Shown here in pieces: positions 1 through 51,740 of a stretch of 51,740 nt of DNA; positions within the stretch are counted from its first letter, which is position 1; every line of letters starts with the position of its first letter. This DNA comes from Candidatus Bathyarchaeia archaeon. GTDB lineage: Archaea; Thermoproteota; Bathyarchaeia; 40CM-2-53-6. The notes beneath the pieces were generated by a model. The model made no database searches, was not told the DNA's origin, and worked only from the letters and a program-made list of their open reading frames with translations. The DNA lies in the NCBI GenBank assembly GCA_049517415.1, contig JBEKSC010000020.1:1-51740 (forward strand), written 5' to 3'. Made by a program: the position numbers and the translations under genes.

Positions 1-173
1 GACGAAATAGCAGCCGCAGTTGCCTCCGTGTCATCGCACGAGAGCGGATTAATAACCTTCGTAACACCCCGGGACAGAAGCCCCGCAAACAGCGCCCGAT
101 GGGTGTGGGCTTTGGAAGGCGGTGCCGATATCTCGCCGATTAGAACGCTTTTCGGGGTTATGGTAACGTTCAA
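1..173 (-). CDS. aroA: 3-phosphoshikimate 1-carboxyvinyltransferase (EPSP synthase), 5' part only, truncated by the window edge
   Basis: Not in the ORF track. Manual translation from TTG at 173 gives MNVTITPKSVLIGEISAPPSKAHTHRALFAGLLSRGVTKVINPLSCDDTEATAAAIS, with the EPSPS N-terminal motifs PPSK-x-THRA and NPL-x-x-DT-x-AT. It overlaps the aroK stop by 4 nt (TTGA). Confidence 0.9.
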   Translation of the reverse strand, partial: MNVTITPKSVLIGEISAPPSKAHTHRALFAGLLSRGVTKVINPLSCDDTEATAAAIS

Positions 174-1051
174 CCTTTCACCCTCAAGGATTGAGCCTTC
201 TGGAAGTTGACTGATGTTTCGATGATTCTACCCGGGAGCGACTTCCATGCGGAAAGAACCTGCTTCACCTTAGTTCTTGGGACGATAGCAGCAACCGCAG
301 GCCCCTTTCCTGTCAGGCCAGCAGCAATCGCCCCTTCATGAAGAGCCGCTACAATCGATTTTGTATCGTAGCCAAAGGCTTTGCAATAAACTAAACCATT
401 CAACGTCATCGAATTCCAATAGTTTCCGTTCAAAGCCTCTCGGTGTGCAATTTCGATGAATGGCCTGAATTTTCTTAAAGACGCTCGATCAACTTCGCTG
501 GTGTATTTTTTTCGGTTTGGAACATGAATGAGCACCCGGAAATTAGCCTTCGGCTTGGAACGTTTCAGAATCCGTCTGTGCATGTTGTCCGTTACAACGA
601 GCCCGCCGAAGTAGCACGCACACGCGTCGTCATAGGCTCCGGTCAGTGTCACTCCTGCCCGGAAGCTGGCCTCAACACCTAGTTTTACGGTCTGAACATC
701 GTTTACTTTCCTACCCAGAACCTTCAGACTGGCGATTGCGACGGCGTTGCTTGCAGCGCTGCTGCTTTTCAAGCCGACTGCAATAGGAATATTCGAATTC
801 GTTTCAATGAGCGCCCCAAAACGTTCGTCTTTGCTGAATCGTTGAAATATATGGCGAGCTGTTGTTTCAATTAGGTTCGGATCTTCCCTGGGGTCAGTCA
901 AAATACGCCCGACAAACTCGTGTGGTCGGTTTGTAAGCGTCACTTTCGCTCGCGTCCAAAGCCTAACGCCGAGTGCTGCACCTCTGCCAGTGGCCATGGC
1001 ATTGACTATGGTCACCGCTCCATGACTCACTGCCTCAGCTACTTTTTGCAT
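170..1051 (-). CDS. aroK: archaeal shikimate kinase (GHMP kinase superfamily)
   Basis: GAVTIVNAMATGRGAA, the GHMP motif IPIAVGLKSSSA, TGAYDDA and GLTGKGPA; lies in the shikimate operon. Confidence 0.93.
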   Translation of the reverse strand: MQKVAEAVSHGAVTIVNAMATGRGAALGVRLWTRAKVTLTNRPHEFVGRILTDPREDPNLIETTARHIFQRFSKDERFGALIETNSNIPIAVGLKSSSAASNAVAIASLKVLGRKVNDVQTVKLGVEASFRAGVTLTGAYDDACACYFGGLVVTDNMHRRILKRSKPKANFRVLIHVPNRKKYTSEVDRASLRKFRPFIEIAHREALNGNYWNSMTLNGLVYCKAFGYDTKSIVAALHEGAIAAGLTGKGPAVAAIVPRTKVKQVLSAWKSLPGRIIETSVNFQKAQSLRVKG

Positions 1052-1922
1052 GTTCCATCGCCAGCACGGTCTGGCTCATTGCACTACGCATCTCGATAAT
1101 TGGAGCGCGTTTTCCTGTCCACAGTTCGAAGGCACAAGCGCCTTGATTGACTAGCATGTCTAGGCCGTTGACGCTCTTTGCGCCTGCCAAGCTAGCAAGT
1201 TCGAGCAGCCTAGTATGGGGCGGCTTGTACACAATATCGAAAACGCACTGGTCGTCGCGCAACCATTCCACTGCGACCGGGGGAAAAGACACACCATCCA
1301 TCCCCATGGAGGACGCGTTAACTACGATGTTTGATTGCTCGACGAAATCCTTGAGCATCCTATCCGAGATAGAAGCATATTGGACGTCAACGTGGAGTTT
1401 CCTTCTTATCCGTAGTACGAGTTGCTTAGACTTTGCAAAGGTTCTGTTCACGAGCCGAATTGATGAAGCACGCTGGGCCAACGTGTATGCAATAGCCCGG
1501 CTTGCCCCACCAGCTCCGAATATGAGAACCGACTTTCCGTCAGGCGATACGCCCGCCTCCTCTAACGCCCTGAGAGCACCCACCCCATCGGTATTGTAAC
1601 CGCGGAGTTTCCCCTTTTCATTGATTACAGTGTTGACGGAGCCGATCGCGTCAGCCGAGGTTTCAATCATATCCAGATATGGCTGCACGGTCACCTTGTG
1701 AGGAGCAGTAACATTGAAACCTTTGACACCAGAGGCTCGCAAGCCTTTAACAGCATCCCTCAGACTCCGCCGCGTTACACGGAGAGCTACGTAGGCGGCA
1801 TCTATTTCGGTTGAGCGAAAGGCAGCGTTTTGGATTGTGGGGCTCAAGGAGTGGTCAATGGGGTCCCCTATCAAAGCATAGACCGCTGTGCTTCCAGAAA
1901 TTCTTCCGCTACTGAACTCCAA
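1035..1922 (-). CDS. aroE: shikimate dehydrogenase
   Basis: IGDPIDHSLSP, GFNVTAPHK, GSVNT, GYNTDG, GAGGA, and GLDMLVNQG motifs. Start moved from 1952 to the TTG at 1922, which overlaps the end of aroD. Confidence 0.93.
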   Translation of the reverse strand: MEFSSGRISGSTAVYALIGDPIDHSLSPTIQNAAFRSTEIDAAYVALRVTRRSLRDAVKGLRASGVKGFNVTAPHKVTVQPYLDMIETSADAIGSVNTVINEKGKLRGYNTDGVGALRALEEAGVSPDGKSVLIFGAGGASRAIAYTLAQRASSIRLVNRTFAKSKQLVLRIRRKLHVDVQYASISDRMLKDFVEQSNIVVNASSMGMDGVSFPPVAVEWLRDDQCVFDIVYKPPHTRLLELASLAGAKSVNGLDMLVNQGACAFELWTGKRAPIIEMRSAMSQTVLAMEHAKSS

Positions 1923-2571
1923 GTAGTTGCCACGCACTTCGAAGATTATCAATGGTCAGTTGGCCATCTGCCGTCTTGGAGGCTTCAGTGAGTGAGGCAA
2001 AAGTGAATTCCGCGCCGAAGAGGGGCGAGAGAATTCGTGAGACGATACCGTTACGCCCCATCGCAAATGACACTAGTCTAGTTTCGGATGATTTTTCTTC
2101 GAGGAAGCGTAATATGCTGAGGTTGTCGCGTGGATAGAGTGCGGTTGTAACGACCTTGCAGATATCGCTCCCAACCTTGATTTGGGAGTCCAACACATCC
2201 CCCAATTCATTTCGTGAAGGGGTTCTTGAAAAGTCATGGAACGACACGATCACTTCCGATCCCATGGACTTTACCTGACGAATAACGGACCGTACGTTTG
2301 GAGAAGCAAGATCTAAGTCAATGAATTCAAAACCTGAGGTTGCGGCTGCCATGAGGCGCTTTTCCGTAGTGGCTGAGTCTCGAATGGACTTGTCGGCGGC
2401 TATCACCGGGAATGTTTTCTTGTGAGCAATATCCTCAATCGCCTCCAAATTAGTCAGGTTGTCGAGTCGAAACTCTACCAAATCTGGTTTCTTTTGTGAT
2501 AGCAGGACCATCAGTTGGTCGACATTTTCGCTCCCGTCTACCATGACCGAAAGGCAGATTCGGCAGGTCAA
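1909..2571 (-). CDS. aroD: type I 3-dehydroquinate dehydratase
   Basis: DLVEFRLD, IVSFHDFSRTP, DICKVV (Schiff-base Lys), FAMG..G..SR and DGQ motifs. Confidence 0.9.
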   Translation of the reverse strand: MTCRICLSVMVDGSENVDQLMVLLSQKKPDLVEFRLDNLTNLEAIEDIAHKKTFPVIAADKSIRDSATTEKRLMAAATSGFEFIDLDLASPNVRSVIRQVKSMGSEVIVSFHDFSRTPSRNELGDVLDSQIKVGSDICKVVTTALYPRDNLSILRFLEEKSSETRLVSFAMGRNGIVSRILSPLFGAEFTFASLTEASKTADGQLTIDNLRSAWQLLGVQ

Positions 2572-3626
2572 CGCTCTATCACCATTTCATCGGCCACGAG
2601 CGTTCCGAAATGCCGACCGCCATCTTCAATTCTGACTAAGACTTGATCGCCCGATTTAAGTTCCGAGACTGACTTCGAAGCCTCGTCGGAGACTAGGCGC
2701 ACAGTTTCTGCGTTCTGGACTATAAGAGCGAACAAGCGCCCATTAACTTCTGTTTCAACCAGAATCATCGGTCGCCGTTCGATTTTCACTCGCCCAATGT
2801 GCCCCGTTCTTGCACGACCCGACCTGTTCACGATTAGAACTTCGTCCCCTGCTTTCAATTCTGACAGGTAGCGGGTTTTCTGGCCCGGGGTTAGGACATA
2901 GGACGAAACGGGACCTGCGTTGACCCTGAAAGGTCGTGGTTCAACATGCGGATTTTTGTGGACCTCCGCTTCCACCAAGAACAAACCCGATGACTGGGAC
3001 CCTACCAGCATACCTTCCCCTGGATCCATCAGTTCACACGTGTCAACGCAGGCTCGGGCACCCGTTCCTAGTGGCCTGACTAACGTAACATTCCCTTTCA
3101 GTAAAGCGACCTTTTCTTGCATCTGCTGCAGAAATCGTTCCACTTCTTCGATGTCATTCGGTGAACTCGGTGTAATGACTACTCCATCAACTCCAAGCTC
3201 TAAGGTTTGCAACGCAACCTTAGCATCATTGAGGTTCGCAACGTCGGCTAGAAGGACGGCCTTGTTCCTTGTGCGAGCGATGAGGTTTTCAAGAGGGATA
3301 ATTTTCCAGTTGGGGCATCGGACTAGGATGTAGCGAACGCCTAACGCAGCCAGCCGTACAACTTTCTGCTCATCTGTGGTATCTTTCACTACAACCTCAA
3401 GGGCTGAGTTGCCTGAAACGCTCTCGCCCATGTCGTGATGGTCTGACAGAAGTTTGATTTCAGAACGTTCGTCAGTTGAAGCCGTCTTGAGTTTCAAGCC
3501 ACTGGCAAGTGAGAGGTCAGCTGGTCGTAGCACTGCAACGTCGCAATGACCTTCGGCTGTTTTGAGTAACTCCACTTTGTGTGTTGAAGTAGTGTTAGGA
3601 TCGATTCTGATCCAGAGCTGTTTCAA
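2568..3626 (-). CDS. aroB': 3-dehydroquinate synthase II (AroB', archaeal DKFP pathway)
   Basis: WKIIPLENLIA, LELGVDGV, RACVDT, GEGMLVGS, RPFRVNAG, GRVKIERRP, QNAETVRL and RHFG motifs. Confidence 0.93.
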   Translation of the reverse strand: MKQLWIRIDPNTTSTHKVELLKTAEGHCDVAVLRPADLSLASGLKLKTASTDERSEIKLLSDHHDMGESVSGNSALEVVVKDTTDEQKVVRLAALGVRYILVRCPNWKIIPLENLIARTRNKAVLLADVANLNDAKVALQTLELGVDGVVITPSSPNDIEEVERFLQQMQEKVALLKGNVTLVRPLGTGARACVDTCELMDPGEGMLVGSQSSGLFLVEAEVHKNPHVEPRPFRVNAGPVSSYVLTPGQKTRYLSELKAGDEVLIVNRSGRARTGHIGRVKIERRPMILVETEVNGRLFALIVQNAETVRLVSDEASKSVSELKSGDQVLVRIEDGGRHFGTLVADEMVIER

Positions 3627-4414
3627 TGAGATGACCCCAGCAACTTCATGGAGCTTTGTGCGCTAGCACCTTCATGAACAATCCCGGACAACGCCTTACA
3701 CATAGCCTCCGGTTTTTCGTGTTGAAACACGTTTCGACCAAAGGAGAGGCCGGCAGCTCCAGATTTGATGGAGTTTTCCGCGAGCTCAAGAACTTCCAAA
3801 TCGGTTTTCATCCTAGGGCCACCAGCCACCACCACTGGAACCGGACAACCGTTGATAACTTTCCTGAAGCTTTCCTGGTCACCGGTGTAAACGGTCTTAA
3901 CAATGTCTGCTCCGAGTTCTGCTCCAATCCTAGCAGCGTGGGAAACAAACTCGAATTCATTTCCGTTCTTTATATTTGGCCCCCTGGGGTACATCATTGC
4001 AAGCAGAGGCATCCCGAAAGAATCACACTGCTCAGATAGGCTCCCCAGAAACTGAAGCATCTCATGCTCTTCTTCAGCCCCGATGTTTATGTGGGCCGAA
4101 ACCGCGTCTGCGCCAAGCCTGACCGCTTCCTCAACCGTGCATACGCCGACTTTGAGGTTCGGTTTGCTTCCAAGAGTGGTTGAGGCGTTGACATGGATGA
4201 TAAGCCCGTGGTTGCGAGTATCCACGTGTTTTGCTATGCCCTTGTGGACTAAGACCGCATCGGCTCCACCATTGCAAACAGCACTAATGATTGCTTGCAT
4301 ATTCTCCAACCCTCGTACAGGGCCTAGCGTCACGCCGTGATCCATCGCGATCATGAAGGTCTTCGAATCATCCCGCATGATCCGCCGCATCCTCCTCGTC
4401 TTTCCCGATTCCAT
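3623..4414 (-). CDS. aroA': 2-amino-3,7-dideoxy-D-threo-hept-6-ulosonate (ADH) synthase, DhnA-type class I aldolase
   Basis: AMDHG, LGADAVS, PLLAMMYPRG, AELGADIVKT, VVVAGGP and GRNVFQH motifs; adjacent to aroB'. Start is ATG 4414 or GTG 4417. Confidence 0.88.
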   Translation of the reverse strand: MESGKTRRMRRIMRDDSKTFMIAMDHGVTLGPVRGLENMQAIISAVCNGGADAVLVHKGIAKHVDTRNHGLIIHVNASTTLGSKPNLKVGVCTVEEAVRLGADAVSAHINIGAEEEHEMLQFLGSLSEQCDSFGMPLLAMMYPRGPNIKNGNEFEFVSHAARIGAELGADIVKTVYTGDQESFRKVINGCPVPVVVAGGPRMKTDLEVLELAENSIKSGAAGLSFGRNVFQHEKPEAMCKALSGIVHEGASAQSSMKLLGSSH

Positions 4415-4427
4415 CACAATATCACCG

Positions 4428-5471
4428 TCAAATGTAGCCCTGAGATTTCATCGACTCGCCTATGAGAACAGCACAACCTGCAGCACCGCGAATTGTGTTA
4501 TGCCCGACTGCAACATACTTCACGCCATCAAACACAGGATCCTTTCTCACTCGCCCCACAACAACCGACATACCACGCCCTTCGTTTCTATCGAAACGCG
4601 GTTGCGGCCGGTCCTGGTCTGACCGCACAATGATCGGGCGTTTTGGGGCCGAAGGTAGTTTCAGCTCTTGTGGCTCCGCAGAAAACTCAGCCAAGCAATC
4701 GACGACCTGTTCGGGCGTCGTTGGTTTCACGGTTTGGACGAAGATGGCTTCTGTGTGTCCGTCGATCACTAGGACGCGGTGGCAACTTGCCGAAACGTTA
4801 AACTCAGCGGAATGTCCAATATCGCCAAGGATCTTCTGAGTTTCTCGTTGGACTTTTTCCTCTTCTTCTTTTATGAACGGGATCACATTGTCGATTATGT
4901 CCAATGACGCAACGCCTGGGTAGCCAGCCCCAGATACTGCTTGCATTGAGGACATTACGATGTTCTTCAGACCAAACGTGTCGAAGATAGGTTTCAATGA
5001 GAGGCTGAGGACCGCCGTTGTGCAGTTGGGATTGGTCACTATCGCACCGTCCCATTTCCGTTTATGCCTCTGCTCGTCGATGAGCTTTAGGTGATTGAAG
5101 TTCGCTTCAGGGTTCATCAGGGGGACATCGGCATCCATCCTGTGTGCTGAAGCGTTGCTAACTACCGCGAAACCGGCTTTTGCGAAAACTTCCTCAGTTT
5201 CAACCGCTTGATCAGCTGGTAGGGCTGAGAAGATGATGTCAGCGTCAACTTCCTTAGGATTAGTAGGGTGAACGACCATTTCAGCGATTCCTTCCTTCAA
5301 CTGAGTTTCCATCCTCCAGTTAACCGCTTCGCCAAACCGCATTCCGGCGCTTCTTTCAGATCCGGTCAGAGTTGTAATCTCGAACCATGGGTGGTCCGTC
5401 AGTAGCTGTACGAACCGTTGGCCAACTAGCCCGGTTGCCCCTAGGATTGCAGCTTTCACCCTACAACTCAC
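4428..5471 (-). CDS. asd: aspartate-semialdehyde dehydrogenase (archaeal/fungal type)
   Basis: LGATGLVGQRF, SNASAHR, TNPNCTT (catalytic Cys), QAVSGAGYPG and HNTIRGAAG motifs. Confidence 0.95.
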   Translation of the reverse strand: MSCRVKAAILGATGLVGQRFVQLLTDHPWFEITTLTGSERSAGMRFGEAVNWRMETQLKEGIAEMVVHPTNPKEVDADIIFSALPADQAVETEEVFAKAGFAVVSNASAHRMDADVPLMNPEANFNHLKLIDEQRHKRKWDGAIVTNPNCTTAVLSLSLKPIFDTFGLKNIVMSSMQAVSGAGYPGVASLDIIDNVIPFIKEEEEKVQRETQKILGDIGHSAEFNVSASCHRVLVIDGHTEAIFVQTVKPTTPEQVVDCLAEFSAEPQELKLPSAPKRPIIVRSDQDRPQPRFDRNEGRGMSVVVGRVRKDPVFDGVKYVAVGHNTIRGAAGCAVLIGESMKSQGYI

Positions 5472-6828
5472 CCCTCACAACTTGCCTCATGAGGTTCAAA
5501 GCCGTCTCCCTCTCATCCCATGAGACAAAAACAAGGATGCTCGAGGCCAGCGTCAGCATTCCGAAGATGTTGATTTCCTTTTCGCGCAGGCGCTGTGATA
5601 TTCTACCTATGATCCCGGGAGTGTCCTCCAGGCCAACCCCTTTGACTTTCAAGAAAGCCAAGTTTCTTTGGACTGCCATCGCGAGGGTTTCGCTGCAACC
5701 AATGAGTAAGTCATGGACGTTTTTGAGTAGAAGAGTCTGAGGAGTCTGGGGGACATAGAAGATAACGGAATCAAAGTTGGCTGAAAGACCATCCAGCATT
5801 GAATGTTGTCTTATCTCACGCACTACGTTGGCTAATATTTCCGGGTTTTCGGAAATGGCTTTGCCAGTTATTGTGATCGCCATCGCAGGGGTACTGCTGG
5901 CAAAAGTAACCTCGATTTCGCCTGATATTCCGCCGGTGATGATTGTTCCGTCAGCTTCTAGGTCGTCTTTGTTGTGATTAATCACTTTGACTGGTATATC
6001 GGGATCTTTGTACTTCAGAGCCTTCCTGTGGATGAATTTGGTTCCTGAATCTGCTAACCCCACGAGGGTCCGAACTTCTATCCGAGCGAGTTTACGTGCG
6101 TTTGGAATGATTTTGGGGTCGGCTGTGAGGATTCCGTCAGCGTCAGTTACCAAGACGACCTCGTCAGCTCCGATAGCTTTCGCTATGATGAAAGCGGTTG
6201 TGTCGCTTCCGCCTCGCCCTATGGTGCTTATCTTGCCCCCAGTTGAGCGGCCTACGAATCCGGCGATCACTGGCACCGTCCCCAAGTCGAGTAATGGGAC
6301 GACGTGCTCACGGACTTTCTGCAAGCACAGCTCAAGTATTGGGTTCGCGTTGGAGAAGTCATCATCAGTAATGATCGGCCAATCGGCGTCGGTCGGATCG
6401 AAGTATCTCGCTTCGAGACCTTCGGATTTAAGCGCGGTGGCAAAGATTCGTACGCTCGTTCTTTCGCCCATCGCCAGGACGTCATCTAGATCCGTCTTGT
6501 CCGGCGCCTTAGTAGAGTCATGATTGACAAGGCCGATAAGCTGATCAGTCATCTTTCCGATAGCTGAAACTACTACAACGAGTCGAGTACCCTTCGCCGT
6601 CTCTTTGAATACTAACCGGGCTGCTTTCGCAATACGGTCTTTGTCCGCTAGGCTTGAACCGCCGAACTTGACAACAATTCTCCGTGTCTTTTGTTTAGAT
6701 GAAGCCCGAGGACTTGCGGCGATTACCGTTTGAAGTATTGTCGGCGCAGAAATCTTACTGGACAGAGTTTGGGGAGTGGTAGAGCCAGTGGCACTCACCG
6801 TAAATGTAGTCACCGAAAATGTAGCCAC
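5461..6828 (-). CDS. lysC: aspartate kinase with C-terminal ACT domain(s); N-terminus probably supplied by the overlapping leader ORF via +1 frameshift
   Basis: IVVKFGGSS, VVSA, GER, GRGGSDTTA and TDADGILTADP motifs. The conserved domain begins only at about 6678 (residue 51). The only upstream in-frame ATG/GTG/TTG codons are GTGs at 6828, 6813 and 6798, all inside the leader. Confidence 0.9.
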   Translation of the reverse strand: MATFSVTTFTVSATGSTTPQTLSSKISAPTILQTVIAASPRASSKQKTRRIVVKFGGSSLADKDRIAKAARLVFKETAKGTRLVVVVSAIGKMTDQLIGLVNHDSTKAPDKTDLDDVLAMGERTSVRIFATALKSEGLEARYFDPTDADWPIITDDDFSNANPILELCLQKVREHVVPLLDLGTVPVIAGFVGRSTGGKISTIGRGGSDTTAFIIAKAIGADEVVLVTDADGILTADPKIIPNARKLARIEVRTLVGLADSGTKFIHRKALKYKDPDIPVKVINHNKDDLEADGTIITGGISGEIEVTFASSTPAMAITITGKAISENPEILANVVREIRQHSMLDGLSANFDSVIFYVPQTPQTLLLKNVHDLLIGCSETLAMAVQRNLAFLKVKGVGLEDTPGIIGRISQRLREKEINIFGMLTLASSILVFVSWDERETALNLMRQVVRGEL

Positions 6829-6847
6829 CGCGCGTTGTACCAGCCAT
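6755..6847 (-). CDS. aromatic-rich leader peptide (uORF), 30 aa: MAGTTRGGYIFGDYIYGECHWLYHSPNSVQ
   Basis: Manual translation from ATG 6847 to TAA 6755. Six aromatic codons (Y9, F11, Y14, Y16, W21, Y23) in residues 9-23, directly ahead of an aromatic biosynthesis operon. lysC is in its +1 frame. Confidence 0.8.
   Translation of the reverse strand: MAGTTRGGYIFGDYIYGECHWLYHSPNSVQ
6785..6829 (-). repeat. three tandem 15-nt modules (GGTGGCTACATTTTC / GGTGACTACATTTAC / GGTGAGTGCCACTGG) ending in Phe, Tyr and Trp codons; candidate +1 frameshift cassettes
   Basis: Seen directly. Units 1 and 2 match at 13 of 15 nt, and all three begin with SD-like GGTG(G/A). Confidence 0.8.
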
Positions 6848-6895
6848 TTGCTTTATGCTACGCCCCTCTGTAGCCTAGCGCACCACTTGAGTGTG

Positions 6896-6903
6896 ACTTA
6901 AAA
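6896..6903 (-). promoter_or_regulatory. probable TATA box (TTTTAAGT) of the aromatic operon
   Basis: AT-rich box about 50 nt upstream of the leader ATG. The implied short 5'UTR contains GAGGGG. Confidence 0.55.
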
Positions 6904-7279
6904 GAATTCCTCAGACAATCAACATAATCATACTTCGTTCGCCGTACGGGACCGTCGGTCTCAAAGAAGGCATAATCCCGAACTGTCCTGAGTATGGATG
7001 CACCTCCACTACCTTGGCAGGCTCGCTACTTCAATGCGCGCACCGTCGCGAGACGCGCGTAAAGGCGGGTCGTCACCCTTAGCAGATCTGAAACAATAAA
7101 CGAGCAGATGATCCCTTACATTAACCGCCTCTCAGCCCTGCTCTTCGTAGTGGCAGGTGTCGCAAACCACCGAGCGAATAAGCAAGAATGAACGAAGGAA
7201 TGGCATGCGAAACAATAACCTCAAGAGTTCGTTTCAACGCTCCAACCCACTACTCAAGGAAAATGCTGGATGATTTCCC

Positions 7280-8257
7280 ATGCCTGAGGAAGCAATTACT
7301 ACAAAGGCTCTGACGAAAACGTTCGGTCATTTTACCGCGGTCGACGGTCTAAACGTAGGCGTCAATAAAGGAGAGCTATTTGGCCTGCTTGGGCCAAACG
7401 GCGCAGGAAAGACCACCATCGTCCGAATGCTTTGCACCCTAATCGAACCGACACGAGGCACCGCCAATGTTGTGGGCTATGATATTCGCGAGCAAGCGGC
7501 TGAGGTTAGGCGACAGATTGGAGTGGTTTCTGAGGGAGTCTCCCTCTACAAGGATCTGACGATCGAAGAGAACCTGAAGCTGCTCAGTACGCTCTACGAA
7601 ATCCCCCGCCCCAAGGCAGAGGCAAGAATACGAGAGTTGATGGATATGTTCGCTTTCAGGGAAAAAGCGAGCCGACTGGTAGGTGCCCTTTCATCCGGGT
7701 GGGCGAAGAAGGCTATGATATGCGCGGCTTTGCTTCACAGCCCACAGGTCCTATTCCTTGACGAAGTGACCTCCGGCCTCGACCCTCAATCAGCGATCGC
7801 ACTTCAGGATTTCACAAGGAAACAGTGCGACCTGGGAGTCACTGTAATCTGGACGACGCACTACATGGGTGAACCTGAGAAGATCTGCGACCGAGTTGGC
7901 ATTATGTTCGCGGGCAGATTAGTGCAGGTTGGGACCCCGAACGAATTGAAACATAGCGTAAGCGAACTCGCGATGGTAGAAGTTGAGACACCCGACTTGT
8001 CAAAAGTTCAGCTTGACAGGGTAAAACTCAAACTGAAGGCGATGAACCATGTTTGCAACGTGAAGTATGTGCATTCGAAGCTTCAAGTTAGCTGCGAGCG
8101 AACTGATACACTTGCCGAAGAAGTCGCGGCCGCTCTGTTTGATGTTGGGGCAAGGATTAGAGCGATTAGCACGAAAGATCCAACGCTTGAAGAGGCATTC
8201 ATCGCTCTAACGGGTGGCGAAGAGGAAATTGATCGATTCCTCGAAAGCTCGGGATAA
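7280..8257 (+). CDS. ABC-2 type exporter ATP-binding protein (DrrA/CcmA-like)
   Basis: Walker A GPNGAGKTT, degenerate signature LSSGW, Walker B LFLDEVTSGLDP, TTHY, and C-terminal TLEEAFIALTG. Confidence 0.92.
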   Translation: MPEEAITTKALTKTFGHFTAVDGLNVGVNKGELFGLLGPNGAGKTTIVRMLCTLIEPTRGTANVVGYDIREQAAEVRRQIGVVSEGVSLYKDLTIEENLKLLSTLYEIPRPKAEARIRELMDMFAFREKASRLVGALSSGWAKKAMICAALLHSPQVLFLDEVTSGLDPQSAIALQDFTRKQCDLGVTVIWTTHYMGEPEKICDRVGIMFAGRLVQVGTPNELKHSVSELAMVEVETPDLSKVQLDRVKLKLKAMNHVCNVKYVHSKLQVSCERTDTLAEEVAAALFDVGARIRAISTKDPTLEEAFIALTGGEEEIDRFLESSG

Positions 8258-8284
8258 AAGGCATAGAGTGTAGTCGATTTTCTG

Positions 8285-9451
8285 ATGTCGGTAGCAACAT
8301 TCCTCAGCGATTCCGTTGCCGTCGCCGAGAATGAATTTCGTCAGTTCCGCCGAAATCGAAGCGCTATACTCATCTCGCTCGTCGTACTGCCCTTATTCTT
8401 CACAATCTCACTCGGAGCCGGTCGAGGAGCAGCAGGGACCACTTTCTCTCCCACCGCAGACATCCCGATCGGATTCGTAGATAATGATAATTCGCTCGCC
8501 TCACTGCGCCTCTGGCAGGCATTAACCAGTTCACCCGACTTCCATAACTTGATACAGAGCTACAATGAGCAAGCCACCATAGCCGAGCTAGGCACCAAAC
8601 GCATCTACGCCGTAATCGTTGTCCCGAAAGATTTCCAAAATGATCTGGAGAACGGAAATCAGGCAAAACTGATACTTTACACTGACGACAGTGAACCCGG
8701 CGTCTCCGACCAAATCCAGAGCACACTCACGAGTTATGTGCAAAATTTCGACCCGAACGTCGAAGTCCAACCCCATTTGAGTCAGGTGCAACGACAATCT
8801 GTCGCGGGCGTCGGCATCGTTGCTAAAGGAGCCGTGTTCGCAGGCTTCAACATAGGCCTAACGGCCGTACTTGCAATTGTGCAAATCTTCGCCGCTTTCT
8901 ACGAAATAGCAGGCGGCATATCTCGTGAACGAGAGGACGGAACATATGCACGCCTACTGGTCTCTCCTATTCCGACCGGCTCAATAGTGCTCGGAAAAAC
9001 ACTCTTCGACATTCTCCTCTGCATTATTCGGACTTTCACAGTTCTAGGAATCTCGGTTTATGGTTATGGGGCAAGACCAAGTACGGATCTCTTTACGCTG
9101 CTCGCCTTATCTTTGATCGTAGCCCTGGTCACTATGGGTATTGGTTTTGTAGCGGCCTCGTTGAAGTTGGGTCAGAGGGCTGTGGTAATCATCGAATTCT
9201 TTCTAATATTGTTCCTATTCGCTTTCAGCGGCTTGATCATCGACATCAATCTCCTGGTCGGCATCACGCAGGTAATAGGCAACCTGCTACCATTTACCTA
9301 CGCGTTTGACGCCCTAAAGCGTACTATTCTACTCGGTAGGCCTTTGCTGTCCCTTACGTTCGACCTCGAATATTTGATCGGATCAATCCTTGCATCCTAC
9401 GGTATCGCTTTGGTTCTACTTCACGTTTCTCGGGAGAGGCTCATCACGTGA
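8285..9451 (+). CDS. ABC-2 type transporter permease
   Basis: N-terminal TM, extracytoplasmic loop, REREDGT..RLLVSP motif, several C-terminal TMs and LPFTYAFDA. Confidence 0.9.
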   Translation: MSVATFLSDSVAVAENEFRQFRRNRSAILISLVVLPLFFTISLGAGRGAAGTTFSPTADIPIGFVDNDNSLASLRLWQALTSSPDFHNLIQSYNEQATIAELGTKRIYAVIVVPKDFQNDLENGNQAKLILYTDDSEPGVSDQIQSTLTSYVQNFDPNVEVQPHLSQVQRQSVAGVGIVAKGAVFAGFNIGLTAVLAIVQIFAAFYEIAGGISREREDGTYARLLVSPIPTGSIVLGKTLFDILLCIIRTFTVLGISVYGYGARPSTDLFTLLALSLIVALVTMGIGFVAASLKLGQRAVVIIEFFLILFLFAFSGLIIDINLLVGITQVIGNLLPFTYAFDALKRTILLGRPLLSLTFDLEYLIGSILASYGIALVLLHVSRERLIT

Positions 9452-10575
9452 AGAGTTTCGTTCGTGATACAGTAGCCATTACAGGGAAAGAGTTGAAGCA
9501 GCTGCGCCGGGACCCTGTGTCCCTCATATTAACGATCATGTTCCCTATTCTTCTGATTGGTATTTTCATCGTCATTGTGTCCGCATTCAGCGCTACATCC
9601 CATAATGTGCCGGTGGTCGTTGCTGACTTGGATGGAACCCCTGCTTCGAACGCGCTAATCGATGAGTTGACCAGGTCACGGTTCATTCACGTAACCCAAC
9701 TCGTTCAAACTGAAGATCAAGCGTATCAGGCTGTTGCCAACGGGCAAGTTATTGGTGCTATAGTAATACCGCAGGGGTTCGGAGTCGCGCTGGCTTCGGG
9801 GAACGCGTTTGTCATCGTCTCTACTGATAATTCGAAGTTGACCTCTTCCGCGTTCGTTACTGCTGCGGTGAATCAAGGCGCCCAAGACCTTGTTAACCAA
9901 GCTAGCCTTGGTGAAGGGGTAAATTTCGCGTTGAAGTTAGCCCCGATCGAGGTAATTACAAGGCCCCTCTCGGGGCGGCCCCCGACCGGGGATCCAATTC
10001 TGCCGGGGTTTCTGGGCATGATTGCCATACTCGGTGGGTTTGATGACATCGTGAACGCGATTAGTCGAGAGCGGGAGCGCGGCACCTTCCCCCGCCTGAC
10101 TCTTTCTCCAGTGAGTTTGTTCGCTGTATATTCGGGTAAGATGTTTGCGACCGTTGTTCTAACGATCCTAAGGACGGCGCTGGTGCTTGTAATCTTCAGC
10201 CTTTACGGTCTTGTGATTCGCGGAAACCTCATACTAATCTTCCTAACGACCATCTTAATCGCCGTTTTCACCCTATCCTTAGGCCTGGCGATGTCAACGA
10301 GGATCCGCGGGTCAGCCACACTCACTGTTCTTGAGATAGCTATGACATTTCCGCTGTTCACATTGGCGGGGACATTTAATTCCCCGCTTTTGCTAGCGCC
10401 TGGGGGTAGGGCGATCGCGGATAGCCTTCCTTGGACGTATGGTAATGATGCGCTTAGACGTTTGATCTACTTGGGGGTTGGGCTGAATGCGGTTGCAGGC
10501 GACCTTCTCATCTTATTCATCAGCAGCCTCATACTGATGCCCATCGCGATCTTCCTATCGAAGCGCACTATGTAG
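9448..10575 (+). CDS. ABC-2 type transporter permease
   Basis: KELKQLRRDP, RERERGTF.RL.LSP and LPWTYGNDALR motifs; 4-nt overlap with the previous permease. Confidence 0.9.
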   Translation: MKSFVRDTVAITGKELKQLRRDPVSLILTIMFPILLIGIFIVIVSAFSATSHNVPVVVADLDGTPASNALIDELTRSRFIHVTQLVQTEDQAYQAVANGQVIGAIVIPQGFGVALASGNAFVIVSTDNSKLTSSAFVTAAVNQGAQDLVNQASLGEGVNFALKLAPIEVITRPLSGRPPTGDPILPGFLGMIAILGGFDDIVNAISRERERGTFPRLTLSPVSLFAVYSGKMFATVVLTILRTALVLVIFSLYGLVIRGNLILIFLTTILIAVFTLSLGLAMSTRIRGSATLTVLEIAMTFPLFTLAGTFNSPLLLAPGGRAIADSLPWTYGNDALRRLIYLGVGLNAVAGDLLILFISSLILMPIAIFLSKRTM

Positions 10576-10577
10576 CG

Positions 10578-13500
10578 TTACCGACGTCTTCTACGCTCTA
10601 ACAATAATGCTGTAGCTGCGCCTACTATTAGGATGGTTAGGGGAATCGCTGGGAGTTCAGGTATTGGGATTTGGCTTTCTTCCAGAATGTAGTTGAGTGC
10701 ATGATTCTCTTCTCCTTGGTCGACGTTGAGTGTGAACGTGATTTGTTGGTGGCCTTCGTTTTGGTTCCATTCGGTAATTGTGGCATGGTAGGTTCCTGGG
10801 TTTAGGTAGCCATCAAACCATCCGTCCCACGTATACCAGTAATACTGGTACCCAGAAGTGTCCACAAGTTCCACTGTTACCCAACTCATCGTTCTGGTTT
10901 GATCGTCCCAATTCACTCCAAGTATAGTTCCTTGAATGTACCCTCGTCTGTCAACTTCGAACTCGGCTGAAGCTTCGCCGCTGAGAGGAGCGTTTAGGAT
11001 GAGCTCAAACCCTGAACCGTATTCTAGTTGCGCGTAGGGTCCAAGATGGTTGTATGGGAAGAAGTAGGGCGATTCGCCTTGAAGGAGGGCTGGGGGGGGT
11101 GGGTACGCGACCGTGGGCTGGTACCAGTTCACGAAGTCAACCATCACCGTCCAGGATCCGGAGTAGCTGCCTTCGAATGTGCCGCTACCCCATATTCCGT
11201 GGAGAAGTCCGCTGGGGAAGAGGGTGGCGCTCTGGACGCGTGATGTTGCGCTGCTCGGTTCCGTGTAGCTGAAGAGTCCAGCAAGATCCCTGTAGGTTAG
11301 CAGCGTGGTTCCCGCGGGGAGCGCTTGGTTAATGAGTTTCTTTCCGTTCGCGATGAAGCCCACGTTTGATGACGGGAGCTGGATGCCGGCGTCTGATGTG
11401 AATAGGGTTGTTGCGGCTACAAGCCTATCTTGATCGTCGAATACGCGAAACCTAACCGACATATTGTAGGCCGTCCCTGAGATAATCTTCTCAGTCTCGA
11501 AGAGAACACTCACTGTCACGTTTACCCCGACGATGAGGTTGAGGTTTATGTCAGCCATTTGGCCGAGCCATGGGACGGACACGTAAACGTTGCCAAGGTC
11601 GCCAAGCGTGACCACGTTCTCCTGCACATACCCATACGTCCAACCGTTCAGCGCATATGTTCCCGGATAAATTGCCAAGTTCGATCTGAATGAGGGGAGT
11701 CTGTAGTAGGTGAAATTGAACAGGAAACCTTCATGGATGTATTCCTGGAGGAAATCAAAGGTCGTCATGGAATTAGTGGGATCTGTGGAGGCTACGCTGG
11801 GAATGTCAGGTCCGAGGCTGTCGACGAATACGCTTCCGTTTGTCATGAGGTAGCTGGAACCTAGCCCGTACGAAGTTACCCAACCTGGCCACGGGAGGGT
11901 TGTGAACATTGAGTTCTGTGTCGGTACCGACCATCGCTCATTCTTAGCGTTCCAGAAGTTGATTACGTCTATGAAGTTCCGTGATGAAATGTCGTACACT
12001 AGAACATCCACGGATGTGTCGTTCCACACCCAGTTCCGTTCGACTCGCGGCCTCTCCCAGTCGGTAGATGTCACGGACGCGTTGATACTGCCGCCTCGGT
12101 ACATGTGGGTGCTTGCTTCCAGGAGGCAGCTGCCAACCGAGATGCTTACCGATAGTGGTTGGTCCAATTCATCGAATGACGTTGCCGGTGGAAGGGCCTG
12201 AATGTAGCCCCTCATGAATACGCGGACCGTGTAGGTATCGGTTGGGAGCCCATAGTCGTATGCCCCCCTGTACCTGGCAAGGGAATACTTGACCAGTGCT
12301 CTCGGGTCGAAGGGGGATACGTGGAGTGGATCCCCCGCCATTCCCAAGCCGTTGAGCAGTATAGACATCTCAGACTTTGATGAAGAGACTTGTGTGAAGT
12401 TGAATGCTGCCAGCGAGTTATCTCGCGCGAACGCCTCCGCTATCATATACCGTGCTGGGTCAGGGCCTCCGATCGGCTCCTCCATAAGCGTAGCTGGGTT
12501 GTCATGGAAGTGGACTGTAACGTTCATACCGCATGATTGTACGAGGTCGATTGGTATGAACGTGTTATAGGGGCCGATGTCTGGGACTGTGAACGAGTAA
12601 TCCACGAATGTCCCCCCATCAGGGGTAGTCTGGACATACCCATTCAGGAAGACTCGAATGTAGTATGTTCCGGGGCTTAGGCTGTCCGTCCATGTGGCGA
12701 AGACTTCAGGAACCATTCCGGAGAATCTCGTTGGCACACCATAGACACCCTCGGATCCAAATTGGAAAGTGAACTCCGACGCTGATGAACCTAGGCCAGT
12801 GTTCGGATCGAGGTTGCCACGGGGGTCGACCCACCAGACTTGAGCGGGTCCCACTCCGTTAAACAACCCAAACGGATCTTTGGGTTGGGTTGGGTTCGTG
12901 TACGTATAGTAGCCTATCGGGCCTTCCCAAGGGAATGCGACCTCTTTCGGGCCTGCCACCCCTGAAATTAACCCGCTGAAACCCATCTTTGAGAAGTATG
13001 TGTTTCCATTCACATATGATGTATAAGGCGCATCGGTGAGGTTGATGGGAGATTCAGTTTCGATGCTTGGAACGTCATAGGATTCACTATTGTAGATGAT
13101 CATTGAGATTGGGCGTTGGGCAGGCCACTGGCCTTCGCCGAACCCTAGCTTGGAGAATATTGTACCCCGGAGTTGGAAGCCAACGTTAAGGTACCCGTCA
13201 AACTGAAGCGACTGCCCCCGGGTCACCCTAACATTGCTAGCAATTTTCTGTTCGGGAAGCCCCGCTGCTGACGCGTAGATATCGTAGACCCCTGGGGCGA
13301 CTCCTTCTATCTCATAGTGGCCCTGAGCGGTTGCGTTGAAGTATCCTCTTGCCTCAACCGCGTGGCCCGTCGGTTCGTTTGTCAGTGGATTGTTTGCTAC
13401 GCCAACCGCTCTGACCATTCCTGGAAGGTTAATAGGTTTTCCATAGAGGGTGCTGTTCAGACCTCCATACCTAAGCGTGCCCGAAATTATGGCTGGGTCC

Positions 13501-14333
13501 ACCTCGCCCTTAACGAGGAGTACTGGCCAATTTTCCATCGGCACCGTGCCCGCGATCAAATTAGCGGACGCAGCACTGTGCACGGGGTAAGAGTCGTTGA
13601 GGAACATTTTGAAGAAATATCTTCCAGCGGTGAAAGGTGCTTTCATCTGGTTGATTCGAATGTAATACCAGTTGTCGAAGTTCTTGTTAAAGTTGAACGT
13701 GATCCCTGATGGTGGTGCTTGGATGTTTATGATCCATGAGCCGGGTTCGAATGGATCGTTCATATCCGCTCGGGTCACGAATATGCTGCCATAATCGCTG
13801 GTGATGGTGGTGACGATGTTAGTGTTATCGCCTTGATCCCAGTTTATTCCGGCGTCAGGTTCGAAGCCGTCTTGGATTAGTTTGCCTGTTGCATCGAAGA
13901 CAGGCGCGGGGATGTAGATTGCTAGGCTCGTGTAGTTGAATCGGCTTGGGCTAGGGAAAGTATTCGGGTTTGAGAAGTTCAGGGCGAAGATCAAATCACC
14001 CACGCTGTCGTGGTCGGCGGTTGAGGTGAGAATGGCACCTTCGGGGCTGTAGGAGTCGCCTGCCTCCTGGAGTGGTTGTTGATTGGTGAAGGGTGACTGG
14101 TAACCGGGCGGGTTGGAGGCTACCCCCGAGTATGTTTCTAAGCCGCTTCCTGGCCAGACGTATCCTAAGGGGCCGGGGACATGATTGCCGCCAGGGATTG
14201 TGAGTTCATTATCGTTTATTCGGTATGGGGATGTTCCGCTTAAGTCTCCTAGTGTTGTGTGAGCAGAAACGGGAGCAGCGAATGAGAGTGCGAGGGCCAT
14301 CAATAGTAGGAGAATGGCCCACCTGCGAACCAA
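10578..14333 (-). CDS. large (1251 aa) secreted cell-surface protein with beta-sandwich (carboxypeptidase regulatory-like) repeats and a C-terminal sorting signal
   Basis: Signal peptide MVRRWAILLLLMALALSFAAPVSA; recurrent (L/V)xPG(T/V)Y motifs; many N-x-S/T sequons; C-terminus IPIPELP followed by a TM helix and RRRRR. Confidence 0.85.
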   Translation of the reverse strand: MVRRWAILLLLMALALSFAAPVSAHTTLGDLSGTSPYRINDNELTIPGGNHVPGPLGYVWPGSGLETYSGVASNPPGYQSPFTNQQPLQEAGDSYSPEGAILTSTADHDSVGDLIFALNFSNPNTFPSPSRFNYTSLAIYIPAPVFDATGKLIQDGFEPDAGINWDQGDNTNIVTTITSDYGSIFVTRADMNDPFEPGSWIINIQAPPSGITFNFNKNFDNWYYIRINQMKAPFTAGRYFFKMFLNDSYPVHSAASANLIAGTVPMENWPVLLVKGEVDPAIISGTLRYGGLNSTLYGKPINLPGMVRAVGVANNPLTNEPTGHAVEARGYFNATAQGHYEIEGVAPGVYDIYASAAGLPEQKIASNVRVTRGQSLQFDGYLNVGFQLRGTIFSKLGFGEGQWPAQRPISMIIYNSESYDVPSIETESPINLTDAPYTSYVNGNTYFSKMGFSGLISGVAGPKEVAFPWEGPIGYYTYTNPTQPKDPFGLFNGVGPAQVWWVDPRGNLDPNTGLGSSASEFTFQFGSEGVYGVPTRFSGMVPEVFATWTDSLSPGTYYIRVFLNGYVQTTPDGGTFVDYSFTVPDIGPYNTFIPIDLVQSCGMNVTVHFHDNPATLMEEPIGGPDPARYMIAEAFARDNSLAAFNFTQVSSSKSEMSILLNGLGMAGDPLHVSPFDPRALVKYSLARYRGAYDYGLPTDTYTVRVFMRGYIQALPPATSFDELDQPLSVSISVGSCLLEASTHMYRGGSINASVTSTDWERPRVERNWVWNDTSVDVLVYDISSRNFIDVINFWNAKNERWSVPTQNSMFTTLPWPGWVTSYGLGSSYLMTNGSVFVDSLGPDIPSVASTDPTNSMTTFDFLQEYIHEGFLFNFTYYRLPSFRSNLAIYPGTYALNGWTYGYVQENVVTLGDLGNVYVSVPWLGQMADINLNLIVGVNVTVSVLFETEKIISGTAYNMSVRFRVFDDQDRLVAATTLFTSDAGIQLPSSNVGFIANGKKLINQALPAGTTLLTYRDLAGLFSYTEPSSATSRVQSATLFPSGLLHGIWGSGTFEGSYSGSWTVMVDFVNWYQPTVAYPPPPALLQGESPYFFPYNHLGPYAQLEYGSGFELILNAPLSGEASAEFEVDRRGYIQGTILGVNWDDQTRTMSWVTVELVDTSGYQYYWYTWDGWFDGYLNPGTYHATITEWNQNEGHQQITFTLNVDQGEENHALNYILEESQIPIPELPAIPLTILIVGAATALLLERRRRR

Positions 14334-14378
14334 GTATCACTTGCTCCAAACCAACTGGATCTCTGCACTGTGAACTTT

Positions 14379-15671
14379 CTATTTCCTGCCCGTCTGGGCG
14401 TTCTGCGCAGTCGCCTTAGCCTTTCGTCGCCTCATATACAGGAAGCCGCCCCCACCACCCACGACTATGATTGCCACAACGATCAAAGCTACAGGTACAG
14501 CCGGCTGCTCAACTGTGAAGGTGATGGAGTATGAGTAGTCATCGTATAGTTGAACTGTGTCCTGAGTCCAGTCGAATCGCAGGCTGTAAGTGTACTGGGC
14601 TGGTTGGGCTTTGCTGTCAACATCGACCGTGAAGAAGGCCACTTTAGTTTCATTCGCTAACATTGTGCCGAGAAAATCCGTTAATGTGCCAGTGAAAAAG
14701 TTCCCGACAAGCAGTTCCACCCTTACCGAGTCGGCTTCTACGGACCCAGCGTTTCTAATGACGACGCTTATGACATCTCCTGAATCGCCAACATGGACCG
14801 TCGAAGGTGTTACGCTGATGATGTCAAATCTGACCTTCTCGCTAACGTAGAGTGGAAGTTCTCCAAACGGTATCAGTTGGCTTCCGGTGACTTCCCCGAG
14901 TATGACGGAATATTGCCCGAAGGTCGCGTTTTCAGCTACGTCGACAATGAAGTTAGCAGTTGTTGTCTGTCCGGCTGGTATGTTTCCTACGAAGATCTGG
15001 TCGGAGCCGCTGGACGAAGCGCTGAAGGGGGGTTGTAGAACGAGTTGAAGTTGGACATTTTTCGCTGTTCCTTGGCCTGAATTTGCTATTGTGACCTGCA
15101 CGCCAACCTGCTTGCTGTCAGGATAAATCTTAGTCGGATTCGTGACCACGCCTTGAACGTGAAGCTCCCCATGCCAGATGGGAACGTCCACGGGCACCGT
15201 TGTATCAATCTGTTGTAGCTCTCTCGCTGACTGGTAAGATAATTCTAAGGAGTACCTGTAGATGCCCTCCTTAGCCCTCGCGTCGATGCTGAGAGTATAA
15301 GTGAGTACGTAGCCCTGGCCCGCTTGAATGTCACCGGCCTGCTGCGAGACATCGGTCGCGTTATACTTTACTCCATTAACGAAGTAAGAGTAGATAAGCG
15401 GTGGCCCGACGTACAGTGTCGCGTTAACACTCCTTGCAACATCGTCACCCACATTAGTGATCAATATGGAAAGCTGAAGATTAACATCTCCCGGATGTGC
15501 CGTATCCGGGGTAACGGCGCTCGCTCCCCAATATACGTTGGTAACAACAACGTTTGCCACGCCAATCGCAGCCGCGGGTTGCGTCTCAGTACGAATAAAG
15601 AACGCAAGCAATACTACAAGCAAGAGCATCGTTGTCCTTCTGAACTGCATCCTTCCCACCGAAACTTTCAC
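14379..15671 (-). CDS. COG1361/CARDB-like S-layer-domain membrane-anchored protein
   Basis: Signal peptide; three Ig-like repeats with I-x-N-x-G-x-x-x-A-x-x-V motifs (ITNVGDDVARSV, IANSGQGTAKNV, IRNAGSVEADSV); C-terminal TM followed by RRRK. Confidence 0.82.
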   Translation of the reverse strand: MKVSVGRMQFRRTTMLLLVVLLAFFIRTETQPAAAIGVANVVVTNVYWGASAVTPDTAHPGDVNLQLSILITNVGDDVARSVNATLYVGPPLIYSYFVNGVKYNATDVSQQAGDIQAGQGYVLTYTLSIDARAKEGIYRYSLELSYQSARELQQIDTTVPVDVPIWHGELHVQGVVTNPTKIYPDSKQVGVQVTIANSGQGTAKNVQLQLVLQPPFSASSSGSDQIFVGNIPAGQTTTANFIVDVAENATFGQYSVILGEVTGSQLIPFGELPLYVSEKVRFDIISVTPSTVHVGDSGDVISVVIRNAGSVEADSVRVELLVGNFFTGTLTDFLGTMLANETKVAFFTVDVDSKAQPAQYTYSLRFDWTQDTVQLYDDYSYSITFTVEQPAVPVALIVVAIIVVGGGGGFLYMRRRKAKATAQNAQTGRK

Positions 15672-15828
15672 TTTCCGAATCTGGCAGCTGCGCTTTAAAG
15701 TTACGCTTGAAAAATCGGTTGTTCCCTATTCGGATTTACACGTTCTTTCGCGACGTGCTCTTTTGAAGGCTTCAGCCGCCAGTCCAACCATTAGTTGATG
15801 ATTACAGCGATTGGCTAGCGCGATTTGA

Positions 15829-16980
15829 CTACAATCCGCGTCTAAACGCGAGTAGCGATAATGTCACCATCAAGCAGGTGAAGGCCCCCAAGAAGGCAAA
15901 GTCGCCTGCGACTGCCACAAATCCCGCCCCATTATACATCAATAGTCGTAGGGCATGAACCGCGTAGGTTTCTGGGTTGATTACCGATATCTCCTTCATC
16001 CAAGTGGGAAATCCGTCCAGTGGGTATATCGCGCCGCTTGTATAATATAGAGTCAAGTTGATGGGAAATGATGAAACCCTGTAAATGTCGGCTGTCGAAA
16101 ACCTCACTGCGTAGGCGGTCATCATAGCGATAAGTCCCAGTGAGGTGAGGAACAGTGTGAACATTGTGAGTGCTATTCCTATCGGGTCTGGTGTAGGCCA
16201 AATGCTCATGGGGCGAACGCCTATCACTGTGATGGCTAAAAAGAATAGTGCGATTACGGAGATGAGCGCTTTAATGACTCCTGCAAGTAGGACACCGACG
16301 ATGATCTCATATTTTTTCAGAGGTGTGACTAAGTATCCCTCGATTATTCCTCTTTCTTTATCGTTTACGACTTGAACGCCGCCCGCGATGATTGAAACGA
16401 ACATGATTGCTTGAACAAATGTTCCGGGCGCCATGAATTCAATGTACAAGAAAGTTCTGTAATTATTCTCTAAATCCACATCTATGTTTGAGCCGGCTGC
16501 GGTTGATGTTTGTATTAGAGCTGAGAGCTGTTGACTTGCTTTGGCAATTTCAGGCCCAATGGCGGCAGTACTCAATGGGTCAGTATTGTCTAACGTTACT
16601 GTAAGGATGACTTTCGAGTTCTCACTTAATGACGCGTCAAAACCTTCGGGAATGTGAATTATCGCTTTGACGAGGCCCTTTTGAAGCATTTGCTGTGCCG
16701 TATCCATATCGGGAACGTATGTTATCTGAAAGGAATTCTGACAATTTATTACGCCCAATTCACAGCTTTGTTGGTTCTGTAAGATGTCTATGAAATTTGA
16801 TGAAAATGGGCCATAGCTTTCTTGTACGATTGCGATTGGTGCATGCGTTATTGCTCCACCAAACGCGCTCCCGAGCAAGACCAAAGTCAGAAATGGTCCA
16901 ACAACCGTGGAGAGGATGAGGAATGGTTGCCTAAAGAATTTTCGAACATCCCGCTCGCATACGGCTAGGGCGCCTTTCAA
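15829..16980 (-). CDS. ABC-2 type transporter permease
   Basis: DKERG..EGYLVTP, SGAIYP and NPETYAVHALR motifs; multiple TMs. Confidence 0.9.
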   Translation of the reverse strand: MKGALAVCERDVRKFFRQPFLILSTVVGPFLTLVLLGSAFGGAITHAPIAIVQESYGPFSSNFIDILQNQQSCELGVINCQNSFQITYVPDMDTAQQMLQKGLVKAIIHIPEGFDASLSENSKVILTVTLDNTDPLSTAAIGPEIAKASQQLSALIQTSTAAGSNIDVDLENNYRTFLYIEFMAPGTFVQAIMFVSIIAGGVQVVNDKERGIIEGYLVTPLKKYEIIVGVLLAGVIKALISVIALFFLAITVIGVRPMSIWPTPDPIGIALTMFTLFLTSLGLIAMMTAYAVRFSTADIYRVSSFPINLTLYYTSGAIYPLDGFPTWMKEISVINPETYAVHALRLLMYNGAGFVAVAGDFAFLGAFTCLMVTLSLLAFRRGL

Positions 16981-17915
16981 TCTCCCAGACTCCGACCCGT
17001 AAAGTTCAGGAAAACGTCATCTAAGGTAAGCTCTCGCAGAGTGATTGTCCGGAGTTTCCCTCCATTGGAATCAATGAGTCCAACTATCTTCGGAACTGCT
17101 TCCGCACCATTCTTCACTAGAATCGTCAAGCTACTGTCCCGTCTTTTGACTTGCAGAACGAATTCTGCCCTTTCTAACGCCTTGAGAGCAGCATCAGGGA
17201 GGTTTGAGAGGTTGGCTTCAACTATGTCGCCTCCTGAAACCTTCCGCTTTAGTTCCGTTGGTGTTCCTAAGGCGACTACTTTGCCGTGATCTACGATTGC
17301 GAGGTTATCACAAAGTTTCTCCGCTTCATCTAGGTAATGGGTTGTGACCAAAAGCGCGATGCCGCGGTCCTTATGGATTCGCTCAATGTAGTCTAAAACT
17401 GCGGCACGGGCTTGAGGATCGAGACCTGTGGTAGGCTCATCAAGCAATAGGACTTCAGGTTCATGGACGAGAGCCCTTACAATTTCTAGACGTCGTTTCA
17501 TGCCTCCTGAATAACTTCCGACGGGAATTCTGGCTCGATCCTGTAACTCTACCACTTTGAGGAGCTCTGGTATTCTTTCTTGGCGTTGCTTGCGAGACAT
17601 GCCGTAGTATTTCCCGTATAGATTCATGTTTTCAAGCGCCGATAACTCATTGTCTAAGGTTGACGCCTGTGTAACAACCCCTATGCGTTCACGTACCTTG
17701 TTTGCTTCGTGTATAATATCCGCACCTGCGACAGTAGCCGTGCCCTCGGTAGGCACCAGAATTGTTGTTAACATGCGCGTTAAGGTTGTTTTTCCGGCTC
17801 CATTAGGGCCTAAGAGACCAAAAACTTCCTGTTTGATTTCAAGATTAATATGATCAACCGCTGTGAAGTCGCCGAATTTTTTCGTAATGTCAAACGTCTG
17901 CACAGCTAGATCCAT
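16977..17915 (-). CDS. ABC-2 type exporter ATP-binding protein (DrrA-like)
   Basis: GPNGAGKTT, YSGGMKRRLEI, LLLDEPTTGLDP, TTHYLDEA and TLDDVFL motifs. Confidence 0.93.
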   Translation of the reverse strand: MDLAVQTFDITKKFGDFTAVDHINLEIKQEVFGLLGPNGAGKTTLTRMLTTILVPTEGTATVAGADIIHEANKVRERIGVVTQASTLDNELSALENMNLYGKYYGMSRKQRQERIPELLKVVELQDRARIPVGSYSGGMKRRLEIVRALVHEPEVLLLDEPTTGLDPQARAAVLDYIERIHKDRGIALLVTTHYLDEAEKLCDNLAIVDHGKVVALGTPTELKRKVSGGDIVEANLSNLPDAALKALERAEFVLQVKRRDSSLTILVKNGAEAVPKIVGLIDSNGGKLRTITLRELTLDDVFLNFTGRSLGD

Positions 17916-17995
17916 TGGGGGAAACCGTCTGAAATGATTGCCTTCAGAATTGCGCTCCGACCGTTAGATGCGATAATTAAGATTATGCTGTAATC

Positions 17996-18277
17996 TCAAT
18001 CTTTGATGGCTTCGAGTAGGCTAACAGCATTCCAAATCTTGACACGAGTGTATGGTGGCATGTTCGGGTCTTGGCTTATGTCGTCCAGTGTGGATATGGC
18101 GTTTGCCGCCCTGACTCCTAGGCTTAGGTCGCCGACTTGCAGCATATCCATGGCGCTTTTCGCTGCGCGGCGGATATTGCGTGGGGTAGTATTGTCGTTA
18201 GAGACTTCGTTGAGAACACCTAGCGCCTGCTTGATTCGGCCCTCGTATTCTTCTTTGCGTTTGACTTTTGTTGACAC
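17996..18277 (-). CDS. UPF0147 family protein
   Basis: DNTTPRNIRRAA...AISTLDDISQDPNMPPYTRVKIW signature of archaeal UPF0147. Start placed at GTG 18277. Confidence 0.88.
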   Translation of the reverse strand: MSTKVKRKEEYEGRIKQALGVLNEVSNDNTTPRNIRRAAKSAMDMLQVGDLSLGVRAANAISTLDDISQDPNMPPYTRVKIWNAVSLLEAIKD

Positions 18278-18512
18278 TGCGGAACACCCGCATGACAGGC
18301 GACCTTTCAATCAAATGATTCAGTGGCGATATCTAAACTCTTTCTCACAAAGAGCTTCAGGCACTAGACCTATTCGCTAGAAGTCGTAAAGAAGCCCTAA
18401 TCCATTACGCTCACATCCTACGTTTCTGCAGCACCCACAATTATTGGGTGCTCATTTACGATGCGAACATCTTACTTGCAAGTTACTCTCCTGTCTGGTT
18501 GAGGCATGCGCA

Positions 18513-19463
18513 TTGAGGGCTGAGATTGGGGTTAAAACGTCCCAAGGTAGGCTGCTTGGGCGGTATGAGAATCTCAGGAATGTTTGGGTTGAGGCTGATA
18601 GGCTGGGTTTCCATTCGGGGTGGCTGTTTGACCATCTTTTCGAACTTCCACTCTTTGGGCCGTCACGGGAGCCTTGTTTGGAGGCTTGGACTGTTCTGTC
18701 TGCGCTCTCGAAGGAAACAAAGCAATTGAAGCTAGGCGTAACGTGCCTCTGCGTTACGTATCGGAATCCCGCCATATTGGCCAAGATGTCAAGCACATTA
18801 GATGTAATCAGTGGAGGAAGATTCGAACTCGGCATCGGAGCGGGCTGGGCTAAGACAGAGCATGAAAGCTATGGCATACCTTTCGGAAAGCCGCGAGAAA
18901 GAGTTCAGAGACTCGAAGAAGCAGTTACCATAGTAAAGAAGATGTGGACGGAAGACAGCGCATCATTCCAAGGAAAATACTACACCGTAAATGGGGCTGT
19001 CTGCGAACCAAAACCGGTACAGAAACCGAGGCCACTGATATGGATAGGTGGCGGCGGCGAGAAACTAACATTAAGGGCCGTTGCAAAACTTGCCGACGGA
19101 TGCAATTTCATAGGCCTAAGTCCAGACGAGTACAAGCACAAGATCGAGATACTCACCAAACACTGCGACTCCATTGAGCGAAGGCTCAGCGATGTGAGAA
19201 AATCTTGGCAAGGACCCGTTGTTATTGGGGGAACTAGTGCCGAAGTGAAGAATAAGATGGAGCTAGCGGTTCGCAGCGGAGACATCAGAAGCGAATACGC
19301 AAAAGATCACACTATCGCCGGAACACCCGAACAATGCGTTCAACGGATTGGCCAGTACGTCGACCTCGGAGTCGATAGGTTCATGCTGTCATTTCCAGAA
19401 TCAGCCACCGACCTAAGCGGAATAAGACTATTCGGAGAAAAAGTCTTACCAAGCTTCAAGTAG
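18513..19463 (+). CDS. LLM-class (luciferase-like) oxidoreductase, probably F420-dependent
   Basis: GF.S.W.FDH, EAWTVLSAL, YRNPAILAK...LDVISGGRFELGIGAGW, PKPVQKP.P.IWIGGGGEK and GTPEQC motifs. Start moved to TTG 18513, which has GAGG upstream. Confidence 0.88.
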   Translation: MRAEIGVKTSQGRLLGRYENLRNVWVEADRLGFHSGWLFDHLFELPLFGPSREPCLEAWTVLSALSKETKQLKLGVTCLCVTYRNPAILAKMSSTLDVISGGRFELGIGAGWAKTEHESYGIPFGKPRERVQRLEEAVTIVKKMWTEDSASFQGKYYTVNGAVCEPKPVQKPRPLIWIGGGGEKLTLRAVAKLADGCNFIGLSPDEYKHKIEILTKHCDSIERRLSDVRKSWQGPVVIGGTSAEVKNKMELAVRSGDIRSEYAKDHTIAGTPEQCVQRIGQYVDLGVDRFMLSFPESATDLSGIRLFGEKVLPSFK

Positions 19464-19537
19464 CTGCAAATCCAACTCTACTAACCGCTTGTTGCAATTA
19501 ATGAAATTCATTGCCGCAACCCTCCTCGAAAAATGAT

Positions 19538-20230
19538 TCACATTCCTACGTACAGGCGTTCAGCCAAGAATCTCGGCAGTCCGGCTTGAACAATTTTGTC
19601 TGCGACAGAACTTACGTCATATTCGACTCGTATGATACCGAAGGATAATTGTCCTTCCGAGATAGTAAGAGTTGCGAAGCTTGCTCGAGGGTCACCATCC
19701 CGCGGCTGGCCCACACTGCCTGGGTTGCCAACCATATTTCCTCCGAACGAATACGCCATAGGCACGTGTGTATGCCCGAGCAGTACTATTTCTGCCCCAC
19801 TTCGTGCGATCAATTTACGTACGGCCGAATCGGTTAAGCTTGGCAAAACATATTCTGTCAGCGGATTACTTGGGCTACCGTGAAAGAGACCTAAGTGTTT
19901 GCCACCCTTTTCCAAACTTGCTGAGGGCTTTAAGGTGGCCAGGTATTCAAAGTACTGATGCGTGATTTTCTTCCTAGTCCATTCTACAGCTTCAGCTGCA
20001 TGGGACGAGAATCCTTCAGTGTCACCCGTCACAACCGCGTAATCATGGTTACCCATTAGCACGGCGCTTGGCCTAAGCTGTCTAAGTCTTTCCACCACTT
20101 CGTTTGGTTGCGGTCCGTAACCCACCAAATCTCCCAAGCAGAATAGTTCATCATAGCTAGGTAACTTGGCGATGACTGCTTCAAAGGCGTCGAGATTCGA
20201 ATGAATGTCAGAGATGACAACGATTTTCAA
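19538..20230 (-). CDS. metallophosphoesterase (calcineurin-like, YfcE/MJ0912 type)
   Basis: SDIHSN, GDLVGYG, GNHD, HGSP, GHTH and NPGSVGQPRDG motifs. Confidence 0.92.
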   Translation of the reverse strand: MKIVVISDIHSNLDAFEAVIAKLPSYDELFCLGDLVGYGPQPNEVVERLRQLRPSAVLMGNHDYAVVTGDTEGFSSHAAEAVEWTRKKITHQYFEYLATLKPSASLEKGGKHLGLFHGSPSNPLTEYVLPSLTDSAVRKLIARSGAEIVLLGHTHVPMAYSFGGNMVGNPGSVGQPRDGDPRASFATLTISEGQLSFGIIRVEYDVSSVADKIVQAGLPRFLAERLYVGM

Positions 20231-20286
20231 CGGAAGCTCCTTGGAATGAGCGACCTCGACTGAGAAATGGTTAGCGGTTTGTTCTG

Positions 20287-20889
20287 TTAAACTTCTAAGT
20301 CAATCGGCTCGACGTAGGAGAGATCCTCGCCACAATATGGACAGAGTTTGAACGTTCTATCAACTTTCTTCCCGCATTCGGGACATTCGACTTTGAATGG
20401 GTACCTGCAGAAGGGACAGAGCGCGAAGTCAGCTGCAACTTTGCGCCCGCATTTCTTACACAGTTGTTCACTGCTGCTATCTGCAACATGTGTTGGGTGC
20501 TCCAGGCCTTGAATGATGACTGGTAAGGGCTGTCCGGAACCGGAACTCGAGTCTCGAACAATATTCTCACGAAGAATACGGTGAAGTTGGAATGCGTCAT
20601 ATTTTGCCAAGTTACCGACTTTGATGGTTTGTACTCCTGACCGCATTAGAATTTCGACGCTGGCCCTGCGGACTCCCCGGTCGAGTTTGATGTTGACCAT
20701 GTTAGAATAAGGATAATCAACGAAGCTTTTCTTCAGCCCCAATCCGCCTGTTTTGCGAATTATGATACGCTGGTCGCTGACGACCACCGTGTCGCTGCCG
20801 CGGAGAACCCAGATGACCTTCTCACCATAGTTGATGAGGTGTTTCATGTCCTCCGGTACTGGTAGCATTCCCAAATGATGGAGCCTCAT
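20287..20889 (-). CDS. bacterial-type PH domain protein with C-terminal double zinc ribbon
   Basis: VVVSDQRIII...DYPYSNM (bPH-like), then four CxxC pairs (CKKC, CPFC, CPEC, CPYC). Confidence 0.75.
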   Translation of the reverse strand: MRLHHLGMLPVPEDMKHLINYGEKVIWVLRGSDTVVVSDQRIIIRKTGGLGLKKSFVDYPYSNMVNIKLDRGVRRASVEILMRSGVQTIKVGNLAKYDAFQLHRILRENIVRDSSSGSGQPLPVIIQGLEHPTHVADSSSEQLCKKCGRKVAADFALCPFCRYPFKVECPECGKKVDRTFKLCPYCGEDLSYVEPIDLEV

Positions 20890-21055
20890 GTCACAACGAC
20901 CCGTTTAGCGCCTTTTGATGATAAGATGTATTGCACTACAGTACAAAAAAACCTGGTAAGTACAGGAAGGAAAACGACCTAGACAATGCAATTTCACACA
21001 CCGTCACCAAGTTGAGTTAAGTATGTTCAACTTGCCTAGTCGGTGGTAGATTCCT

Positions 21056-21442
21056 ATGGAAATGAATGAGGCGACAATGGAGGTAAACTCCAGAACCTTC
21101 AGGGTGAACTATTCGGGGCTCGAGAACGCTGTTATAGCCTTCTTCTTTGAAGATCGGATGCGCTTAGGAACACTCGCCATTGCTATGCCTGGGACGGATG
21201 AAGTCGCTGTGGGCCGCTCTTCTGTCCTTGTTGGTGGAAAGTATCTCATGACGAGCCGCGCCTTGGCGGAGAGGCTCGCCGGAAAGAGTGGAAAGATCGC
21301 GCTCGTATCACTATTCACGGAGCTTGATGAGGCGGAAGCGTTTCGGATGTACGCAAAACTTCTTGAAAAGGTCCAATTGGGAACTCAAAGCGCGGAGAAG
21401 TCTCTGCGGCCTAACAGATCAATACGACAGAACATTGGATAG
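21056..21442 (+). CDS. proteasome assembly chaperone 4 (PAC4)-like protein
   Basis: LGTLAIAM...SSVLVG...SRALAERLAGKSGKIALVS resembles the PAC4 pattern (LxxLAVAM...STSLLG...LAQRLARKT.K.VFVS), recognised from memory. Confidence 0.6.
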   Translation: MEMNEATMEVNSRTFRVNYSGLENAVIAFFFEDRMRLGTLAIAMPGTDEVAVGRSSVLVGGKYLMTSRALAERLAGKSGKIALVSLFTELDEAEAFRMYAKLLEKVQLGTQSAEKSLRPNRSIRQNIG

Positions 21443-22708
21443 CGGCGATTCTCCCAGAACCTTAATCGCGGCCTCAGTTACTCGTTCCCTGTATTCTTCT
21501 TTAGTGTACACGCGAATTATGTTCATGAACACTTGAAGGTCATTCACCACCTTCGAGAGCTCGGTTATCTTCTGTGGTACCTTTTCACCCAAACGGTTCT
21601 TTGAGAAAATTGGTATGTCAATTGGGCCGATGTCCATAGCGTAATGATATGGTACGGACGGAAGGGAAGGGACGTCAATTCCGACGTCAGACAAGGGGAC
21701 CTTTGCTTTGGCTGCGATATCTTCCTCGAGTCTCAGACGCACGTTTTCGTTGGTGAATACGCTTGAGACGAGTTCATCCTTAACAAAGAAGGTTCTCTCG
21801 TAAGCGCATTTCAGAAGTCTCCTTTCGGATAGTTCCCGTATGATTTGTCGGGATCTTGGGTTCAATAACAGTTTCGACCAAACTGTGTAATCATCCCATT
21901 CCATGTATTCGTCTGGAGTTTTCACATTTAGAATTTCAAGATCTTCTTTAGCGGCGTCCAAGGCTTTGAGCATCATCATCTGAACTGCTCTACAGGCGCG
22001 GTGGAAGTAGATAGCCCTGAATGACTCGAGCCGAGCTAAGATGAGGCTCTCAAGTGTGGGGAGTGCGGTTATGTCAACTGCTAAGTTGCCGTCCAAGATG
22101 TCCATCGTGTATATCAGCCGAAAGACATCAACCGATCCATACCCTGCCCCAGTATGGTAGGAGTCTCTAACGACAAAATCCATCTTATCAACGTCGAATG
22201 AGCTGCTGATTATTTGGCCAAGGAATCGCTTCCCGGGTTTAGAAGATTTGCCGACAGCAAGGTTGCTTAATTCCTTAGCATCAAACCCTTGTTCCTCGAT
22301 CACTCCACTCAAACTTGAGTTGGCTATGATCCAAGTCGAAATGTCCTCGTGGTTCCGCCCCAGATATTTGAGGAGGAAGGGTTCGAAGAGGTGTGAAAAC
22401 GGAGCGTGGCCAACGTCATGCAACAAAGCAGCCAGACGCACTCTCTGTTTTTCGTCGGCTGAAAGCTCCGTCGGAATATTCTCAGCGACGACACCCGCAA
22501 GGTACATAGCCCCTAGAACGTGTTCGAACCGAGTGTGGTTTGCAGCTGGATAGACGTACTCTGCCCCCGCGAGTTGCCTAATCCTTCGTAGCCTCTGAAC
22601 AGCGAGGGTATCGATAACGTTACGTTCAATCTCTGTTAAGCGAATATAACCGTAAACGGGATCCTTGATGAAGCCCCAATATCTCTCCTGGTTACCGTCG
22701 ACTGTCAA
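21419..22708 (-). CDS. HD-domain deoxynucleoside triphosphate triphosphohydrolase (SAMHD1/YwfO-like)
   Basis: DPVYG, QRLRRIRQL, HTRFEH, LLHDVGHAPFSH, DVDKMDFVVRD and IYFH motifs. Confidence 0.9.
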   Translation of the reverse strand: MTVDGNQERYWGFIKDPVYGYIRLTEIERNVIDTLAVQRLRRIRQLAGAEYVYPAANHTRFEHVLGAMYLAGVVAENIPTELSADEKQRVRLAALLHDVGHAPFSHLFEPFLLKYLGRNHEDISTWIIANSSLSGVIEEQGFDAKELSNLAVGKSSKPGKRFLGQIISSSFDVDKMDFVVRDSYHTGAGYGSVDVFRLIYTMDILDGNLAVDITALPTLESLILARLESFRAIYFHRACRAVQMMMLKALDAAKEDLEILNVKTPDEYMEWDDYTVWSKLLLNPRSRQIIRELSERRLLKCAYERTFFVKDELVSSVFTNENVRLRLEEDIAAKAKVPLSDVGIDVPSLPSVPYHYAMDIGPIDIPIFSKNRLGEKVPQKITELSKVVNDLQVFMNIIRVYTKEEYRERVTEAAIKVLGESPLSNVLSY

Positions 22709-22869
22709 ACCTTGACCTCTCTACTATTCTTTAACCGATCTCGTGCGTGACCTCATTTGTGTTCATACGTTTAGTATAATGTTGCCTCAGGACTGGCGGG
22801 GAAAGTATGGGAATTGAATTGAACTGTGTAATAGCTATGATTTTTCAGTTGCAAAGAATCATCGCTCTA

Positions 22870-23493
22870 TTACGATGATCGGATCCTAAGTGAGCGAGAG
22901 ATATGAGTCCACAATTCCGCGTGGACAGTTTTAGGATCTTGTTCGGCGTCAATTACTTTCCAGGCGTATCGTTTGGCAAGTCGGAGGTATGCGCCTCTCA
23001 CTTTTCGCAAATATTCGCGATCGGCCTCATGAACGTCCCTCCGATTTCTCTTCCGCCGGAATGATGCTTGAGGGGCGATATCGAGAACGACCACAACGCT
23101 CGGTTCTGGTAAGCCTTTCTCCAACGATTTTAGCCAATCGAGTGGTAGACCGTGAGCCAACCCATAGGCCAGATTTGATGGGCTGTAACGGTTTACAATT
23201 ACGTTATGACCTTTCGCAATCTCCTGGTTCAGTTCTTGGAATTGTTCCCATTTATTTGCTGCATACAGGAGGTGAACGGCATGATAGTCAAGCTGATTTT
23301 TTCCAGCCAAGTAAGCCCTCAACTGTTTTCCGATTGGTGTTGTATAGTCAGGGAAGTTCCAAACTGATGCCCGATACCCTCGATTGGCAAATTCTCTGGC
23401 CAGAAGATTTGATTGCGTTCTCTTGCCAGACTGGTCTATTCCCTCAATTACGATTAGTAGGCCACGAGTTCTTTGCAACGGTTCTACGTCCAA
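22870..23493 (-). CDS. tmk: thymidylate kinase
   Basis: IVIEGIDQSGKRTQ P-loop, LLYAANKWE, NRYSPSNLAY and LPEP motifs. Confidence 0.9.
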   Translation of the reverse strand: MDVEPLQRTRGLLIVIEGIDQSGKRTQSNLLAREFANRGYRASVWNFPDYTTPIGKQLRAYLAGKNQLDYHAVHLLYAANKWEQFQELNQEIAKGHNVIVNRYSPSNLAYGLAHGLPLDWLKSLEKGLPEPSVVVVLDIAPQASFRRKRNRRDVHEADREYLRKVRGAYLRLAKRYAWKVIDAEQDPKTVHAELWTHISRSLRIRSS

Positions 23494-23622
23494 TACTTTT
23501 CATGATTCAAAGGAAATAAGCGTGAACTAACAGGGACCCACTTTCGGCGTTTTTTCGCCTTCCTGTGGATCCTGTAGATGTCCAGCCAGATGTTTTCTGA
23601 AGCTGTTTCACGCCAAACTACC

Positions 23623-24612
23623 TCAGAACGACCTTGAAATAAGAAAGTCGGCAATCGATGATAAGTTGTTTCTTGCCTCTGACGGGGGGAGCCTGTTCAA
23701 CGCTTTCATGGCGTTTTCCAAGAAGGCTTCAGCCTGCGTTTTAGCGTACTCGGTTGAACCATATTTCTCGTATAAGTCGATTACCTTTCGTATCTCGTTC
23801 TTCTTGATATTCTTCTTCCCCAGTAGTCGGCCAAAGACCTTCTTGTCCTGAGGACTTGCGGCCTTTAGCAAATGAGCTGCCAAGACGGTTTTCTTTCCTT
23901 CACGAATATCGCCCCCAATCTCCTTTCCGTACTCTTTCACGTCACCCATAACATTGAGTAAATCGTCAACTATTTGGAAGGTTATGCCAACTGTTTCGCC
24001 AAACTCGCCAAGTATTTTGAGTTGCTCCTCCGAACCTCCTCCTGCGATCGCACCACCTTCAGTTGACAATCCCGTGAGTGCCCCTGTCTTATACCTGAGA
24101 AGTCGGATCACGTCCTCTTCAGTGAAATTCTTCCTTTCCCACATGCTGAATTCGAAAGCTTGCCCCCAAGTGATTTCGTATGCGCGGCCCGCAATTTTCG
24201 CTACAAGCCTTTGGCAGAGTTCTGCGGGAATCTTGCTCGAGTTTGCGATTTCGAATACTTTGATGAGCATCGCGTCTCCCGCATTGATCGCGATGGGGAC
24301 ACCGTAGATTTTGTGAATGCATGGTTTTCCGCGCCGAAGTTCGCTTTGGTCCTCGATATCATCGTGAACCAAGGTCATGTTGTGAAGAAGCTCGATTGCT
24401 GCAGCTGCAGCGACTGCATCTTCTTTTTTGCCGCCGACACATTCACAGGCCAAGAATGTTAGCGCTGGCCGGATTCGTTTCCCGCCTCTATCAAGTAGGT
24501 CCCACACTGAAGCGTAAAACTCAAGTGGTTCACCACCTCGCGGCAAGTGCTTTTCCAGTTCAACTTCAACGTCGGCCTTGTACTGGTCGAGAATTTCCAG
24601 GGCCGGTTTCAT
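23623..24612 (-). CDS. polyprenyl (geranylgeranyl) diphosphate synthase, IdsA type
   Basis: GGKRIRP, first aspartate-rich motif LVHDDIED..ELRRG, GQ, KTG, and second motif FQIVDD..GDIREGKKT. Confidence 0.93.
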   Translation of the reverse strand: MKPALEILDQYKADVEVELEKHLPRGGEPLEFYASVWDLLDRGGKRIRPALTFLACECVGGKKEDAVAAAAAIELLHNMTLVHDDIEDQSELRRGKPCIHKIYGVPIAINAGDAMLIKVFEIANSSKIPAELCQRLVAKIAGRAYEITWGQAFEFSMWERKNFTEEDVIRLLRYKTGALTGLSTEGGAIAGGGSEEQLKILGEFGETVGITFQIVDDLLNVMGDVKEYGKEIGGDIREGKKTVLAAHLLKAASPQDKKVFGRLLGKKNIKKNEIRKVIDLYEKYGSTEYAKTQAEAFLENAMKALNRLPPSEARNNLSSIADFLISRSF

Positions 24613-24701
24613 GGTCAGGTTGAATATGGACTGTGGTTCTTCAAGTCATCGGCGACAGCTTTACGTTCGCTTAGAGAAGCAATTTTGCTATGAGGTGCGG
24701 G

Positions 24702-26963
24702 CTAAGCTTCAAAGTGTGGCCTGTACTTTGAAGTTAGCACTCGTCTAATTTCCTCTGAGATTTTCTCTCCAATTCCTGCGACTGACATTAGCTCCTCTTT
24801 CGAAGCTTGGAATATTCGCTCGACGGTCTGAAAGGAACTGAGCAATTTCTTTGATCGGGTGTTGTCAATGTTTGGTAGGCTGGCTACGATGAACTCCTGT
24901 TGATTTTCAATGGTTGCCGGCTTTGCAGCTGTCATTATTCTTGGTTTCCGCTTATCTTGAGTCTGCTCGCGCCTCGCTATGGCAAACATCAACTGGGCTG
25001 CCTCAGAAGGTTTCTGTGCCCAAACTATTGGGATTCCATAGTCAATCAAGATGCTCGCGTAGGCACCCATCATTGCTTCAGGCCGGACGCGGCCTGATCC
25101 CAACAAAGTTTCGCCTTCAACAATGAAAACCGGTTTAGCGTAAGATTCCTTGAGCCTTACTGCCTGTTGGAATAATCTTCCGTCAATTATAGAGGACGCG
25201 AAATCCTCGATATCCTTTCGTTCTACCACAATCCTATCTGATAGGACGAAGTCGCCTACTTCCAGGGTCTGGGACCTCATGAGTACCCCTAGTTTCGCTA
25301 ACTCTCTCGTTACCAAAGCGCCCAGCTCTCTAGAATCTACCACCACTTCTATTTGTTCTTCCAATTTCTTTTCCTTCACATTTGATGAAATGTATTTCTC
25401 CATTCTGATCTGGTCGGGGGCGTTCGGTTTCTGCGTTTTCAGGAACTGCCTGATTGCAGAAGCCATTTCGCGTTCTCTGCGTTGGGAGATCCAATAGTAG
25501 GCTTCATCACGCGTACCCTTCGCTATCAGGATAATTGCTTCACCGGGTCCTTTCCGGCCAGTTCTCCCCCGACGCTGAATATAGCGCACTGCGCTCGGCA
25601 CAGTGTCGTAGAAAATGACTTCATCACACTCCACTATGTCGAGACCCTCTTCACCAATCTGCGTTGCAACTAGGACATTGAATGTGCCTGACCTGAAATC
25701 GTCCAATATCGCAACTTGTTTCTTTTGAGTCAAGCCAGGGTCTCTTGTTCGTGAAGCCTGCCCTACCAAGCGTACGGCTGATACGCCTTCGACTTTGTTG
25801 AGTACTTCTGTGAGCCTCGCTGCAGTTGTTCGGTAGTTGGTGAAAACCATGACACGCCGTGCGCCCCTACTGAGAGCGACGCGTATCGCTTTGATTAGCT
25901 CCGTAACTTTGGGATGGTCTGCTTCCTTTGCTACTAAGTCATTCACAATTGACGCTACCCGCTTCATTCTGGGGTCGTCAAGAATCATCTTTAGGCCTGG
26001 GGAAGAGCGCTTGTTGGCCTTTTCTTGAAGGCTGTCAAGATGCTCCTTCAGCGCTGGAAAACCTTGTGTCTCAAGAAATTCAATTGCACGAATCCCATGT
26101 ACCGACGCGTACACATAGCCTAGATACGCTCTGGCATCTCTGTTGCCCCCGGCAGCATCTTCTAGTATCCTTTCCCTAGCAGCAAGTATGTCTCGCAAAC
26201 GGACCCTGTCCATTGCCGCCGTTTCCAGATAACCATGATCACGCACTACGCGCAACTTCTCGCGCAAGAAAGCCTCCAGTTCTCGCTTAACATCGTAGAA
26301 TATCTTCGGAAGGTCAACGGTAACCCACTTTACCTCTATTCCACCAACGTATGGCCTCACATCATCGCTTTGGATTGTTCGCGCTTCCACCCACTCTAGG
26401 TGAAGGTTCTTACAGATCTCACGAACATCAGCCTCGCTAGAACCTGGCGACGCCGTCAAACCAAGTATGAGGCTGTTGTTGGTGGTTGCATACTTTTCCG
26501 CGATGAATGCGTATGGGTAGTCGCCGACTCCTCTGTGTGCCTCGTCGAAAATTATCAGGGAAAAATTGTCAAGCACAACCTTCCCTGTAAGAAGGTCATT
26601 CATGAAAACCTGTGGCGTTGAGAATATCAAACGCTTCTTCCAAGAGCCCACTCTTTCCTCGGGCGCAACTTCCCCCGTCAGCCACACTACCGAATCCTGG
26701 TCTACCCTCATGAGTTTCTGAAAAGTCCGGAAATGTTGCAACACGAGAGGTTTTGTTGGGGCAAGCATTACGACGCCTTTGCTTGGGAAAACCTTGAGCC
26801 TCTGAGCGGCCACGTAGGCTGCCACAACTGACTTCCCCAAACCCGTTGGTAAGCAAACCAGAGTGTTAGTCCGCGCTGCGGTGCGAGCTATGACCTCTTG
26901 GTAGGAGCGGCGCTCTATAGATTCGAACCTCAGAAGTGAATTGGAGCTGAGCTCTTCAGGCAT
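24702..26963 (-). CDS. hef: Hef: SF2 (DEAH) helicase fused to an ERCC4/XPF nuclease and HhH motifs (FANCM homolog)
   Basis: LPTGLGKS, DEAHR, LTASP, EEGLDI and QRRGRTGR helicase motifs; nuclease motifs VDSRE, GDF and VERK; C-terminal GIGEK. Confidence 0.92.
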   Translation of the reverse strand: MPEELSSNSLLRFESIERRSYQEVIARTAARTNTLVCLPTGLGKSVVAAYVAAQRLKVFPSKGVVMLAPTKPLVLQHFRTFQKLMRVDQDSVVWLTGEVAPEERVGSWKKRLIFSTPQVFMNDLLTGKVVLDNFSLIIFDEAHRGVGDYPYAFIAEKYATTNNSLILGLTASPGSSEADVREICKNLHLEWVEARTIQSDDVRPYVGGIEVKWVTVDLPKIFYDVKRELEAFLREKLRVVRDHGYLETAAMDRVRLRDILAARERILEDAAGGNRDARAYLGYVYASVHGIRAIEFLETQGFPALKEHLDSLQEKANKRSSPGLKMILDDPRMKRVASIVNDLVAKEADHPKVTELIKAIRVALSRGARRVMVFTNYRTTAARLTEVLNKVEGVSAVRLVGQASRTRDPGLTQKKQVAILDDFRSGTFNVLVATQIGEEGLDIVECDEVIFYDTVPSAVRYIQRRGRTGRKGPGEAIILIAKGTRDEAYYWISQRREREMASAIRQFLKTQKPNAPDQIRMEKYISSNVKEKKLEEQIEVVVDSRELGALVTRELAKLGVLMRSQTLEVGDFVLSDRIVVERKDIEDFASSIIDGRLFQQAVRLKESYAKPVFIVEGETLLGSGRVRPEAMMGAYASILIDYGIPIVWAQKPSEAAQLMFAIARREQTQDKRKPRIMTAAKPATIENQQEFIVASLPNIDNTRSKKLLSSFQTVERIFQASKEELMSVAGIGEKISEEIRRVLTSKYRPHFEA

Positions 26964-27089
26964 AGTGCGCCCCTCCTAGTTGGATTGGTATGAAAACGGA
27001 CCAGCGGCGTATAAGTCACGGGGGTTACGCCCGTGTTCGATTGCCGAGTTCCTTGGGATGGACTGTTGAGCGAAAAGAGTGATTGCTGC

Positions 27090-27974
27090 CTATGGCTGGT
27101 TTGCGCCGCAGCTACCGCAGAACTTCGCAGACGCTGGAAGCTTCGCCCCACAGTTCATACAGAACTTTTGGCCCTCCGCAACGGGAGTCGGCGGCGGGGT
27201 TGGTGCAGCTGCGCCACAGGTTGGGCAAAACTTATGCTGCGGCTGAAGTGCAGTTCCACACGAAGAGCAAACTAGACTGCTTGCTGCACTCGGTTGGACG
27301 CGTAGCTCGGGCGAGGCTCCCTCATTATACAGCAAACCAAGTGACCTGAAGCTGAAGACGCTTAAGATGGGCGAGATTATTGCGGAAATTACCCAACCTA
27401 CGAATGGTATCCGCCAAGCCGCACCGCCTATTATCATGATTATAATTAGTACTACGATCCAGGTGATGTATTTCCCCCAACCTATTCCGCGAATAATTCT
27501 GAGTATTTCGCCGAACGCGAAAGCTTTCCCGAATTTCCCAGTCTTCAACATATGAGCGATGCCGGCAGCGAGCAGGACCAAAAGAATGATTCCTAGGAGA
27601 ATTCCAACCAGCAACACAACCACACCAGTTCCCCCAAGCATCACGCTCGGGGCTGCGAATCCGCCCTGCAAAGACAGCATGCCCGCAAATAACGAGAATG
27701 CGCCCGCCCCGATCAAGATTGCCGGAATCAACATGTAGATTGCCCATGCAACGGCGACTTTGAAGCCGTCGACGAACATCTCGCCGTACTTCTCGAGTTT
27801 CGGCGGTGTATCGGTGCCTGGAGATTCCCTCAGCACTCGAGCGGCGTATCCGATCACAATAAAGTCCACGATGGGTATAATACCGAGCACTATGAGGATT
27901 ATTAGCCTCCCGCCATCGCCGAGCAATCTCTTCGCAAATTCGAAACTGTTGCTGAGATTTTCACTAAGCTTCAA
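27090..27974 (-). CDS. DUF4013-like membrane protein with C-terminal double zinc ribbon
   Basis: GY..RVLR, F.DGFK and AFAFGEI motifs with several TMs; C-terminal CSSC/FCPTCG and FCMNCG/FCGSCG. Confidence 0.75.
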   Translation of the reverse strand: MKLSENLSNSFEFAKRLLGDGGRLIILIVLGIIPIVDFIVIGYAARVLRESPGTDTPPKLEKYGEMFVDGFKVAVAWAIYMLIPAILIGAGAFSLFAGMLSLQGGFAAPSVMLGGTGVVVLLVGILLGIILLVLLAAGIAHMLKTGKFGKAFAFGEILRIIRGIGWGKYITWIVVLIIIMIIGGAAWRIPFVGWVISAIISPILSVFSFRSLGLLYNEGASPELRVQPSAASSLVCSSCGTALQPQHKFCPTCGAAAPTPPPTPVAEGQKFCMNCGAKLPASAKFCGSCGANQP

Positions 27975-28123
27975 TTTGACTGCCTTCTAGTGAATTAATA
28001 TCGGTTATCTCCAATACCCATTACTGGACGCTAACGCATAGCCAACGTGCTCATAGCATATAAAATGGTACGAAGGTAAGTTAGGATGTACTCCATCCGA
28101 ACACAATGCTCCCTACTCAGCGG

Positions 28124-28483
28124 TTACTCGGAACCCCGGCTTCTTAGCTGTTTCAGCTTCTCTAGCGCGCTCAGCCAACTGGCCAAGGCGTTGCCATATA
28201 CGATCAATTTCTCGGGGTCCGTTTCATTCCTCATCGCCATATTGATTTCTCGAATTTTGGAAAACAAAATCATCTCGGAGTCCTCGAGCACCTTATCAGC
28301 CATGAACCGTGTCTCTTGCTCAGCGGATTGAATGATCACTACCGGTTTGTCGCATTTTGCGCAGAACGTTTCCTTGCCTCTTCGGAAGAGCGGGGTTCCG
28401 CACTCAGGGCAGGTCTCCGATAACATCGTAGCCCCGGATTTGAGAAGTTCAGCCATTTTCTTAACTTCAAAGGCCAAAGACAT
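28124..28483 (-). CDS. UPF0148 / autoantigen p27 (SSSCA1)-like zinc-finger protein
   Basis: MAELLKSGATMLSETCPECGTPLF...FCAKC signature. Start is ATG 28483 or 28456. Confidence 0.85.
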   Translation of the reverse strand: MSLAFEVKKMAELLKSGATMLSETCPECGTPLFRRGKETFCAKCDKPVVIIQSAEQETRFMADKVLEDSEMILFSKIREINMAMRNETDPEKLIVYGNALASWLSALEKLKQLRSRGSE

Positions 28484-28689
28484 CGACCATGCAAGAGTAT
28501 GGCAAACGACTATTACACCTTGTTGGCGGCTGAGCCGTTCCATATGCGAATTGATAAAGGCTTTAGATATTGCCTTTGAAGGAATCTGAGTGAAGAGTCG
28601 CGATCAGACGCTATCGACTAAGCAACTAAAGGGGCCTACCGGTAGACTGTGAGCTAACTTAGATTACGATGCCTGAATTTCCATCAGGT

Positions 28690-29229
28690 TCACGGATGCC
28701 ATTCCACTTCTGGCTTCTTCTCTCGATGGTTGACCGCACGGGCGAGTATGAACAGCAGATCGGATAATCTGTTAATATAAGGTAACATTAGGTCGCTGAC
28801 CTTCTCAGCCTTGCTTAATGTGACTATACTTCTTTCGGCACGTCTCGCAACAGTTCTTGAGAAGTGTAGGATTGAGCCAGCCGGGCCACCGCCTGGGAGA
28901 ATGAAGGCTTTCAATGGGGGAAGTTCGTCTTGTAATCGGTCGATTATTCTCTCGAGTTCGGCTATTCTCTCTTTCGTGATTCGCGGAACCCTGTCGTGGC
29001 TCTCTTTTGAGGCGAGGTCCGCACCGGCCACAAACAGATCCTGTTGAAGGCCTTCTAAGATCGTATCAAGCTCCCTATCATTCAAGAAGGATCGAACCAA
29101 ACCGAGCACGGAATTGAGCTCATCGACGTTACCATAGGCTTCTACGCGGAGCGAATCCTTCGGAACCCGCCCCCCTCCTACGAGGCCTGTCTCACCTTTG
29201 TCTCCTGTTCGAGTGTATATCCTCGCCAA
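28690..29229 (-). CDS. pduO: PduO-type ATP:cob(I)alamin adenosyltransferase
   Basis: IYTRTGDKGETGL, EAYGNVDELNS, FILPGG, RTVARRAER and NRLSDLLF motifs. Start moved to TTG 29229. Confidence 0.9.
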   Translation of the reverse strand: MARIYTRTGDKGETGLVGGGRVPKDSLRVEAYGNVDELNSVLGLVRSFLNDRELDTILEGLQQDLFVAGADLASKESHDRVPRITKERIAELERIIDRLQDELPPLKAFILPGGGPAGSILHFSRTVARRAERSIVTLSKAEKVSDLMLPYINRLSDLLFILARAVNHREKKPEVEWHP

Positions 29230-29303
29230 TTCCGAATACACGCAGTAAATGAAGCAAGACAACAATTTAGAGGCGTTGGTATGTAATTACTGCGGCGAAG
29301 GGA

Positions 29304-30179
29304 TTGAGGATCGGCGTACTCCTAGACGAGCCGACGATCATACCAGGATTTGACTACACATTCTACGAGGTGAAACCATCAAGCGGGAGAATCAACCAGC
29401 CGCTTCCGCAAGCGTGGAATGTCGTAAACTGTTTCGCCGATAACACGATCACTCAAACCAAACCTGAACTTGTCGCAACTTCGAAAGGAGAGCGAGCAAT
29501 GAGGGGGACGCCTAAGCGTTTCCTCTGGGATTGGATTTGCCCTAGCCGGACTGAATACCGCGACTACTGCTTGAAGACCATTCAAGATGTTGCGCGGCAC
29601 AACGATGTTGCGGGGATTCGCTTGGATAGCGTGTGTTTTCCACGAGAAGGCTACTGTGATTGCTCGATTTGCAGGGAGCTAAGCGCGAAAAGCGGGATGG
29701 ATTTCTTTGAATGGCGGGCTGATCAAATCGAATCCTTCGTTCGAACGGTGCGCGAGAGCATAACGTGCGGATTAGGCCTAACATTGGAACCGGACCCTTG
29801 CTACGGAAAGGAAAGATTCGGTTTGGACTTAGAAAGAGTAGCTGAGTATGTTGACTTCATTTCCACACCACTCTACATGGACTACTCGATTGTCTATTGG
29901 CTGGACATAATTGCGAATTGTTTCCGCCGAAAAATATCGAAGCCGTATTTCATCGAACTCTACGCGGGACATCCGAGAGCTCCCACGAAGCATCTTATGT
30001 CTGCGTTAGCTGTGGCCTCGGGATACGCCGACTGCATCGTTCTTTCAACCTATGAGACTAAGATCGCAAGGAGTCTGCAAGAGGAATTGGTTCGAGAAGA
30101 GCAAGTGACGGCCTTTTTCAAAGAGCGTGAATGCACCGAAATGATAGAGCTTCTACACCGATGGCGGAAGATTGTATGA
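29304..30179 (+). CDS. hypothetical protein, glycoside-hydrolase-like TIM barrel (GHL/DUF187-like) with CxCxxC
   Basis: WICPS...YR, GIRLD, YCDCSIC, EWRADQI and VDFISTPLY resemble GHL-type barrels; no signal peptide. Confidence 0.55.
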   Translation: MRIGVLLDEPTIIPGFDYTFYEVKPSSGRINQPLPQAWNVVNCFADNTITQTKPELVATSKGERAMRGTPKRFLWDWICPSRTEYRDYCLKTIQDVARHNDVAGIRLDSVCFPREGYCDCSICRELSAKSGMDFFEWRADQIESFVRTVRESITCGLGLTLEPDPCYGKERFGLDLERVAEYVDFISTPLYMDYSIVYWLDIIANCFRRKISKPYFIELYAGHPRAPTKHLMSALAVASGYADCIVLSTYETKIARSLQEELVREEQVTAFFKERECTEMIELLHRWRKIV

Positions 30180-30226
30180 AACTACAGGCACCGAACCCTT
30201 CGACGTGCATTTTTGTACGCTGTAGC

Positions 30227-30234
30227 TTTAAATA
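30227..30234 (+). promoter_or_regulatory. TATA box (TTTAAATA) of the trp operon
   Basis: Near-consensus archaeal TATA box, implying a TSS near 30255-30259. Confidence 0.7.
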
Positions 30235-30253
30235 AAGCATTGATGTCAATTGC

Positions 30254-31690
30254 GTGGCACCGCGATATTCGGGGAAGAAAAAATGGGGTATAGCCTTTGG
30301 GCGGCCTGCCCAGCAACTAAAGACGCAAACAGAACATAGGCTAAAGCTCCAGAAATTCCGGTACTCAACAAACCCCGTACAAACATTTCTTGCACTTAGT
30401 CATCAGAGCGAATACTGTTACCTCCTCGAATCTGCTGAGGGCCCAAGGAAACTCGCGCAATATTCTTTCATTGGCTTCTCCCCTGAAAAAATCGTTGAGG
30501 TGAAGGATGGCCGCTACACCGAAACGATCCCCGGAGATGCATCCACCACCATTCAGATAGACGACCCTTATCTCCCGCTGCGGAAGACGCTGGCCGAAAA
30601 CTTCACAACGTATCATGGGTTCCGGTTCGTAGGAGGCTTGGTAGGCTACTTCTCCTACGATGCAATTCGCTATCTGGAATCGATACCTACTCAAGCTCGC
30701 GATGATCTGAAACTTCCAGATTTCGAATTCGGAGTCTACGATGATGGGATCGTATTCGACCACCTGAACGGCCAGGCTTACTATTACTGGTACAACAATG
30801 ACAGGTTGAAAGAGATTGAACGACTTCTCCACCAAAGGATAACGCCAACAAATCTAGCCTCTGACCGACTGAGAGTAAACCTAAGGCAACAAGAATTCGA
30901 ATCAAAGGTGGACGAAGCGAAGAAGTACATTAGAGCTGGAGACATATTCCAAGTCGTACTTTCAAAACGCCTCGAGTTCGCTTTCAAAGGCGACCTACTC
31001 AATTTCTACAAGGCATTACGCGAGATCAACCCCTCCCCATACATGTACTTCCTCAAAATGAAAGACCGAGCATTAGTCGGCTCAAGCCCTGAGATGCTTG
31101 GAAGAGTCGACAAAGGCCGCGCGGAAACATTTCCAATAGCAGGAACGCGCCCCGTGGGAGCAAACAGCGAAGAAGACAGTCGATTGGCGGACGAGCTATT
31201 GAGTGACCCAAAGGAACGAGCTGAGCACATTATGCTGATAGACCTTGCCAGGAACGACCTTGGAAAAGTTTGCCAGTTCGGGACGGTTGAAGTTCCAGAG
31301 TTCATGGTGGTCCAAAGGTACAGCCACGTTCAACACATAGTTTCGCGGGTTTCAGGTCAACTTCAACCGGGTTGCGACTCGCTCGACACATTCAAAGGAA
31401 TCTTCCCGGCCGGAACAGTGTCTGGAGCGCCGAAAAAAAGAGCGATGGAAATCATAGAGGAACTGGAACCGACTAGGAGAGGACCGTATGCTGGGGCAGC
31501 AGGTTACTTCTCGTACAACGGCAACGCTGATTTTGCAATAACGATACGGACGCTAGTCGCCAATGGAAATATGGCCTACATACAAGCCGGGGCAGGGATA
31601 GTCGCGGATTCACAACCTACACGAGAATGGTTTGAAACAGAACAAAAGGCCGAAGCCCTCGTTCACGCCTTGAAAGCCGGTGGGATATGA
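30254..31690 (+). CDS. trpE: anthranilate synthase component I; start uncertain (GTG 30254, or entry by +1 frameshift from the leader)
   Basis: [62 protein letters not shown] and AGAGIVADS motifs. Confidence 0.93.
30283..30339 (+). CDS. trp leader peptide (uORF), 18 aa: [18 protein letters not shown], with a CTT-TGG-G candidate +1 shift site
   Basis: ATG 30283 preceded by GGGG at 30271-30274; TAG at 30337-30339; single Trp codon at 30298-30300 directly after CTT. trpE is in its +1 frame. Confidence 0.75.
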   Translation: MGYSLWAACPATKDANRT

Positions 31691-31691
31691 A

Positions 31692-32273
31692 ATGAAAGTC
31701 TTGATAGTAGATAATTTCGATTCGTTCGTATACAACCTCGCGCAGTACGTAGGCCAACTAGGAGCCGAACCTATCGTCTGCAGAAATAATCAGATCACTC
31801 TGCGCCAAGTGGAAGAACTAGGACCCGACCGAATCATACTCTCGCCTGGCCCAGGTAGACCTGAGAACCGGAAATATTTCGGAATCTGCTTGGATATAAT
31901 AAAGAAGCTAAGCCCCGGCGTCCCCACGCTCGGCGTATGTCTAGGGCATCAAGGCATAGCGTACGCATTTGGCGGGTCAATAGTGCCCGCGAAACGCTTG
32001 ATGCATGGAAAAACTAGTTTGATTGAACATGAAAGCGACGGCTTGTTCAAAGCTGTTGAGAACCCGCTCCGGGCGACCAGGTACCATTCCCTAGTTTGCG
32101 AAAGAAAGAGCTTTCCAAAGTGCTTGGAAGAGACCGCAACATCGATCGACGATCGCGAGATCATGGGATTTCGGCATCGAAAGTATCCGATCTATGGTGT
32201 CCAGTTCCACCCCGAATCCATTCTGACTTCTGAGGGCCTAAAGATTATCAAAAATTTCCTAGAGAGATCCTGA
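31692..32273 (+). CDS. trpG: anthranilate synthase component II (glutamine amidotransferase)
   Basis: DNFDSFVYNL, SPGPG, GVCLGHQ, RYHSL and QFHPES motifs. Start placed at ATG 31692. Confidence 0.95.
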   Translation: MKVLIVDNFDSFVYNLAQYVGQLGAEPIVCRNNQITLRQVEELGPDRIILSPGPGRPENRKYFGICLDIIKKLSPGVPTLGVCLGHQGIAYAFGGSIVPAKRLMHGKTSLIEHESDGLFKAVENPLRATRYHSLVCERKSFPKCLEETATSIDDREIMGFRHRKYPIYGVQFHPESILTSEGLKIIKNFLERS

Positions 32274-32275
32274 AA

Positions 32276-33337
32276 ATGATCAGGGAAGCTATTCAACTGT
32301 TAGTGGACCGAAATGACTTGCCATTCGAACTCGCGCAGCAATCCATGCGAGAGATCATGGCAGGCGAAGCAACACCATCTCAAACTGGAGCCTTTCTAAC
32401 ATCGCTTAGGATGAAAGGAGAAAATATCGACGAGATAACCGCCCTAGCAATGGTAATGCGAGAAAATGCAGTTCGAATCAACCCCCATGTCAACGGAAGG
32501 ACTGTTGATACCTGCGGGACTGGTGGAGACCGACTAAAAACATTCAACGTGAGTACTGGTGCGGCACTTGTCGCGTCCGGCGCAGGAGTGCCCATCGCAA
32601 AGCATGGCAACCGTTCGGTCACAAGCAAATGCGGGAGCGCGGACGTTCTGGAAGCGGTTGGAGTCAACCTAAACGTACCACCATTAGTGGTCCAGAAATC
32701 GATAGAACAAGTAGGAATCGGTTTCATGTTCGCGCCTGCATTCCATCCAGCAATGAAAAACGCAATCGTCCCACGTAGGGAAATAGGAATACGAACAGTC
32801 TTCAACATTCTCGGACCCCTCACAAACCCAGCCAACGCAAACGCGCAAGTGCTAGGAGTCTATGATTCAAGCCTCGTCGAACCGATGGCGAAAGTGCTGC
32901 ACAAACTCGGTACCGAAGAAGCCATAGTAGCGCACGGGGTGGATGGCTTAGATGAAATATCAACTATAGGCAAAACGAAACTCGCGTGGTTGAAAGACGG
33001 ACAGACCACAACAAAGGAGATTACCCCGCAAGATCTGAACCTCAAACAGGCGCGGCCAAGCGAAATCTCCAGTTTCGACGTTGACGAGAGCGCGAAGCTC
33101 CTGGTAAACATACTCAACGGGACAGAGGACAAACAATCTACACGACTTGAAATGGTTCTTGCAAACGCTGCAGCTGCTATAGTTATTGGCGAAAAGGCCG
33201 ACGACTTGGCCTCGGGCGTAGAAGTCGGACGTGAAGCAATAGCAAGTGGAAGGGCCTACGGCAAGCTCAAGGCGCTAATTGAATGCACAAACGGCGATGT
33301 CTCTAGACTTGAAAGGATAGAATCACAAAATGCCTAG
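32276..33337 (+). CDS. trpD: anthranilate phosphoribosyltransferase
   Basis: DTCGTGGD, FNVST, KHGNRS, GSADVLE, RTVFNILGPLTNP and DGLDE motifs. Confidence 0.95.
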   Translation: MIREAIQLLVDRNDLPFELAQQSMREIMAGEATPSQTGAFLTSLRMKGENIDEITALAMVMRENAVRINPHVNGRTVDTCGTGGDRLKTFNVSTGAALVASGAGVPIAKHGNRSVTSKCGSADVLEAVGVNLNVPPLVVQKSIEQVGIGFMFAPAFHPAMKNAIVPRREIGIRTVFNILGPLTNPANANAQVLGVYDSSLVEPMAKVLHKLGTEEAIVAHGVDGLDEISTIGKTKLAWLKDGQTTTKEITPQDLNLKQARPSEISSFDVDESAKLLVNILNGTEDKQSTRLEMVLANAAAAIVIGEKADDLASGVEVGREAIASGRAYGKLKALIECTNGDVSRLERIESQNA

Positions 33338-34106
33338 TCTATTAACAAAGTTGATTGAAGATGCCGAAAGAAGAGTCGGCACAGGCTACTACGATATCAG
33401 AGAGACCGTCGAGCACGAAACCGTCAGCCTTAGACAAGTACTCAAATCGTCTCACAGGAACGCCATAATAGCTGAGATTAAACCGATCTCCCCCGCCCTC
33501 GGTCCACTCCGTCCAAGCATGGATCCAGTTGATGCGGCAATCAAGCTTGCCAAGGGTGGCGCAGTTGCTTTATCCGTCCTAACGGAACCGGACAACTTCG
33601 GCGGAAAAATAGAGACCCTTCGACGAATTAGACGAAGCGTAGACCTACCGCTGCTCATGAAAGACATAATCATTCACAGGTCACAGATTCATGCGGGCAA
33701 GAAATCGGGAGCCGACTGCATCCTCCTCATCGAATCAGTTTTCTCAGCACATCCCACACCCTCCATGCAAGGCCTGATTCATGAAGCACACCAAGAACAA
33801 CTGGAAGTAGTTCTCGAAGTCCACAGCGAAGACGAACTGCAAAAAGCTCTTGAAAGTGAAGCGGACATTATCGGTGTAAATAACCGAAATCTTGCGACAT
33901 TAGAAACCGACATAAACACAACCGCACGACTAGTAGGCAGGATCAATCAAAGGGCTGGAAAGGCCATCATAAGCGAGAGCGGGTTCGAGAACGCGAATGA
34001 CATTCGCAAATTGAAAACAGCAACAGTGGATGGATACTTGATAGGTTCTTCAATTATGCTCTCAGAAAATTTGGAAACTAAAGTTCGTGAGTTCGTGCTC
34101 GCATAA
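33330..34106 (+). CDS. trpC: indole-3-glycerol phosphate synthase
   Basis: IIAEIK.SP, SVLTEP..FGG, KD, GADCILLI, EVH, IGVNNRNL and ISESG motifs. Confidence 0.93.
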   Translation: MPSLLTKLIEDAERRVGTGYYDIRETVEHETVSLRQVLKSSHRNAIIAEIKPISPALGPLRPSMDPVDAAIKLAKGGAVALSVLTEPDNFGGKIETLRRIRRSVDLPLLMKDIIIHRSQIHAGKKSGADCILLIESVFSAHPTPSMQGLIHEAHQEQLEVVLEVHSEDELQKALESEADIIGVNNRNLATLETDINTTARLVGRINQRAGKAIISESGFENANDIRKLKTATVDGYLIGSSIMLSENLETKVREFVLA

Positions 34107-34117
34107 GGAATTTTGCT

Positions 34118-34762
34118 ATGAGAGTCAAGATTTGTGGTTTAATGCGACCGGAGGATGTACGGACCGCCTTGGACAGCGGCGCAGATGCTCTTGGTTTCGT
34201 AGTATCGAGCCCTTCCTCGCCAAGAAACCTGTCGCTGAACGCGGCACACGGATTAATGAAAAACGTTCCAGTCTTCGCAACGAAAGTGGCGGTTACCTCC
34301 GCGAATGACACGAAAACTGTCGCCAAGATCTGTTCCAAGCTAAAGCCCGATGCACTTCAACTTCATCGATACCAACAACAACTTGTAGGATTGATCAGGC
34401 GCAAACACCCTCAAACTAAACTTATCCTAGCCAAGGCTATCCGGGATCGTGCCTCTCTGGAACTAGCAAGTTGGATTTCAAGAGAATCGGACGCGGTTTT
34501 GGCCGATTCACCAAGCCTCAGCGGAATGGGCGGTACAGGCCGAACCCATGACTGGCACCTCACAGCCACCGTCCGAAATAGAATATACCCACATCCACTA
34601 ATCCTAGCGGGAGGACTAACACCAATCAACGTTCAACAGGCTATCAGGAAAGTCAGGCCCTTCGCCGTCGATGTCTCAAGCGGCGTCGAAAAGACGATTG
34701 GAGTGAAAGACCGCAATAAGATTCGTAACTTTATCAAAAAAGCAAAGGAGAACGTAGATTGA
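34118..34762 (+). CDS. trpF: phosphoribosylanthranilate isomerase
   Basis: [31 protein letters not shown] and VDVSSGVE motifs. Confidence 0.95.
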
Positions 34763-35958
34763 CCAATCAACATTCCAAACCTGTGGATGGCAAATTCGGG
34801 AAATTTGGTGGCCGTTATGTCCCGGAAACTTTGATGAGCGCTCTTATCGAGCTGGAAGAAGAATACACTCGGCTAAAGAATGATCCCGAATTCAAATCCC
34901 AACTTGAGTATCTCCTAAGAGAATTCGCAGGCCGACCAACGCCCCTGTATTACGCTGCGAACTTGACACGAAAGGCGGGAGGCGCGAAGATCTACATCAA
35001 ACGCGAGGACTTGGCACATGGGGGAGCACACAAGATCAATAATACGATTGGGCAGGCGCTCCTCGCGAAAGGAATGGGCAAGGAGCGAGTCATAGCCGAG
35101 ACTGGGGCGGGCCAACATGGGGTCGCAAGCGCAATCGCTTGTGCCGCGCTAGGTCTGAAATGCGAAGTTTACATGGGCTCAGAGGATGTGGAAAGGCAGA
35201 AGCTGAACGTCTTCCGCATGAACCTTCTAGGGACAAAGGTTCACACTGTCCATTCAGGGTCGAAGACACTCAAAGATGCGATAAATGAGGCCTTTAGAGA
35301 CTGGGTAACAAACGTTGAGAACACCTACTATTTACTGGGCTCCGTCGTAGGCCCACACCCATACCCGACTTTGGTTAGGGATTTTCAAAGCGTCATTGGC
35401 CTCGAAATTAAGGAGCAGATCCTGCGGAAAGAAGGACGCCTTCCAGATGCGATAGTTGCATGCGTAGGAGGAGGGAGCAACTCGATTGGTGCGTTCTACC
35501 CATTCATCGCTGACACGCAAGTAGGCTTGTATGGTGTTGAAGCAGGCGGCCTAGGCTTAGAGTCTGGAAAACATGCAGCGACATTGTGCGCTGGACAAGA
35601 AGGCGTCTTTCATGGGATGCTCACTTACATACTCCAAGATGAAGATGGCCAAATAGAATCAACCCACAGCATCTCCGCTGGCCTCGACTATCCTGGAGTT
35701 GGCCCAGAACACGCGTACCTTAAGGCTACTGGCCGGGCTCATTACACTTCGGCAACTGATCAACAGGCCTTAGAAGCCTTCACGGAGTTAAGTAGACTTG
35801 AGGGCATTATACCGGCCCTCGAATCTGCACACGCAGTACATTATGCGGTCATTCTAGCATCCAAGATGCGCCGAGACCAGCTCGTGGTGATTAACCTGTC
35901 AGGACGCGGGGACAAGGACGTCAATGTCGTCGCGAAGAGTTTAGGCGTAAAGATTTGA
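34759..35958 (+). CDS. trpB: tryptophan synthase beta chain (TrpB1 type)
   Basis: [23 protein letters not shown] (PLP Lys), [29 protein letters not shown] and NLSGRGDKD motifs. Confidence 0.96.
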
Positions 35959-36770
35959 TGAGAATCTCAGAATCATTCGCTCAACTGAAGAAGAAAGGCG
36001 AAGGTGCACTCATTGCATACCTGACAGTAGGTTACCCGACCCTGAAACAGACTCCACGCCTAATAGGGGCCATGATCGAAGGCGGAGCAGACATCATCGA
36101 ACTCGGCATCCCCTTTTCGGATCCGATTGCGGATGGGCCTACGATTCAAGCCGCTGTCATGCGTTCCTTGGCGAGCGGAACTAAGCCACTTGATGCTTTG
36201 GAGATAGCTCGAGCAGTTCGTGAGAAGCATGATACGCCTCTGGTTCTGATGACTTACTTCAATCCTATCTACAGGGTTGGATTACAGAAATTCCTAAGCC
36301 TCGCCAAGAATTCCGGGATCTCCGGAATTATCGTCCCCGACCTTCCGGTAGAAGAATCGAAGGATTACAAGAAGGAATGCGTTGCAACCGACATTGACAC
36401 CATATTCTTGGCTTCGCCTTCAACTCATCCGGAGAGGCTTAAACAAATTCTGGCGCAAACTTCTGGTTACCTCTATCTGATTTCATTATACGGTGTGACA
36501 GGTGTCCGGTCAGAAGTCTCTCAGTCGGCGCTGGCCCTAATCAGGGAATATCGGGCCATTGTTGGAGGGTCCGTACCCCTCGCAGTAGGATTCGGAATTT
36601 CTAAAGCTGACCACGTAAGAGAAATGATCCACGCGGGAGCAGATGGAGCAATAGTGGGAAGCGCATTCGTGAAAATAATTGGCGAAAATTCGCGGAACAT
36701 GCCTCGTTCGCTCAAGAAATTGGAAAACTTCGTCAGGGCTATGAAGAAAGCAACAATAAAGGCCAAATGA
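35955..36770 (+). CDS. trpA: tryptophan synthase alpha chain
   Basis: [37 protein letters not shown] and ADGAIVGSA motifs. Confidence 0.96.
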
Positions 36771-36778
36771 GGTGCGAG

Positions 36779-37492
36779 TCATACAGCAATTGGCGAATCT
36801 AGGAAGCTACGAATTTTGAGAAAAACCGTGTCGAACATTGCTTCCGTCAGCTTACCCGTCTGAGTGTTCTGACGGCTTGGATGGTAAGACGCAGAAAGCG
36901 CCGGATAAGGTTCGGGAAGCGGGTAGAACGCCGCGTGGTGAAAACGCAGACCCTTCGTGTCTAGCCCCTTCTCCTTCAGAAGCCTGACGTAGGTGTCGAA
37001 TGCGACCCTTCCCAATGCTAATATGATCTTAACTTCGCTTAGGAGCCGCAGCTCCTGCGTCCAGTATCGTTTGCAGTTCCGAATCTCTGCGAGGGTTGGT
37101 TTGTTCTTGGGCGGAGCGCATCTAACAATCGCCGTCATGTATGCGCCACGAAGCTCAAGGCCGTCGTTGCGCCTGGTCGATGTGGGCTGATTAGAGAAGC
37201 CGTTTCGGTGCAAAGCAGCCATCAAAAATTGGGCTGAACCATCCCCCGTGAACATCCTCCCAGTCCGATTCCCGCCATGTGCAGCAGGAGCCAGACCGAG
37301 GATCAGGAGCTTAGCGTAGGGGTCTCCATAACCTGGCAGTGGCTTACCCCAGTAGTTCCAGTCAATGAATTGCTTGCGTTTCTTCTTTGCAACCAGTTTA
37401 CAGTATCGCCTTAGCCGTGGGCAGACTTCGCACGAGATGGCGGCTGAGTTTAGGCGACTAAGTGACTTGAATGATACCGGGCCTTCAGGCAA
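36779..37492 (-). CDS. uracil-DNA glycosylase family 5 (UdgB-like, 4Fe-4S)
   Basis: CEVCPRL, GLAPAAHGGNRTGRMFTGD, VRCAPPKNKP and YHPSRQN motifs. Confidence 0.92.
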   Translation of the reverse strand: MPEGPVSFKSLSRLNSAAISCEVCPRLRRYCKLVAKKKRKQFIDWNYWGKPLPGYGDPYAKLLILGLAPAAHGGNRTGRMFTGDGSAQFLMAALHRNGFSNQPTSTRRNDGLELRGAYMTAIVRCAPPKNKPTLAEIRNCKRYWTQELRLLSEVKIILALGRVAFDTYVRLLKEKGLDTKGLRFHHAAFYPLPEPYPALSASYHPSRQNTQTGKLTEAMFDTVFLKIRSFLDSPIAV

Positions 37493-37519
37493 AGCGTTGG
37501 CTGACCTGTAGAAACGCCT

Positions 37520-38011
37520 TCAGATATTCTCTCCGGGCAGGCTGGAGTTCACCGTTAGTCCTTGATGTTGATCGTCGCCAAAATACGTGAAGGTAACCGG
37601 CAGCGACCCAGTCCAATTAATTGGGAAATGAATTTCGAAATACCCATTCTGGTCAGTTGTTGAGACTTGGGTTTGGTATCCTCCATTTACGTAGTATTGT
37701 ACGTAGATTTGAGCTCCCACCACGGGTTGTCCAGATGTCGTGTCAAGATAACCCTTCACGCCAACGGCCAGCCCATTCTGGTTTATGGTGTTGATTGAGA
37801 CAAGCGTGACGATCTGCCCATGATTGGACAATGGCGTCGTGGGCAATTTGACGAAGGTTGAGGTTGGAACCAGCCATAACTGGCTCACTTTGCTTATGGT
37901 CACGAGAGACCACGCTGACACAAGAACGAGAATCACAAGAATAAGCAGAGCGACTATGCCCTTGACACTAAGGCGCCTTCTTCGAAGTCCCGCTTCATCA
38001 TTGCTAGCCAT
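37520..38011 (-). CDS. membrane-anchored Ig-like domain protein
   Basis: Basic RRRR followed by a TM helix, then GYLDT..GQPV.GAQI...TTDQNGYF...YFGD, a beta-sandwich pattern. Start placed at ATG 38011. Confidence 0.65.
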   Translation of the reverse strand: MASNDEAGLRRRRLSVKGIVALLILVILVLVSAWSLVTISKVSQLWLVPTSTFVKLPTTPLSNHGQIVTLVSINTINQNGLAVGVKGYLDTTSGQPVVGAQIYVQYYVNGGYQTQVSTTDQNGYFEIHFPINWTGSLPVTFTYFGDDQHQGLTVNSSLPGENI

Positions 38012-38165
38012 CGCAGTACACATCGACGGATTTGAAAATCGCTCTGCAAACGCCCCGATCAGAGTTAAAGTCTTTCCGGCGCTGAGGCGGCACCGGGTAA
38101 ATGGCCCTCGTTGAGCGCACAAATTTATCTATAGCGAACCGAATGCTCTGGCGGAGTTTACAAGA

Positions 38166-39827
38166 TTGTCTGAAGCTACGGTTCCTGTCCTAATTTTGAA
38201 AGAAGGCTCAACCCAAACTCGCGGTAGGGACGCGCAGCGCAACAACATTCTAGCGGCGAAGGTTATTACTGAAACCATCCGCACCACACTCGGCCCCAAA
38301 GGCATGGATAAGATGCTCGTATCCGGCATGGGCGATGTGGTGATTACAAACGACGGGGCTACAATCATGAAGGAACTGGATATTCAACATCCAGCCGCCA
38401 AGATGCTAGTTGAGGTCGCGAAAAGCCAAGATAACGAGGTTGGCGACGGTACGACCACGGCCGTTGTCCTTGCAGGCGAATTGTTGACGAAGGCAGAGAA
38501 GCTTCTGGACCAAGAGATCCACCCCACCGTAATCGTCGAAGGGTACAAGAAAGCCTCAGAGAAGGCTTTGGAAATTCTCCGGGACCTTGCCATCGACATT
38601 CAACCGAACGACGAGAAAATGCTTAAGCTCGTTGCAATGACCTCGATGAGCACCAAAGCCACAGCGGGCACGAGCGAACATCTAGCAACATTGGCCACGC
38701 AGGCCGTAAGTCAAATCACCGAGGAACGGGACGGAAAAACAACGGCTGACATCGACAGAATCAAGGTCTTGAAGAAGAAGGGCGAGAGCATGGAGCAAAG
38801 CGAACTCATTAGAGGCATCGTGGTAGACAAGGAGGTTTCACACCCCCAGATGCCCAAACAAGTGAAAAACGCAAGGATCGCACTCCTCAACGCGAAGCTT
38901 GAGATCGAGAAGACTGAGTTCGATGCCAAGATTAACATCAACTCGCCCGACCAGATGAAGCGCTTCCTTGACGAAGAAGAATCCATGCTCCGAGAGATGA
39001 CTGATAAGATTGGAGCAAGCGGTGCCAACGTAATATTCTGTGAGAAGGGAATTGACGACCTGGCCCTTCACTTTCTCGCAAAGAAGAGTATAATGGCTGT
39101 GAAGAATATCAGCAGCAATGATTTGGAGAAGCTGGCAAAGGCTACTGGTGGAACAATCCTTGCAAGTACTAAGGGCATGGCCGCTAACACGCTCGGCGAG
39201 GCAAAGCTTGTAGAGGAAGTTAAGATTGGAGACGATAAACTCGTATACGTTCGCGACTGCAAAGACCCGCGTGCAGTAACTGTCGTTATTAGAGGCGGCT
39301 CGGAGCACGTAGTCGACGAGGCTGAACGCTCCTTCCACGACGCCCTTTGTGTGGTCAGGAACGTAGTAGAAGACCACAAGATTGTTGCTGGCGGCGGCGC
39401 ACCGGAAGCTGAGACAGCGAAGCAGCTGCGGGAATTCGCCGTCAAAGTCGGAGGCCGAGAACAACTCGCCATTGAAGCCTACGCCGAAGCCCTTGAAGCG
39501 ATTCCACTTACAATAGCCGAAAACGCCGGCCTTGACCCTATCGACATAATGGTGGAGCTCAGGTCGAAGCACGCCGAACCTGGAAACAAATGGTACGGCG
39601 TCCAAGTAAAGACGGGAAAAATCGCGGACATGCTTGCAGATAATGTGATCGAACCGCTCAGAGTCAAGCAGCAGGTTATCAAGTCCGCGACCGAGGCTGC
39701 TGGTATGCTGCTCCGTATCGACGATGTCGTCTCTTCGAAAGGCTCGAGGGGAGGCGGTCCGCCTGGTGGAATGCCAGGGGGCATGCCGGGCGGTATGCCT
39801 GGCGGAATGCCACCAGGCATGATGTAG
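38166..39827 (+). CDS. thermosome subunit (group II chaperonin)
   Basis: [30 protein letters not shown] and LRIDD motifs; GGMP tail; upstream GGAG and a TTTATCTA box at 38124-38131. Confidence 0.96.
39765..39812 (+). repeat. coding tandem repeat (GGMP)x4 in the thermosome C-terminal tail
   Basis: GGNGGNATGCCN repeated four times. Confidence 0.85.
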
Positions 39828-39917
39828 ACGAAACCAGAACTACAGAACGCACCACAGTAGGCATCTCCGTCAACGCGAGCAAATCTTACGCTAGCCCTAA
39901 CCTAGTGCCTTAAGCAT

Positions 39918-40316
39918 GTGGTTAAATTGGCAAACAAAATGACTGAAAGAGTCATCAAGCTCATCGATGGAAAGAATTTTGCTTACCTCGCAACTCTCCT
40001 TCCAGATGGATCCCCTCATGTTACACCGATGTGGGTTGACCACGAAGGTGACATGCTCCTAATGAACACGGCGATTGGGCGAGTCAAACAGAGGAACATC
40101 ACGAGAGATCCCAGAGTATCAATAACCATCGTAGATTCGAACAACCCATACGATCGAATCATCATCCATGGTCGCGTAGTAAGCCAAACCGAGCAGGGAG
40201 CAGATGCACATATCGACAAGCTAGCAATGAAATACACAGGCGCGAACAAATATCAGAAGGCATCACCGAGCGAAAAACGCATCATCATCAAAATCGAACC
40301 ATTGCGAATTCTCTAA
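39918..40316 (+). CDS. PPOX-class (pyridoxamine 5'-phosphate oxidase-like) oxidoreductase, probably F420-dependent
   Basis: LATLLPDGSPHVTPMW, K.RNI.RDPRVS and IDKLAMKY motifs. Confidence 0.85.
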   Translation: MVKLANKMTERVIKLIDGKNFAYLATLLPDGSPHVTPMWVDHEGDMLLMNTAIGRVKQRNITRDPRVSITIVDSNNPYDRIIIHGRVVSQTEQGADAHIDKLAMKYTGANKYQKASPSEKRIIIKIEPLRIL

Positions 40317-40523
40317 GTCAGCATTATCGGTAAGCAGTGTCAAATTCAAAGTGAAATGCAAAGAACTGATTCCACATAATTTGACCAAGATTCAGGCATA
40401 AAGAAAGTAATTCTTGGACCGGGTGAAACGGCCCAGATCGTTGACGAATACGTCAATGTGCGGAGGTTGGAGGAATTCAGCCGATTACTCTACGAGATGT
40501 TGTCGTGGAAAAACCAGTTCGTC

Positions 40524-40961
40524 TTAACAGTAGTTCCGCTCCGAATCATCCTCTACCTTCGCTTGCACATTAGATGAGTACAGTGTTGGGTTACCTTTTA
40601 CACATAGAAATACGAACGGTTCGTCAGATTCATTACTAAACTGGTGAACCGCCATAGACGGAATGAAAATTGTATCACCCTGCTTCAGTGCCCTTAACGG
40701 GCGAGTTTCTTTCGACTGCCTGAGCAGGCCCCTGCCACTTAAGACGTATACATGATGTTCGTGTACGTGTTCATCCAGCGGCGTGTGACCGCCCTTTTCA
40801 AGTGTATACAATCTAAGTGAGAAACGATCCGACCCATGCCGTTCGTCGATCAAATAACTTACTCTCACCTTCTCAGCGCCATTTTTCACGAAGTCCTCAA
40901 CGGGGACAGCCGAAGCGTTGACGATGAGAATATTCTGTTTTGTGTGAGTTTCTTGAACCAT
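40524..40961 (-). CDS. cupin domain protein
   Basis: GGHTPLDEHVHEHHVYVLSGRG and GDTIFIPSMAVHQF cupin motifs. Confidence 0.88.
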   Translation of the reverse strand: MVQETHTKQNILIVNASAVPVEDFVKNGAEKVRVSYLIDERHGSDRFSLRLYTLEKGGHTPLDEHVHEHHVYVLSGRGLLRQSKETRPLRALKQGDTIFIPSMAVHQFSNESDEPFVFLCVKGNPTLYSSNVQAKVEDDSERNYC

Positions 40962-41113
40962 TCTGAATTCCCTTATGGCAAATCTTCTCCCGCGCGTGTT
41001 GCCAGTTCGTATTTAGGTTTGTGCAACTATCTCGTATGTAGCTGATGAACGAAGGTAAGGCTTACAAGGAATCAAGTTGCTCTGTCAAATAGCTACAATA
41101 TGGGAGACCAGTT

Positions 41114-41293
41114 ATGTCGACCGCTAATGACTCTGAAAAGGGAAAGTGGCGATTCTCGCACGTGAGCGTTTATACCGACAATGTTTGTGAAACTTTTACG
41201 GACGAAAAAGGCAAAGCCCACTATAGGTGGCTCTATCCTGATGGAAAAATGGAATATGTTTGCGCGTGCCACCGCTTCCTAAACAAAGTATAG
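41114..41293 (+). CDS. 59-aa small protein, possibly metal-binding
   Basis: Below the ORF-track cutoff: MSTANDSEKGKWRFSHVSVYTDNVCETFTDEKGKAHYRWLYPDGKMEYVCACHRFLNKV. GGGAG lies 7 nt upstream and the ORF fills an intergenic gap. Confidence 0.6.
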   Translation: MSTANDSEKGKWRFSHVSVYTDNVCETFTDEKGKAHYRWLYPDGKMEYVCACHRFLNKV

Positions 41294-41520
41294 CATCAAG
41301 CCCTCGGGCCAGATCTCCGAAAAGAATGATTCAGCTCGGCTTCCTGCTCGATTTCACGCGCTTTCTGAACCGTTGTTTTCTCTTCTGTCGCTGACGTATT
41401 CTGAAACCGGTTTTGCCCAACCTGTGTGGCACAACAACACTTCCCGTATTCTTCTGCCTGTGAAGGAGAGCAATCGCTATATGGTTTGTGTACGTCCCAC
41501 ATTCGAACAGAGTGGCCAGT

Positions 41521-41904
41521 TTGTCGGTTGAGGAACTTTCAGGAAAAGGTTCAGCTGCGTGCCAAGAAGCATTTGCATACCTTAGAGAGCAAATGAAATC
41601 GGATCAAAACATTACTGAGAGCGTCGAATATGAACCGCTCAAGGATGCTGAAACGCCAAGCTACAATGTTAGAGACACGCCGAGGCTGCGAGCCTTCTTC
41701 GGCGAGAAACTTGAGCTCTTCCTCTTCATACCGGAAAAATCTGTGGCCAGCATCAAAGCCGATACATCTGTTCCCGAGGCTCTTAGAGCGTGGGTGGACA
41801 AAGCGCAACTTGGCGGGATGAGCCACCTTCTTAGAGTTCAACTTGCCACGAAAAAAGACGTTGAGGTACTGATGCCCCTCATTAAGGCGGTAACCCGCCA
41901 GTAA
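41521..41904 (+). CDS. hypothetical protein
   Basis: Open frame with protein-like composition filling the gap; start probably TTG 41521 (the ORF track gives 41488). Confidence 0.55.
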   Translation: MSVEELSGKGSAACQEAFAYLREQMKSDQNITESVEYEPLKDAETPSYNVRDTPRLRAFFGEKLELFLFIPEKSVASIKADTSVPEALRAWVDKAQLGGMSHLLRVQLATKKDVEVLMPLIKAVTRQ

Positions 41905-41917
41905 GAGAGATACCGGT

Positions 41918-42298
41918 TCAGGCCGTTTCGTTATACATCCGAATGAACTCTGTGTCGACTACTCCTGAGACCACTCTTTCAGACCCGTCTGGTAGTACGA
42001 CGCCTAAGCCGGCTGCGTGGTAGGGTAATTCGAGCCTCTCTAACTTGACCGGGTCATTTGTTTCGTAAACCTTGATCCACTTTCCGTCCTCTTGACGAAA
42101 GCAATAGAGCTTCTCGACCCTTCTTTCCCCGATTCCTCCTATCCGCCCGCCCGCCGCGCCTGGCGCACTGGTTGGTAGCTGGAGAACGTAGACGCAGTTC
42201 CTTCCTTGATTCTCGCGCAGGTCAATGTTGGATTCGGCAACAAAGATTCGCCTGCTCTTTTCGCTCGCTAACTGTGTCAATTCCTCGAGGGGAGTCAG
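41918..42298 (-). CDS. hypothetical protein; start uncertain (CTG 42298 or TTG 42280)
   Basis: Protein-like ORF (GAAGGRIGGIGERR, LELPYHAAG) directly downstream of the OB-fold gene. The ORF-track start at 42394 overlaps that gene. Confidence 0.6.
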   Translation of the reverse strand: MTPLEELTQLASEKSRRIFVAESNIDLRENQGRNCVYVLQLPTSAPGAAGGRIGGIGERRVEKLYCFRQEDGKWIKVYETNDPVKLERLELPYHAAGLGVVLPDGSERVVSGVVDTEFIRMYNETA

Positions 42299-42335
42299 AG
42301 CTATCGCCCTTTCGGAAACGCGTTTGGAAAAATTG

Positions 42336-42998
42336 CTAGGTAGAAATCTTCGCCACAGGCGACTTGGCTGCGCTTTGAAGAACCCGAAGGGCACCCGTCT
42401 TCCTGTTCAGGGAGAGCTGCTTCTCACCCCTGAAGCTGCCAACTCTTGCGTCTTGGACTTCGACTAAATCTCCCTCGGAGATCGTTGGGATTTGGTTGTT
42501 CCATACGGCTAGAGGAATTTCCCCGGTGCCGTCAGAGAGCGTGACGGAGCACACTAAGAGAGGGTTTCCGTCCTTGGAGGTCACGGCTCTGACCTCCGAT
42601 TTCTTGACAACTTGTGCTCTGAAGGAGACCCCTCGTGTTCCAAACTTTAGGCCACCGATCTGCCTTTCGCCCCGCGAGTTGACTTTGGAATCGTCATGGT
42701 TTTCCTGATCAAAGTCAGATAATTCTTCGGGCAAACGCTTGAGCTTGCTGATGGAATCATTGGGAATCTTTGCTTGTGCTAGCGGTTTACCCTCAACGGA
42801 GAACATGTAGGTTGAAGATAGCTCCTCTCTATTCCTTAGCTCGATGGAGAACTTTCCACAGCGTGAGTTTCCACGTTCACGTGCAGAGACCATGGCCGTG
42901 TACAGTACTGGGGTCGTGAGGTTATGCTTTCTTGCCAGTTGCAGCAAGTAGACTAGGTCTCTATCTAGGCCTCGCGTCTTTGGTAAGTTCCTTAGCAC
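42336..42998 (-). CDS. OB-fold nucleic-acid-binding (SSB/RPA-like) protein with N-terminal extension
   Basis: C-terminal TLSDGTGEIPLAVWN...GDLVEV...FRGEKQLSL is typical of RPA/SSB OB folds; TTTATAA box at 43040-43046. Confidence 0.8.
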   Translation of the reverse strand: MLRNLPKTRGLDRDLVYLLQLARKHNLTTPVLYTAMVSARERGNSRCGKFSIELRNREELSSTYMFSVEGKPLAQAKIPNDSISKLKRLPEELSDFDQENHDDSKVNSRGERQIGGLKFGTRGVSFRAQVVKKSEVRAVTSKDGNPLLVCSVTLSDGTGEIPLAVWNNQIPTISEGDLVEVQDARVGSFRGEKQLSLNRKTGALRVLQSAAKSPVAKIST

Positions 42999-43124
42999 GA
43001 TTATGATTATTCAACTCGTAGGCAGTATGGCAGCATAGGTTATAAATCGCCCGAAAAAGAAGCCTTAATTTGGGGCTTTCCACGGTCCCTGCTCGATGAA
43101 AAGGACCTGATTTCCTACCGGCGC

Positions 43125-43508
43125 TTACTTTGTGAAGTCCCTTTTGTCGACATAAACGTTCACGGCCTTGAGGTAGGAAGGGGCGTTCGACCCTGTTCCG
43201 GCAAGGGTGAACTGACTGTCCACAAGGAACTTGAAGTGCGCACCTTTATTCTCGGCAGCGTAGGACAGTGAGATTTCGCCGGGCCGGCCTAGTTTGCTGC
43301 CTTCATGCCGAATGGCTATGTTTCTGTCCCGCCCGGCAAACCAAGACTCAATTTCCTTGCGCATGGTGGGTTCAACAGAGTCGAATGGCATCCCCTTGTG
43401 CTCTTTCGCGAATTTGTCGGTAAGTGCTTTTCTGCACTCTCGGCTCAGCGTGGTCATGTAAACGAAAGCTTTCTCAACGAGTTGTCGACCGGATGGAGTA
43501 TCCGTCAT
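43125..43508 (-). CDS. hypothetical protein
   Basis: 127-aa ATG ORF, 14 nt downstream of the SRPBCC gene, with a GTGA SD-like element. Confidence 0.65.
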   Translation of the reverse strand: MTDTPSGRQLVEKAFVYMTTLSRECRKALTDKFAKEHKGMPFDSVEPTMRKEIESWFAGRDRNIAIRHEGSKLGRPGEISLSYAAENKGAHFKFLVDSQFTLAGTGSNAPSYLKAVNVYVDKRDFTK

Positions 43509-43522
43509 ATCACATGACCACT

Positions 43523-43936
43523 CTAGCGTGCCTTTCTCTTCTGGAAGTATTGCCTTAATGGGTCCCAGTATGATTCAACCCAGCCTTGCCGGTAGTTTCT
43601 GGCTTGGCTGGCCGGTACGTTTGATTGGACCATGGTCACTTGTGTCCCGCCTTTCTTCGGTTTGAATGATAGATTGAGGATTGATGGCGAATAGCCTTCC
43701 GGCCATTCCGTGGTCTTCCATTGTTGAACAATCAGTTTGCCCTCCTTCAATTTGAGATTCTTTCCAGTAATGTATCCGTCCCATGCAGTGAATCTTCCGC
43801 CAACCTTAGGGTTGGACGTTGCCTTCGCGCCGGTAAACGCCGCGTGCATCTTCGCTTTCATGAACGCGTCATAGACTTCAGCCGGCTTAGCGGGGATTAA
43901 TTTCGTCTGCCTTATTGTAGTAACTTTCATGTCCAC
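43523..43936 (-). CDS. SRPBCC / AHSA1-like (START-fold) protein
   Basis: A.PAEVYDAF, GGRFTAWDGYITG, IVQQWKTTEWP and GWVESYWDPLRQYF motifs. Confidence 0.88.
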   Translation of the reverse strand: MDMKVTTIRQTKLIPAKPAEVYDAFMKAKMHAAFTGAKATSNPKVGGRFTAWDGYITGKNLKLKEGKLIVQQWKTTEWPEGYSPSILNLSFKPKKGGTQVTMVQSNVPASQARNYRQGWVESYWDPLRQYFQKRKAR

Positions 43937-44194
43937 TTCAATTCACTTTAGAACTGTTCGAGAGAACTGATTAAAGTATTTGGAAAACACGTGCGCAATG
44001 AGGCTTGCATCGTGCGGTTAGCCAAGATTGGTGCACTTTCTTCTCTGAGCATTCCTGGACCATGGGCTTGCATAATGCATGCAAGTAATGGGCCAAGAGT
44101 TGTTGATATTCTGCACGTTGACTGACATATGCCCGTTCGCGTTTGGTTATGCTTAAGTTCGGGGAGCGCAGCCCGCCTTGTTTGGCGATGTAAT

Positions 44195-44365
44195 ATGTGT
44201 CAATGCGGGCAATGCTACCACCCGTACTACTATTGGCAATTCTACGGGCCACCCTCCGCGTACCCTGGGACCGCGTACTACTTCCCATACTATGCCGAGT
44301 ACCCAAGATGCGACGGCGGAATCTTAGCATCAGGGCTCTATCCGTACGCGCCATTTTGGCCGTAG
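44195..44365 (+). CDS. 56-aa Tyr/Pro/Cys-rich microprotein
   Basis: MCQCGQCYHPYYYWQFYGPPSAYPGTAYYFPYYAEYPRCDGGILASGLYPYAPFWP contains 13 Tyr, 9 Pro and 4 Cys. CTTAAGT box at 44152-44158 upstream. Confidence 0.55.
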   Translation: MCQCGQCYHPYYYWQFYGPPSAYPGTAYYFPYYAEYPRCDGGILASGLYPYAPFWP

Positions 44366-44464
44366 ACTGCGTTGCTTTTCCACTTCCCATCCAGAGCCCT
44401 TTCTTCATGGGATTTTGATCCAATATAAGGCCCCTTTCGATGGGCAACATAGTCTTGCTTGCCG

Positions 44465-45556
44465 TTACTTCATTATCGTGACAATATCACGATCTTGGAC
44501 AACATGATCCATGCCGACCCGTTGAGGACTGAACCTTACACTTGTTCCTGAAACTAGCGCATACTTTGCTTCCCCTTCAAATTTTCTGTGAATCTTCTTA
44601 CAAACGTCGGAAACGGTGGAACCGGCGGTCATTATCAGGGGTTGCTCAAGATCAGGTGGACTGTTTCGCGGTTTGAGGTAGACCTTGATTAACCTCATCC
44701 GGCCAAAGATAGCCGCCTTGAGTTTTTCGATGTTTACATTCTGATCCGCAGAGATTGGAATCAGGTCTTCGCCCATCCGCTTCTTGGCTTCAGCCACGTA
44801 TTTGGGGCTGACCAAGTCGATCTTGTTCAGTACGGTCACGGACGGAAGATATCGACGATTTCCAGCCACTACGTCGATGAGTTGGTCATCAGTTATGTCT
44901 TCCCTAATTATGACGTTGGCATCGTTGATTTTGTAGATGTTCAGTATTGCCCGCGCAGTTGACTCCGTTAGGTGGGTTAGGTTGCAGGCCGTCGTTATGC
45001 CGAGCCCGCCTTGAGAGGATCGGTTGATGGTCACATTCGGAGGTCGAGTGTTGAGCCGAATTCCCATCTCATACAATTCCTTCCTTAGAACGCTGACCTG
45101 GTCTGGTTGGAATACGTCCAAAACTAAGAGGATTAGGTCGGCGTTTTTTGCAACGGATAGCACCCTTTTGCCCCTGCCCGTTCCAGTTGCAGCACCTGAG
45201 ATGATGCCTGGCAGATCGAGGATTTGTATTCTGGCTCCTTGGTATTCCAGCAAGCCAGGAACAACCGTAAGGGTAGTGAAGGCGTAGGGGGCGACTTTTG
45301 ATTTGGCGTTCGTGAGCCTATTGAGGATGGTGGACTTTCCAACACTGGGTAGACCTATGAGAACGACGGTGCAATCGCCGCCTTTTCTCAGCTCGAAACC
45401 CACGCCTCCCTGCCTGGACCCCTGGGCACGTTCTTGTTCGGCTCTGAGCTTCGCGAGCTTCGCTTTGAGCAGACCAATATGGTGTTCGGTGTGCTTGTGA
45501 ACCTGTGTTCTCTTCATCTCTTCTTCTATTGCGCGAATTTTCTCCGGCACACCCAA
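44465..45556 (-). CDS. DRG-family (OBG-like) GTPase with TGS domain
   Basis: GLPSVGKST, YAFTT, DLPG, NKID and C-terminal TGS (QRVGMDHVVQDRDIVTI). Start moved to TTG 45556. Confidence 0.93.
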   Translation of the reverse strand: MGVPEKIRAIEEEMKRTQVHKHTEHHIGLLKAKLAKLRAEQERAQGSRQGGVGFELRKGGDCTVVLIGLPSVGKSTILNRLTNAKSKVAPYAFTTLTVVPGLLEYQGARIQILDLPGIISGAATGTGRGKRVLSVAKNADLILLVLDVFQPDQVSVLRKELYEMGIRLNTRPPNVTINRSSQGGLGITTACNLTHLTESTARAILNIYKINDANVIIREDITDDQLIDVVAGNRRYLPSVTVLNKIDLVSPKYVAEAKKRMGEDLIPISADQNVNIEKLKAAIFGRMRLIKVYLKPRNSPPDLEQPLIMTAGSTVSDVCKKIHRKFEGEAKYALVSGTSVRFSPQRVGMDHVVQDRDIVTIMK

Positions 45557-45625
45557 GATAGTCTGCCCCAAACCGAGGGCATAGCCGAATAAGCAATAAA
45601 CCGAACGGTGCAACGTTAGGTTACA

Positions 45626-46678
45626 ATGACTCAATCGATGATTGCCGCTAGGCTACATGCAATCCATGAGAAGCTCAGCATAGACCACGTAAGCGTCCCT
45701 GACATAGCCCCCGATGAGGTCCTCGTCGATGTCATGGCAAGCGGGATCTGCCACTCTGACATAAACTACCGAAATGGGATTGCGCCCGTAGGCAAACTGC
45801 CGATAACTCTTGGCCATGAGATTTCTGGCATCATAGCTAGGACGGGGGCGAAGGTGAAGGAGTTCCGTCCAGGGGATAGAGTTTTGGTGCATTACATCGT
45901 CAGTTGTGGAAGATGCGTTTACTGCAGGACTGGGCGTGAGAATTACTGCGCAGGCTATCGAATGATTGGGAAGGATGTTGATGGCGGTTTCGCCGAGTAC
46001 GTGAAAGTTCCGGCTAGGAGCATTCTGAAACTCCCTCGGAGGTTTCCGTTCGAGCAAGCTGCGATAATGGGTTGCGCCGTCCCAACCGCCTACCACGCTC
46101 TCAAGCGAGGAAGGGTGCAACAGGGCGATACGGTTGTCGTATTCGGGGTTGGCGGCCTTGGCTTACATGCTGTTCAACTAGCTGCAAAGGCCTTCAAGGC
46201 TGGACTGATAATCGCCGTGGACCTTCAAGATTGGAAGCTGAAGCAGGCGAAAAGCTTTGGAGCAAAGGAAACCGTAAACGCCGCGAACCAGGACGTTAGT
46301 GAGGCAATCAGGAAAGCAACGGACGGAGGATTTGCCGACGTTGTGGTTGACTTTGTCGGCCATGAAGCCACAGTTGAGCAAGCAATATCCTCTGTTGGAA
46401 AGGGAGGCAGAATGGTATTGGTAGGCATCGGAGCCAAATCAATCCACCTCTCCCCCTACGAGACCATAATTGGCAAAGAGATGGAGATCGTGGGAGTGGA
46501 CGACCACCTGAAAACGGAACTGATACAACTCGTCAAACTCGTACGTGAGGGAAGACTAGACCTTTCGCGATCAGTCACACACAAGGTCGCGCTCGCCGAC
46601 ATTAACAGCGGCTTTGAGACCCTCGAATCTAACCGCGAAAACGTCATCAGAATTGTGGCAACGAAGAAACAAACTTGA
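45626..46678 (+). CDS. zinc-dependent alcohol dehydrogenase (MDR family)
   Basis: GICHSD, GHE, structural Zn site CGRCVYCRTGRENYC, GGFAEY and GVGGLG motifs. Confidence 0.93.
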   Translation: MTQSMIAARLHAIHEKLSIDHVSVPDIAPDEVLVDVMASGICHSDINYRNGIAPVGKLPITLGHEISGIIARTGAKVKEFRPGDRVLVHYIVSCGRCVYCRTGRENYCAGYRMIGKDVDGGFAEYVKVPARSILKLPRRFPFEQAAIMGCAVPTAYHALKRGRVQQGDTVVVFGVGGLGLHAVQLAAKAFKAGLIIAVDLQDWKLKQAKSFGAKETVNAANQDVSEAIRKATDGGFADVVVDFVGHEATVEQAISSVGKGGRMVLVGIGAKSIHLSPYETIIGKEMEIVGVDDHLKTELIQLVKLVREGRLDLSRSVTHKVALADINSGFETLESNRENVIRIVATKKQT

Positions 46679-46760
46679 GTCACTTACTAGACAACGTGAC
46701 CTCGAAAAGAGAGCTTGACATCATTGCTGGACCGAGAAATCTACAGAGCTAGTTGGGGAG

Positions 46761-48899
46761 GTGCCACTTGCGAGCGTTTCCATGCAGGCTGAAAAATTTG
46801 TGACGGCGTTTCGCCTACATAAGTTGAACATAGTTGCGTACACGCTATTTCTTTCTCTCGCGGTCCTAACTCTCCCTACCACTCTATGGGGAGTAGGCCC
46901 GGGCTTAGATCTATCGTGGGTGCTAGGATTACACCTTGCCGCAAAGAATGGATTAGTATTCGGTCGAGATATTATCTTCCCCTATGGCCCGCTAGGATTT
47001 CTCGGTTTTCCGATGCTGGTAGATCCGTGGCTCTGGATCGCAAGTCTCACGTTCATACTATCCGTGCATTTCGCATTCTACCTTTGCCTTGCGGCTTTCG
47101 CACTGCAATCTGAAAGAAAATTACTGAATACAATAATTCTCAGCTCCTTAGCTCCGTCAATCGAATTCATTCTTGGGACGCCCTACACATTCAGCGCGTT
47201 ATTTCTTGTGGCAACTTATCTTACTACTCGTAATCGTAAGTTTCCTCATATCACAATCTTAGCCATTATTTCAGCGTTCAGCTTTTACTTTAAGGCAGAG
47301 ATAGGCTTACTTTCATTTGGCATCGTTCTAGTTGCAACTGCTTGGGCTTATTTCAAAGAACGTTGCTTGAAATCACTGGTACCGCTAATAGCATATGTAA
47401 TCTCTTTAGTTGGGATCGGGCTTGTTGTTACGGGTAGCCTACAGATTTTGGATTCCTTTCTCTTCGGCTACATGCAAATTGGAGCAGGATATCAAAGTGC
47501 AATGTCAATAGAGGTTGGAATACGACATGGTATGCCACAATGGTTTATTCTGTTTCCGTTATTGACAGGTATCGCGATACTGATATTGGTAGTAAAAGAC
47601 AATCTGAGAATACCCGATACTCGATTATTCTTCACATTATCCTTTCCGTTCCTATTCATTACATACAAAGAAGGATTTGTTAGAGCGGACCTCCATGTCT
47701 TAGTATTCTTCAGTTGTTGGGCACTATTCTGCCTGTTACTTCAATCAACTTTCGCAAAATCGGGAAGACGCGCTAGTTTGGTTGCGATCTTCTTGGCGCT
47801 GATTTTGCTTGGAACTGCGATTCAAGTAATGGGTATGGTGTACGTTTCAAACGGAGAACCAATCAACGGTGCGACTCTTCTCAAAAATACTTCCGTGTTT
47901 GTTCAAAACGTTTATGGTTTCCCACGATTTCAAGCAACTTTTCGAAATTTCGAATATGTTACTCAACCCACGTTATCACAGGCGACATTCGACGATACAA
48001 TTCTAGCAACTCGATCAACCTATCCTCTCTCAGAGAATACTGTGACTATGCTTCGCGGGCACACAGTTGACATTCTACCTTGGGATGATTCACTTGCATA
48101 TGTGTATGGTTTGCAATGGAACCCTGCGCCAATGTTCCAAACCATCACCGCCTACACACCATACTTGGACGGCGTGAATGCGCGTCATTACTCGAGCGGG
48201 AATACCCCTGATTTCGTATTGTATCGTCCTGAGGCGAAAGATGGAAGGTATCCATTCTTCGATGAACCACTTGCGCTCATGGCATTGGCCTGCAATTATG
48301 TGCACGTGGGAAATGACGCATCATTCTTCATTCTTCAGAGGAGGAGCAGTGACGTGTGCGATCACATGGACTTGCTAGCTATAGACGAAATCAAATTTGG
48401 GCAACCGATTCAAGTTCCGACCATTGCGCAGACCCCAGTTATCGCATGCGTATACCTGGAAAACAGCTGGCTGGGAATGATCTCAACGTTTCTCTATCAG
48501 GTGCCAAAAGTAATGATAAATCTGGAATTCAACAATGGACTATCACAAAACTACACCCTCGTTGTGGCGACAGCAAGTGATGGTCTACTCCTAAGGCCCG
48601 GTTTCCTTTCCACTAGCCTCCCACTCCCGGCTGTGAATCAATTCACTCTCTTCACTAGAGGCCCAGAATACTACAAGCCCGCAATTATGATCAAAATCTA
48701 TGGGATTCGTGGAGTGAACTCCACTTCAAACGGCGAAGAAGACCCGCCATCGAAATCCAATTACTCAAACTTCGCTTCCTTTTCGCCTTCACATTCGACC
48801 CAACCTTTACGGGACCAGCTTGGATACAGAAAGCCCTACGAAGAGATTTCGGCTAGACTAGCGGAATACAACATATGCGTCACAGCCGAAACAATCTGA
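46761..48899 (+). CDS. polytopic membrane protein, possible GT-C-fold glycosyltransferase
   Basis: About ten or more TM helices; first loop GLDLSW..FGRDIIFPYGPLG; KEGFVRADLH; soluble C-terminal domain (QTITAYTPYLD, DGRYP). Confidence 0.6.
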   Translation: MPLASVSMQAEKFVTAFRLHKLNIVAYTLFLSLAVLTLPTTLWGVGPGLDLSWVLGLHLAAKNGLVFGRDIIFPYGPLGFLGFPMLVDPWLWIASLTFILSVHFAFYLCLAAFALQSERKLLNTIILSSLAPSIEFILGTPYTFSALFLVATYLTTRNRKFPHITILAIISAFSFYFKAEIGLLSFGIVLVATAWAYFKERCLKSLVPLIAYVISLVGIGLVVTGSLQILDSFLFGYMQIGAGYQSAMSIEVGIRHGMPQWFILFPLLTGIAILILVVKDNLRIPDTRLFFTLSFPFLFITYKEGFVRADLHVLVFFSCWALFCLLLQSTFAKSGRRASLVAIFLALILLGTAIQVMGMVYVSNGEPINGATLLKNTSVFVQNVYGFPRFQATFRNFEYVTQPTLSQATFDDTILATRSTYPLSENTVTMLRGHTVDILPWDDSLAYVYGLQWNPAPMFQTITAYTPYLDGVNARHYSSGNTPDFVLYRPEAKDGRYPFFDEPLALMALACNYVHVGNDASFFILQRRSSDVCDHMDLLAIDEIKFGQPIQVPTIAQTPVIACVYLENSWLGMISTFLYQVPKVMINLEFNNGLSQNYTLVVATASDGLLLRPGFLSTSLPLPAVNQFTLFTRGPEYYKPAIMIKIYGIRGVNSTSNGEEDPPSKSNYSNFASFSPSHSTQPLRDQLGYRKPYEEISARLAEYNICVTAETI

Positions 48900-48943
48900 T
48901 TGCTAGTGCAAACTTTTTAGCAAGAGAGAGACGAAACGGAAAT

Positions 48944-50020
48944 ATGTTTTGTTCAAGCTGCGGCACGCAGCTTCCCGATGACGCGTCATTCTGTTACAAG
49001 TGCGGAACCGCAACTCCGGCCGGTGGCCAGCCTGCTCTCCAACCTAGTGACGCTCCCGCCGCTTTTTCGAGGAAGGAGCAAATTATAGCCCCTGCCGGCG
49101 CAAGCTCGCTGAAGTGTCCCAGCTGCGGCGCTCCGATAGCTCCCAAGTTTGGCGAGATGGTTATCACCTGCGAGTACTGCGGAAGCGGCGTCACTCTGGG
49201 CAACCAGGGATGGACAGGCATACAGAAGCAGTCGATGCTGGCCCTCAAAGTTAGCAGCGTCGACGAAGTCAATTCCATAATCACCCCGATGATGGACAAG
49301 GGCCTTCTTCACAGGCACCTTCACGAAGACTCTACTCAGGAGGAGATGAACCTCTCATACATTCCCTACTGGATTGTCAGTGTCTCGGCACGCACGACCG
49401 TGGTCTCCGTGAATGTGGCAGCTGAAGTGGGACAGACAGCCACGACGGCAGCACTCATGGGCGTAATTATGGGCGGCATGGGCGGTGGGTTTGGTGTTCG
49501 CGGAGGACGCAGACGCGCCTTCGAGGAATGGGCGGGAATTGGAACGCCTCCCTTACTAAGTAGCGGATTCTTGTCACGTCGGTTCATGGCATTTGGAATG
49601 GGAATGGGCTACGGGGGCGCGGGGATGACTAAGACAGAGCAGATGGACGCGAACTACAACTTTCCCGTGGTCGCATTAAAAGCACTCATGGAATACCAAC
49701 CGCGAGACTATCAGTTTGATCTTGAAGGTAGAACATTATTTGACATCACGAATTTGCCCAAGAACATCAAGATCCTCAACGGAGACATCAGCGAGGACGT
49801 TGCGAAATCACAGGCTAAGACACTGGTCGATCAGCTCCAATCAGAGAAAGCCCACGCAAAATACCACATGATCCAACAGATAACCACGCAATCAGACGTC
49901 GGCGATTTGGAATTGCTCTACGCTCCAATATGGTTCGCCAAATACGATCACAAAGGGAAAAAAATCGTACTGGTAATCGATGCGAATTCAGGCAGAGTAA
50001 TCAACAGCCTAGGATTATAA
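48944..50020 (+). CDS. zinc-ribbon domain protein with a central Gly-rich hydrophobic segment
   Basis: MFCSSCG..FCYKCG and CPSCGA..CEYCG; YIPYW and YAPIW repeat motifs; C-terminal IDANSG. Start placed at ATG 48944. Confidence 0.75.
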   Translation: MFCSSCGTQLPDDASFCYKCGTATPAGGQPALQPSDAPAAFSRKEQIIAPAGASSLKCPSCGAPIAPKFGEMVITCEYCGSGVTLGNQGWTGIQKQSMLALKVSSVDEVNSIITPMMDKGLLHRHLHEDSTQEEMNLSYIPYWIVSVSARTTVVSVNVAAEVGQTATTAALMGVIMGGMGGGFGVRGGRRRAFEEWAGIGTPPLLSSGFLSRRFMAFGMGMGYGGAGMTKTEQMDANYNFPVVALKALMEYQPRDYQFDLEGRTLFDITNLPKNIKILNGDISEDVAKSQAKTLVDQLQSEKAHAKYHMIQQITTQSDVGDLELLYAPIWFAKYDHKGKKIVLVIDANSGRVINSLGL

Positions 50021-50099
50021 TCACATACAAATCCTGACCCCAATTTACCGGTACAAATAGACGGGTGAGGAGTGAGGCGGTGGTTAGCATACGCGATCA

Positions 50100-50393
50100 G
50101 TGTCGAATGGTGTCAGATTAACGGTGCACGTGAAGCCGCTGAGAAACGAGACTAAATTGGTCTGCGAACAGGATGGCACACTTACAATGCACGTCGCTGC
50201 GCCCCCCGTGAGAGGTAAAGCCAATCGCGAGATCGTGCGATGGCTGTCCAAGACGCTCCGATTATCGTCCTCGAATGTGCAGCTAGTCGCTGGTTTCCAT
50301 TCGAACGTGAAAGCCATCGAAATCACAGGTATGACCGAGGCTGAAATCGCCGCAGTATTAGGCATTAAGTGCAAATCGGACGCGAGGAAATGA
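50100..50393 (+). CDS. DUF167 / YggU (UPF0235) family protein
   Basis: VHVKP, VAAPPVRGKANREIVRWLSK and GFHSNVK motifs. Confidence 0.88.
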   Translation: MSNGVRLTVHVKPLRNETKLVCEQDGTLTMHVAAPPVRGKANREIVRWLSKTLRLSSSNVQLVAGFHSNVKAIEITGMTEAEIAAVLGIKCKSDARK

Positions 50394-50740
50394 AATCAAT
50401 CTGCGCCAAGTGCGTTTCTGTCTAGCGTCAAGACGAGGCGTTTTCGATTCGGGGAGCCAGCCCTACCATTAAGTGATGTTTCCGAGGTAATTCAGTTGAG
50501 TAACTGTCGCCGGTTAAACCGGCGGTAAGTAGATATTTCTTAGAAGAGAGCTTGGGAATGCTTCGCATCAAAGTAAGCAGCCCTGCTCTTAGGGGCGGGA
50601 TAATTGGAAACGCATAACCACACCGTGTCCGGAATAGATATCGCACTCTTGTTTTCGAGGCGTTCTTTCATAGGTACTGTACACGTACTCTCCTGGCAAG
50701 TTGGAAAAAACCGATAAACGTCTCCCTTATTTCTATCCGA

Positions 50741-51100
50741 CTATGACTTGGCAAGTTTCTTTCTTATTTCTTCAACATATTGAGGAAGCCCGTTCGTAGG
50801 GCTTTCTACGAATTCAAGCGACAGGTTAGCACACAACCTTCTTGCAATAACACTACTCAAAATTCGACTGACCTTGAGGCCGAAGGCATCTTCCAATATT
50901 GAGAAAAAGGTGTCTACTCGGTCAGGCAGGTCCTCCAAGCTAAGGTCATAGTTCTCGTAAAGCTGATCGAGCAATGCACCGGCGATAACACTCCCAAGTG
51001 CCTCAGTTAACCCGTCTTTCACGCAGTGGGAAAGAATTTCGTTGAAGCTCAAAGGCTTTCGGTCTGAAGTTACCGGCGAATTTGACCCCATTCTACTCAA
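50741..51100 (-). CDS. small helical protein, DUF3227/NitrOD5-like
   Basis: L..ALG.....LL..L...Y.L....LP.....F...LE..FG..S.IL...I...L pattern, recognised from memory; lies downstream of a response regulator. Confidence 0.5.
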   Translation of the reverse strand: MSRMGSNSPVTSDRKPLSFNEILSHCVKDGLTEALGSVIAGALLDQLYENYDLSLEDLPDRVDTFFSILEDAFGLKVSRILSSVIARRLCANLSLEFVESPTNGLPQYVEEIRKKLAKS

Positions 51101-51169
51101 CGTTCTTGGGAGCGTTTTGCTTCGACTGCTTGGATTGCCCCTAAACTTTCATTCTAAGACCAAAGACGC

Positions 51170-51649
51170 TTAGCTGTCGTTTCTCTTCGACGGCGAAGTG
51201 TTCTCTCCTGATTTTGACTCTTTGAGACGGGTCTCGATGAAATCTTTGATCTTTTCTTCATCGTATCGCCTTGCCTTCTCTTGCTTCTCTAACTGTTGCT
51301 TTATTTTCGTCAGCAGGTCGGCCATGTTTGCGGGTTTGATTACGTAGCCGTCGGCGCCCTTGTTCACTGCCTCCACCGCATTTTGCAGGGTAGCGTACCC
51401 AGTGATGATGATCTTAACCATCTTCGGAGTTGTCTCTACTAGAGTTGTTAGTAGTTCGGTGCCTTCCATGTCTGGGAGGCGGATGTCTATGATGGCGAGA
51501 TTGTAGAAAGTTGCCCTAGTTTTTTCGATTGCTTCTCTCCCATTCTCCGCTGTGTTGACCTCATAGCCGGCGTCTCGGAGGGCCGTGGAAAATGTCTTCA
51601 GTATGTTCTCGTCATCGTCAACAATTAAGATCCGAGCCGGATCGCTCAA
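51170..51649 (-). CDS. response regulator receiver (REC) protein with a short charged C-terminal tail
   Basis: ILIVDDD, IIDIRLPDMEG (phosphoacceptor Asp), ITGYAT and GADGYVIKP motifs. Confidence 0.92.
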   Translation of the reverse strand: MSDPARILIVDDDENILKTFSTALRDAGYEVNTAENGREAIEKTRATFYNLAIIDIRLPDMEGTELLTTLVETTPKMVKIIITGYATLQNAVEAVNKGADGYVIKPANMADLLTKIKQQLEKQEKARRYDEEKIKDFIETRLKESKSGENTSPSKRNDS

Positions 51650-51740
51650 GCCGTCTGGGCTCCTTCTTGGCTGTGTGATATGGGGAGTGTTAGAGTAAAG
51701 GTTGTCCCCTCTCCAATCTTGCTCTCCACAGTTATTGAGC

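Follow-up and report, generated by a model that had tools for sequence, protein, structure and literature searches.

The window, that is, the whole 51,740-nt stretch of DNA analysed here, contains two biosynthetic operons (Table 1), each preceded by a short leader ORF. The first gene of the operon referred to as aro encodes aspartate kinase and is followed by asd, the genes for ADH synthase and DHQ synthase II, aroD, aroE and aroK, and the second operon is trpEGDCFBA (both assigned with NCBIfam). An earlier note on this DNA had described four modules centred on aromatic codons, and these strings are present at 6829, 6814 and 6799 on the minus strand and at 30286 on the plus strand. It had also placed both leaders in front of the first gene of an operon, in a +1 relation to that gene and about 50 nt below a TATA box, which is correct for both, the boxes being TATA-like. 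The palindrome adjacent to the trp TATA box may resemble the TRP boxes of TrpY. No Rfam match at gathering score, to a T-box or any other curated riboregulator, was found in the whole window, and a tRNA scan of the window likewise returned nothing. Of the leaders, the two in the window were folded, as native single sequences, with -22 and -27 kcal/mol.

Table 1. Features of the two operons and their leaders in the window.
Feature	Position	Strand	Remark
TATA-like box TTTTAAG of the ask-aro operon	6897..6903	-	50 nt upstream of leader ATG; position kept in genus relatives
aro leader ORF of 30 codons holding three modules of 15 nt	6755..6847	-	design kept in 18/18 genus loci
Phe module GGT GGC TAC ATT TTC	6815..6829	-	predicted +1 slip AUU to UUU
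Tyr module GGT GAC TAC ATT TAC	6800..6814	-	predicted +1 slip AUU to UUU
Trp module GGT GAG TGC CAC TGG of the aro leader	6785..6799	-	sensor codon kept; P codon not slippery
Aspartate kinase frame, +1 to the leader, including an unconserved linker of ~40 codons	5461..6819	-	
Remaining aro operon: asd, ADH synthase, DHQ synthase II, aroD, aroE, aroK	170..5471	-	NCBIfam
Imperfect palindrome directly 5' of the trp TATA box, candidate transcription-factor site	30205..30218	+	similar palindrome in 20/26 trpE loci
TATA-like box TTTAAATA of the trp operon	30227..30234	+	ends ~50 nt upstream of leader ATG
In-frame GTG, called as trpE start by ORF callers	30254..30256	+	not conserved
trp leader ORF of 18 codons; a purine-rich, SD-like stretch lies 5' of the start	30283..30339	+	
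Trp cassette GGG TAT AGC CTT TGG	30286..30300	+	SD-like element 30285-30289; predicted shift site CUU-UGG 30295-30300
Anthranilate synthase I (trpE) frame	30296..31690	+	predicted entry at UUU
trpG, trpD, trpC, trpF, trpB, trpA	31680..36770	+	NCBIfam

The Trp cassette consists of a start codon, SD-like triplets, an NUU codon and UGG, with the enzyme in the +1 frame. It heads 26 of 26 orthologous trpE loci, always in the +1 relation; these loci were chosen by protein similarity, two at contig ends (L027, L028) and two paralogues without the cassette (L029, L030) being left out. Since it is present at every locus picked in this way, the cassette is not a product of chance, and its conservation in dozens of assemblies excludes sequencing error, as the earlier note had argued from the geometry. 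Among named trpE records the cassette was found in 36 of 38, with the +1 relation in 35 of those 36; the remaining one is in a +2 relation, and the two records lacking the cassette have an ordinary ATG. Ordinary starts are found at trpE in genomes G339 and G323. The expression describing the cassette had only two matches in 889,772 nt of cimA, leuA, ileS and valS loci. We do not take the GTG at 30254 for the genuine start of trpE, since among the 26 loci it occurs only in the source genome and its nearest relative.

Within the cassette the P codon is CTT, TTT, ATT or GTT, and UGG is invariant (26/26 loci). All 26 loci use UUU, and never UUC, as the main-frame Phe codon at the site; the same genes overall favour UUC (206 TTT vs 370 TTC; taking a single locus from each genus, log10 P -4.4, although kin are not independent). 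Leader length varies in the relatives from 6 to 51 codons with a fixed distance from the start to the Trp codon, and the sequence 3' of the Trp codon is unconserved at the trpE sites. The trp leader holds a single Trp codon, and runs of cognate codons are absent, there being one per module; several Trp leaders end with a stop directly 3' of UGG.

The conserved SD-like feature is a set of RGK bases and not the Gly codon to which the earlier note had drawn attention, as 21 of 44 trpE sites (18 of the 44 picked by motif) read AGG. This element is complementary, in a fixed register, to the 16S tail of the source genome, with anti-SD duplex energies that are equalled by ~10% of coding controls (0.108, 0.088). 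The GGAGG-equivalent lies 6 nt from the P codon at 39/44 trpE sites and 7 nt from it at 19/21 cimA sites, whereas the SD spacing at ATG starts of the source genome has a mode of 8-9 nt, so that a +1 slip would relax the spacing. The P codon tracks the first base of the sensor codon, being NTT at 26/26 Trp sites and either NAA (15) or TTT (6) at the 21 Ile sites of cimA. It can re-pair in the +1 frame at all 26 trpE and all 21 cimA sites, and not at the aro Trp module. The re-pairing of NUU had originally been envisaged for aromatic codons, all of which begin with U; the design also occurs with Ile, Asn and His sensors.

Phe or Tyr sensor codons occur at 23 of 29 ask-aro loci. The Phe module is present in 16 of the 18 genus loci, 11 of these having an NUU P codon and five lacking a slippery one, and the Tyr module reads NUU-UAY in all 18, its sensor varying synonymously between TAC and TAT. 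UGG is kept in the aro Trp module at 15 of the 18 loci with TAC, CAC, TGC, AAC or TGG as the P codon (NTT 0/15); in genome G018 a stop replaces the Trp codon. Because its P codon is never NUU, this module is doubtful as a shift site. Phe/Tyr-rich, attenuator-like leaders with hairpins replace the cassette at 6 of the 29 ask loci and lend independent support to Phe/Tyr sensing at the position of the ask leader. The aspartate kinase frame contains GTGs at 6828, 6813 and 6798, one per module, which either result incidentally from the GGTG modules or are competing starts.

The same design is kept in relatives and at unrelated genes. Comparison across genomes and unrelated genes supports the view, as had been suggested, that the sensor codon follows the pathway product, and shows synonymous changes only: Trp sites head Trp genes, Phe/Tyr sites lie at ask and a Phe sensor at pheS, Ile sensors (ATT/ATC) occur at 21/21 cimA sites and at 14/20 family loci of ileS, an Asn sensor (AAC/AAT) at 4/5 asnS loci and a His sensor at hisZ/hisG in 7 genomes, the genomes compared being kin and the locus counts overstating independence. 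In other lineages the Trp cassette also heads trpB2 and trpS, which are non-homologous Trp genes. One search with it returned 30 loci, including 22 trpE and 6 trpS-like, and a second returned 30 loci with 6 trpE, 17 trpB2-like and 2 trpS-like; NCBIfam confirmed three trpS and two trpB2 among the cassette loci. At 13 of 14 ileS cassettes a +1 ORF of 26-40 codons ends -4 to +9 nt from the ileS start, and in hisG of G006, G010 and G161 a +1-frame stop lies directly 5' of the UUC entry codon; together with the Trp leader stops just past UGG, these stops bracket the predicted shift site. Three loci (L039, L049, L429) are broken downstream.

Six such sites are carried by the source genome, where a HisG match was not found. 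The expectation that further cassettes would stand at the heads of biosynthetic operons was borne out there at cimA, ileS, pheS and asnS, besides the two aromatic leaders, and failed elsewhere: the cassette was absent from the argG, lysW/lysX, hom, metE and homocitrate-synthase heads viewed in five genomes, from the pheA, tyrA, argG, trpS, tyrS, metS, aspS, cysS and leuS heads of the source genome, and, in two genomes positive for amoA, from the heads of ADH-synthase and leuA-type genes. Of 30 leuA loci, 28 have an ordinary start in frame; only G037 and G032 suggest a Leu cassette, and both have a possible in-frame start. Twenty further pattern matches (G314, G320, G324, G329) comprised one trpE, one ask and one transporter, the others being unrelated or unnamed. 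Because each site senses its own amino acid, a shared sensor design describes these loci better than the genome-wide regulon proposed in the earlier note.

Scans of single genomes for the motif were less informative. Loose scans did not discriminate between the +1 relation and the +2 control (29 vs 35 and 82 vs 99), and the first loose scan of the source genome (52 vs 23) was mostly noise yet yielded cimA. A strict scan gave 21 matches against 14 in the control, 15 of the 21 not being identified as amino-acid genes; its pattern had been built from the known modules, and the out-of-sample finds are only pheS and asnS there, plus cimA in the first loose scan. One of the 14 control matches lies at pheA by position, with a non-cognate Thr codon. 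With a guessed His pattern in which NCC precedes CAY, the matches amounted to background: 88 genomes held 10, and no long +1 ORF accompanied any of them. This pattern was discarded; the real His sites use NUU as the P codon.

From the anatomy, conservation, codon identity, covariation and frame relations seen at these loci, we infer that the leaders are translated, that a starvation-dependent slip occurs in them and that the mRNA pairs with rRNA. Judged on such sequence features, a starvation-induced +1 frameshift probably opens the enzyme frame or couples to the enzyme start. Ribosomes would start on the short leader ORF. There the amino acid made by the pathway is encoded, usually at codon 6, by an A-site codon that follows a slippery P codon (NUU before U- or C-starting sensors, NAA or UUU before A-starting ones), and the two triplets upstream of the P codon would pair with the 16S tail. 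When charged tRNA is ample, the ribosome would keep the leader frame and terminate at the leader stop. When aminoacyl-tRNA is scarce, it would pause, the peptidyl-tRNA would re-pair one base on and translation would continue in the +1 frame. This frame would be the enzyme itself in a fusion type (trpE, ask, cimA, hisG/hisZ, trpB2, trpS) and a short ORF ending on the enzyme start codon in a coupled type (ileS, pheS, some ask and asnS). Where several modules follow one another in a single frame, OR logic would arise, so that the common aromatic pathway might respond to Phe or Tyr. The three known promoters of +1 shifts are a hungry A codon, a slippery P codon and an SD-like stimulator (PMC2377451), which favours the proposed mechanism, the SD-like element of the cassette being a putative stimulator. 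Counting against it is pheL, which indicates that a biosynthetic leader can undergo incidental frameshifting (PMC3082878).

Alternatively, the leader could act as a stalling sensor, with separate initiation in the enzyme frame, at GTG, TTG or a near-cognate AUN codon in or near the cassette, and the stalled or passing ribosome only controlling access. A main-frame GTG does lie at +4 in every GGT-type cassette viewed before trpE or trpB2, GTGs occur in each of the aro modules, 42/44 trpE sites have ATN as main-frame codon at -8, and attenuator-like leaders occur in the same order. We consider this arrangement unlikely since the candidate starts shift (+4, +7, +10 or upstream) or are absent, 11 of the 26 trpE loci having no ATG, GTG or TTG in the enzyme frame upstream of the conserved domain, and since hisG of G006 and G010 opens only at UUC with no start codon before the conserved N-terminus. 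At 15 of the 26 trpE loci there is a main-frame start somewhere, which is unconserved, and at nine of the 26 the enzyme frame is closed by a stop where the leader begins. Many cimA sites have a codon other than ATN at -8, a stall at codon 6 would presumably cover the starts and have the wrong sign for induction, and both the NUU/NAA covariation and the coupled ileS +1 ORFs would go unexplained. A little less likely again is a +1 shift at a set, low ratio which limits expression without responding to amino-acid supply. Frameshifting at a set ratio is common (PMC5009743), the sensor codons do not as a class belong to the rare ones, and regulation cannot be read from anatomy alone; such a shift, however, would leave unexplained why A-site codon and product agree at trpE, trpB2, trpS, ask, cimA, ileS, pheS, asnS and his.

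The frame might instead be entered at or near the leader start codon, by a start-associated slip or by RGG to GGN at codon 2, the downstream bases being kept for the protein or for rRNA pairing. Starvation-linked frameshifting at starts has been reported in mammalian cells (bioRxiv 2023.02.15.528768), and the trpE cassette does vary mostly on main-frame third positions (0.78 vs 1.78 bits). Such entry is made improbable by three his loci in which a +1-frame stop separates codon 2 from the P codon, by ask and ileS modules that lie 2-16 codons from the start, by the use of UUU to the exclusion of UUC at the site and by coupled +1 ORFs that encode no part of an enzyme. Loss of a base at the RNA level, by polymerase slippage, editing or a tiny intron, is the most improbable explanation, for the short U or A runs at the sites span only 3-5 nt (two U at His sites) and neither the leader start at its fixed codon distance nor the presence of a cognate codon would be explained.

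Ribosome-mediated attenuators include trpL, pheL, hisL and ilvL. Like these, the proposed frameshift sensor has a leader ORF with cognate codons 5' of the first gene and would sense charged tRNA from the same position. The archaeal modules differ in having one cognate codon in a fixed slippery context, an enzyme often without its own start, and no apparent requirement for a terminator or anti-terminator; an attenuator is expected to stand before a gene that has a start and RBS of its own, and this is found only in the coupled type. Bacterial prfB (RF2) is similar to the proposed sensor in that a short zero-frame leader, a CUU-type P codon moving to UUU and a slow A site yield a functional product from the +1 frame, and its internal SD-like stimulator, to which the archaeal SD-like element would be a candidate counterpart, lies nearer than at initiation (PMC5009743). 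In prfB, however, the A site holds a stop codon and serves release-factor autoregulation, and the SD spacing is 3 nt, whereas the archaeal cassettes have a sense codon for the product, a spacing of 6-7 nt and exchangeable codons at many genes for biosynthetic enzymes and synthetases, the proposed signal being aminoacyl-tRNA supply. The coupled type also resembles the ketolide-induced shift of ermCL, where a shift in the leader leads into a new frame and activates the downstream gene (PMC5009743), but that system is drug-induced, bacterial, limited to a single gene and devoid of a cognate codon. Hungry-codon +1 shifts (Ty1, starvation-induced) share the empty A site and near-cognate re-pairing (PMC2377451); they are known as errors or as set-ratio devices of mobile elements and not as a conserved device that switches on synthesis of the amino acid in short supply.

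In archaea, an ATG that lies out of frame and is conserved precedes Haloferax leuA2 (HVO_1510), and its authors speculate about slippage of the ribosome and about translation only without leucine (PMC8305020). That case, likened here by description only, concerns one gene of another phylum, is speculative, and comes with no cassette, shift site or wider set in the portions of the paper available (PMC8305020). The fucA1 gene of Saccharolobus solfataricus is also an archaeal cellular gene that needs a frameshift, the sole reported archaeal case according to the available text of a 2021 review (PMC8211752); its shift is -1 and involves a heptamer and stem-loop, whereas the archaeal cassettes are +1 in 26/26 trpE loci and 35/36 records. 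TrpY and Tar control the same trp and aro operons, and a palindrome lies by the trp TATA box in 20/26 loci, but they act on transcription at the DNA level. Many Crenarchaeota lack TrpY and Tar, and a third mechanism is considered possible in the available part of a 2019 paper (PMC6737238). A literature search, with most subscription journals outside its scope, found no description of an archaeal frameshift sensor system.

It seems likely that a recoding cassette of 15 nt, portable and programmed for its signal by the A-site codon, provides a third general mode of amino-acid sensing beside attenuators and T-boxes across Bathyarchaeia, ammonia-oxidising archaea and other Thermoproteota. It would serve biosynthesis, tRNA-synthetase and transport genes, and may include serial OR logic (Phe or Tyr), a pair of shifts in succession (in G161, His followed by His) and evolutionary swaps with classical leader peptides at the same gene. 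If this is true, a large archaeal group for which the 2019 paper (PMC6737238), in its available part, suspects a third mechanism would have a translation-level amino-acid sensor, and, set against the available text of the 2021 review (PMC8211752), the cassettes would provide the first example of a programmed +1 frameshift in cellular genes of archaea. They would also be among the few cases of regulatory frameshifting at many genes, the starts of trpE, cimA, ask, hisG/hisZ, trpB2 and trpS would be mis-called in many genomes, and pairing between mRNA and the 16S tail of elongating archaeal ribosomes would be indicated. Cultured strains exist among the ammonia-oxidising archaea, and the family in which 54 of 56 genomes carry the Trp cassette, amoA-positive in both of the two genomes tested, would be open to testing.

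The window, contig C20 of the 2.65-Mb genome G000, agrees with the earlier description in its four modules, two leaders, +1 relation and TATA spacings. The archaeal dehydroquinate route draws aspartate semialdehyde from aspartate kinase (ask) and asd, and since these enzymes feed that route, the common aromatic pathway is a fair name for the ask-aro operon. Each cassette consists of a leader start, SD-like triplets, a slippery P-site codon and a cognate A-site sensor codon; the +1 frame holds either the enzyme itself (fusion type) or a short ORF ending at the enzyme start (coupled type).

Leaders, operons and side observations in the window and in compared loci (L) and genomes (G)
Feature	Location	Strand	Remark
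ask, asd, ADH synthase, DHQ synthase II, aroD, aroE, aroK	window	-	operon; NCBIfam
trpEGDCFBA	window	+	operon; NCBIfam
aro leader, before ask	window 6847-6755	-	
trp leader, before trpE	window 30283-30339	+	
Palindrome upstream of trp TATA box	window 30205-30218		counterpart in 20/26 trpE loci; possible repressor or activator site
Large ORF	window 10578-15671	-	no NCBIfam family; weak surface-protein domains
Large ORF	window 29304-30179	+	no NCBIfam family; weak surface-protein domains
Large ORF	window 46761-48899	+	no NCBIfam family; no such domains
hisG leader (G161)	L168		two serial His modules, then ORF whose stop overlaps hisG start
valS leaders	L462, L468-L487		six codons ending CAA-GTY (Val) in 17/20 genus loci; looser, without internal SD-like triplets, coupling inconsistent
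hisS leader (G000)	L464, about 180-220		GTT-CAC (His), +1 frame is hisS N-terminus; no SD-like triplets; in-frame TTG
Tyr and Phe modules (G320)	L381:232-430		coupled +1 ORF, then small membrane protein and sodium/solute symporter (candidate aromatic amino-acid transporter); single case
cimA-ilvB spacer (G000, C10)	L118, about 2900-3030		Ile/Leu/Val-rich leader ORF, then GC-rich hairpin, before ilvB
Long tandem array	G314:C1:61938-66166		54-nt period

The nearest named relatives of the window trpE are from Bathyarchaeia. Searching 41 genomes by protein similarity gave 30 loci, of which 26 were kept after removal of two cut by contig ends and two paralogues. All 26, spread over nine genera, show the pattern start-RGG-NRT-NNN-NTT-TGG, and trpE lies in the +1 frame; the UGG is invariant and all four NTT forms occur as the P codon. 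Since the leaders are anywhere from 10 to 51 codons long, their stop is not a re-initiation signal. Initiation of the enzyme in the main frame under control of the leader is an improbable explanation: an enzyme-frame start is present in 15 loci at positions that are not conserved, the other 11 contain no ATG, GTG or TTG in that frame ahead of the conserved domain, and in nine of the 26 the frame is closed by a stop at the leader start. Among named trpE records (41, less three incomplete ones), 36 of 38 carry the cassette, Nitrososphaerales and Thaumarchaeota among them, with a +1 relation in 35 and +2 in one. In 889,772 nt of control loci for other amino acids, the Trp cassette pattern had only two matches. 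In other orders trpE accounts for 18 of 20 sites, which were selected by motif likeness and hence are not independent of the cassette pattern.

Across 401 genomes of the phylum, two Trp patterns gave 33 and 92 matches and their reversed forms 6 and 17 (control totals summed by hand from tables). One family has a single match per genome in 54 of 56 genomes (control, 1/56); all seven sites checked there are trpE, and amoA was found in both genomes tested. Among the 60 matches listed for the two patterns, 17 loci in other families have the cassette ahead of trpB2, eight ahead of tryptophanyl-tRNA synthetase and seven lie at unrelated genes; NCBIfam confirmed two of the trpB2 and three of the synthetase loci, the others being assigned by N-terminal likeness. 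This placement of a Trp codon ahead of three unrelated Trp genes is the strongest single argument. Frameshifting in a biosynthetic leader can be incidental, as with pheL (PMC3082878). A +1 shift that occurs without regulation is an improbable alternative, slightly less so than main-frame initiation in its odds.

Modules are present in 23 of 29 orthologous ask loci. The leader design agrees with the claim that the common pathway senses Phe, Tyr and Trp for the first two, with a NUU-Tyr module in all 18 loci of the genus and a Phe module in 16 (P codon NUU in 11 of these), but the Trp codon, found 15 nt further along the leader in 15 of 18 loci, never follows NUU. The proposed slip does not account for the aro Trp module or for the five Phe modules without NUU. 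These sites may be weak or may shift without re-pairing, and one may speculate that a ribosome stalled at the Trp codon keeps the next ribosome on the Phe module, which lies 30 nt upstream. Phe/Tyr modules also occur at three ask loci of other families, where the +1 ORF stops 2 nt short of the ask start. At six ask loci from four other families (L052, L054, L056, L057, L058, L059), the cassette is replaced by Phe/Tyr-rich leader peptides, hairpins and a normal start.

A scan built only from the trp and aro modules matched an Ile codon at citramalate synthase (cimA), the head of the ilv/leu operon. The cimA cassette occurs in 21 of 21 loci (sensor ATT in 11, ATC in 10; P site NAA in 15, TTT in six) and, outside the class, is present in G320 and absent in G329. 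Visual inspection of loci from 23 genomes with HisG, not all of which included the operon head, showed His cassettes (NUU-CAY) at hisZ (G031, G069, G037) and hisG (G006, G010, G161 and, less reliably, G017); at three His cassette loci a +1-frame stop immediately precedes the entry codon. Each of the two G161 modules would need its own +1 shift. HisG was not found in G000 (completeness given as 100%), where the only hits were hisD- and hisC-like, and most of its genus may be unable to make histidine. In leuA of G037 (L241) and G032 (L245) the sequence of the usual N-terminus now lies out of frame and forms a Leu cassette, possibly a snapshot of cassette origin. In G118 (L410) an Ile cassette precedes a leuA/cimA-family synthase of another subtype.

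A strict scan of the window genome with coupling allowed gave 21 matches vs 14 controls. Six of them precede amino-acid genes, and all six are cognate: trpE (Trp), ask (Phe), cimA (Ile), ileS (Ile), pheS (Phe) and asnS (Asn). No amino-acid gene was recognized at the remaining 15. The ileS cassette, first spotted by eye, is found in 14 of 20 loci of the family and none of 10 loci of other families, and in 13 of the 14 the +1 ORF ends at the ileS start. The asnS cassette occurs in 4 of 4 genomes of the genus and is absent in G023. The earlier note had suggested a genome-wide use of cassettes at biosynthetic operon heads. Further ones were found at cimA in the window genome and at hisZ/hisG in other genomes, but many heads lack the design: those of arg, lys, thr and met genes in the five genomes viewed, and pheA, tyrA, argG, metE, trpS, trpB2, tyrS, metS, aspS, cysS and leuS in the window genome.

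The 16S tail of the window genome (GGATCACCTCC) can pair with the first two cassette triplets and the first E-site base, in a register fixed at 6 nt for trpE and 7 nt for cimA. This is about 2 nt shorter than at ATG starts of the window genome (mode 8-9 nt). Pairing strength alone is not exceptional. The cassette would work like prfB without belonging to the prfB family, in which SD spacing is 3 nt according to PMC5009743, a paper that also covers ermCL and pheL frameshifting. Nor is the cassette an attenuator. The Ile/Leu/Val-rich leader before ilvB, present in each of the nine genus loci with enough sequence to inspect, resembles a classical attenuator, here from an archaeon.

The literature consulted, mostly open-access, contains no account of such a system; subscription papers and bioRxiv supplements may bear on novelty. 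A hungry A codon, slippery P codon and SD-like stimulator promote +1 shifts (PMC2377451); a 2021 review gives one archaeal frameshift case, a -1 shift (PMC8211752); and slippage and leucine control were matters of speculation for Haloferax leuA2 (PMC8305020 and supplement). Start-associated frameshifting is reported under starvation in mammalian cells (bioRxiv 2023.02.15.528768); a slip at the leader start is very unlikely here. Loss of a base at the RNA level is the least likely explanation.

Many Crenarchaeota are without TrpY and Tar, and may use a third mechanism (PMC6737238). The feature is real and widely conserved, and it is most likely an amino-acid-sensing +1 frameshift. From what the sequences suggest, starvation would probably make the ribosome slip into the +1 frame at the cognate codon and reach the enzyme through fusion or through coupling.

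Follow-up and report, generated by a model that had tools for sequence, protein, structure and literature searches.

A three-module aromatic-codon leader overlapping the aspartate kinase gene of a Bathyarchaeia operon, a candidate starvation-gated +1 frameshift

The window analyzed here, a stretch of 51,740 nucleotides from a Bathyarchaeia metagenome-assembled genome, carries on its minus strand an operon that combines aspartate kinase (AK) and asd with the archaeal aspartate-semialdehyde-type shikimate genes. The genes abut or overlap in the order AK, asd, DeoC-type aldolase, DHQS-II, DHQase I, shikimate dehydrogenase and GHMP kinase, those after AK occupying 170..5471. The AK ORF spans 5461-6828, and its AA_kinase and ACT domains extend to the stop at 5461..6681 (Pfam E 2e-49). 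AA_kinase begins only at residue 50 of the 455-aa ORF, which bears out an earlier reading of the DNA, made from the sequence alone, that the first ~50 residues do not resemble an aspartate kinase. Ahead of the domain lies an unconserved but always open Ser/Thr/Pro-rich linker in the AK frame (6682..6795, minus strand). The only ATG, GTG or TTG codons upstream of R-IVVKFGG are three GTGs at codons -49, -44 and -39 (6828-6826, 6813-6811 and 6798-6796, within 6796..6828 on the minus strand), which are thus the only canonical starts available to AK.

These three GTGs lie inside a second ORF on the same strand, relative to which the AK ORF is in +1. This leader ORF of 30 codons plus stop (6755..6847; ATG 6847-6845, TAA 6757-6755) contains three consecutive five-codon modules: a Phe module GGT GGC TAC ATT TTC (6815..6829; ATT-T 6820-6817, Phe codon 6817-6815), a Tyr module GGT GAC TAC ATT TAC (6800..6814; ATT-T 6805-6802, Tyr codon 6802-6800) and a Trp module GGT GAG TGC CAC TGG (6785..6799; Trp codon 6787-6785), all on the minus strand. 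Each GTG arises from the GGT-G of a module, and past the leader stop the window offers AK no ATG, GTG or TTG ahead of the kinase domain. Every statement that the sequence-only reading had made about this ORF and its modules held, as did its claim that AK is open in +1 and startless past the leader. Tandem Repeats Finder (TRF) reported a 15-nt period with 2.4 copies at 6795-6830. The Phe module is a 15-nt insertion seen only in the lineage of the window; it differs from the Tyr module at 2 of 15 bases and, judged by this similarity, is a lineage-specific duplicate of it.

Upstream of the leader, a Shine-Dalgarno (SD)-like GAGGGG (6863..6868, minus strand; GAGGGGTG-like in relatives) is complementary to the 3′ end of the organism's own 16S rRNA, ...GGATCACCTCCT, and stands 4-6 nt upstream of the first leader start position. 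At that ancestral position (6854..6856, minus strand) the window has ATA where relatives have ATG, GTG or TTG, and the leader starts at the second conserved position, ATG 6847. Farther upstream, TTTTAAG (6897..6903, minus strand) is a putative TATA-box-like element of the operon promoter, a role suggested by the block CTTTTAAG, which is unchanged in 15/15 aligned genus relatives; a sigma-70 promoter scan of the region returned nothing, and no sequence of RNA run X20 could be placed on 6300-7300. A terminator scan of 6400-7300 found no hairpin plus T-run, in agreement with the earlier remark that none follows the leader. A search of 6000-7600 against Rfam (E up to 10) assigned no family and gave two chance-level matches only, and the sole consensus helix from RNAalifold was a module 2:module 3 hairpin within the leader. 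Contigs of three separate runs matched the window over 6652-7300 without a single difference or indel, and the same layout recurs in relatives; an assembly error is therefore excluded, including the indel that the sequence-only reading had asked to be checked.

The leader SD, start, aromatic codons and stop are present in 18 of 18 loci of the genus, with the start at either of two alternative positions, and public genome and metagenome assemblies yielded 84 unique leader variants, 81 of them complete. TGG stands 10 codons past the Phe codon in 74 of the 81; TGG was not in the variant search pattern, whereas the GGT Gly codons were. The leader stop follows 10 codons past Trp in 58 of those 74, its codon type varying among TAA, TAG and TGA, and the leader TTC is retained while the codons before it vary. 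Two loci (L087 and L105) carry extra Phe modules. The exceptions are L002 and L003, which lack the Phe codon, L003 having in addition TGA for TGG, and L009 and L010, which lack the Trp codon. Judged from these alignments, the conservation of the AK leader is more than chance and the aromatic codons are a conserved feature of it. Since an SD and an in-frame start occur in 18/18 loci and the stop keeps its position though its codon type varies, the leader looks translated, as the sequence-only reading had supposed for the head of this aromatic operon.

The +1 offset between leader and AK is likewise conserved as had been anticipated, in 16/18 genus loci, 4/4 loci of genus g2 and 5/5 of family f2. 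The AK frame is open for 45-57 codons upstream in 16 of the 18 genus loci, four of these 16 having no start past the leader stop, and every AK leader seen has two or three +1-frame GTGs. In the linker past the leader stop, column entropy (means over alignment columns, about 6662-6754) was highest at third codon positions (1.80), followed by first (1.61) and second (1.43); the unconserved 35-codon linker therefore shows what looks like AK-frame codon periodicity. No codon periodicity was seen where leader and AK overlap after Trp. The open frame, the startless loci and the linker periodicity together argue that ribosomes reading the AK frame enter it inside the leader, and the alignments show translation-type constraint on both frames. 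Because conservation in the modules extends to both frames, the nucleotide constraints there are not assignable to one function.

The aromatic codons differ in what precedes them. NTT-TAY occurs in 18/18 genus loci, 4/4 g2 and 5/5 f2, the NTT being CTT, the classic slippery codon, in a minority of variants (13/81). NTT-T precedes the Phe codon in just 35 of 81 variants (11 of 16 genus loci) and the Trp codon in none of 74. The proposal of a slippery NTT-T ahead of an aromatic codon accordingly stood for Tyr in every case and for Phe in part; the Trp unit indeed looks less slippery, and a symmetric three-input 'OR gate' of slippery sites is therefore not borne out by the sequences. The ATT-TAC of the Tyr module is the best candidate for a +1 shift site. 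The suggested internal SD is a candidate, as GGTG(A/G)TC could by its complementarity pair with the 3′ end of the 16S rRNA of this organism; GGTGATC is a perfect complement of its GAUCACC, and in the window only GGTGA/GGTGG pair. Overall, the earlier observation was confirmed and its interpretation partly supported, and its guess of Bathyarchaeia proved correct.

A parallel element heads the trp operon in the same window. Its leader ORF of 18 codons (30283..30339, plus strand) has CTT-TGG at 30295-30300, with trpE in the +1 frame, and follows the design ATG RGG NNN NNN NTT TGG. With a pattern requiring NTT before TGG, such leaders were located in 42 of 46 genomes across the class (25/26 order relatives and 17/20 from other families and orders). 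Unlike the AK leader, the trp leader contains no GTG start, and trpE lacks any in-frame canonical start in 17 of the 42 (11/25 order relatives, 6/17 in other families and orders). In 8 of 25 order relatives a TGA overlaps the leader ATG. Conservation in the trpE frame starts within 3 codons of TGG, and, as a point against frameshifting, conservation in that frame seems to extend to the residues G-I-x-F-G ahead of the proposed shift; RNAalifold found no shared motif among trp leaders. The AK leaders of f2 and g2 have this same design, with TTC or TAC replacing TGG. This second leader in the same window, which leaves no other route to TrpE and whose trpE is in +1 and startless in 17/42, gives strong but indirect support to a frameshift reading of the AK leader.

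We therefore lean, with modest conviction, towards a +1 frameshift in the AK leader that hungry aromatic codons control. The 30-codon ORF would be translated and would serve as a regulatory gauge of aromatic aminoacyl-tRNA supply. Ribosomes would initiate at its SD-led ATG and, with Phe, Tyr and Trp plentiful, read through to the fixed leader stop; termination there would keep AK low, and with it the downstream genes coupled to it in translation. At a slow aromatic A-site codon, the P-site tRNA on NUU could re-pair one base forward on UUU, most clearly at ATT-TAC and, in the lineage of the window, at ATT-TTC too; the shifted ribosome would enter the +1 frame and continue through the linker into AK. 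That aromatic codons become slow under starvation, that the ribosome shifts and that it does so in response to starvation is our inference, as are the functions given to the SD-like GGTGRTC, to the Phe codon where it is not slippery and to the Trp codon. Several points weigh against a frameshift, besides the uneven occurrence of NTT-T, the loci lacking a Phe or Trp codon and the constraint shared by both frames. A canonical route to AK exists through the ever-present +1-frame GTGs; AUU and GUU would re-pair on UUU with a first-position mismatch; and the candidate SD-like GGTGATC lies 6-7 nt (manual count) from the P-site codon, a spacing that resembles initiation, compared with the 3 nt between SD and shift site in bacterial prfB.

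The most serious alternative, which we regard as possible but doubtful, is that AK initiates ordinarily at one of the +1-frame GTGs, each having as its SD the GGTGRTC of the module before it. The leader would then be a uORF overlapping AK that tunes this initiation, either by occlusion or by unfolding the module 2:module 3 hairpin. The GTGs are 15 nt apart in 16 of 16 intact genus loci and also in f2 and g2, the 9-bp hairpin contains both GTGs of its modules, and a GAGG stands 8-11 nt upstream of the first GTG in some leaders; the Gly codons are always GGT, which keeps the GTG, a regularity that was in the search pattern and that also holds in the AK-anchored loci. The SD-like element, however, is ~14 nt (aligned) from the next GTG, a long spacing, and the hairpin shows 0 compensatory pairs. 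Stalled ribosomes would cover the GTGs, so that internal initiation would fall in starvation, the wrong direction for regulation, whereas frameshifting would rise. Initiation at the GTGs also gives no reason for the conservation of the Trp codon or for the fixed place of the leader stop, and the trp leader, whose design is identical, lacks a start of this kind, with 17 of 42 trpE genes having no canonical start at all. It is very unlikely that the locus is a single gene, an AK with a conserved N-terminal beta-strand-like extension (VVTFxVVTFxV) of which the leader ORF is an accidental by-product. Such an extension would fit the conserved AK-frame TTT (Phe) with its V/T pattern and the T that is always third in the leader I/V/L codon. 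It does not account for the leader's own conserved SD and start or for a stop fixed in place and variable in codon; TTC is retained where the AK-frame residue differs (L006, L008 and L012), the TAC/TAT exchange is silent in the leader frame but T/M in the AK frame, other families have aromatic-rich leaders at the same site, and the leader persists in lineages where AK has been lost (e.g. L038 and L117).

Two further readings were weighed. The 15-nt repeats could be binding sites for a protein (an operator or the target of an RNA-binding regulator) or a structured RNA, the coding appearance of the two frames being secondary, since they are tandem and partly palindromic (GTGATCAC) and their nucleotide conservation exceeds the need of either frame alone. 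There was, however, no Rfam match and no covariation, the modules vary in number and content yet keep their aromatic codons, and the start codons, the fixed stop and the trp twin are left unexplained; we consider this very improbable. Least probable of all, and barely credible in our judgment, is a bulge-helix-bulge (BHB) tRNA-type intron of 3n+1 bases that holds the leader stop and is spliced out to make the leader the N-terminus of AK. The overlap past Trp would suit an intron by its want of codon periodicity. A strict scan, which could miss relaxed forms, found no common motif, the best position occurring in 8 of 80 sequences; candidates of 3n+1 across the stop numbered 15 of 80, against 24 of 3n and 17 of 3n+2, and in trp leaders the strict motif gave 3n+1 in 7 of 42, against 21 and 21. 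RNAalifold returned no such fold, and the trp leader has no room for an intron, given that trpE-frame conservation begins so close to TGG. Transcriptional slippage was set aside, the T-runs being just 3-4 bases.

The frameshift proposed for the AK and trp leaders is closest to that of bacterial prfB (RF2; CUU UGA C), with which it shares a main ORF in +1 to a short ORF, NUU/UUU re-pairing at a slow A site, an SD-like element upstream and feedback by the product. The chief difference between the trp leader CTT TGG G and CUU UGA C is the A-site codon. The slow codon here is a sense codon for an aromatic residue, so charged tRNA would be sensed rather than a release factor; the host is archaeal, there are up to three tandem modules and the SD-like spacing is wider. 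Like the bacterial attenuation leaders trpL, pheL and pheST, the AK leader is a short SD-led ORF with end-product codons at the head of a biosynthetic operon, but it has one codon per aromatic instead of runs, has no terminator/antiterminator pair and overlaps the first gene out of frame. Hungry-codon +1 shifts in starved E. coli and in yeast Ty1 (CUU AGG C) likewise join a slow sense A-site codon to a re-pairing P-site tRNA, although they are adventitious or reliant on a rare tRNA. According to the Atkins 2016 review (PMC5009743), frameshifting of the starvation type had no trans-frame protein known to result from it. The drug-induced shift in the ermC leader and the polyamine-sensing +1 shift of antizyme also read a small-molecule state as a change of frame, but they sense drugs or polyamines, neither is archaeal or amino-acid-sensing, and the shifted ribosome on ermC merely unfolds the mRNA. 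Among cellular frameshifts in Archaea, only the -1 shift of Sulfolobus (Saccharolobus) fucA1 has experimental support (PMC8211752). It takes place at A-AAA-AAT, and fucA1 has no leader and no known regulatory logic.

That translation of a leader can regulate amino-acid biosynthesis is textbook knowledge for bacteria. Hungry-codon frameshifting has for decades been treated as an error, and the 2016 review knew of no useful trans-frame product of it. We know of no established archaeal counterpart of the bacterial mechanism and found none in the literature searched, nor any description of such a frameshift nutrient sensor. If the frameshift reading is true, the AK locus and its trp twin join the two phenomena, the level of charged tRNA being read directly as a choice of frame without an RNA switch or a protein regulator. 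On balance we would extend the proposal, with the scale tipping slightly in its favor, to Bathyarchaeia running both their common aromatic and their trp operons by a +1 slip at starved aromatic codons into the first enzyme, with tandem Phe/Tyr/Trp modules in this genus; if so, an amino-acid-sensing frameshift switch would be known from nature for the first time, and Archaea would have their first cellular +1 programmed frameshift. Short as it is, the signal is conserved throughout a whole class of archaea that are abundant in sediment and peat but uncultured. On this reading, gene callers working on their genomes would start AK at a spurious GTG and would truncate or mis-start trpE.

Genome-wide, pairs of GGTGRY spaced 12, 15 or 18 nt gave 26 matches, among which only the AK leader was of this kind, and the trp-leader design gave 18, of which trpE alone was credible. 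One pattern match, L177 in genome G012, was discarded as chance because it lies inside a gene whose product contains LGDDVYGED, which we take to be a threonine aldolase-like enzyme. A scan for an SD-led uORF followed by a startless +1 ORF returned one candidate against four in the +2 control, none convincing, and was so strict that it missed even the two known cases. Upstream of pheA (prephenate dehydratase) there is no leader but an ordinary SD-led GTG start, and the chorismate synthase locus showed nothing of note. Separately, an ARAGORN census counted 8 tRNAs, or 30 with introns allowed, and is incomplete, probably owing to intron-rich tRNA genes.

In other Bathyarchaeia families (f5, f8, f10, f16, f17, f20 and f32), the equivalent place at the head of the same operon is taken by a classical leader rich in Phe and Tyr and followed by a hairpin, which counts in favor of the main reading. 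The last 14 residues of this run-plus-hairpin form include 7-10 aromatic residues in 15 of 16 genomes, compared with 5 of 1600 shuffles.

At the head of the aromatic operon, a 30-codon ORF on the minus strand runs from the ATG at 6847 to a TAA at 6757-6755. Its core consists, as the sequence-only reading had described, of three minus-strand five-codon modules in register, GGT GGC TAC ATT TTC (Phe, 6829-6815), GGT GAC TAC ATT TAC (Tyr, 6814-6800) and GGT GAG TGC CAC TGG (Trp, 6799-6785), across which TRF detected a 15-nt period. The aspartate kinase (AK) ORF (5461-6828, minus strand) lies in the +1 frame relative to this leader, and its AA_kinase domain begins at residue 50 (Pfam). The same reading held AK to be open in +1 with no start between the leader stop and the kinase domain; indeed, the only AK-frame ATG, GTG or TTG codons 5′ of the kinase motif are the GTGs at 6828, 6813 and 6798, each within a module. 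No Rfam family was matched at the leader region and no hairpin-plus-T terminator was found there, in agreement with the absence already remarked. An element of the leader is complementary to the organism's own 16S tail. The suggested check of the assembly was also reassuring: contigs from three separate public runs match 6652-7300 exactly, without difference or indel, and an assembly indel is thereby excluded.

Downstream of AK follow, overlapping or abutting, asd and genes for a DeoC-type aldolase, 3-dehydroquinate synthase II, DHQase I, shikimate dehydrogenase and a GHMP kinase. The archaeal shikimate route starts from aspartate semialdehyde, and since the operon encodes this route, AK and asd here feed aromatic synthesis. 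A second, paralogous AK is encoded elsewhere in the genome (G000:C22:36977-38290, minus strand); it matches in two pieces about 120 nt apart, a gap that may reflect either an insertion or an interruption of the intron kind.

Conservation was analyzed using AK orthologues from 18 loci of the genus (L001-L018). A proximal in-frame start with a leader ORF is present at all 18, and AK lies in the leader's +1 frame at 16, being open there for 45-57 codons; NTT-TAY was matched at 18 of 18 by the pattern that located the Tyr module, which requires it. These parts of the suggested conservation check were borne out; NTT before the Phe codon was not, being found in only 35 of 81 complete leaders of a wider sample. 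Relative to the Tyr codon, TTC lies 5 codons before in 16/18 loci (CAC in L002 and L003), TGG 5 codons past in 15/18 (TGA in L003, another codon in L009 and L010) and the leader stop 15 codons past in 14/18. The exceptions to the +1 offset, L010 (G006, with a one-base insertion) and L018 (G013, with in-frame TGA codons), have AK frames that close after 13 and 5 codons, respectively, and are probably damaged or mis-assembled; a pseudogene, a faulty assembly or another cause could underlie their loss of register. Beyond the leader stop, four of the 16 intact loci offer no start codon. From 5′ to 3′, the alignment comprises an invariant CTTTTAAG, a GAGGGGTG-like block and two alternative start positions; the window has ATA at the first of these and uses ATG 6847, the second. 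The Phe module of the window is a 15-nt insertion confined to this lineage. It matches the Tyr module except at 2 of its 15 bases, one of these changes replacing TAC by TTC; in the nearest relatives the first module has decayed (ATG CAC). GAGGGGTG also occurs at 5459-5476 (minus strand) within the end of AK, before the likely asd start GTG 5459, a placement that fits translational coupling.

Searching with a degenerate Phe-Tyr junction pattern retrieved 32 stretches from GTDB genomes and 110 from metagenomes, those from named assemblies being Bathyarchaeia MAGs; 97 of 156 matches (all loci, duplicates counted) are open in +1 into KFGG. Filtering by the promoter motif left 84 unique leaders, 81 of them complete. 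TGG, which was absent from the search pattern, lies 10 codons past Phe in 74 of the 81, and a stop of mixed type (TAA, TAG or TGA) lies 10 codons past Trp in 58 of the 74. The codon before Tyr is ATT in 58, CTT in 13 and GTT in 10 (NTT being forced by the pattern), and besides NTT the codon before Phe is AAT in 23 and AAC in 14; two leaders, L087 and L105, carry an extra Phe module. Column entropies revealed no codon periodicity in the overlap after Trp. Past the leader stop, mean entropies in the AK frame are 1.80, 1.61 and 1.43 at third, first and second positions, respectively, and this periodicity therefore points to translation of the linker, whose second positions are C-rich, in the AK frame. 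Judged from sequence, the leader bears the marks of a translated ORF, as do both overlapping frames, and the aromatic codons are the conserved content.

Several lineages keep the promoter, the leader and an open +1 frame of 64-85 codons without the kinase domain (L038/L178 of G001, and L131; L117, L125, L139 and L150; L078/L146; L120/L138/L160). In G001 (L038 and likewise L131), a 64-codon +1 remnant comes after the leader, and 43 nt beyond it aroD begins at an ATG of its own. Members of the L117 group have the +1 frame joined in register to a remnant that, compared by eye with AK of the window, resembles the C-terminal (ACT) region of AK. Because the leader persists where AK is gone, it is a feature of the operon rather than of the AK protein, and +1-frame translation seems to have been maintained as far as the following gene.

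In a class-wide sample, families f5, f8, f10, f12, f16, f17, f20 and f32 have an ordinary AK ATG 8-11 codons before VVKFGG, preceded by a separate leader ORF. Taking the best ORF per locus, 15 of 16 genomes have 7-10 Phe, Tyr or Trp among the leader's last 14 residues, a level (7 aromatics) reached by just 5 of 1600 shuffles. A strong hairpin lies 1-6 nt past the leader stop; some cases have a T-run next, then GGAG and the AK ATG (L234-L248, the AK upstream regions of f5, f8, f10, f16, f17, f20 and f32). This classical-looking, attenuator-like arrangement, of which we found no description for Archaea, shows independently that, in Bathyarchaeia, this operon is under the control of leaders with aromatic codons. 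The overlapping +1 form is instead found in f1 (genera g1 and g2) and f2. AK leaders of f2 (ATG GGT GAT CAT CTT TTC) and g2 (ATG GGT GGT CAT CTT TAC TGG) have the design of the trp leader, with a Phe and a Tyr codon, respectively.

That trp leader heads trpEGDCFBA (30254-36770, plus strand) in the same window: an 18-codon ORF from ATG 30283 (30283-30339, plus strand; ATG GGG TAT AGC CTT TGG), with trpE (30254-31690, plus strand) in +1. Of 46 sampled genomes of Bathyarchaeia, 42 have ATG RGG NNN NNN NTT TGG with trpE in +1, and in 17 of these 42 trpE has no canonical start. At the order level, 25 of 26 trpE loci have this design; 11 of the 25 lack any trpE-frame ATG, GTG or TTG in the stretch from the closest upstream stop to the conserved domain, that stop is never 3′ of the point of overlap with the leader ATG, and in 8 of the 25 a TGA overlaps this ATG. 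Among other families and orders the leader occurs in 17 of 20 genomes, 6 of the 17 without a canonical trpE start, and the three genomes without it start trpE ordinarily. The base following TGG is free to vary, yet the +1 codon stays Gly, and TrpE-frame similarity resumes within 3 codons past TGG. A +1 shift at NUU-UGG would be the simplest route to TrpE. As a candidate Trp-gated +1 frameshift, the trp leader is cleaner than that of AK.

For AK, a starved aromatic codon would let the P-site tRNA re-pair in +1, the shifted ribosome would proceed into AK, and the tight gene overlaps would carry the signal down the operon. NTT-T precedes the Tyr codon in every AK leader, as the locating pattern requires, and of the sites the Tyr one is the strongest candidate for the shift; in the window the Phe site also qualifies as a candidate. 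The Trp unit had been considered less obviously slippery, and its context proved not to be so: the codon before TGG is TAC in 59 of 74 leaders and never NTT. The Trp codon may, speculatively, act by stalling or ribosome collision; with Trp 10 codons past Phe and the stop 10 codons past Trp, the fixed distances equal the usual spacing of stacked ribosomes, a parallel that is likewise speculative. AK could possibly be translated by initiation at the internal GTGs, which are present in all AK leaders, but the regulation that this predicts runs in the wrong direction, and the trp twin, which has no alternative start, is left unexplained. A hairpin between modules 2 and 3, which shows zero covariation, could make the GTGs inaccessible to free subunits. 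That the leader frame is incidental has a low probability beside the leader's own marks of translation, and we rate equally low the idea that the modules are a protein-binding repeat. A mini-intron spliced out of the leader was tested with a strict bulge-helix-bulge motif on both AK and trp leaders and was unsupported, leaving it at low probability too.

A frameshifting review (PMC5009743) knows of no useful trans-frame protein from starvation-type frameshifting and treats pheL frameshifting as incidental; an archaeal recoding review (PMC8211752) lists only the −1 fucA1 case as shown, archaeal +1 events being only suggested, for a virus and Mg chelatase. Among the papers listed by searches of non-subscription literature on archaeal and Bathyarchaeia leader peptides, attenuation, frameshifting, trpE and uORFs, none dealt with this element.

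Two further features were observed at the trp locus. A 6-bp hairpin, UUGGGC-N5-GCCCA(A/G) (30296-30315, plus strand), begins inside the proposed shift site and is found in genus relatives (L182-L197), with a compensatory change in L186 (GGAC...GUCC instead of GGGC...GCCC). Just 5′ of the TATA box TTTAAATA (30229-30236) lies a direct repeat, GTRCA-N5-GTAC (30205-30219, plus strand), kept as GTACA...GTAC in relatives, which we take to resemble the TGTACA boxes bound by TrpY in methanogens.

Follow-up and report, generated by a model that had tools for sequence, protein, structure and literature searches.

The trpE locus and its leader

The window, i.e., the whole stretch of 51,740 nucleotides from a Candidatus Bathyarchaeia archaeon that was analyzed, contains a tryptophan operon with trpE at its head. 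The features considered here all lie on the forward strand:

30205..30218, forward: operator-like inverted repeat GTGCA-TTTT-TGTAC, just 5' of the TATA box (degenerate form of GTACA-N4-TGTAC)
30227..30234, forward: TATA box TTTAAATA, read from the sequence
30254..30256, forward: GTG, the sole canonical in-frame trpE start upstream, from the listing of open reading frames
30271..30274, forward: Shine-Dalgarno-like GGGG for the leader ATG (duplex with the 16S tail, −5.9 kcal/mol)
30283..30339, forward: 0-frame leader ORF of 18 codons, ATG 30283 to TAG 30337-30339
30285..30291, forward: internal Shine-Dalgarno-like GGGGTAT, pairing with the 16S 3' tail ...GGAUCACCUCCU (−6.1 kcal/mol)
30295..30298, forward: predicted slip site C-TTT, where P-site CTT 30295-30297 would re-pair on TTT 30296-30298
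30298..30300, forward: TGG, 0-frame A-site Trp codon and putative sensor, present in all 192 cassettes surveyed below
30299..31690, forward: trpE, in the +1 frame after the predicted shift (Pfam Anth_synt_I_N and Chorismate_bind)
31680..36770, forward: trpG, trpD, trpC, trpF, trpB and trpA, as ORFs that overlap or closely abut

The leader reads ATG GGG TAT AGC CTT TGG GCG ... TAG, with five codons (MGYSL) before the TGG, and it sits in the −1 frame of trpE (30283-30300 cover the start codon through the TGG). The original prediction had described the TATA box, the GGGG, the leader opened by ATG 30283, its TAG and the position of trpE in the +1 frame, and all of these hold on the sequence. It had also stated that GTG 30254 is the only in-frame start upstream and that the next one, GTG 30500, falls past the conserved LLES motif, which was borne out.

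The same layout recurs in relatives. TATA-like words were concentrated at about −60 to −46 from the leader ATG in 167 loci and form an A/T-rich block in the alignment. Positions −14 to −9 are rich in purines (91 aligned loci), and the duplex of the upstream Shine-Dalgarno site with the 16S tail had a mean of −7.28 kcal/mol (169 instances). The leaders range from 7 to 51 codons; 91 of 95 contain a single Trp codon and the other four contain two.

The Pfam domains found downstream of trpE were GATase, Glycos_transf_3, IGPS, PRAI, PALP and Trp_syntA. Because the gene ends overlap, translation of the remaining operon is likely to be coupled. The AlphaFold2 model of the predicted TrpE product has a mean pLDDT of 87. 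A structural role for the GIAFG peptide was considered and set aside, as residues 1-13 were below 50 in pLDDT; a monomer model with a 24-sequence alignment is weak evidence on this point.

Conservation of the cassette

We surveyed 216 trpE loci, which are mutually related and partly redundant, and found the cassette in 192 of them (180 distinct cassette strings), under a definition that itself required TGG. The cassette consists of a start codon, usually four further codons and NTT_TGG; from the TTT onwards, the +1 frame is open into trpE. The original prediction had proposed looking for this arrangement, an upstream ATG...NTT-TGG with trpE in its +1 frame, among archaeal trpE genes annotated as start-less or frameshifted. 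A strict form of the motif, [ATG]TG-R-GG-N-[AG]T-NNNN-TTTGG, has a single match in the 2.65-Mb genome; about one match per genome is estimated to arise by chance. It is the same place and the same frame relation in 192 of the 216 related loci that put the cassette far beyond chance.

The cassette is kept in the class of the window and in loci of eight family codes labelled only ‘same phylum’. Among the 192 cassettes, the start codon is ATG in 176, GTG in 8 and TTG in 8. It begins 15 nt 5' of the TGG in 184 cassettes and 9, 18 or 21 nt in the other 8, and without exception it is in frame with the TGG, that is, −1 relative to trpE.

The frame of trpE is closed by a stop upstream, with no canonical start, in 122 of the 192 cassette loci. 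A TGA overlaps the ATG in 53 of these 122 loci and a stop abuts the TTT in 8. TGA also serves as the stop codon of trpE in six of the eight genome loci of the TGA type, so TGA is a true stop there. Some in-frame canonical trpE start is present in 69 of the 192 loci. Such upstream starts were not in excess, with frequencies of 21/60 and 16/32 vs 26/60, 27/60, 7/32 and 10/32 in the control frames. Among 25 relatives of the same order, GTG 30254 is common to the window and its closest relative only (L002, TrpE 94% identical); L003 (85% identical) lacks a canonical start in this frame, and the residues encoded from GTG 30254 to the cassette are not conserved.

Some lineages have TrpE with an ordinary start. 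In the lineage of L129, L201 and L227, TrpE has its own in-frame ATG and the slip site has decayed to TTC. No cassette was found in L131, the f22 loci or the f50 loci, all of which belong to lineages with a canonical in-frame start. Comparison of these loci indicates that the cassette is lost or decaying in lineages where trpE has a canonical in-frame start.

The called TrpE starts were scattered among 121 database proteins, some of them past LLES and some at upstream codons that occur by chance. This scatter suggests that trpE start sites are mis-annotated in these lineages.

Position of the proposed shift

The P-site codons of the 180 distinct cassettes were CTT (77), GTT (71), ATT (18) and TTT (14). 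Phe is encoded by TTT in all cassettes, compared with 704 TTT and 1053 TTC elsewhere in the same genes (40% TTT). In eight loci (L261, L265, L268, L273, L276, L284, L291 and L292), the trpE-frame codon next to the TTT on its 5' side is TAG or TAA, whereas reading from the ATG meets no stop up to and including the TGG. Because of this stop, the shift cannot happen earlier in these loci.

Natural variants bear on the same point. L272 is a paralog with CTT_TAG_C, in which the A site has a stop instead of TGG, as in prfB. Its paralog L271 is naturally in frame and reads MSDLP-STLR, to be compared with MGDPL/STLR; its sequence corresponds to the cassette less one base. G197 (L251) is naturally in frame as well; its cassette lacks one T, and it reads MRNHL-DNQTTKQT where its relative G122 would give MRNCI/GNQITKQT. 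At the level of the predicted peptides, the two natural in-frame genes match the product of the shift.

The slip from CTT onto TTT before the TGG had been proposed in the original prediction. A programmed +1 shift at this place, with TGG in the A site, is supported by the stops before TTT, the two in-frame forms and the invariant TTT.

From the ATG to the TTT, the sequences vary with a period of three in the frame of trpE, with the pattern G-[IVM]-[AVTI]-F-G. This resembles selection at the protein level 5' of the proposed slip site, a point against that site; we would ascribe it to base pairing with the 16S tail.

Internal Shine-Dalgarno-like element

We found that the internal element (positions 1–12) matches the true Shine-Dalgarno site in the strength of its pairing with the 16S 3' tail. 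Its duplex had a mean of −7.65 kcal/mol over 169 instances, vs −1.76 and −2.67 kcal/mol in the controls, and was at or below −5.5 kcal/mol in 98% of instances, vs 8% and 12% of the controls. The spacing from the internal element to NUU was 2 nt in 116 of the 169 instances. From the upstream site to the ATG it was mostly 3 nt, and this spacing was the longer one in 129 of the 169. By these predicted pairings, the internal element is 1–2 nt nearer to the slip codon than initiation spacing would place it, as in prfB.

Other elements around the shift site were searched for. The fold of 30256-30380 had a z-score of −0.33, with no terminator or antiterminator structure. Rfam gave no relevant family for this region, its sole match being a sub-threshold Histone3 on the other strand, and as a 3' stimulatory structure we found only a weak genus-level hairpin of 5 bp with one compensatory pair. 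An avoidance of T after UGG was considered as a further signal and dropped: T occurred in 1 of 91 in the first set, and the effect shrank in the full set, with T in 11 of 180.

Two scans of the genome for similar cassettes returned noise only. As their thresholds missed trpE itself, the scans are no evidence that cassettes are absent elsewhere in the genome. One candidate for a second cassette, C13:50700, proved to be an ordinary gene that begins at TTG, 3' of a stop codon. The ARAGORN tRNA set of this genome comprised only 28 tRNAs, none of them for Gly.

Operator-like element beside the promoter

The inverted repeat next to the TATA box is degenerate in the window, and relatives show the undegenerate form GTACA-TTTT-TGTAC. 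Within −110 to −16, GTAC was found in 146 of 167 loci, vs 19 of 167 in the coding control, and TGTACA in 94 of 167, vs 1 of 167. These sites were concentrated at −80 to −61 from the leader ATG. TGTACA is the TRP-box consensus of TrpY. Transcription is probably also governed by this GTAC/TGTACA operator adjoining the TATA box. No regulator gene was present among the 12 neighbouring ORFs scanned.

The original prediction had seen no repressor-type control in the window and had taken the cassette to replace a repressor. The first statement does not stand, given the conserved GTAC/TGTACA pair upstream of the TATA box, which is degenerate in the window. The second is doubtful, since the cassette occurs together with a conserved operator-like element.

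Proposed mechanism and alternative explanations

We consider it probable that TrpE is made by way of a programmed +1 ribosomal frameshift which senses a shortage of Trp-tRNA at the UGG. We infer the Trp dependence from a single property of the cassette, namely that its A-site codon is UGG. The mRNA would start about 20–25 nt 5' of ATG 30283, judging by the distance from the TATA box, and would carry the Shine-Dalgarno site. The ribosome would initiate at ATG 30283, read MGYSL, and reach the state with CTT in the P site and UGG in the A site. There the internal element (GGGGUAU here, GGGUGAUC in other lineages) would pair with the 16S tail and favour forward movement. If Trp-tRNA arrives fast, the ribosome would stay in frame and terminate after 18 codons; if it arrives slowly, the peptidyl-tRNA would slip from CUU to UUU, and reading would continue with GGG CGG ... 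into TrpE. We also lean towards the wider reading that this single-codon Trp sensor gates trpE together with the coupled trp operon and acts alongside the TGTACA operator. In the genome of the window, no stop separates GTG 30254 from trpE, and this codon is close to where transcription is predicted to begin; conventional leaderless translation from it is thus possible and could add some TrpE.

The frameshift may instead be constitutive and fix a low level of TrpE, with UGG merely slow and Trp control exerted by the promoter operator alone. The conserved GTAC/TGTACA element beside the cassette is in keeping with this explanation, and so is the variant L272, which uses a stop (CTT_TAG) and not UGG. 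However, UGG is at the A site in all 192 cassettes, in a tryptophan-making operon, and no other slow or rare sense codon is found there, though a TGG was part of the definition used for the tally. The last T of the TTT, which is also the first base of the UGG, is invariant against a background of 40%. Moreover, a weak start codon would suffice as a fixed attenuator without a conserved 18-nt cassette. A constitutive shift thus seems unlikely.

A second explanation is that TrpE is made here from a leaderless mRNA starting at GTG 30254, and that the ATG leader is irrelevant or a vestigial uORF. This GTG is in frame, open into trpE and, by our estimate, about 20 nt past the TATA box. However, the start is common to L002 only, L003 has no canonical start there, and the protein stretch that leads from the GTG to the cassette is not conserved. 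In the window, the leader retains its Shine-Dalgarno site, its ATG and the entire cassette, under the constraints seen in the 122 loci for which no other start is available. We regard GTG 30254 as the source of TrpE as quite improbable.

Thirdly, the ribosome could shift straight after the start codon (AUG-R-GGN), giving MGIAFG... and making the UGG of the other frame incidental. The periodicity in the trpE frame, with its conservative codons (GGN; ATH/GTN/ATG; GCN/GTN/ACN/ATN), would fit such a shift, as would the co-variation of R4 and N7. We reject it as very improbable because eight loci have a trpE-frame stop directly before the TTT and because the natural in-frame forms carry 0-frame leader residues (MRNHL, MSDLP), not GI.F. 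Several other observations are also at odds with it. TTT is never TTC in the cassettes, and the loci with longer leaders (L032, L273, L283, L296 and L299) keep the ATG/TGG frame and lose RGG. We saw no MG[IV].FG N-terminus among 121 database proteins, and the GIAFG segment is predicted to be disordered (pLDDT <50).

Least credible is that no frameshift occurs, the leader being an ordinary regulatory uORF and TrpE starting at a non-canonical or downstream codon: a trpE-frame ATG or GTG lies inside the cassette at L006, L015 (MAFG), L032 and L164 (GTG), but most loci have no such codon, the next in-frame start of the window falls past the conserved LLES, and the loci with a stop before TTT open the trpE frame with TTT GGN, neither of which is a start codon.

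Comparison with known systems

Bacterial prfB, which encodes release factor 2, has an autoregulatory +1 shift at CUU_UGA_C with an upstream Shine-Dalgarno-like element; the E. coli shift site reads GGG TAT CTT TGA C. The proposed trpE frameshift resembles it in having a short 0-frame ORF, a CUU-type P-site codon that would slip onto UUU and a slowly decoded A-site codon. In both, too, an internal Shine-Dalgarno-like sequence sits closer to the P-site codon than initiation spacing, and the main ORF, lying in the +1 frame, has no start codon to itself, which for trpE holds in 122 of the 192 loci (the window has the non-conserved GTG). The logic is similar as well, since scarcity of a decoding factor would raise the shift, as we propose here for Trp-tRNA. 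However, the putative sensor in trpE is the sense codon UGG, read by Trp-tRNA, whereas prfB uses the stop codon UGA, which its own product recognizes. Further differences are that trpE is a biosynthetic enzyme gene heading an operon, that the hosts are archaea, and that the trpE cassette occupies codons 1–6, overlaps the start and accepts CUU, GUU, AUU or UUU in the P site. Measured from the CCUCC core, the internal element is farther from the slip codon than in E. coli prfB.

In ribosome-mediated transcription attenuation of the trpL type, Trp codons in a leader peptide before trpE couple the supply of Trp-tRNA to operon expression. Leaders and attenuation of bacterial trp operons are the subject of 10.1101/606483 and PMC7968998. 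At the archaeal locus, trpE is likewise preceded by a short leader peptide that contains a Trp codon. In contrast to trpL, there is one Trp codon (91 of 95 leaders) and not tandem codons, no terminator or antiterminator was found, and the output would be a change of frame and not transcription read-through.

Yeast Ty1 and ABP140 (CUU_AGG_C) and antizyme are known +1 frameshifts, and antizyme senses a metabolite. As is proposed for trpE, the shift in these genes is driven by slow decoding at the A site; unlike in trpE, the codon there is a rare one for Arg, or a stop acting together with polyamines. To our knowledge, none of the three uses a codon for the amino acid of the regulated pathway itself.

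In Methanothermobacter, TrpY represses the trp genes through the TRP-box (TGTACA). The TGTACA/GTAC boxes at the trpE promoter are similar, with a degenerate copy in the window. Control of the TrpY type would be a transcriptional layer separate from the trpE frameshift.

The regulation of amino-acid biosynthesis is poorly understood in archaea, and we know of no bacterial-type attenuation in them. If our interpretation is true, the trpE cassette would be a functional archaeal counterpart of bacterial attenuation and the first natural programmed frameshift whose sensor is a sense codon for the amino acid that the pathway makes. It would also add to the few cellular examples of programmed +1 frameshifting known from archaea. 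The archaeal +1 candidates given in the accessible part of a 2016 review are only viral, Mg-chelatase and Sulfolobus ones (PMC5009743). In the openly accessible literature searched, we found no published description of a trpE frameshift. The mechanism, if true, would link the supply of Trp-tRNA to trp operon expression within about 18 nt and would be directly testable. The group that has the cassette is very large, and related records are labelled Nitrososphaerota or Nitrososphaera, a group that includes ammonia oxidisers.

The trpE Leader and Its Distribution

In the original prediction, the TATA box, the GGGG element, the ATG leader, its frame relation to trpE and the two GTG codons at 30254 and 30500 were all read from the window, and the sequence bears them out.

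30227-30234, + strand: TATA box, TTTAAATA
30254-31690, + strand: long ORF of trpE, anthranilate synthase component I (Pfam Anth_synt_I_N and Chorismate_bind)
30271-30274, + strand: Shine-Dalgarno-like GGGG
From ATG 30283, + strand: leader ORF, ATG GGG TAT AGC CTT TGG GCG ... TAG, translated to 18 residues

The trpE frame is +1 relative to leader ATG 30283, and trpE is the first gene in the order trpE-G-D-C-F-B-A, in which the genes overlap or abut. GTG 30254 is the sole upstream canonical start in the trpE frame of the window; the next, GTG 30500, lies past LLES.

In a first comparison, TrpE was present in 28 of 41 related genomes, and the island ATG-R-GG-N-AT-NNNN-TTT-GG was found in all 26 loci with an available 5' end (L012 has a TTG start). 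Scanning metagenomes with an alignment of the N-terminal part of TrpE yielded 80 loci. TrpE was found in 120 of 301 genomes at the class level and in 163 of 301 at the phylum level, from which 88 and 20 upstream regions were read, respectively. For the final tally, a cassette was defined by a start codon whose frame stays open as far as NTT_TGG, by alignment of TTT-GG to the trpE frame, and by the lack of any stop in the trpE frame between TTT and the conserved core.

The survey that had been proposed, for an upstream ATG...NTT-TGG with trpE in its +1 frame, yielded the cassette in 192 of 216 trpE loci (180 distinct strings); these loci are interrelated and partly redundant, so the counts show breadth and not independent trials. 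The start codon was ATG in 176 cassettes, GTG in 8 and TTG in 8; without exception it shares the frame of TGG, which is the -1 frame of trpE. Its first base precedes TGG by 15 nt in 184 loci; in the remaining 8 the distance is 9, 18 or 21 nt. The trpE frame was closed by a stop upstream and had no canonical start in 122 of the 192 cassettes, including 53 with a TGA overlapping the ATG and 8 with a stop directly before TTT. The strict motif occurred once in the whole genome of the window, and two scans for cassette-like sites elsewhere in that genome gave nothing credible at thresholds that missed trpE itself too.

Table. The 24 of 216 loci without the cassette.
Decayed cassettes, in a lineage with a downstream in-frame TrpE ATG (MKFKKISF...): L129, L201, L227
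GTG starts, leaderless-looking: L131, L286, L288, L297
Ordinary Shine-Dalgarno site and ATG, or operon-internal trpE: L237, L238, L240, L243, L249, L266, L269, L285, L287, L293, L295, L298
In-frame fusions: L251, L271
TAG variant, without cassette by tally: L272
ACG replacing ATG, without cassette by tally: L166
Truncated contig, without cassette by tally: L183

The decayed site reads TTC GGC in L129, and the ATG is absent in L201 and L227. This decay is consistent with relaxed constraint where the shift would not be needed.

Position of the Probable Frame Change

Judging from the compared sequences, trpE in these lineages is very probably read through a programmed +1 shift at NUU_UGG. The slip site originally predicted, CTT to TTT with TGG in the A site, was weighed against a frame change just after the start codon (AUG-R-GGN), which would give a product beginning MGIAFG. 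In favour of the early site, variation from ATG to TTT follows a three-base period in the trpE frame and appears conservative in amino acids (G-[IVM]-[AVTI]-F-G). However, in eight loci (L261, L265, L268, L273, L276, L284, L291, L292) the trpE-frame codon just before TTT is TAG or TAA, and the ATG frame is open through TGG.

The in-frame forms also argue against the early site. L271, with a canonical start, reads ATG AGC GAC CTG CCG AGT ACA CTA AGG (MSDLP-STLR), and its paralog L272 gives MGDPL, one extra T, and then STLR. In genome G197 (L251) trpE is in frame and encodes MRNHL-DNQTTKQT; the nearest cassette-bearing relative has MRNCI-GNQITKQT, and the cassette is found in 13 other members of the genus. 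L271 and L251 thus match the predicted shift product exactly: they retain leader residues of the 0 frame, and residues of the +1 frame come next. L272 itself reads ATG GGT GAT CCA CTT TAG C, with a stop codon where others have UGG, as prfB likewise has. L272 and L271 (G263:C40 and G263:C34) are two trpE copies of one genome.

The Phe codon at the site was TTT in every cassette, whereas elsewhere in the same genes TTT was used 704 times and TTC 1053 times, and two conserved Phe positions had 19 versus 73 and 37 versus 54. TTC at the shift site was seen only in the decayed L129 lineage. In five variants with longer leaders (L032, L273, L283, L296, L299) the ATG still shares the frame of TGG, but the RGG that an early shift requires is missing. 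Moreover, an MG[IV].FG N-terminus occurred in 0 of 121 database proteins inspected, and the 13-residue N-terminal segment was disordered in the AlphaFold2 model (pLDDT <50; model mean 87). Together these points outweigh the early site, and NUU_UGG prevailed.

Internal Shine-Dalgarno-Like Element

Cassette positions 1-12 are complementary to the 16S tail, with a one-base bulge as GGGGU.AU(C) or GAGG.GAUC, perfectly as GGGUGAUC in family f20, and as GUGAU in L032. The mean duplex energy was -7.65 kcal/mol for 169 distinct instances, against -1.76 kcal/mol for 3378 12-mers of the same genes and -2.67 kcal/mol for the opening 12 nt of long ORFs in this genome (n = 1452); 98% of cassettes reached -5.5 kcal/mol or lower, against 8% and 12% of the controls. 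We infer that this pairing explains at the RNA level why GG and AU are conserved, a pattern that had resembled protein-level selection.

Spacing was counted from the mRNA base that faces G1530. For the internal element, the distance to NUU was 2 nt in 116 of the 169 instances, while 39 had 1 nt and 13 had 0 nt. For the upstream site, 54 instances had a distance to the ATG of 3 nt, 35 of 4 nt and 27 of 2 nt. Of the two spacings, the upstream one was larger in 129 of 169. Because the internal spacing is shorter, a ribosome held there would favour a P-site codon one to two bases on, namely the +1 codon UUU. This geometry parallels that of prfB.

Proposed Response to Tryptophan

The A-site codon at the shift was UGG in 192 of 192 cassettes, TGG being required by the cassette definition, and it was the single Trp codon in 91 of 95 leaders. 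The Gly after the site is dispensable for the enzyme, because in-frame forms have Asp or Ser there; thus, TTT-GG is apparently retained for UUU and UGG. For a Trp codon placed where the frame of a trp operon is decided, the natural reading is that slow arrival of Trp-tRNA at UGG would cause more +1 shift and hence more TrpE. A response of the frameshift to tryptophan seems reasonably probable, whereas a constitutive shift at the same codon is unlikely. The combined proposal, a programmed +1 shift at NUU_UGG that reads trpE and responds to tryptophan, is likely.

The cassette would work like the prfB frameshift, but it lacks what defines prfB, namely a stop codon that acts as the sensor and is read by the product of the gene itself. 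It would serve the same purpose as trpL attenuation, but has neither its tandem codons nor its alternative hairpins. The leader region matched no Rfam family and showed no significant structure on folding (z-score -0.33). A possible hairpin, UUGGG/CCCAA (5 bp, one compensatory pair within the genus), is found at 30297-30313 of the window and in relatives L001-L016, and its 5' arm coincides with the shift site. After the cassette, window positions 30302-30345 and the aligned +20 to +60 of 91 loci are G-poor and A/C-rich; this stretch codes for a hydrophilic Q/T/K-rich linker, variable and of no fixed length, that precedes the TrpE core. The openly accessible literature searched, including passages of a 2016 recoding review (PMC5009743), contained no description of a frameshift in trpE.

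Initiation at the Leader ATG

Alignment of 91 loci on the ATG revealed a purine-rich block at -14 to -9, A-rich positions at -3 to -1 and A/T-rich TATA-like blocks at about -56 to -42; TATA-like words concentrated at -60 to -46. The upstream Shine-Dalgarno block pairs with the 16S 3' tail of the genome (...GGAUCACCUCCU) with a mean duplex energy of -7.28 kcal/mol. The purine block and TATA position would place the transcription start so as to leave a 5' UTR of roughly 20-25 nt containing the Shine-Dalgarno site. Judged by these sequence signals, the leader ATG is a real start. In L294 (family f35, phylum-level sample), the cassette ATG GGT GGA CGT TTT TGG starts about 22 nt past the TATA box, and its leader may lie on a leaderless mRNA.

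In the first comparison, ATGAGG placed a TGA in the trpE frame of L004, L008, L011, L014, L017, L020, L024 and L025. TGA is a genuine stop in TGA-type organisms, because it also ends trpE in 6 of the 8 genome loci of that type. In-frame upstream starts were found in 21 of 60 TGG-type loci (control frames, 26 and 27 of 60) and in 16 of 32 TGA-type loci (control frames, 7 and 10 of 32), and against the control-frame rates they therefore look like chance. A leaderless GTG start fails as an explanation for the relatives at large, since GTG 30254 is common only to the window and its closest relative L002, and the corresponding frame of L003 (TrpE 85% identical) contains no canonical start. Being in frame in this window, GTG 30254 may add some conventional translation. 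Called starts of database TrpE proteins P0002-P0121 were scattered among chance upstream codons, MAFG, MLESAEG and others, which suggests widespread 5'-end mis-annotation.

Operator-Like Element

Repressor-type control had been described as not visible in the window; this part of the prediction did not stand, as a conserved operator-like element is seen upstream of trpE. Within -110 to -16, 146 of 167 loci have GTAC and 94 of 167 have TGTACA, against 19 and 1 of 167, respectively, in the coding control. The sites concentrate at -80 to -61 relative to the leader ATG, directly upstream of the TATA box. Close relatives have GTACA-TTTT-TGTAC, and the window has the following counterpart.

30205-30218, + strand: operator-like pair GTGCA-TTTT-TGTAC

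No regulator gene was found among 12 neighbouring ORFs. The pair is similar to the TRP box known from the TrpY system of Methanothermobacter, and a transcription factor that responds to tryptophan probably uses it as its operator. It would form a second layer of control beside the frameshift.
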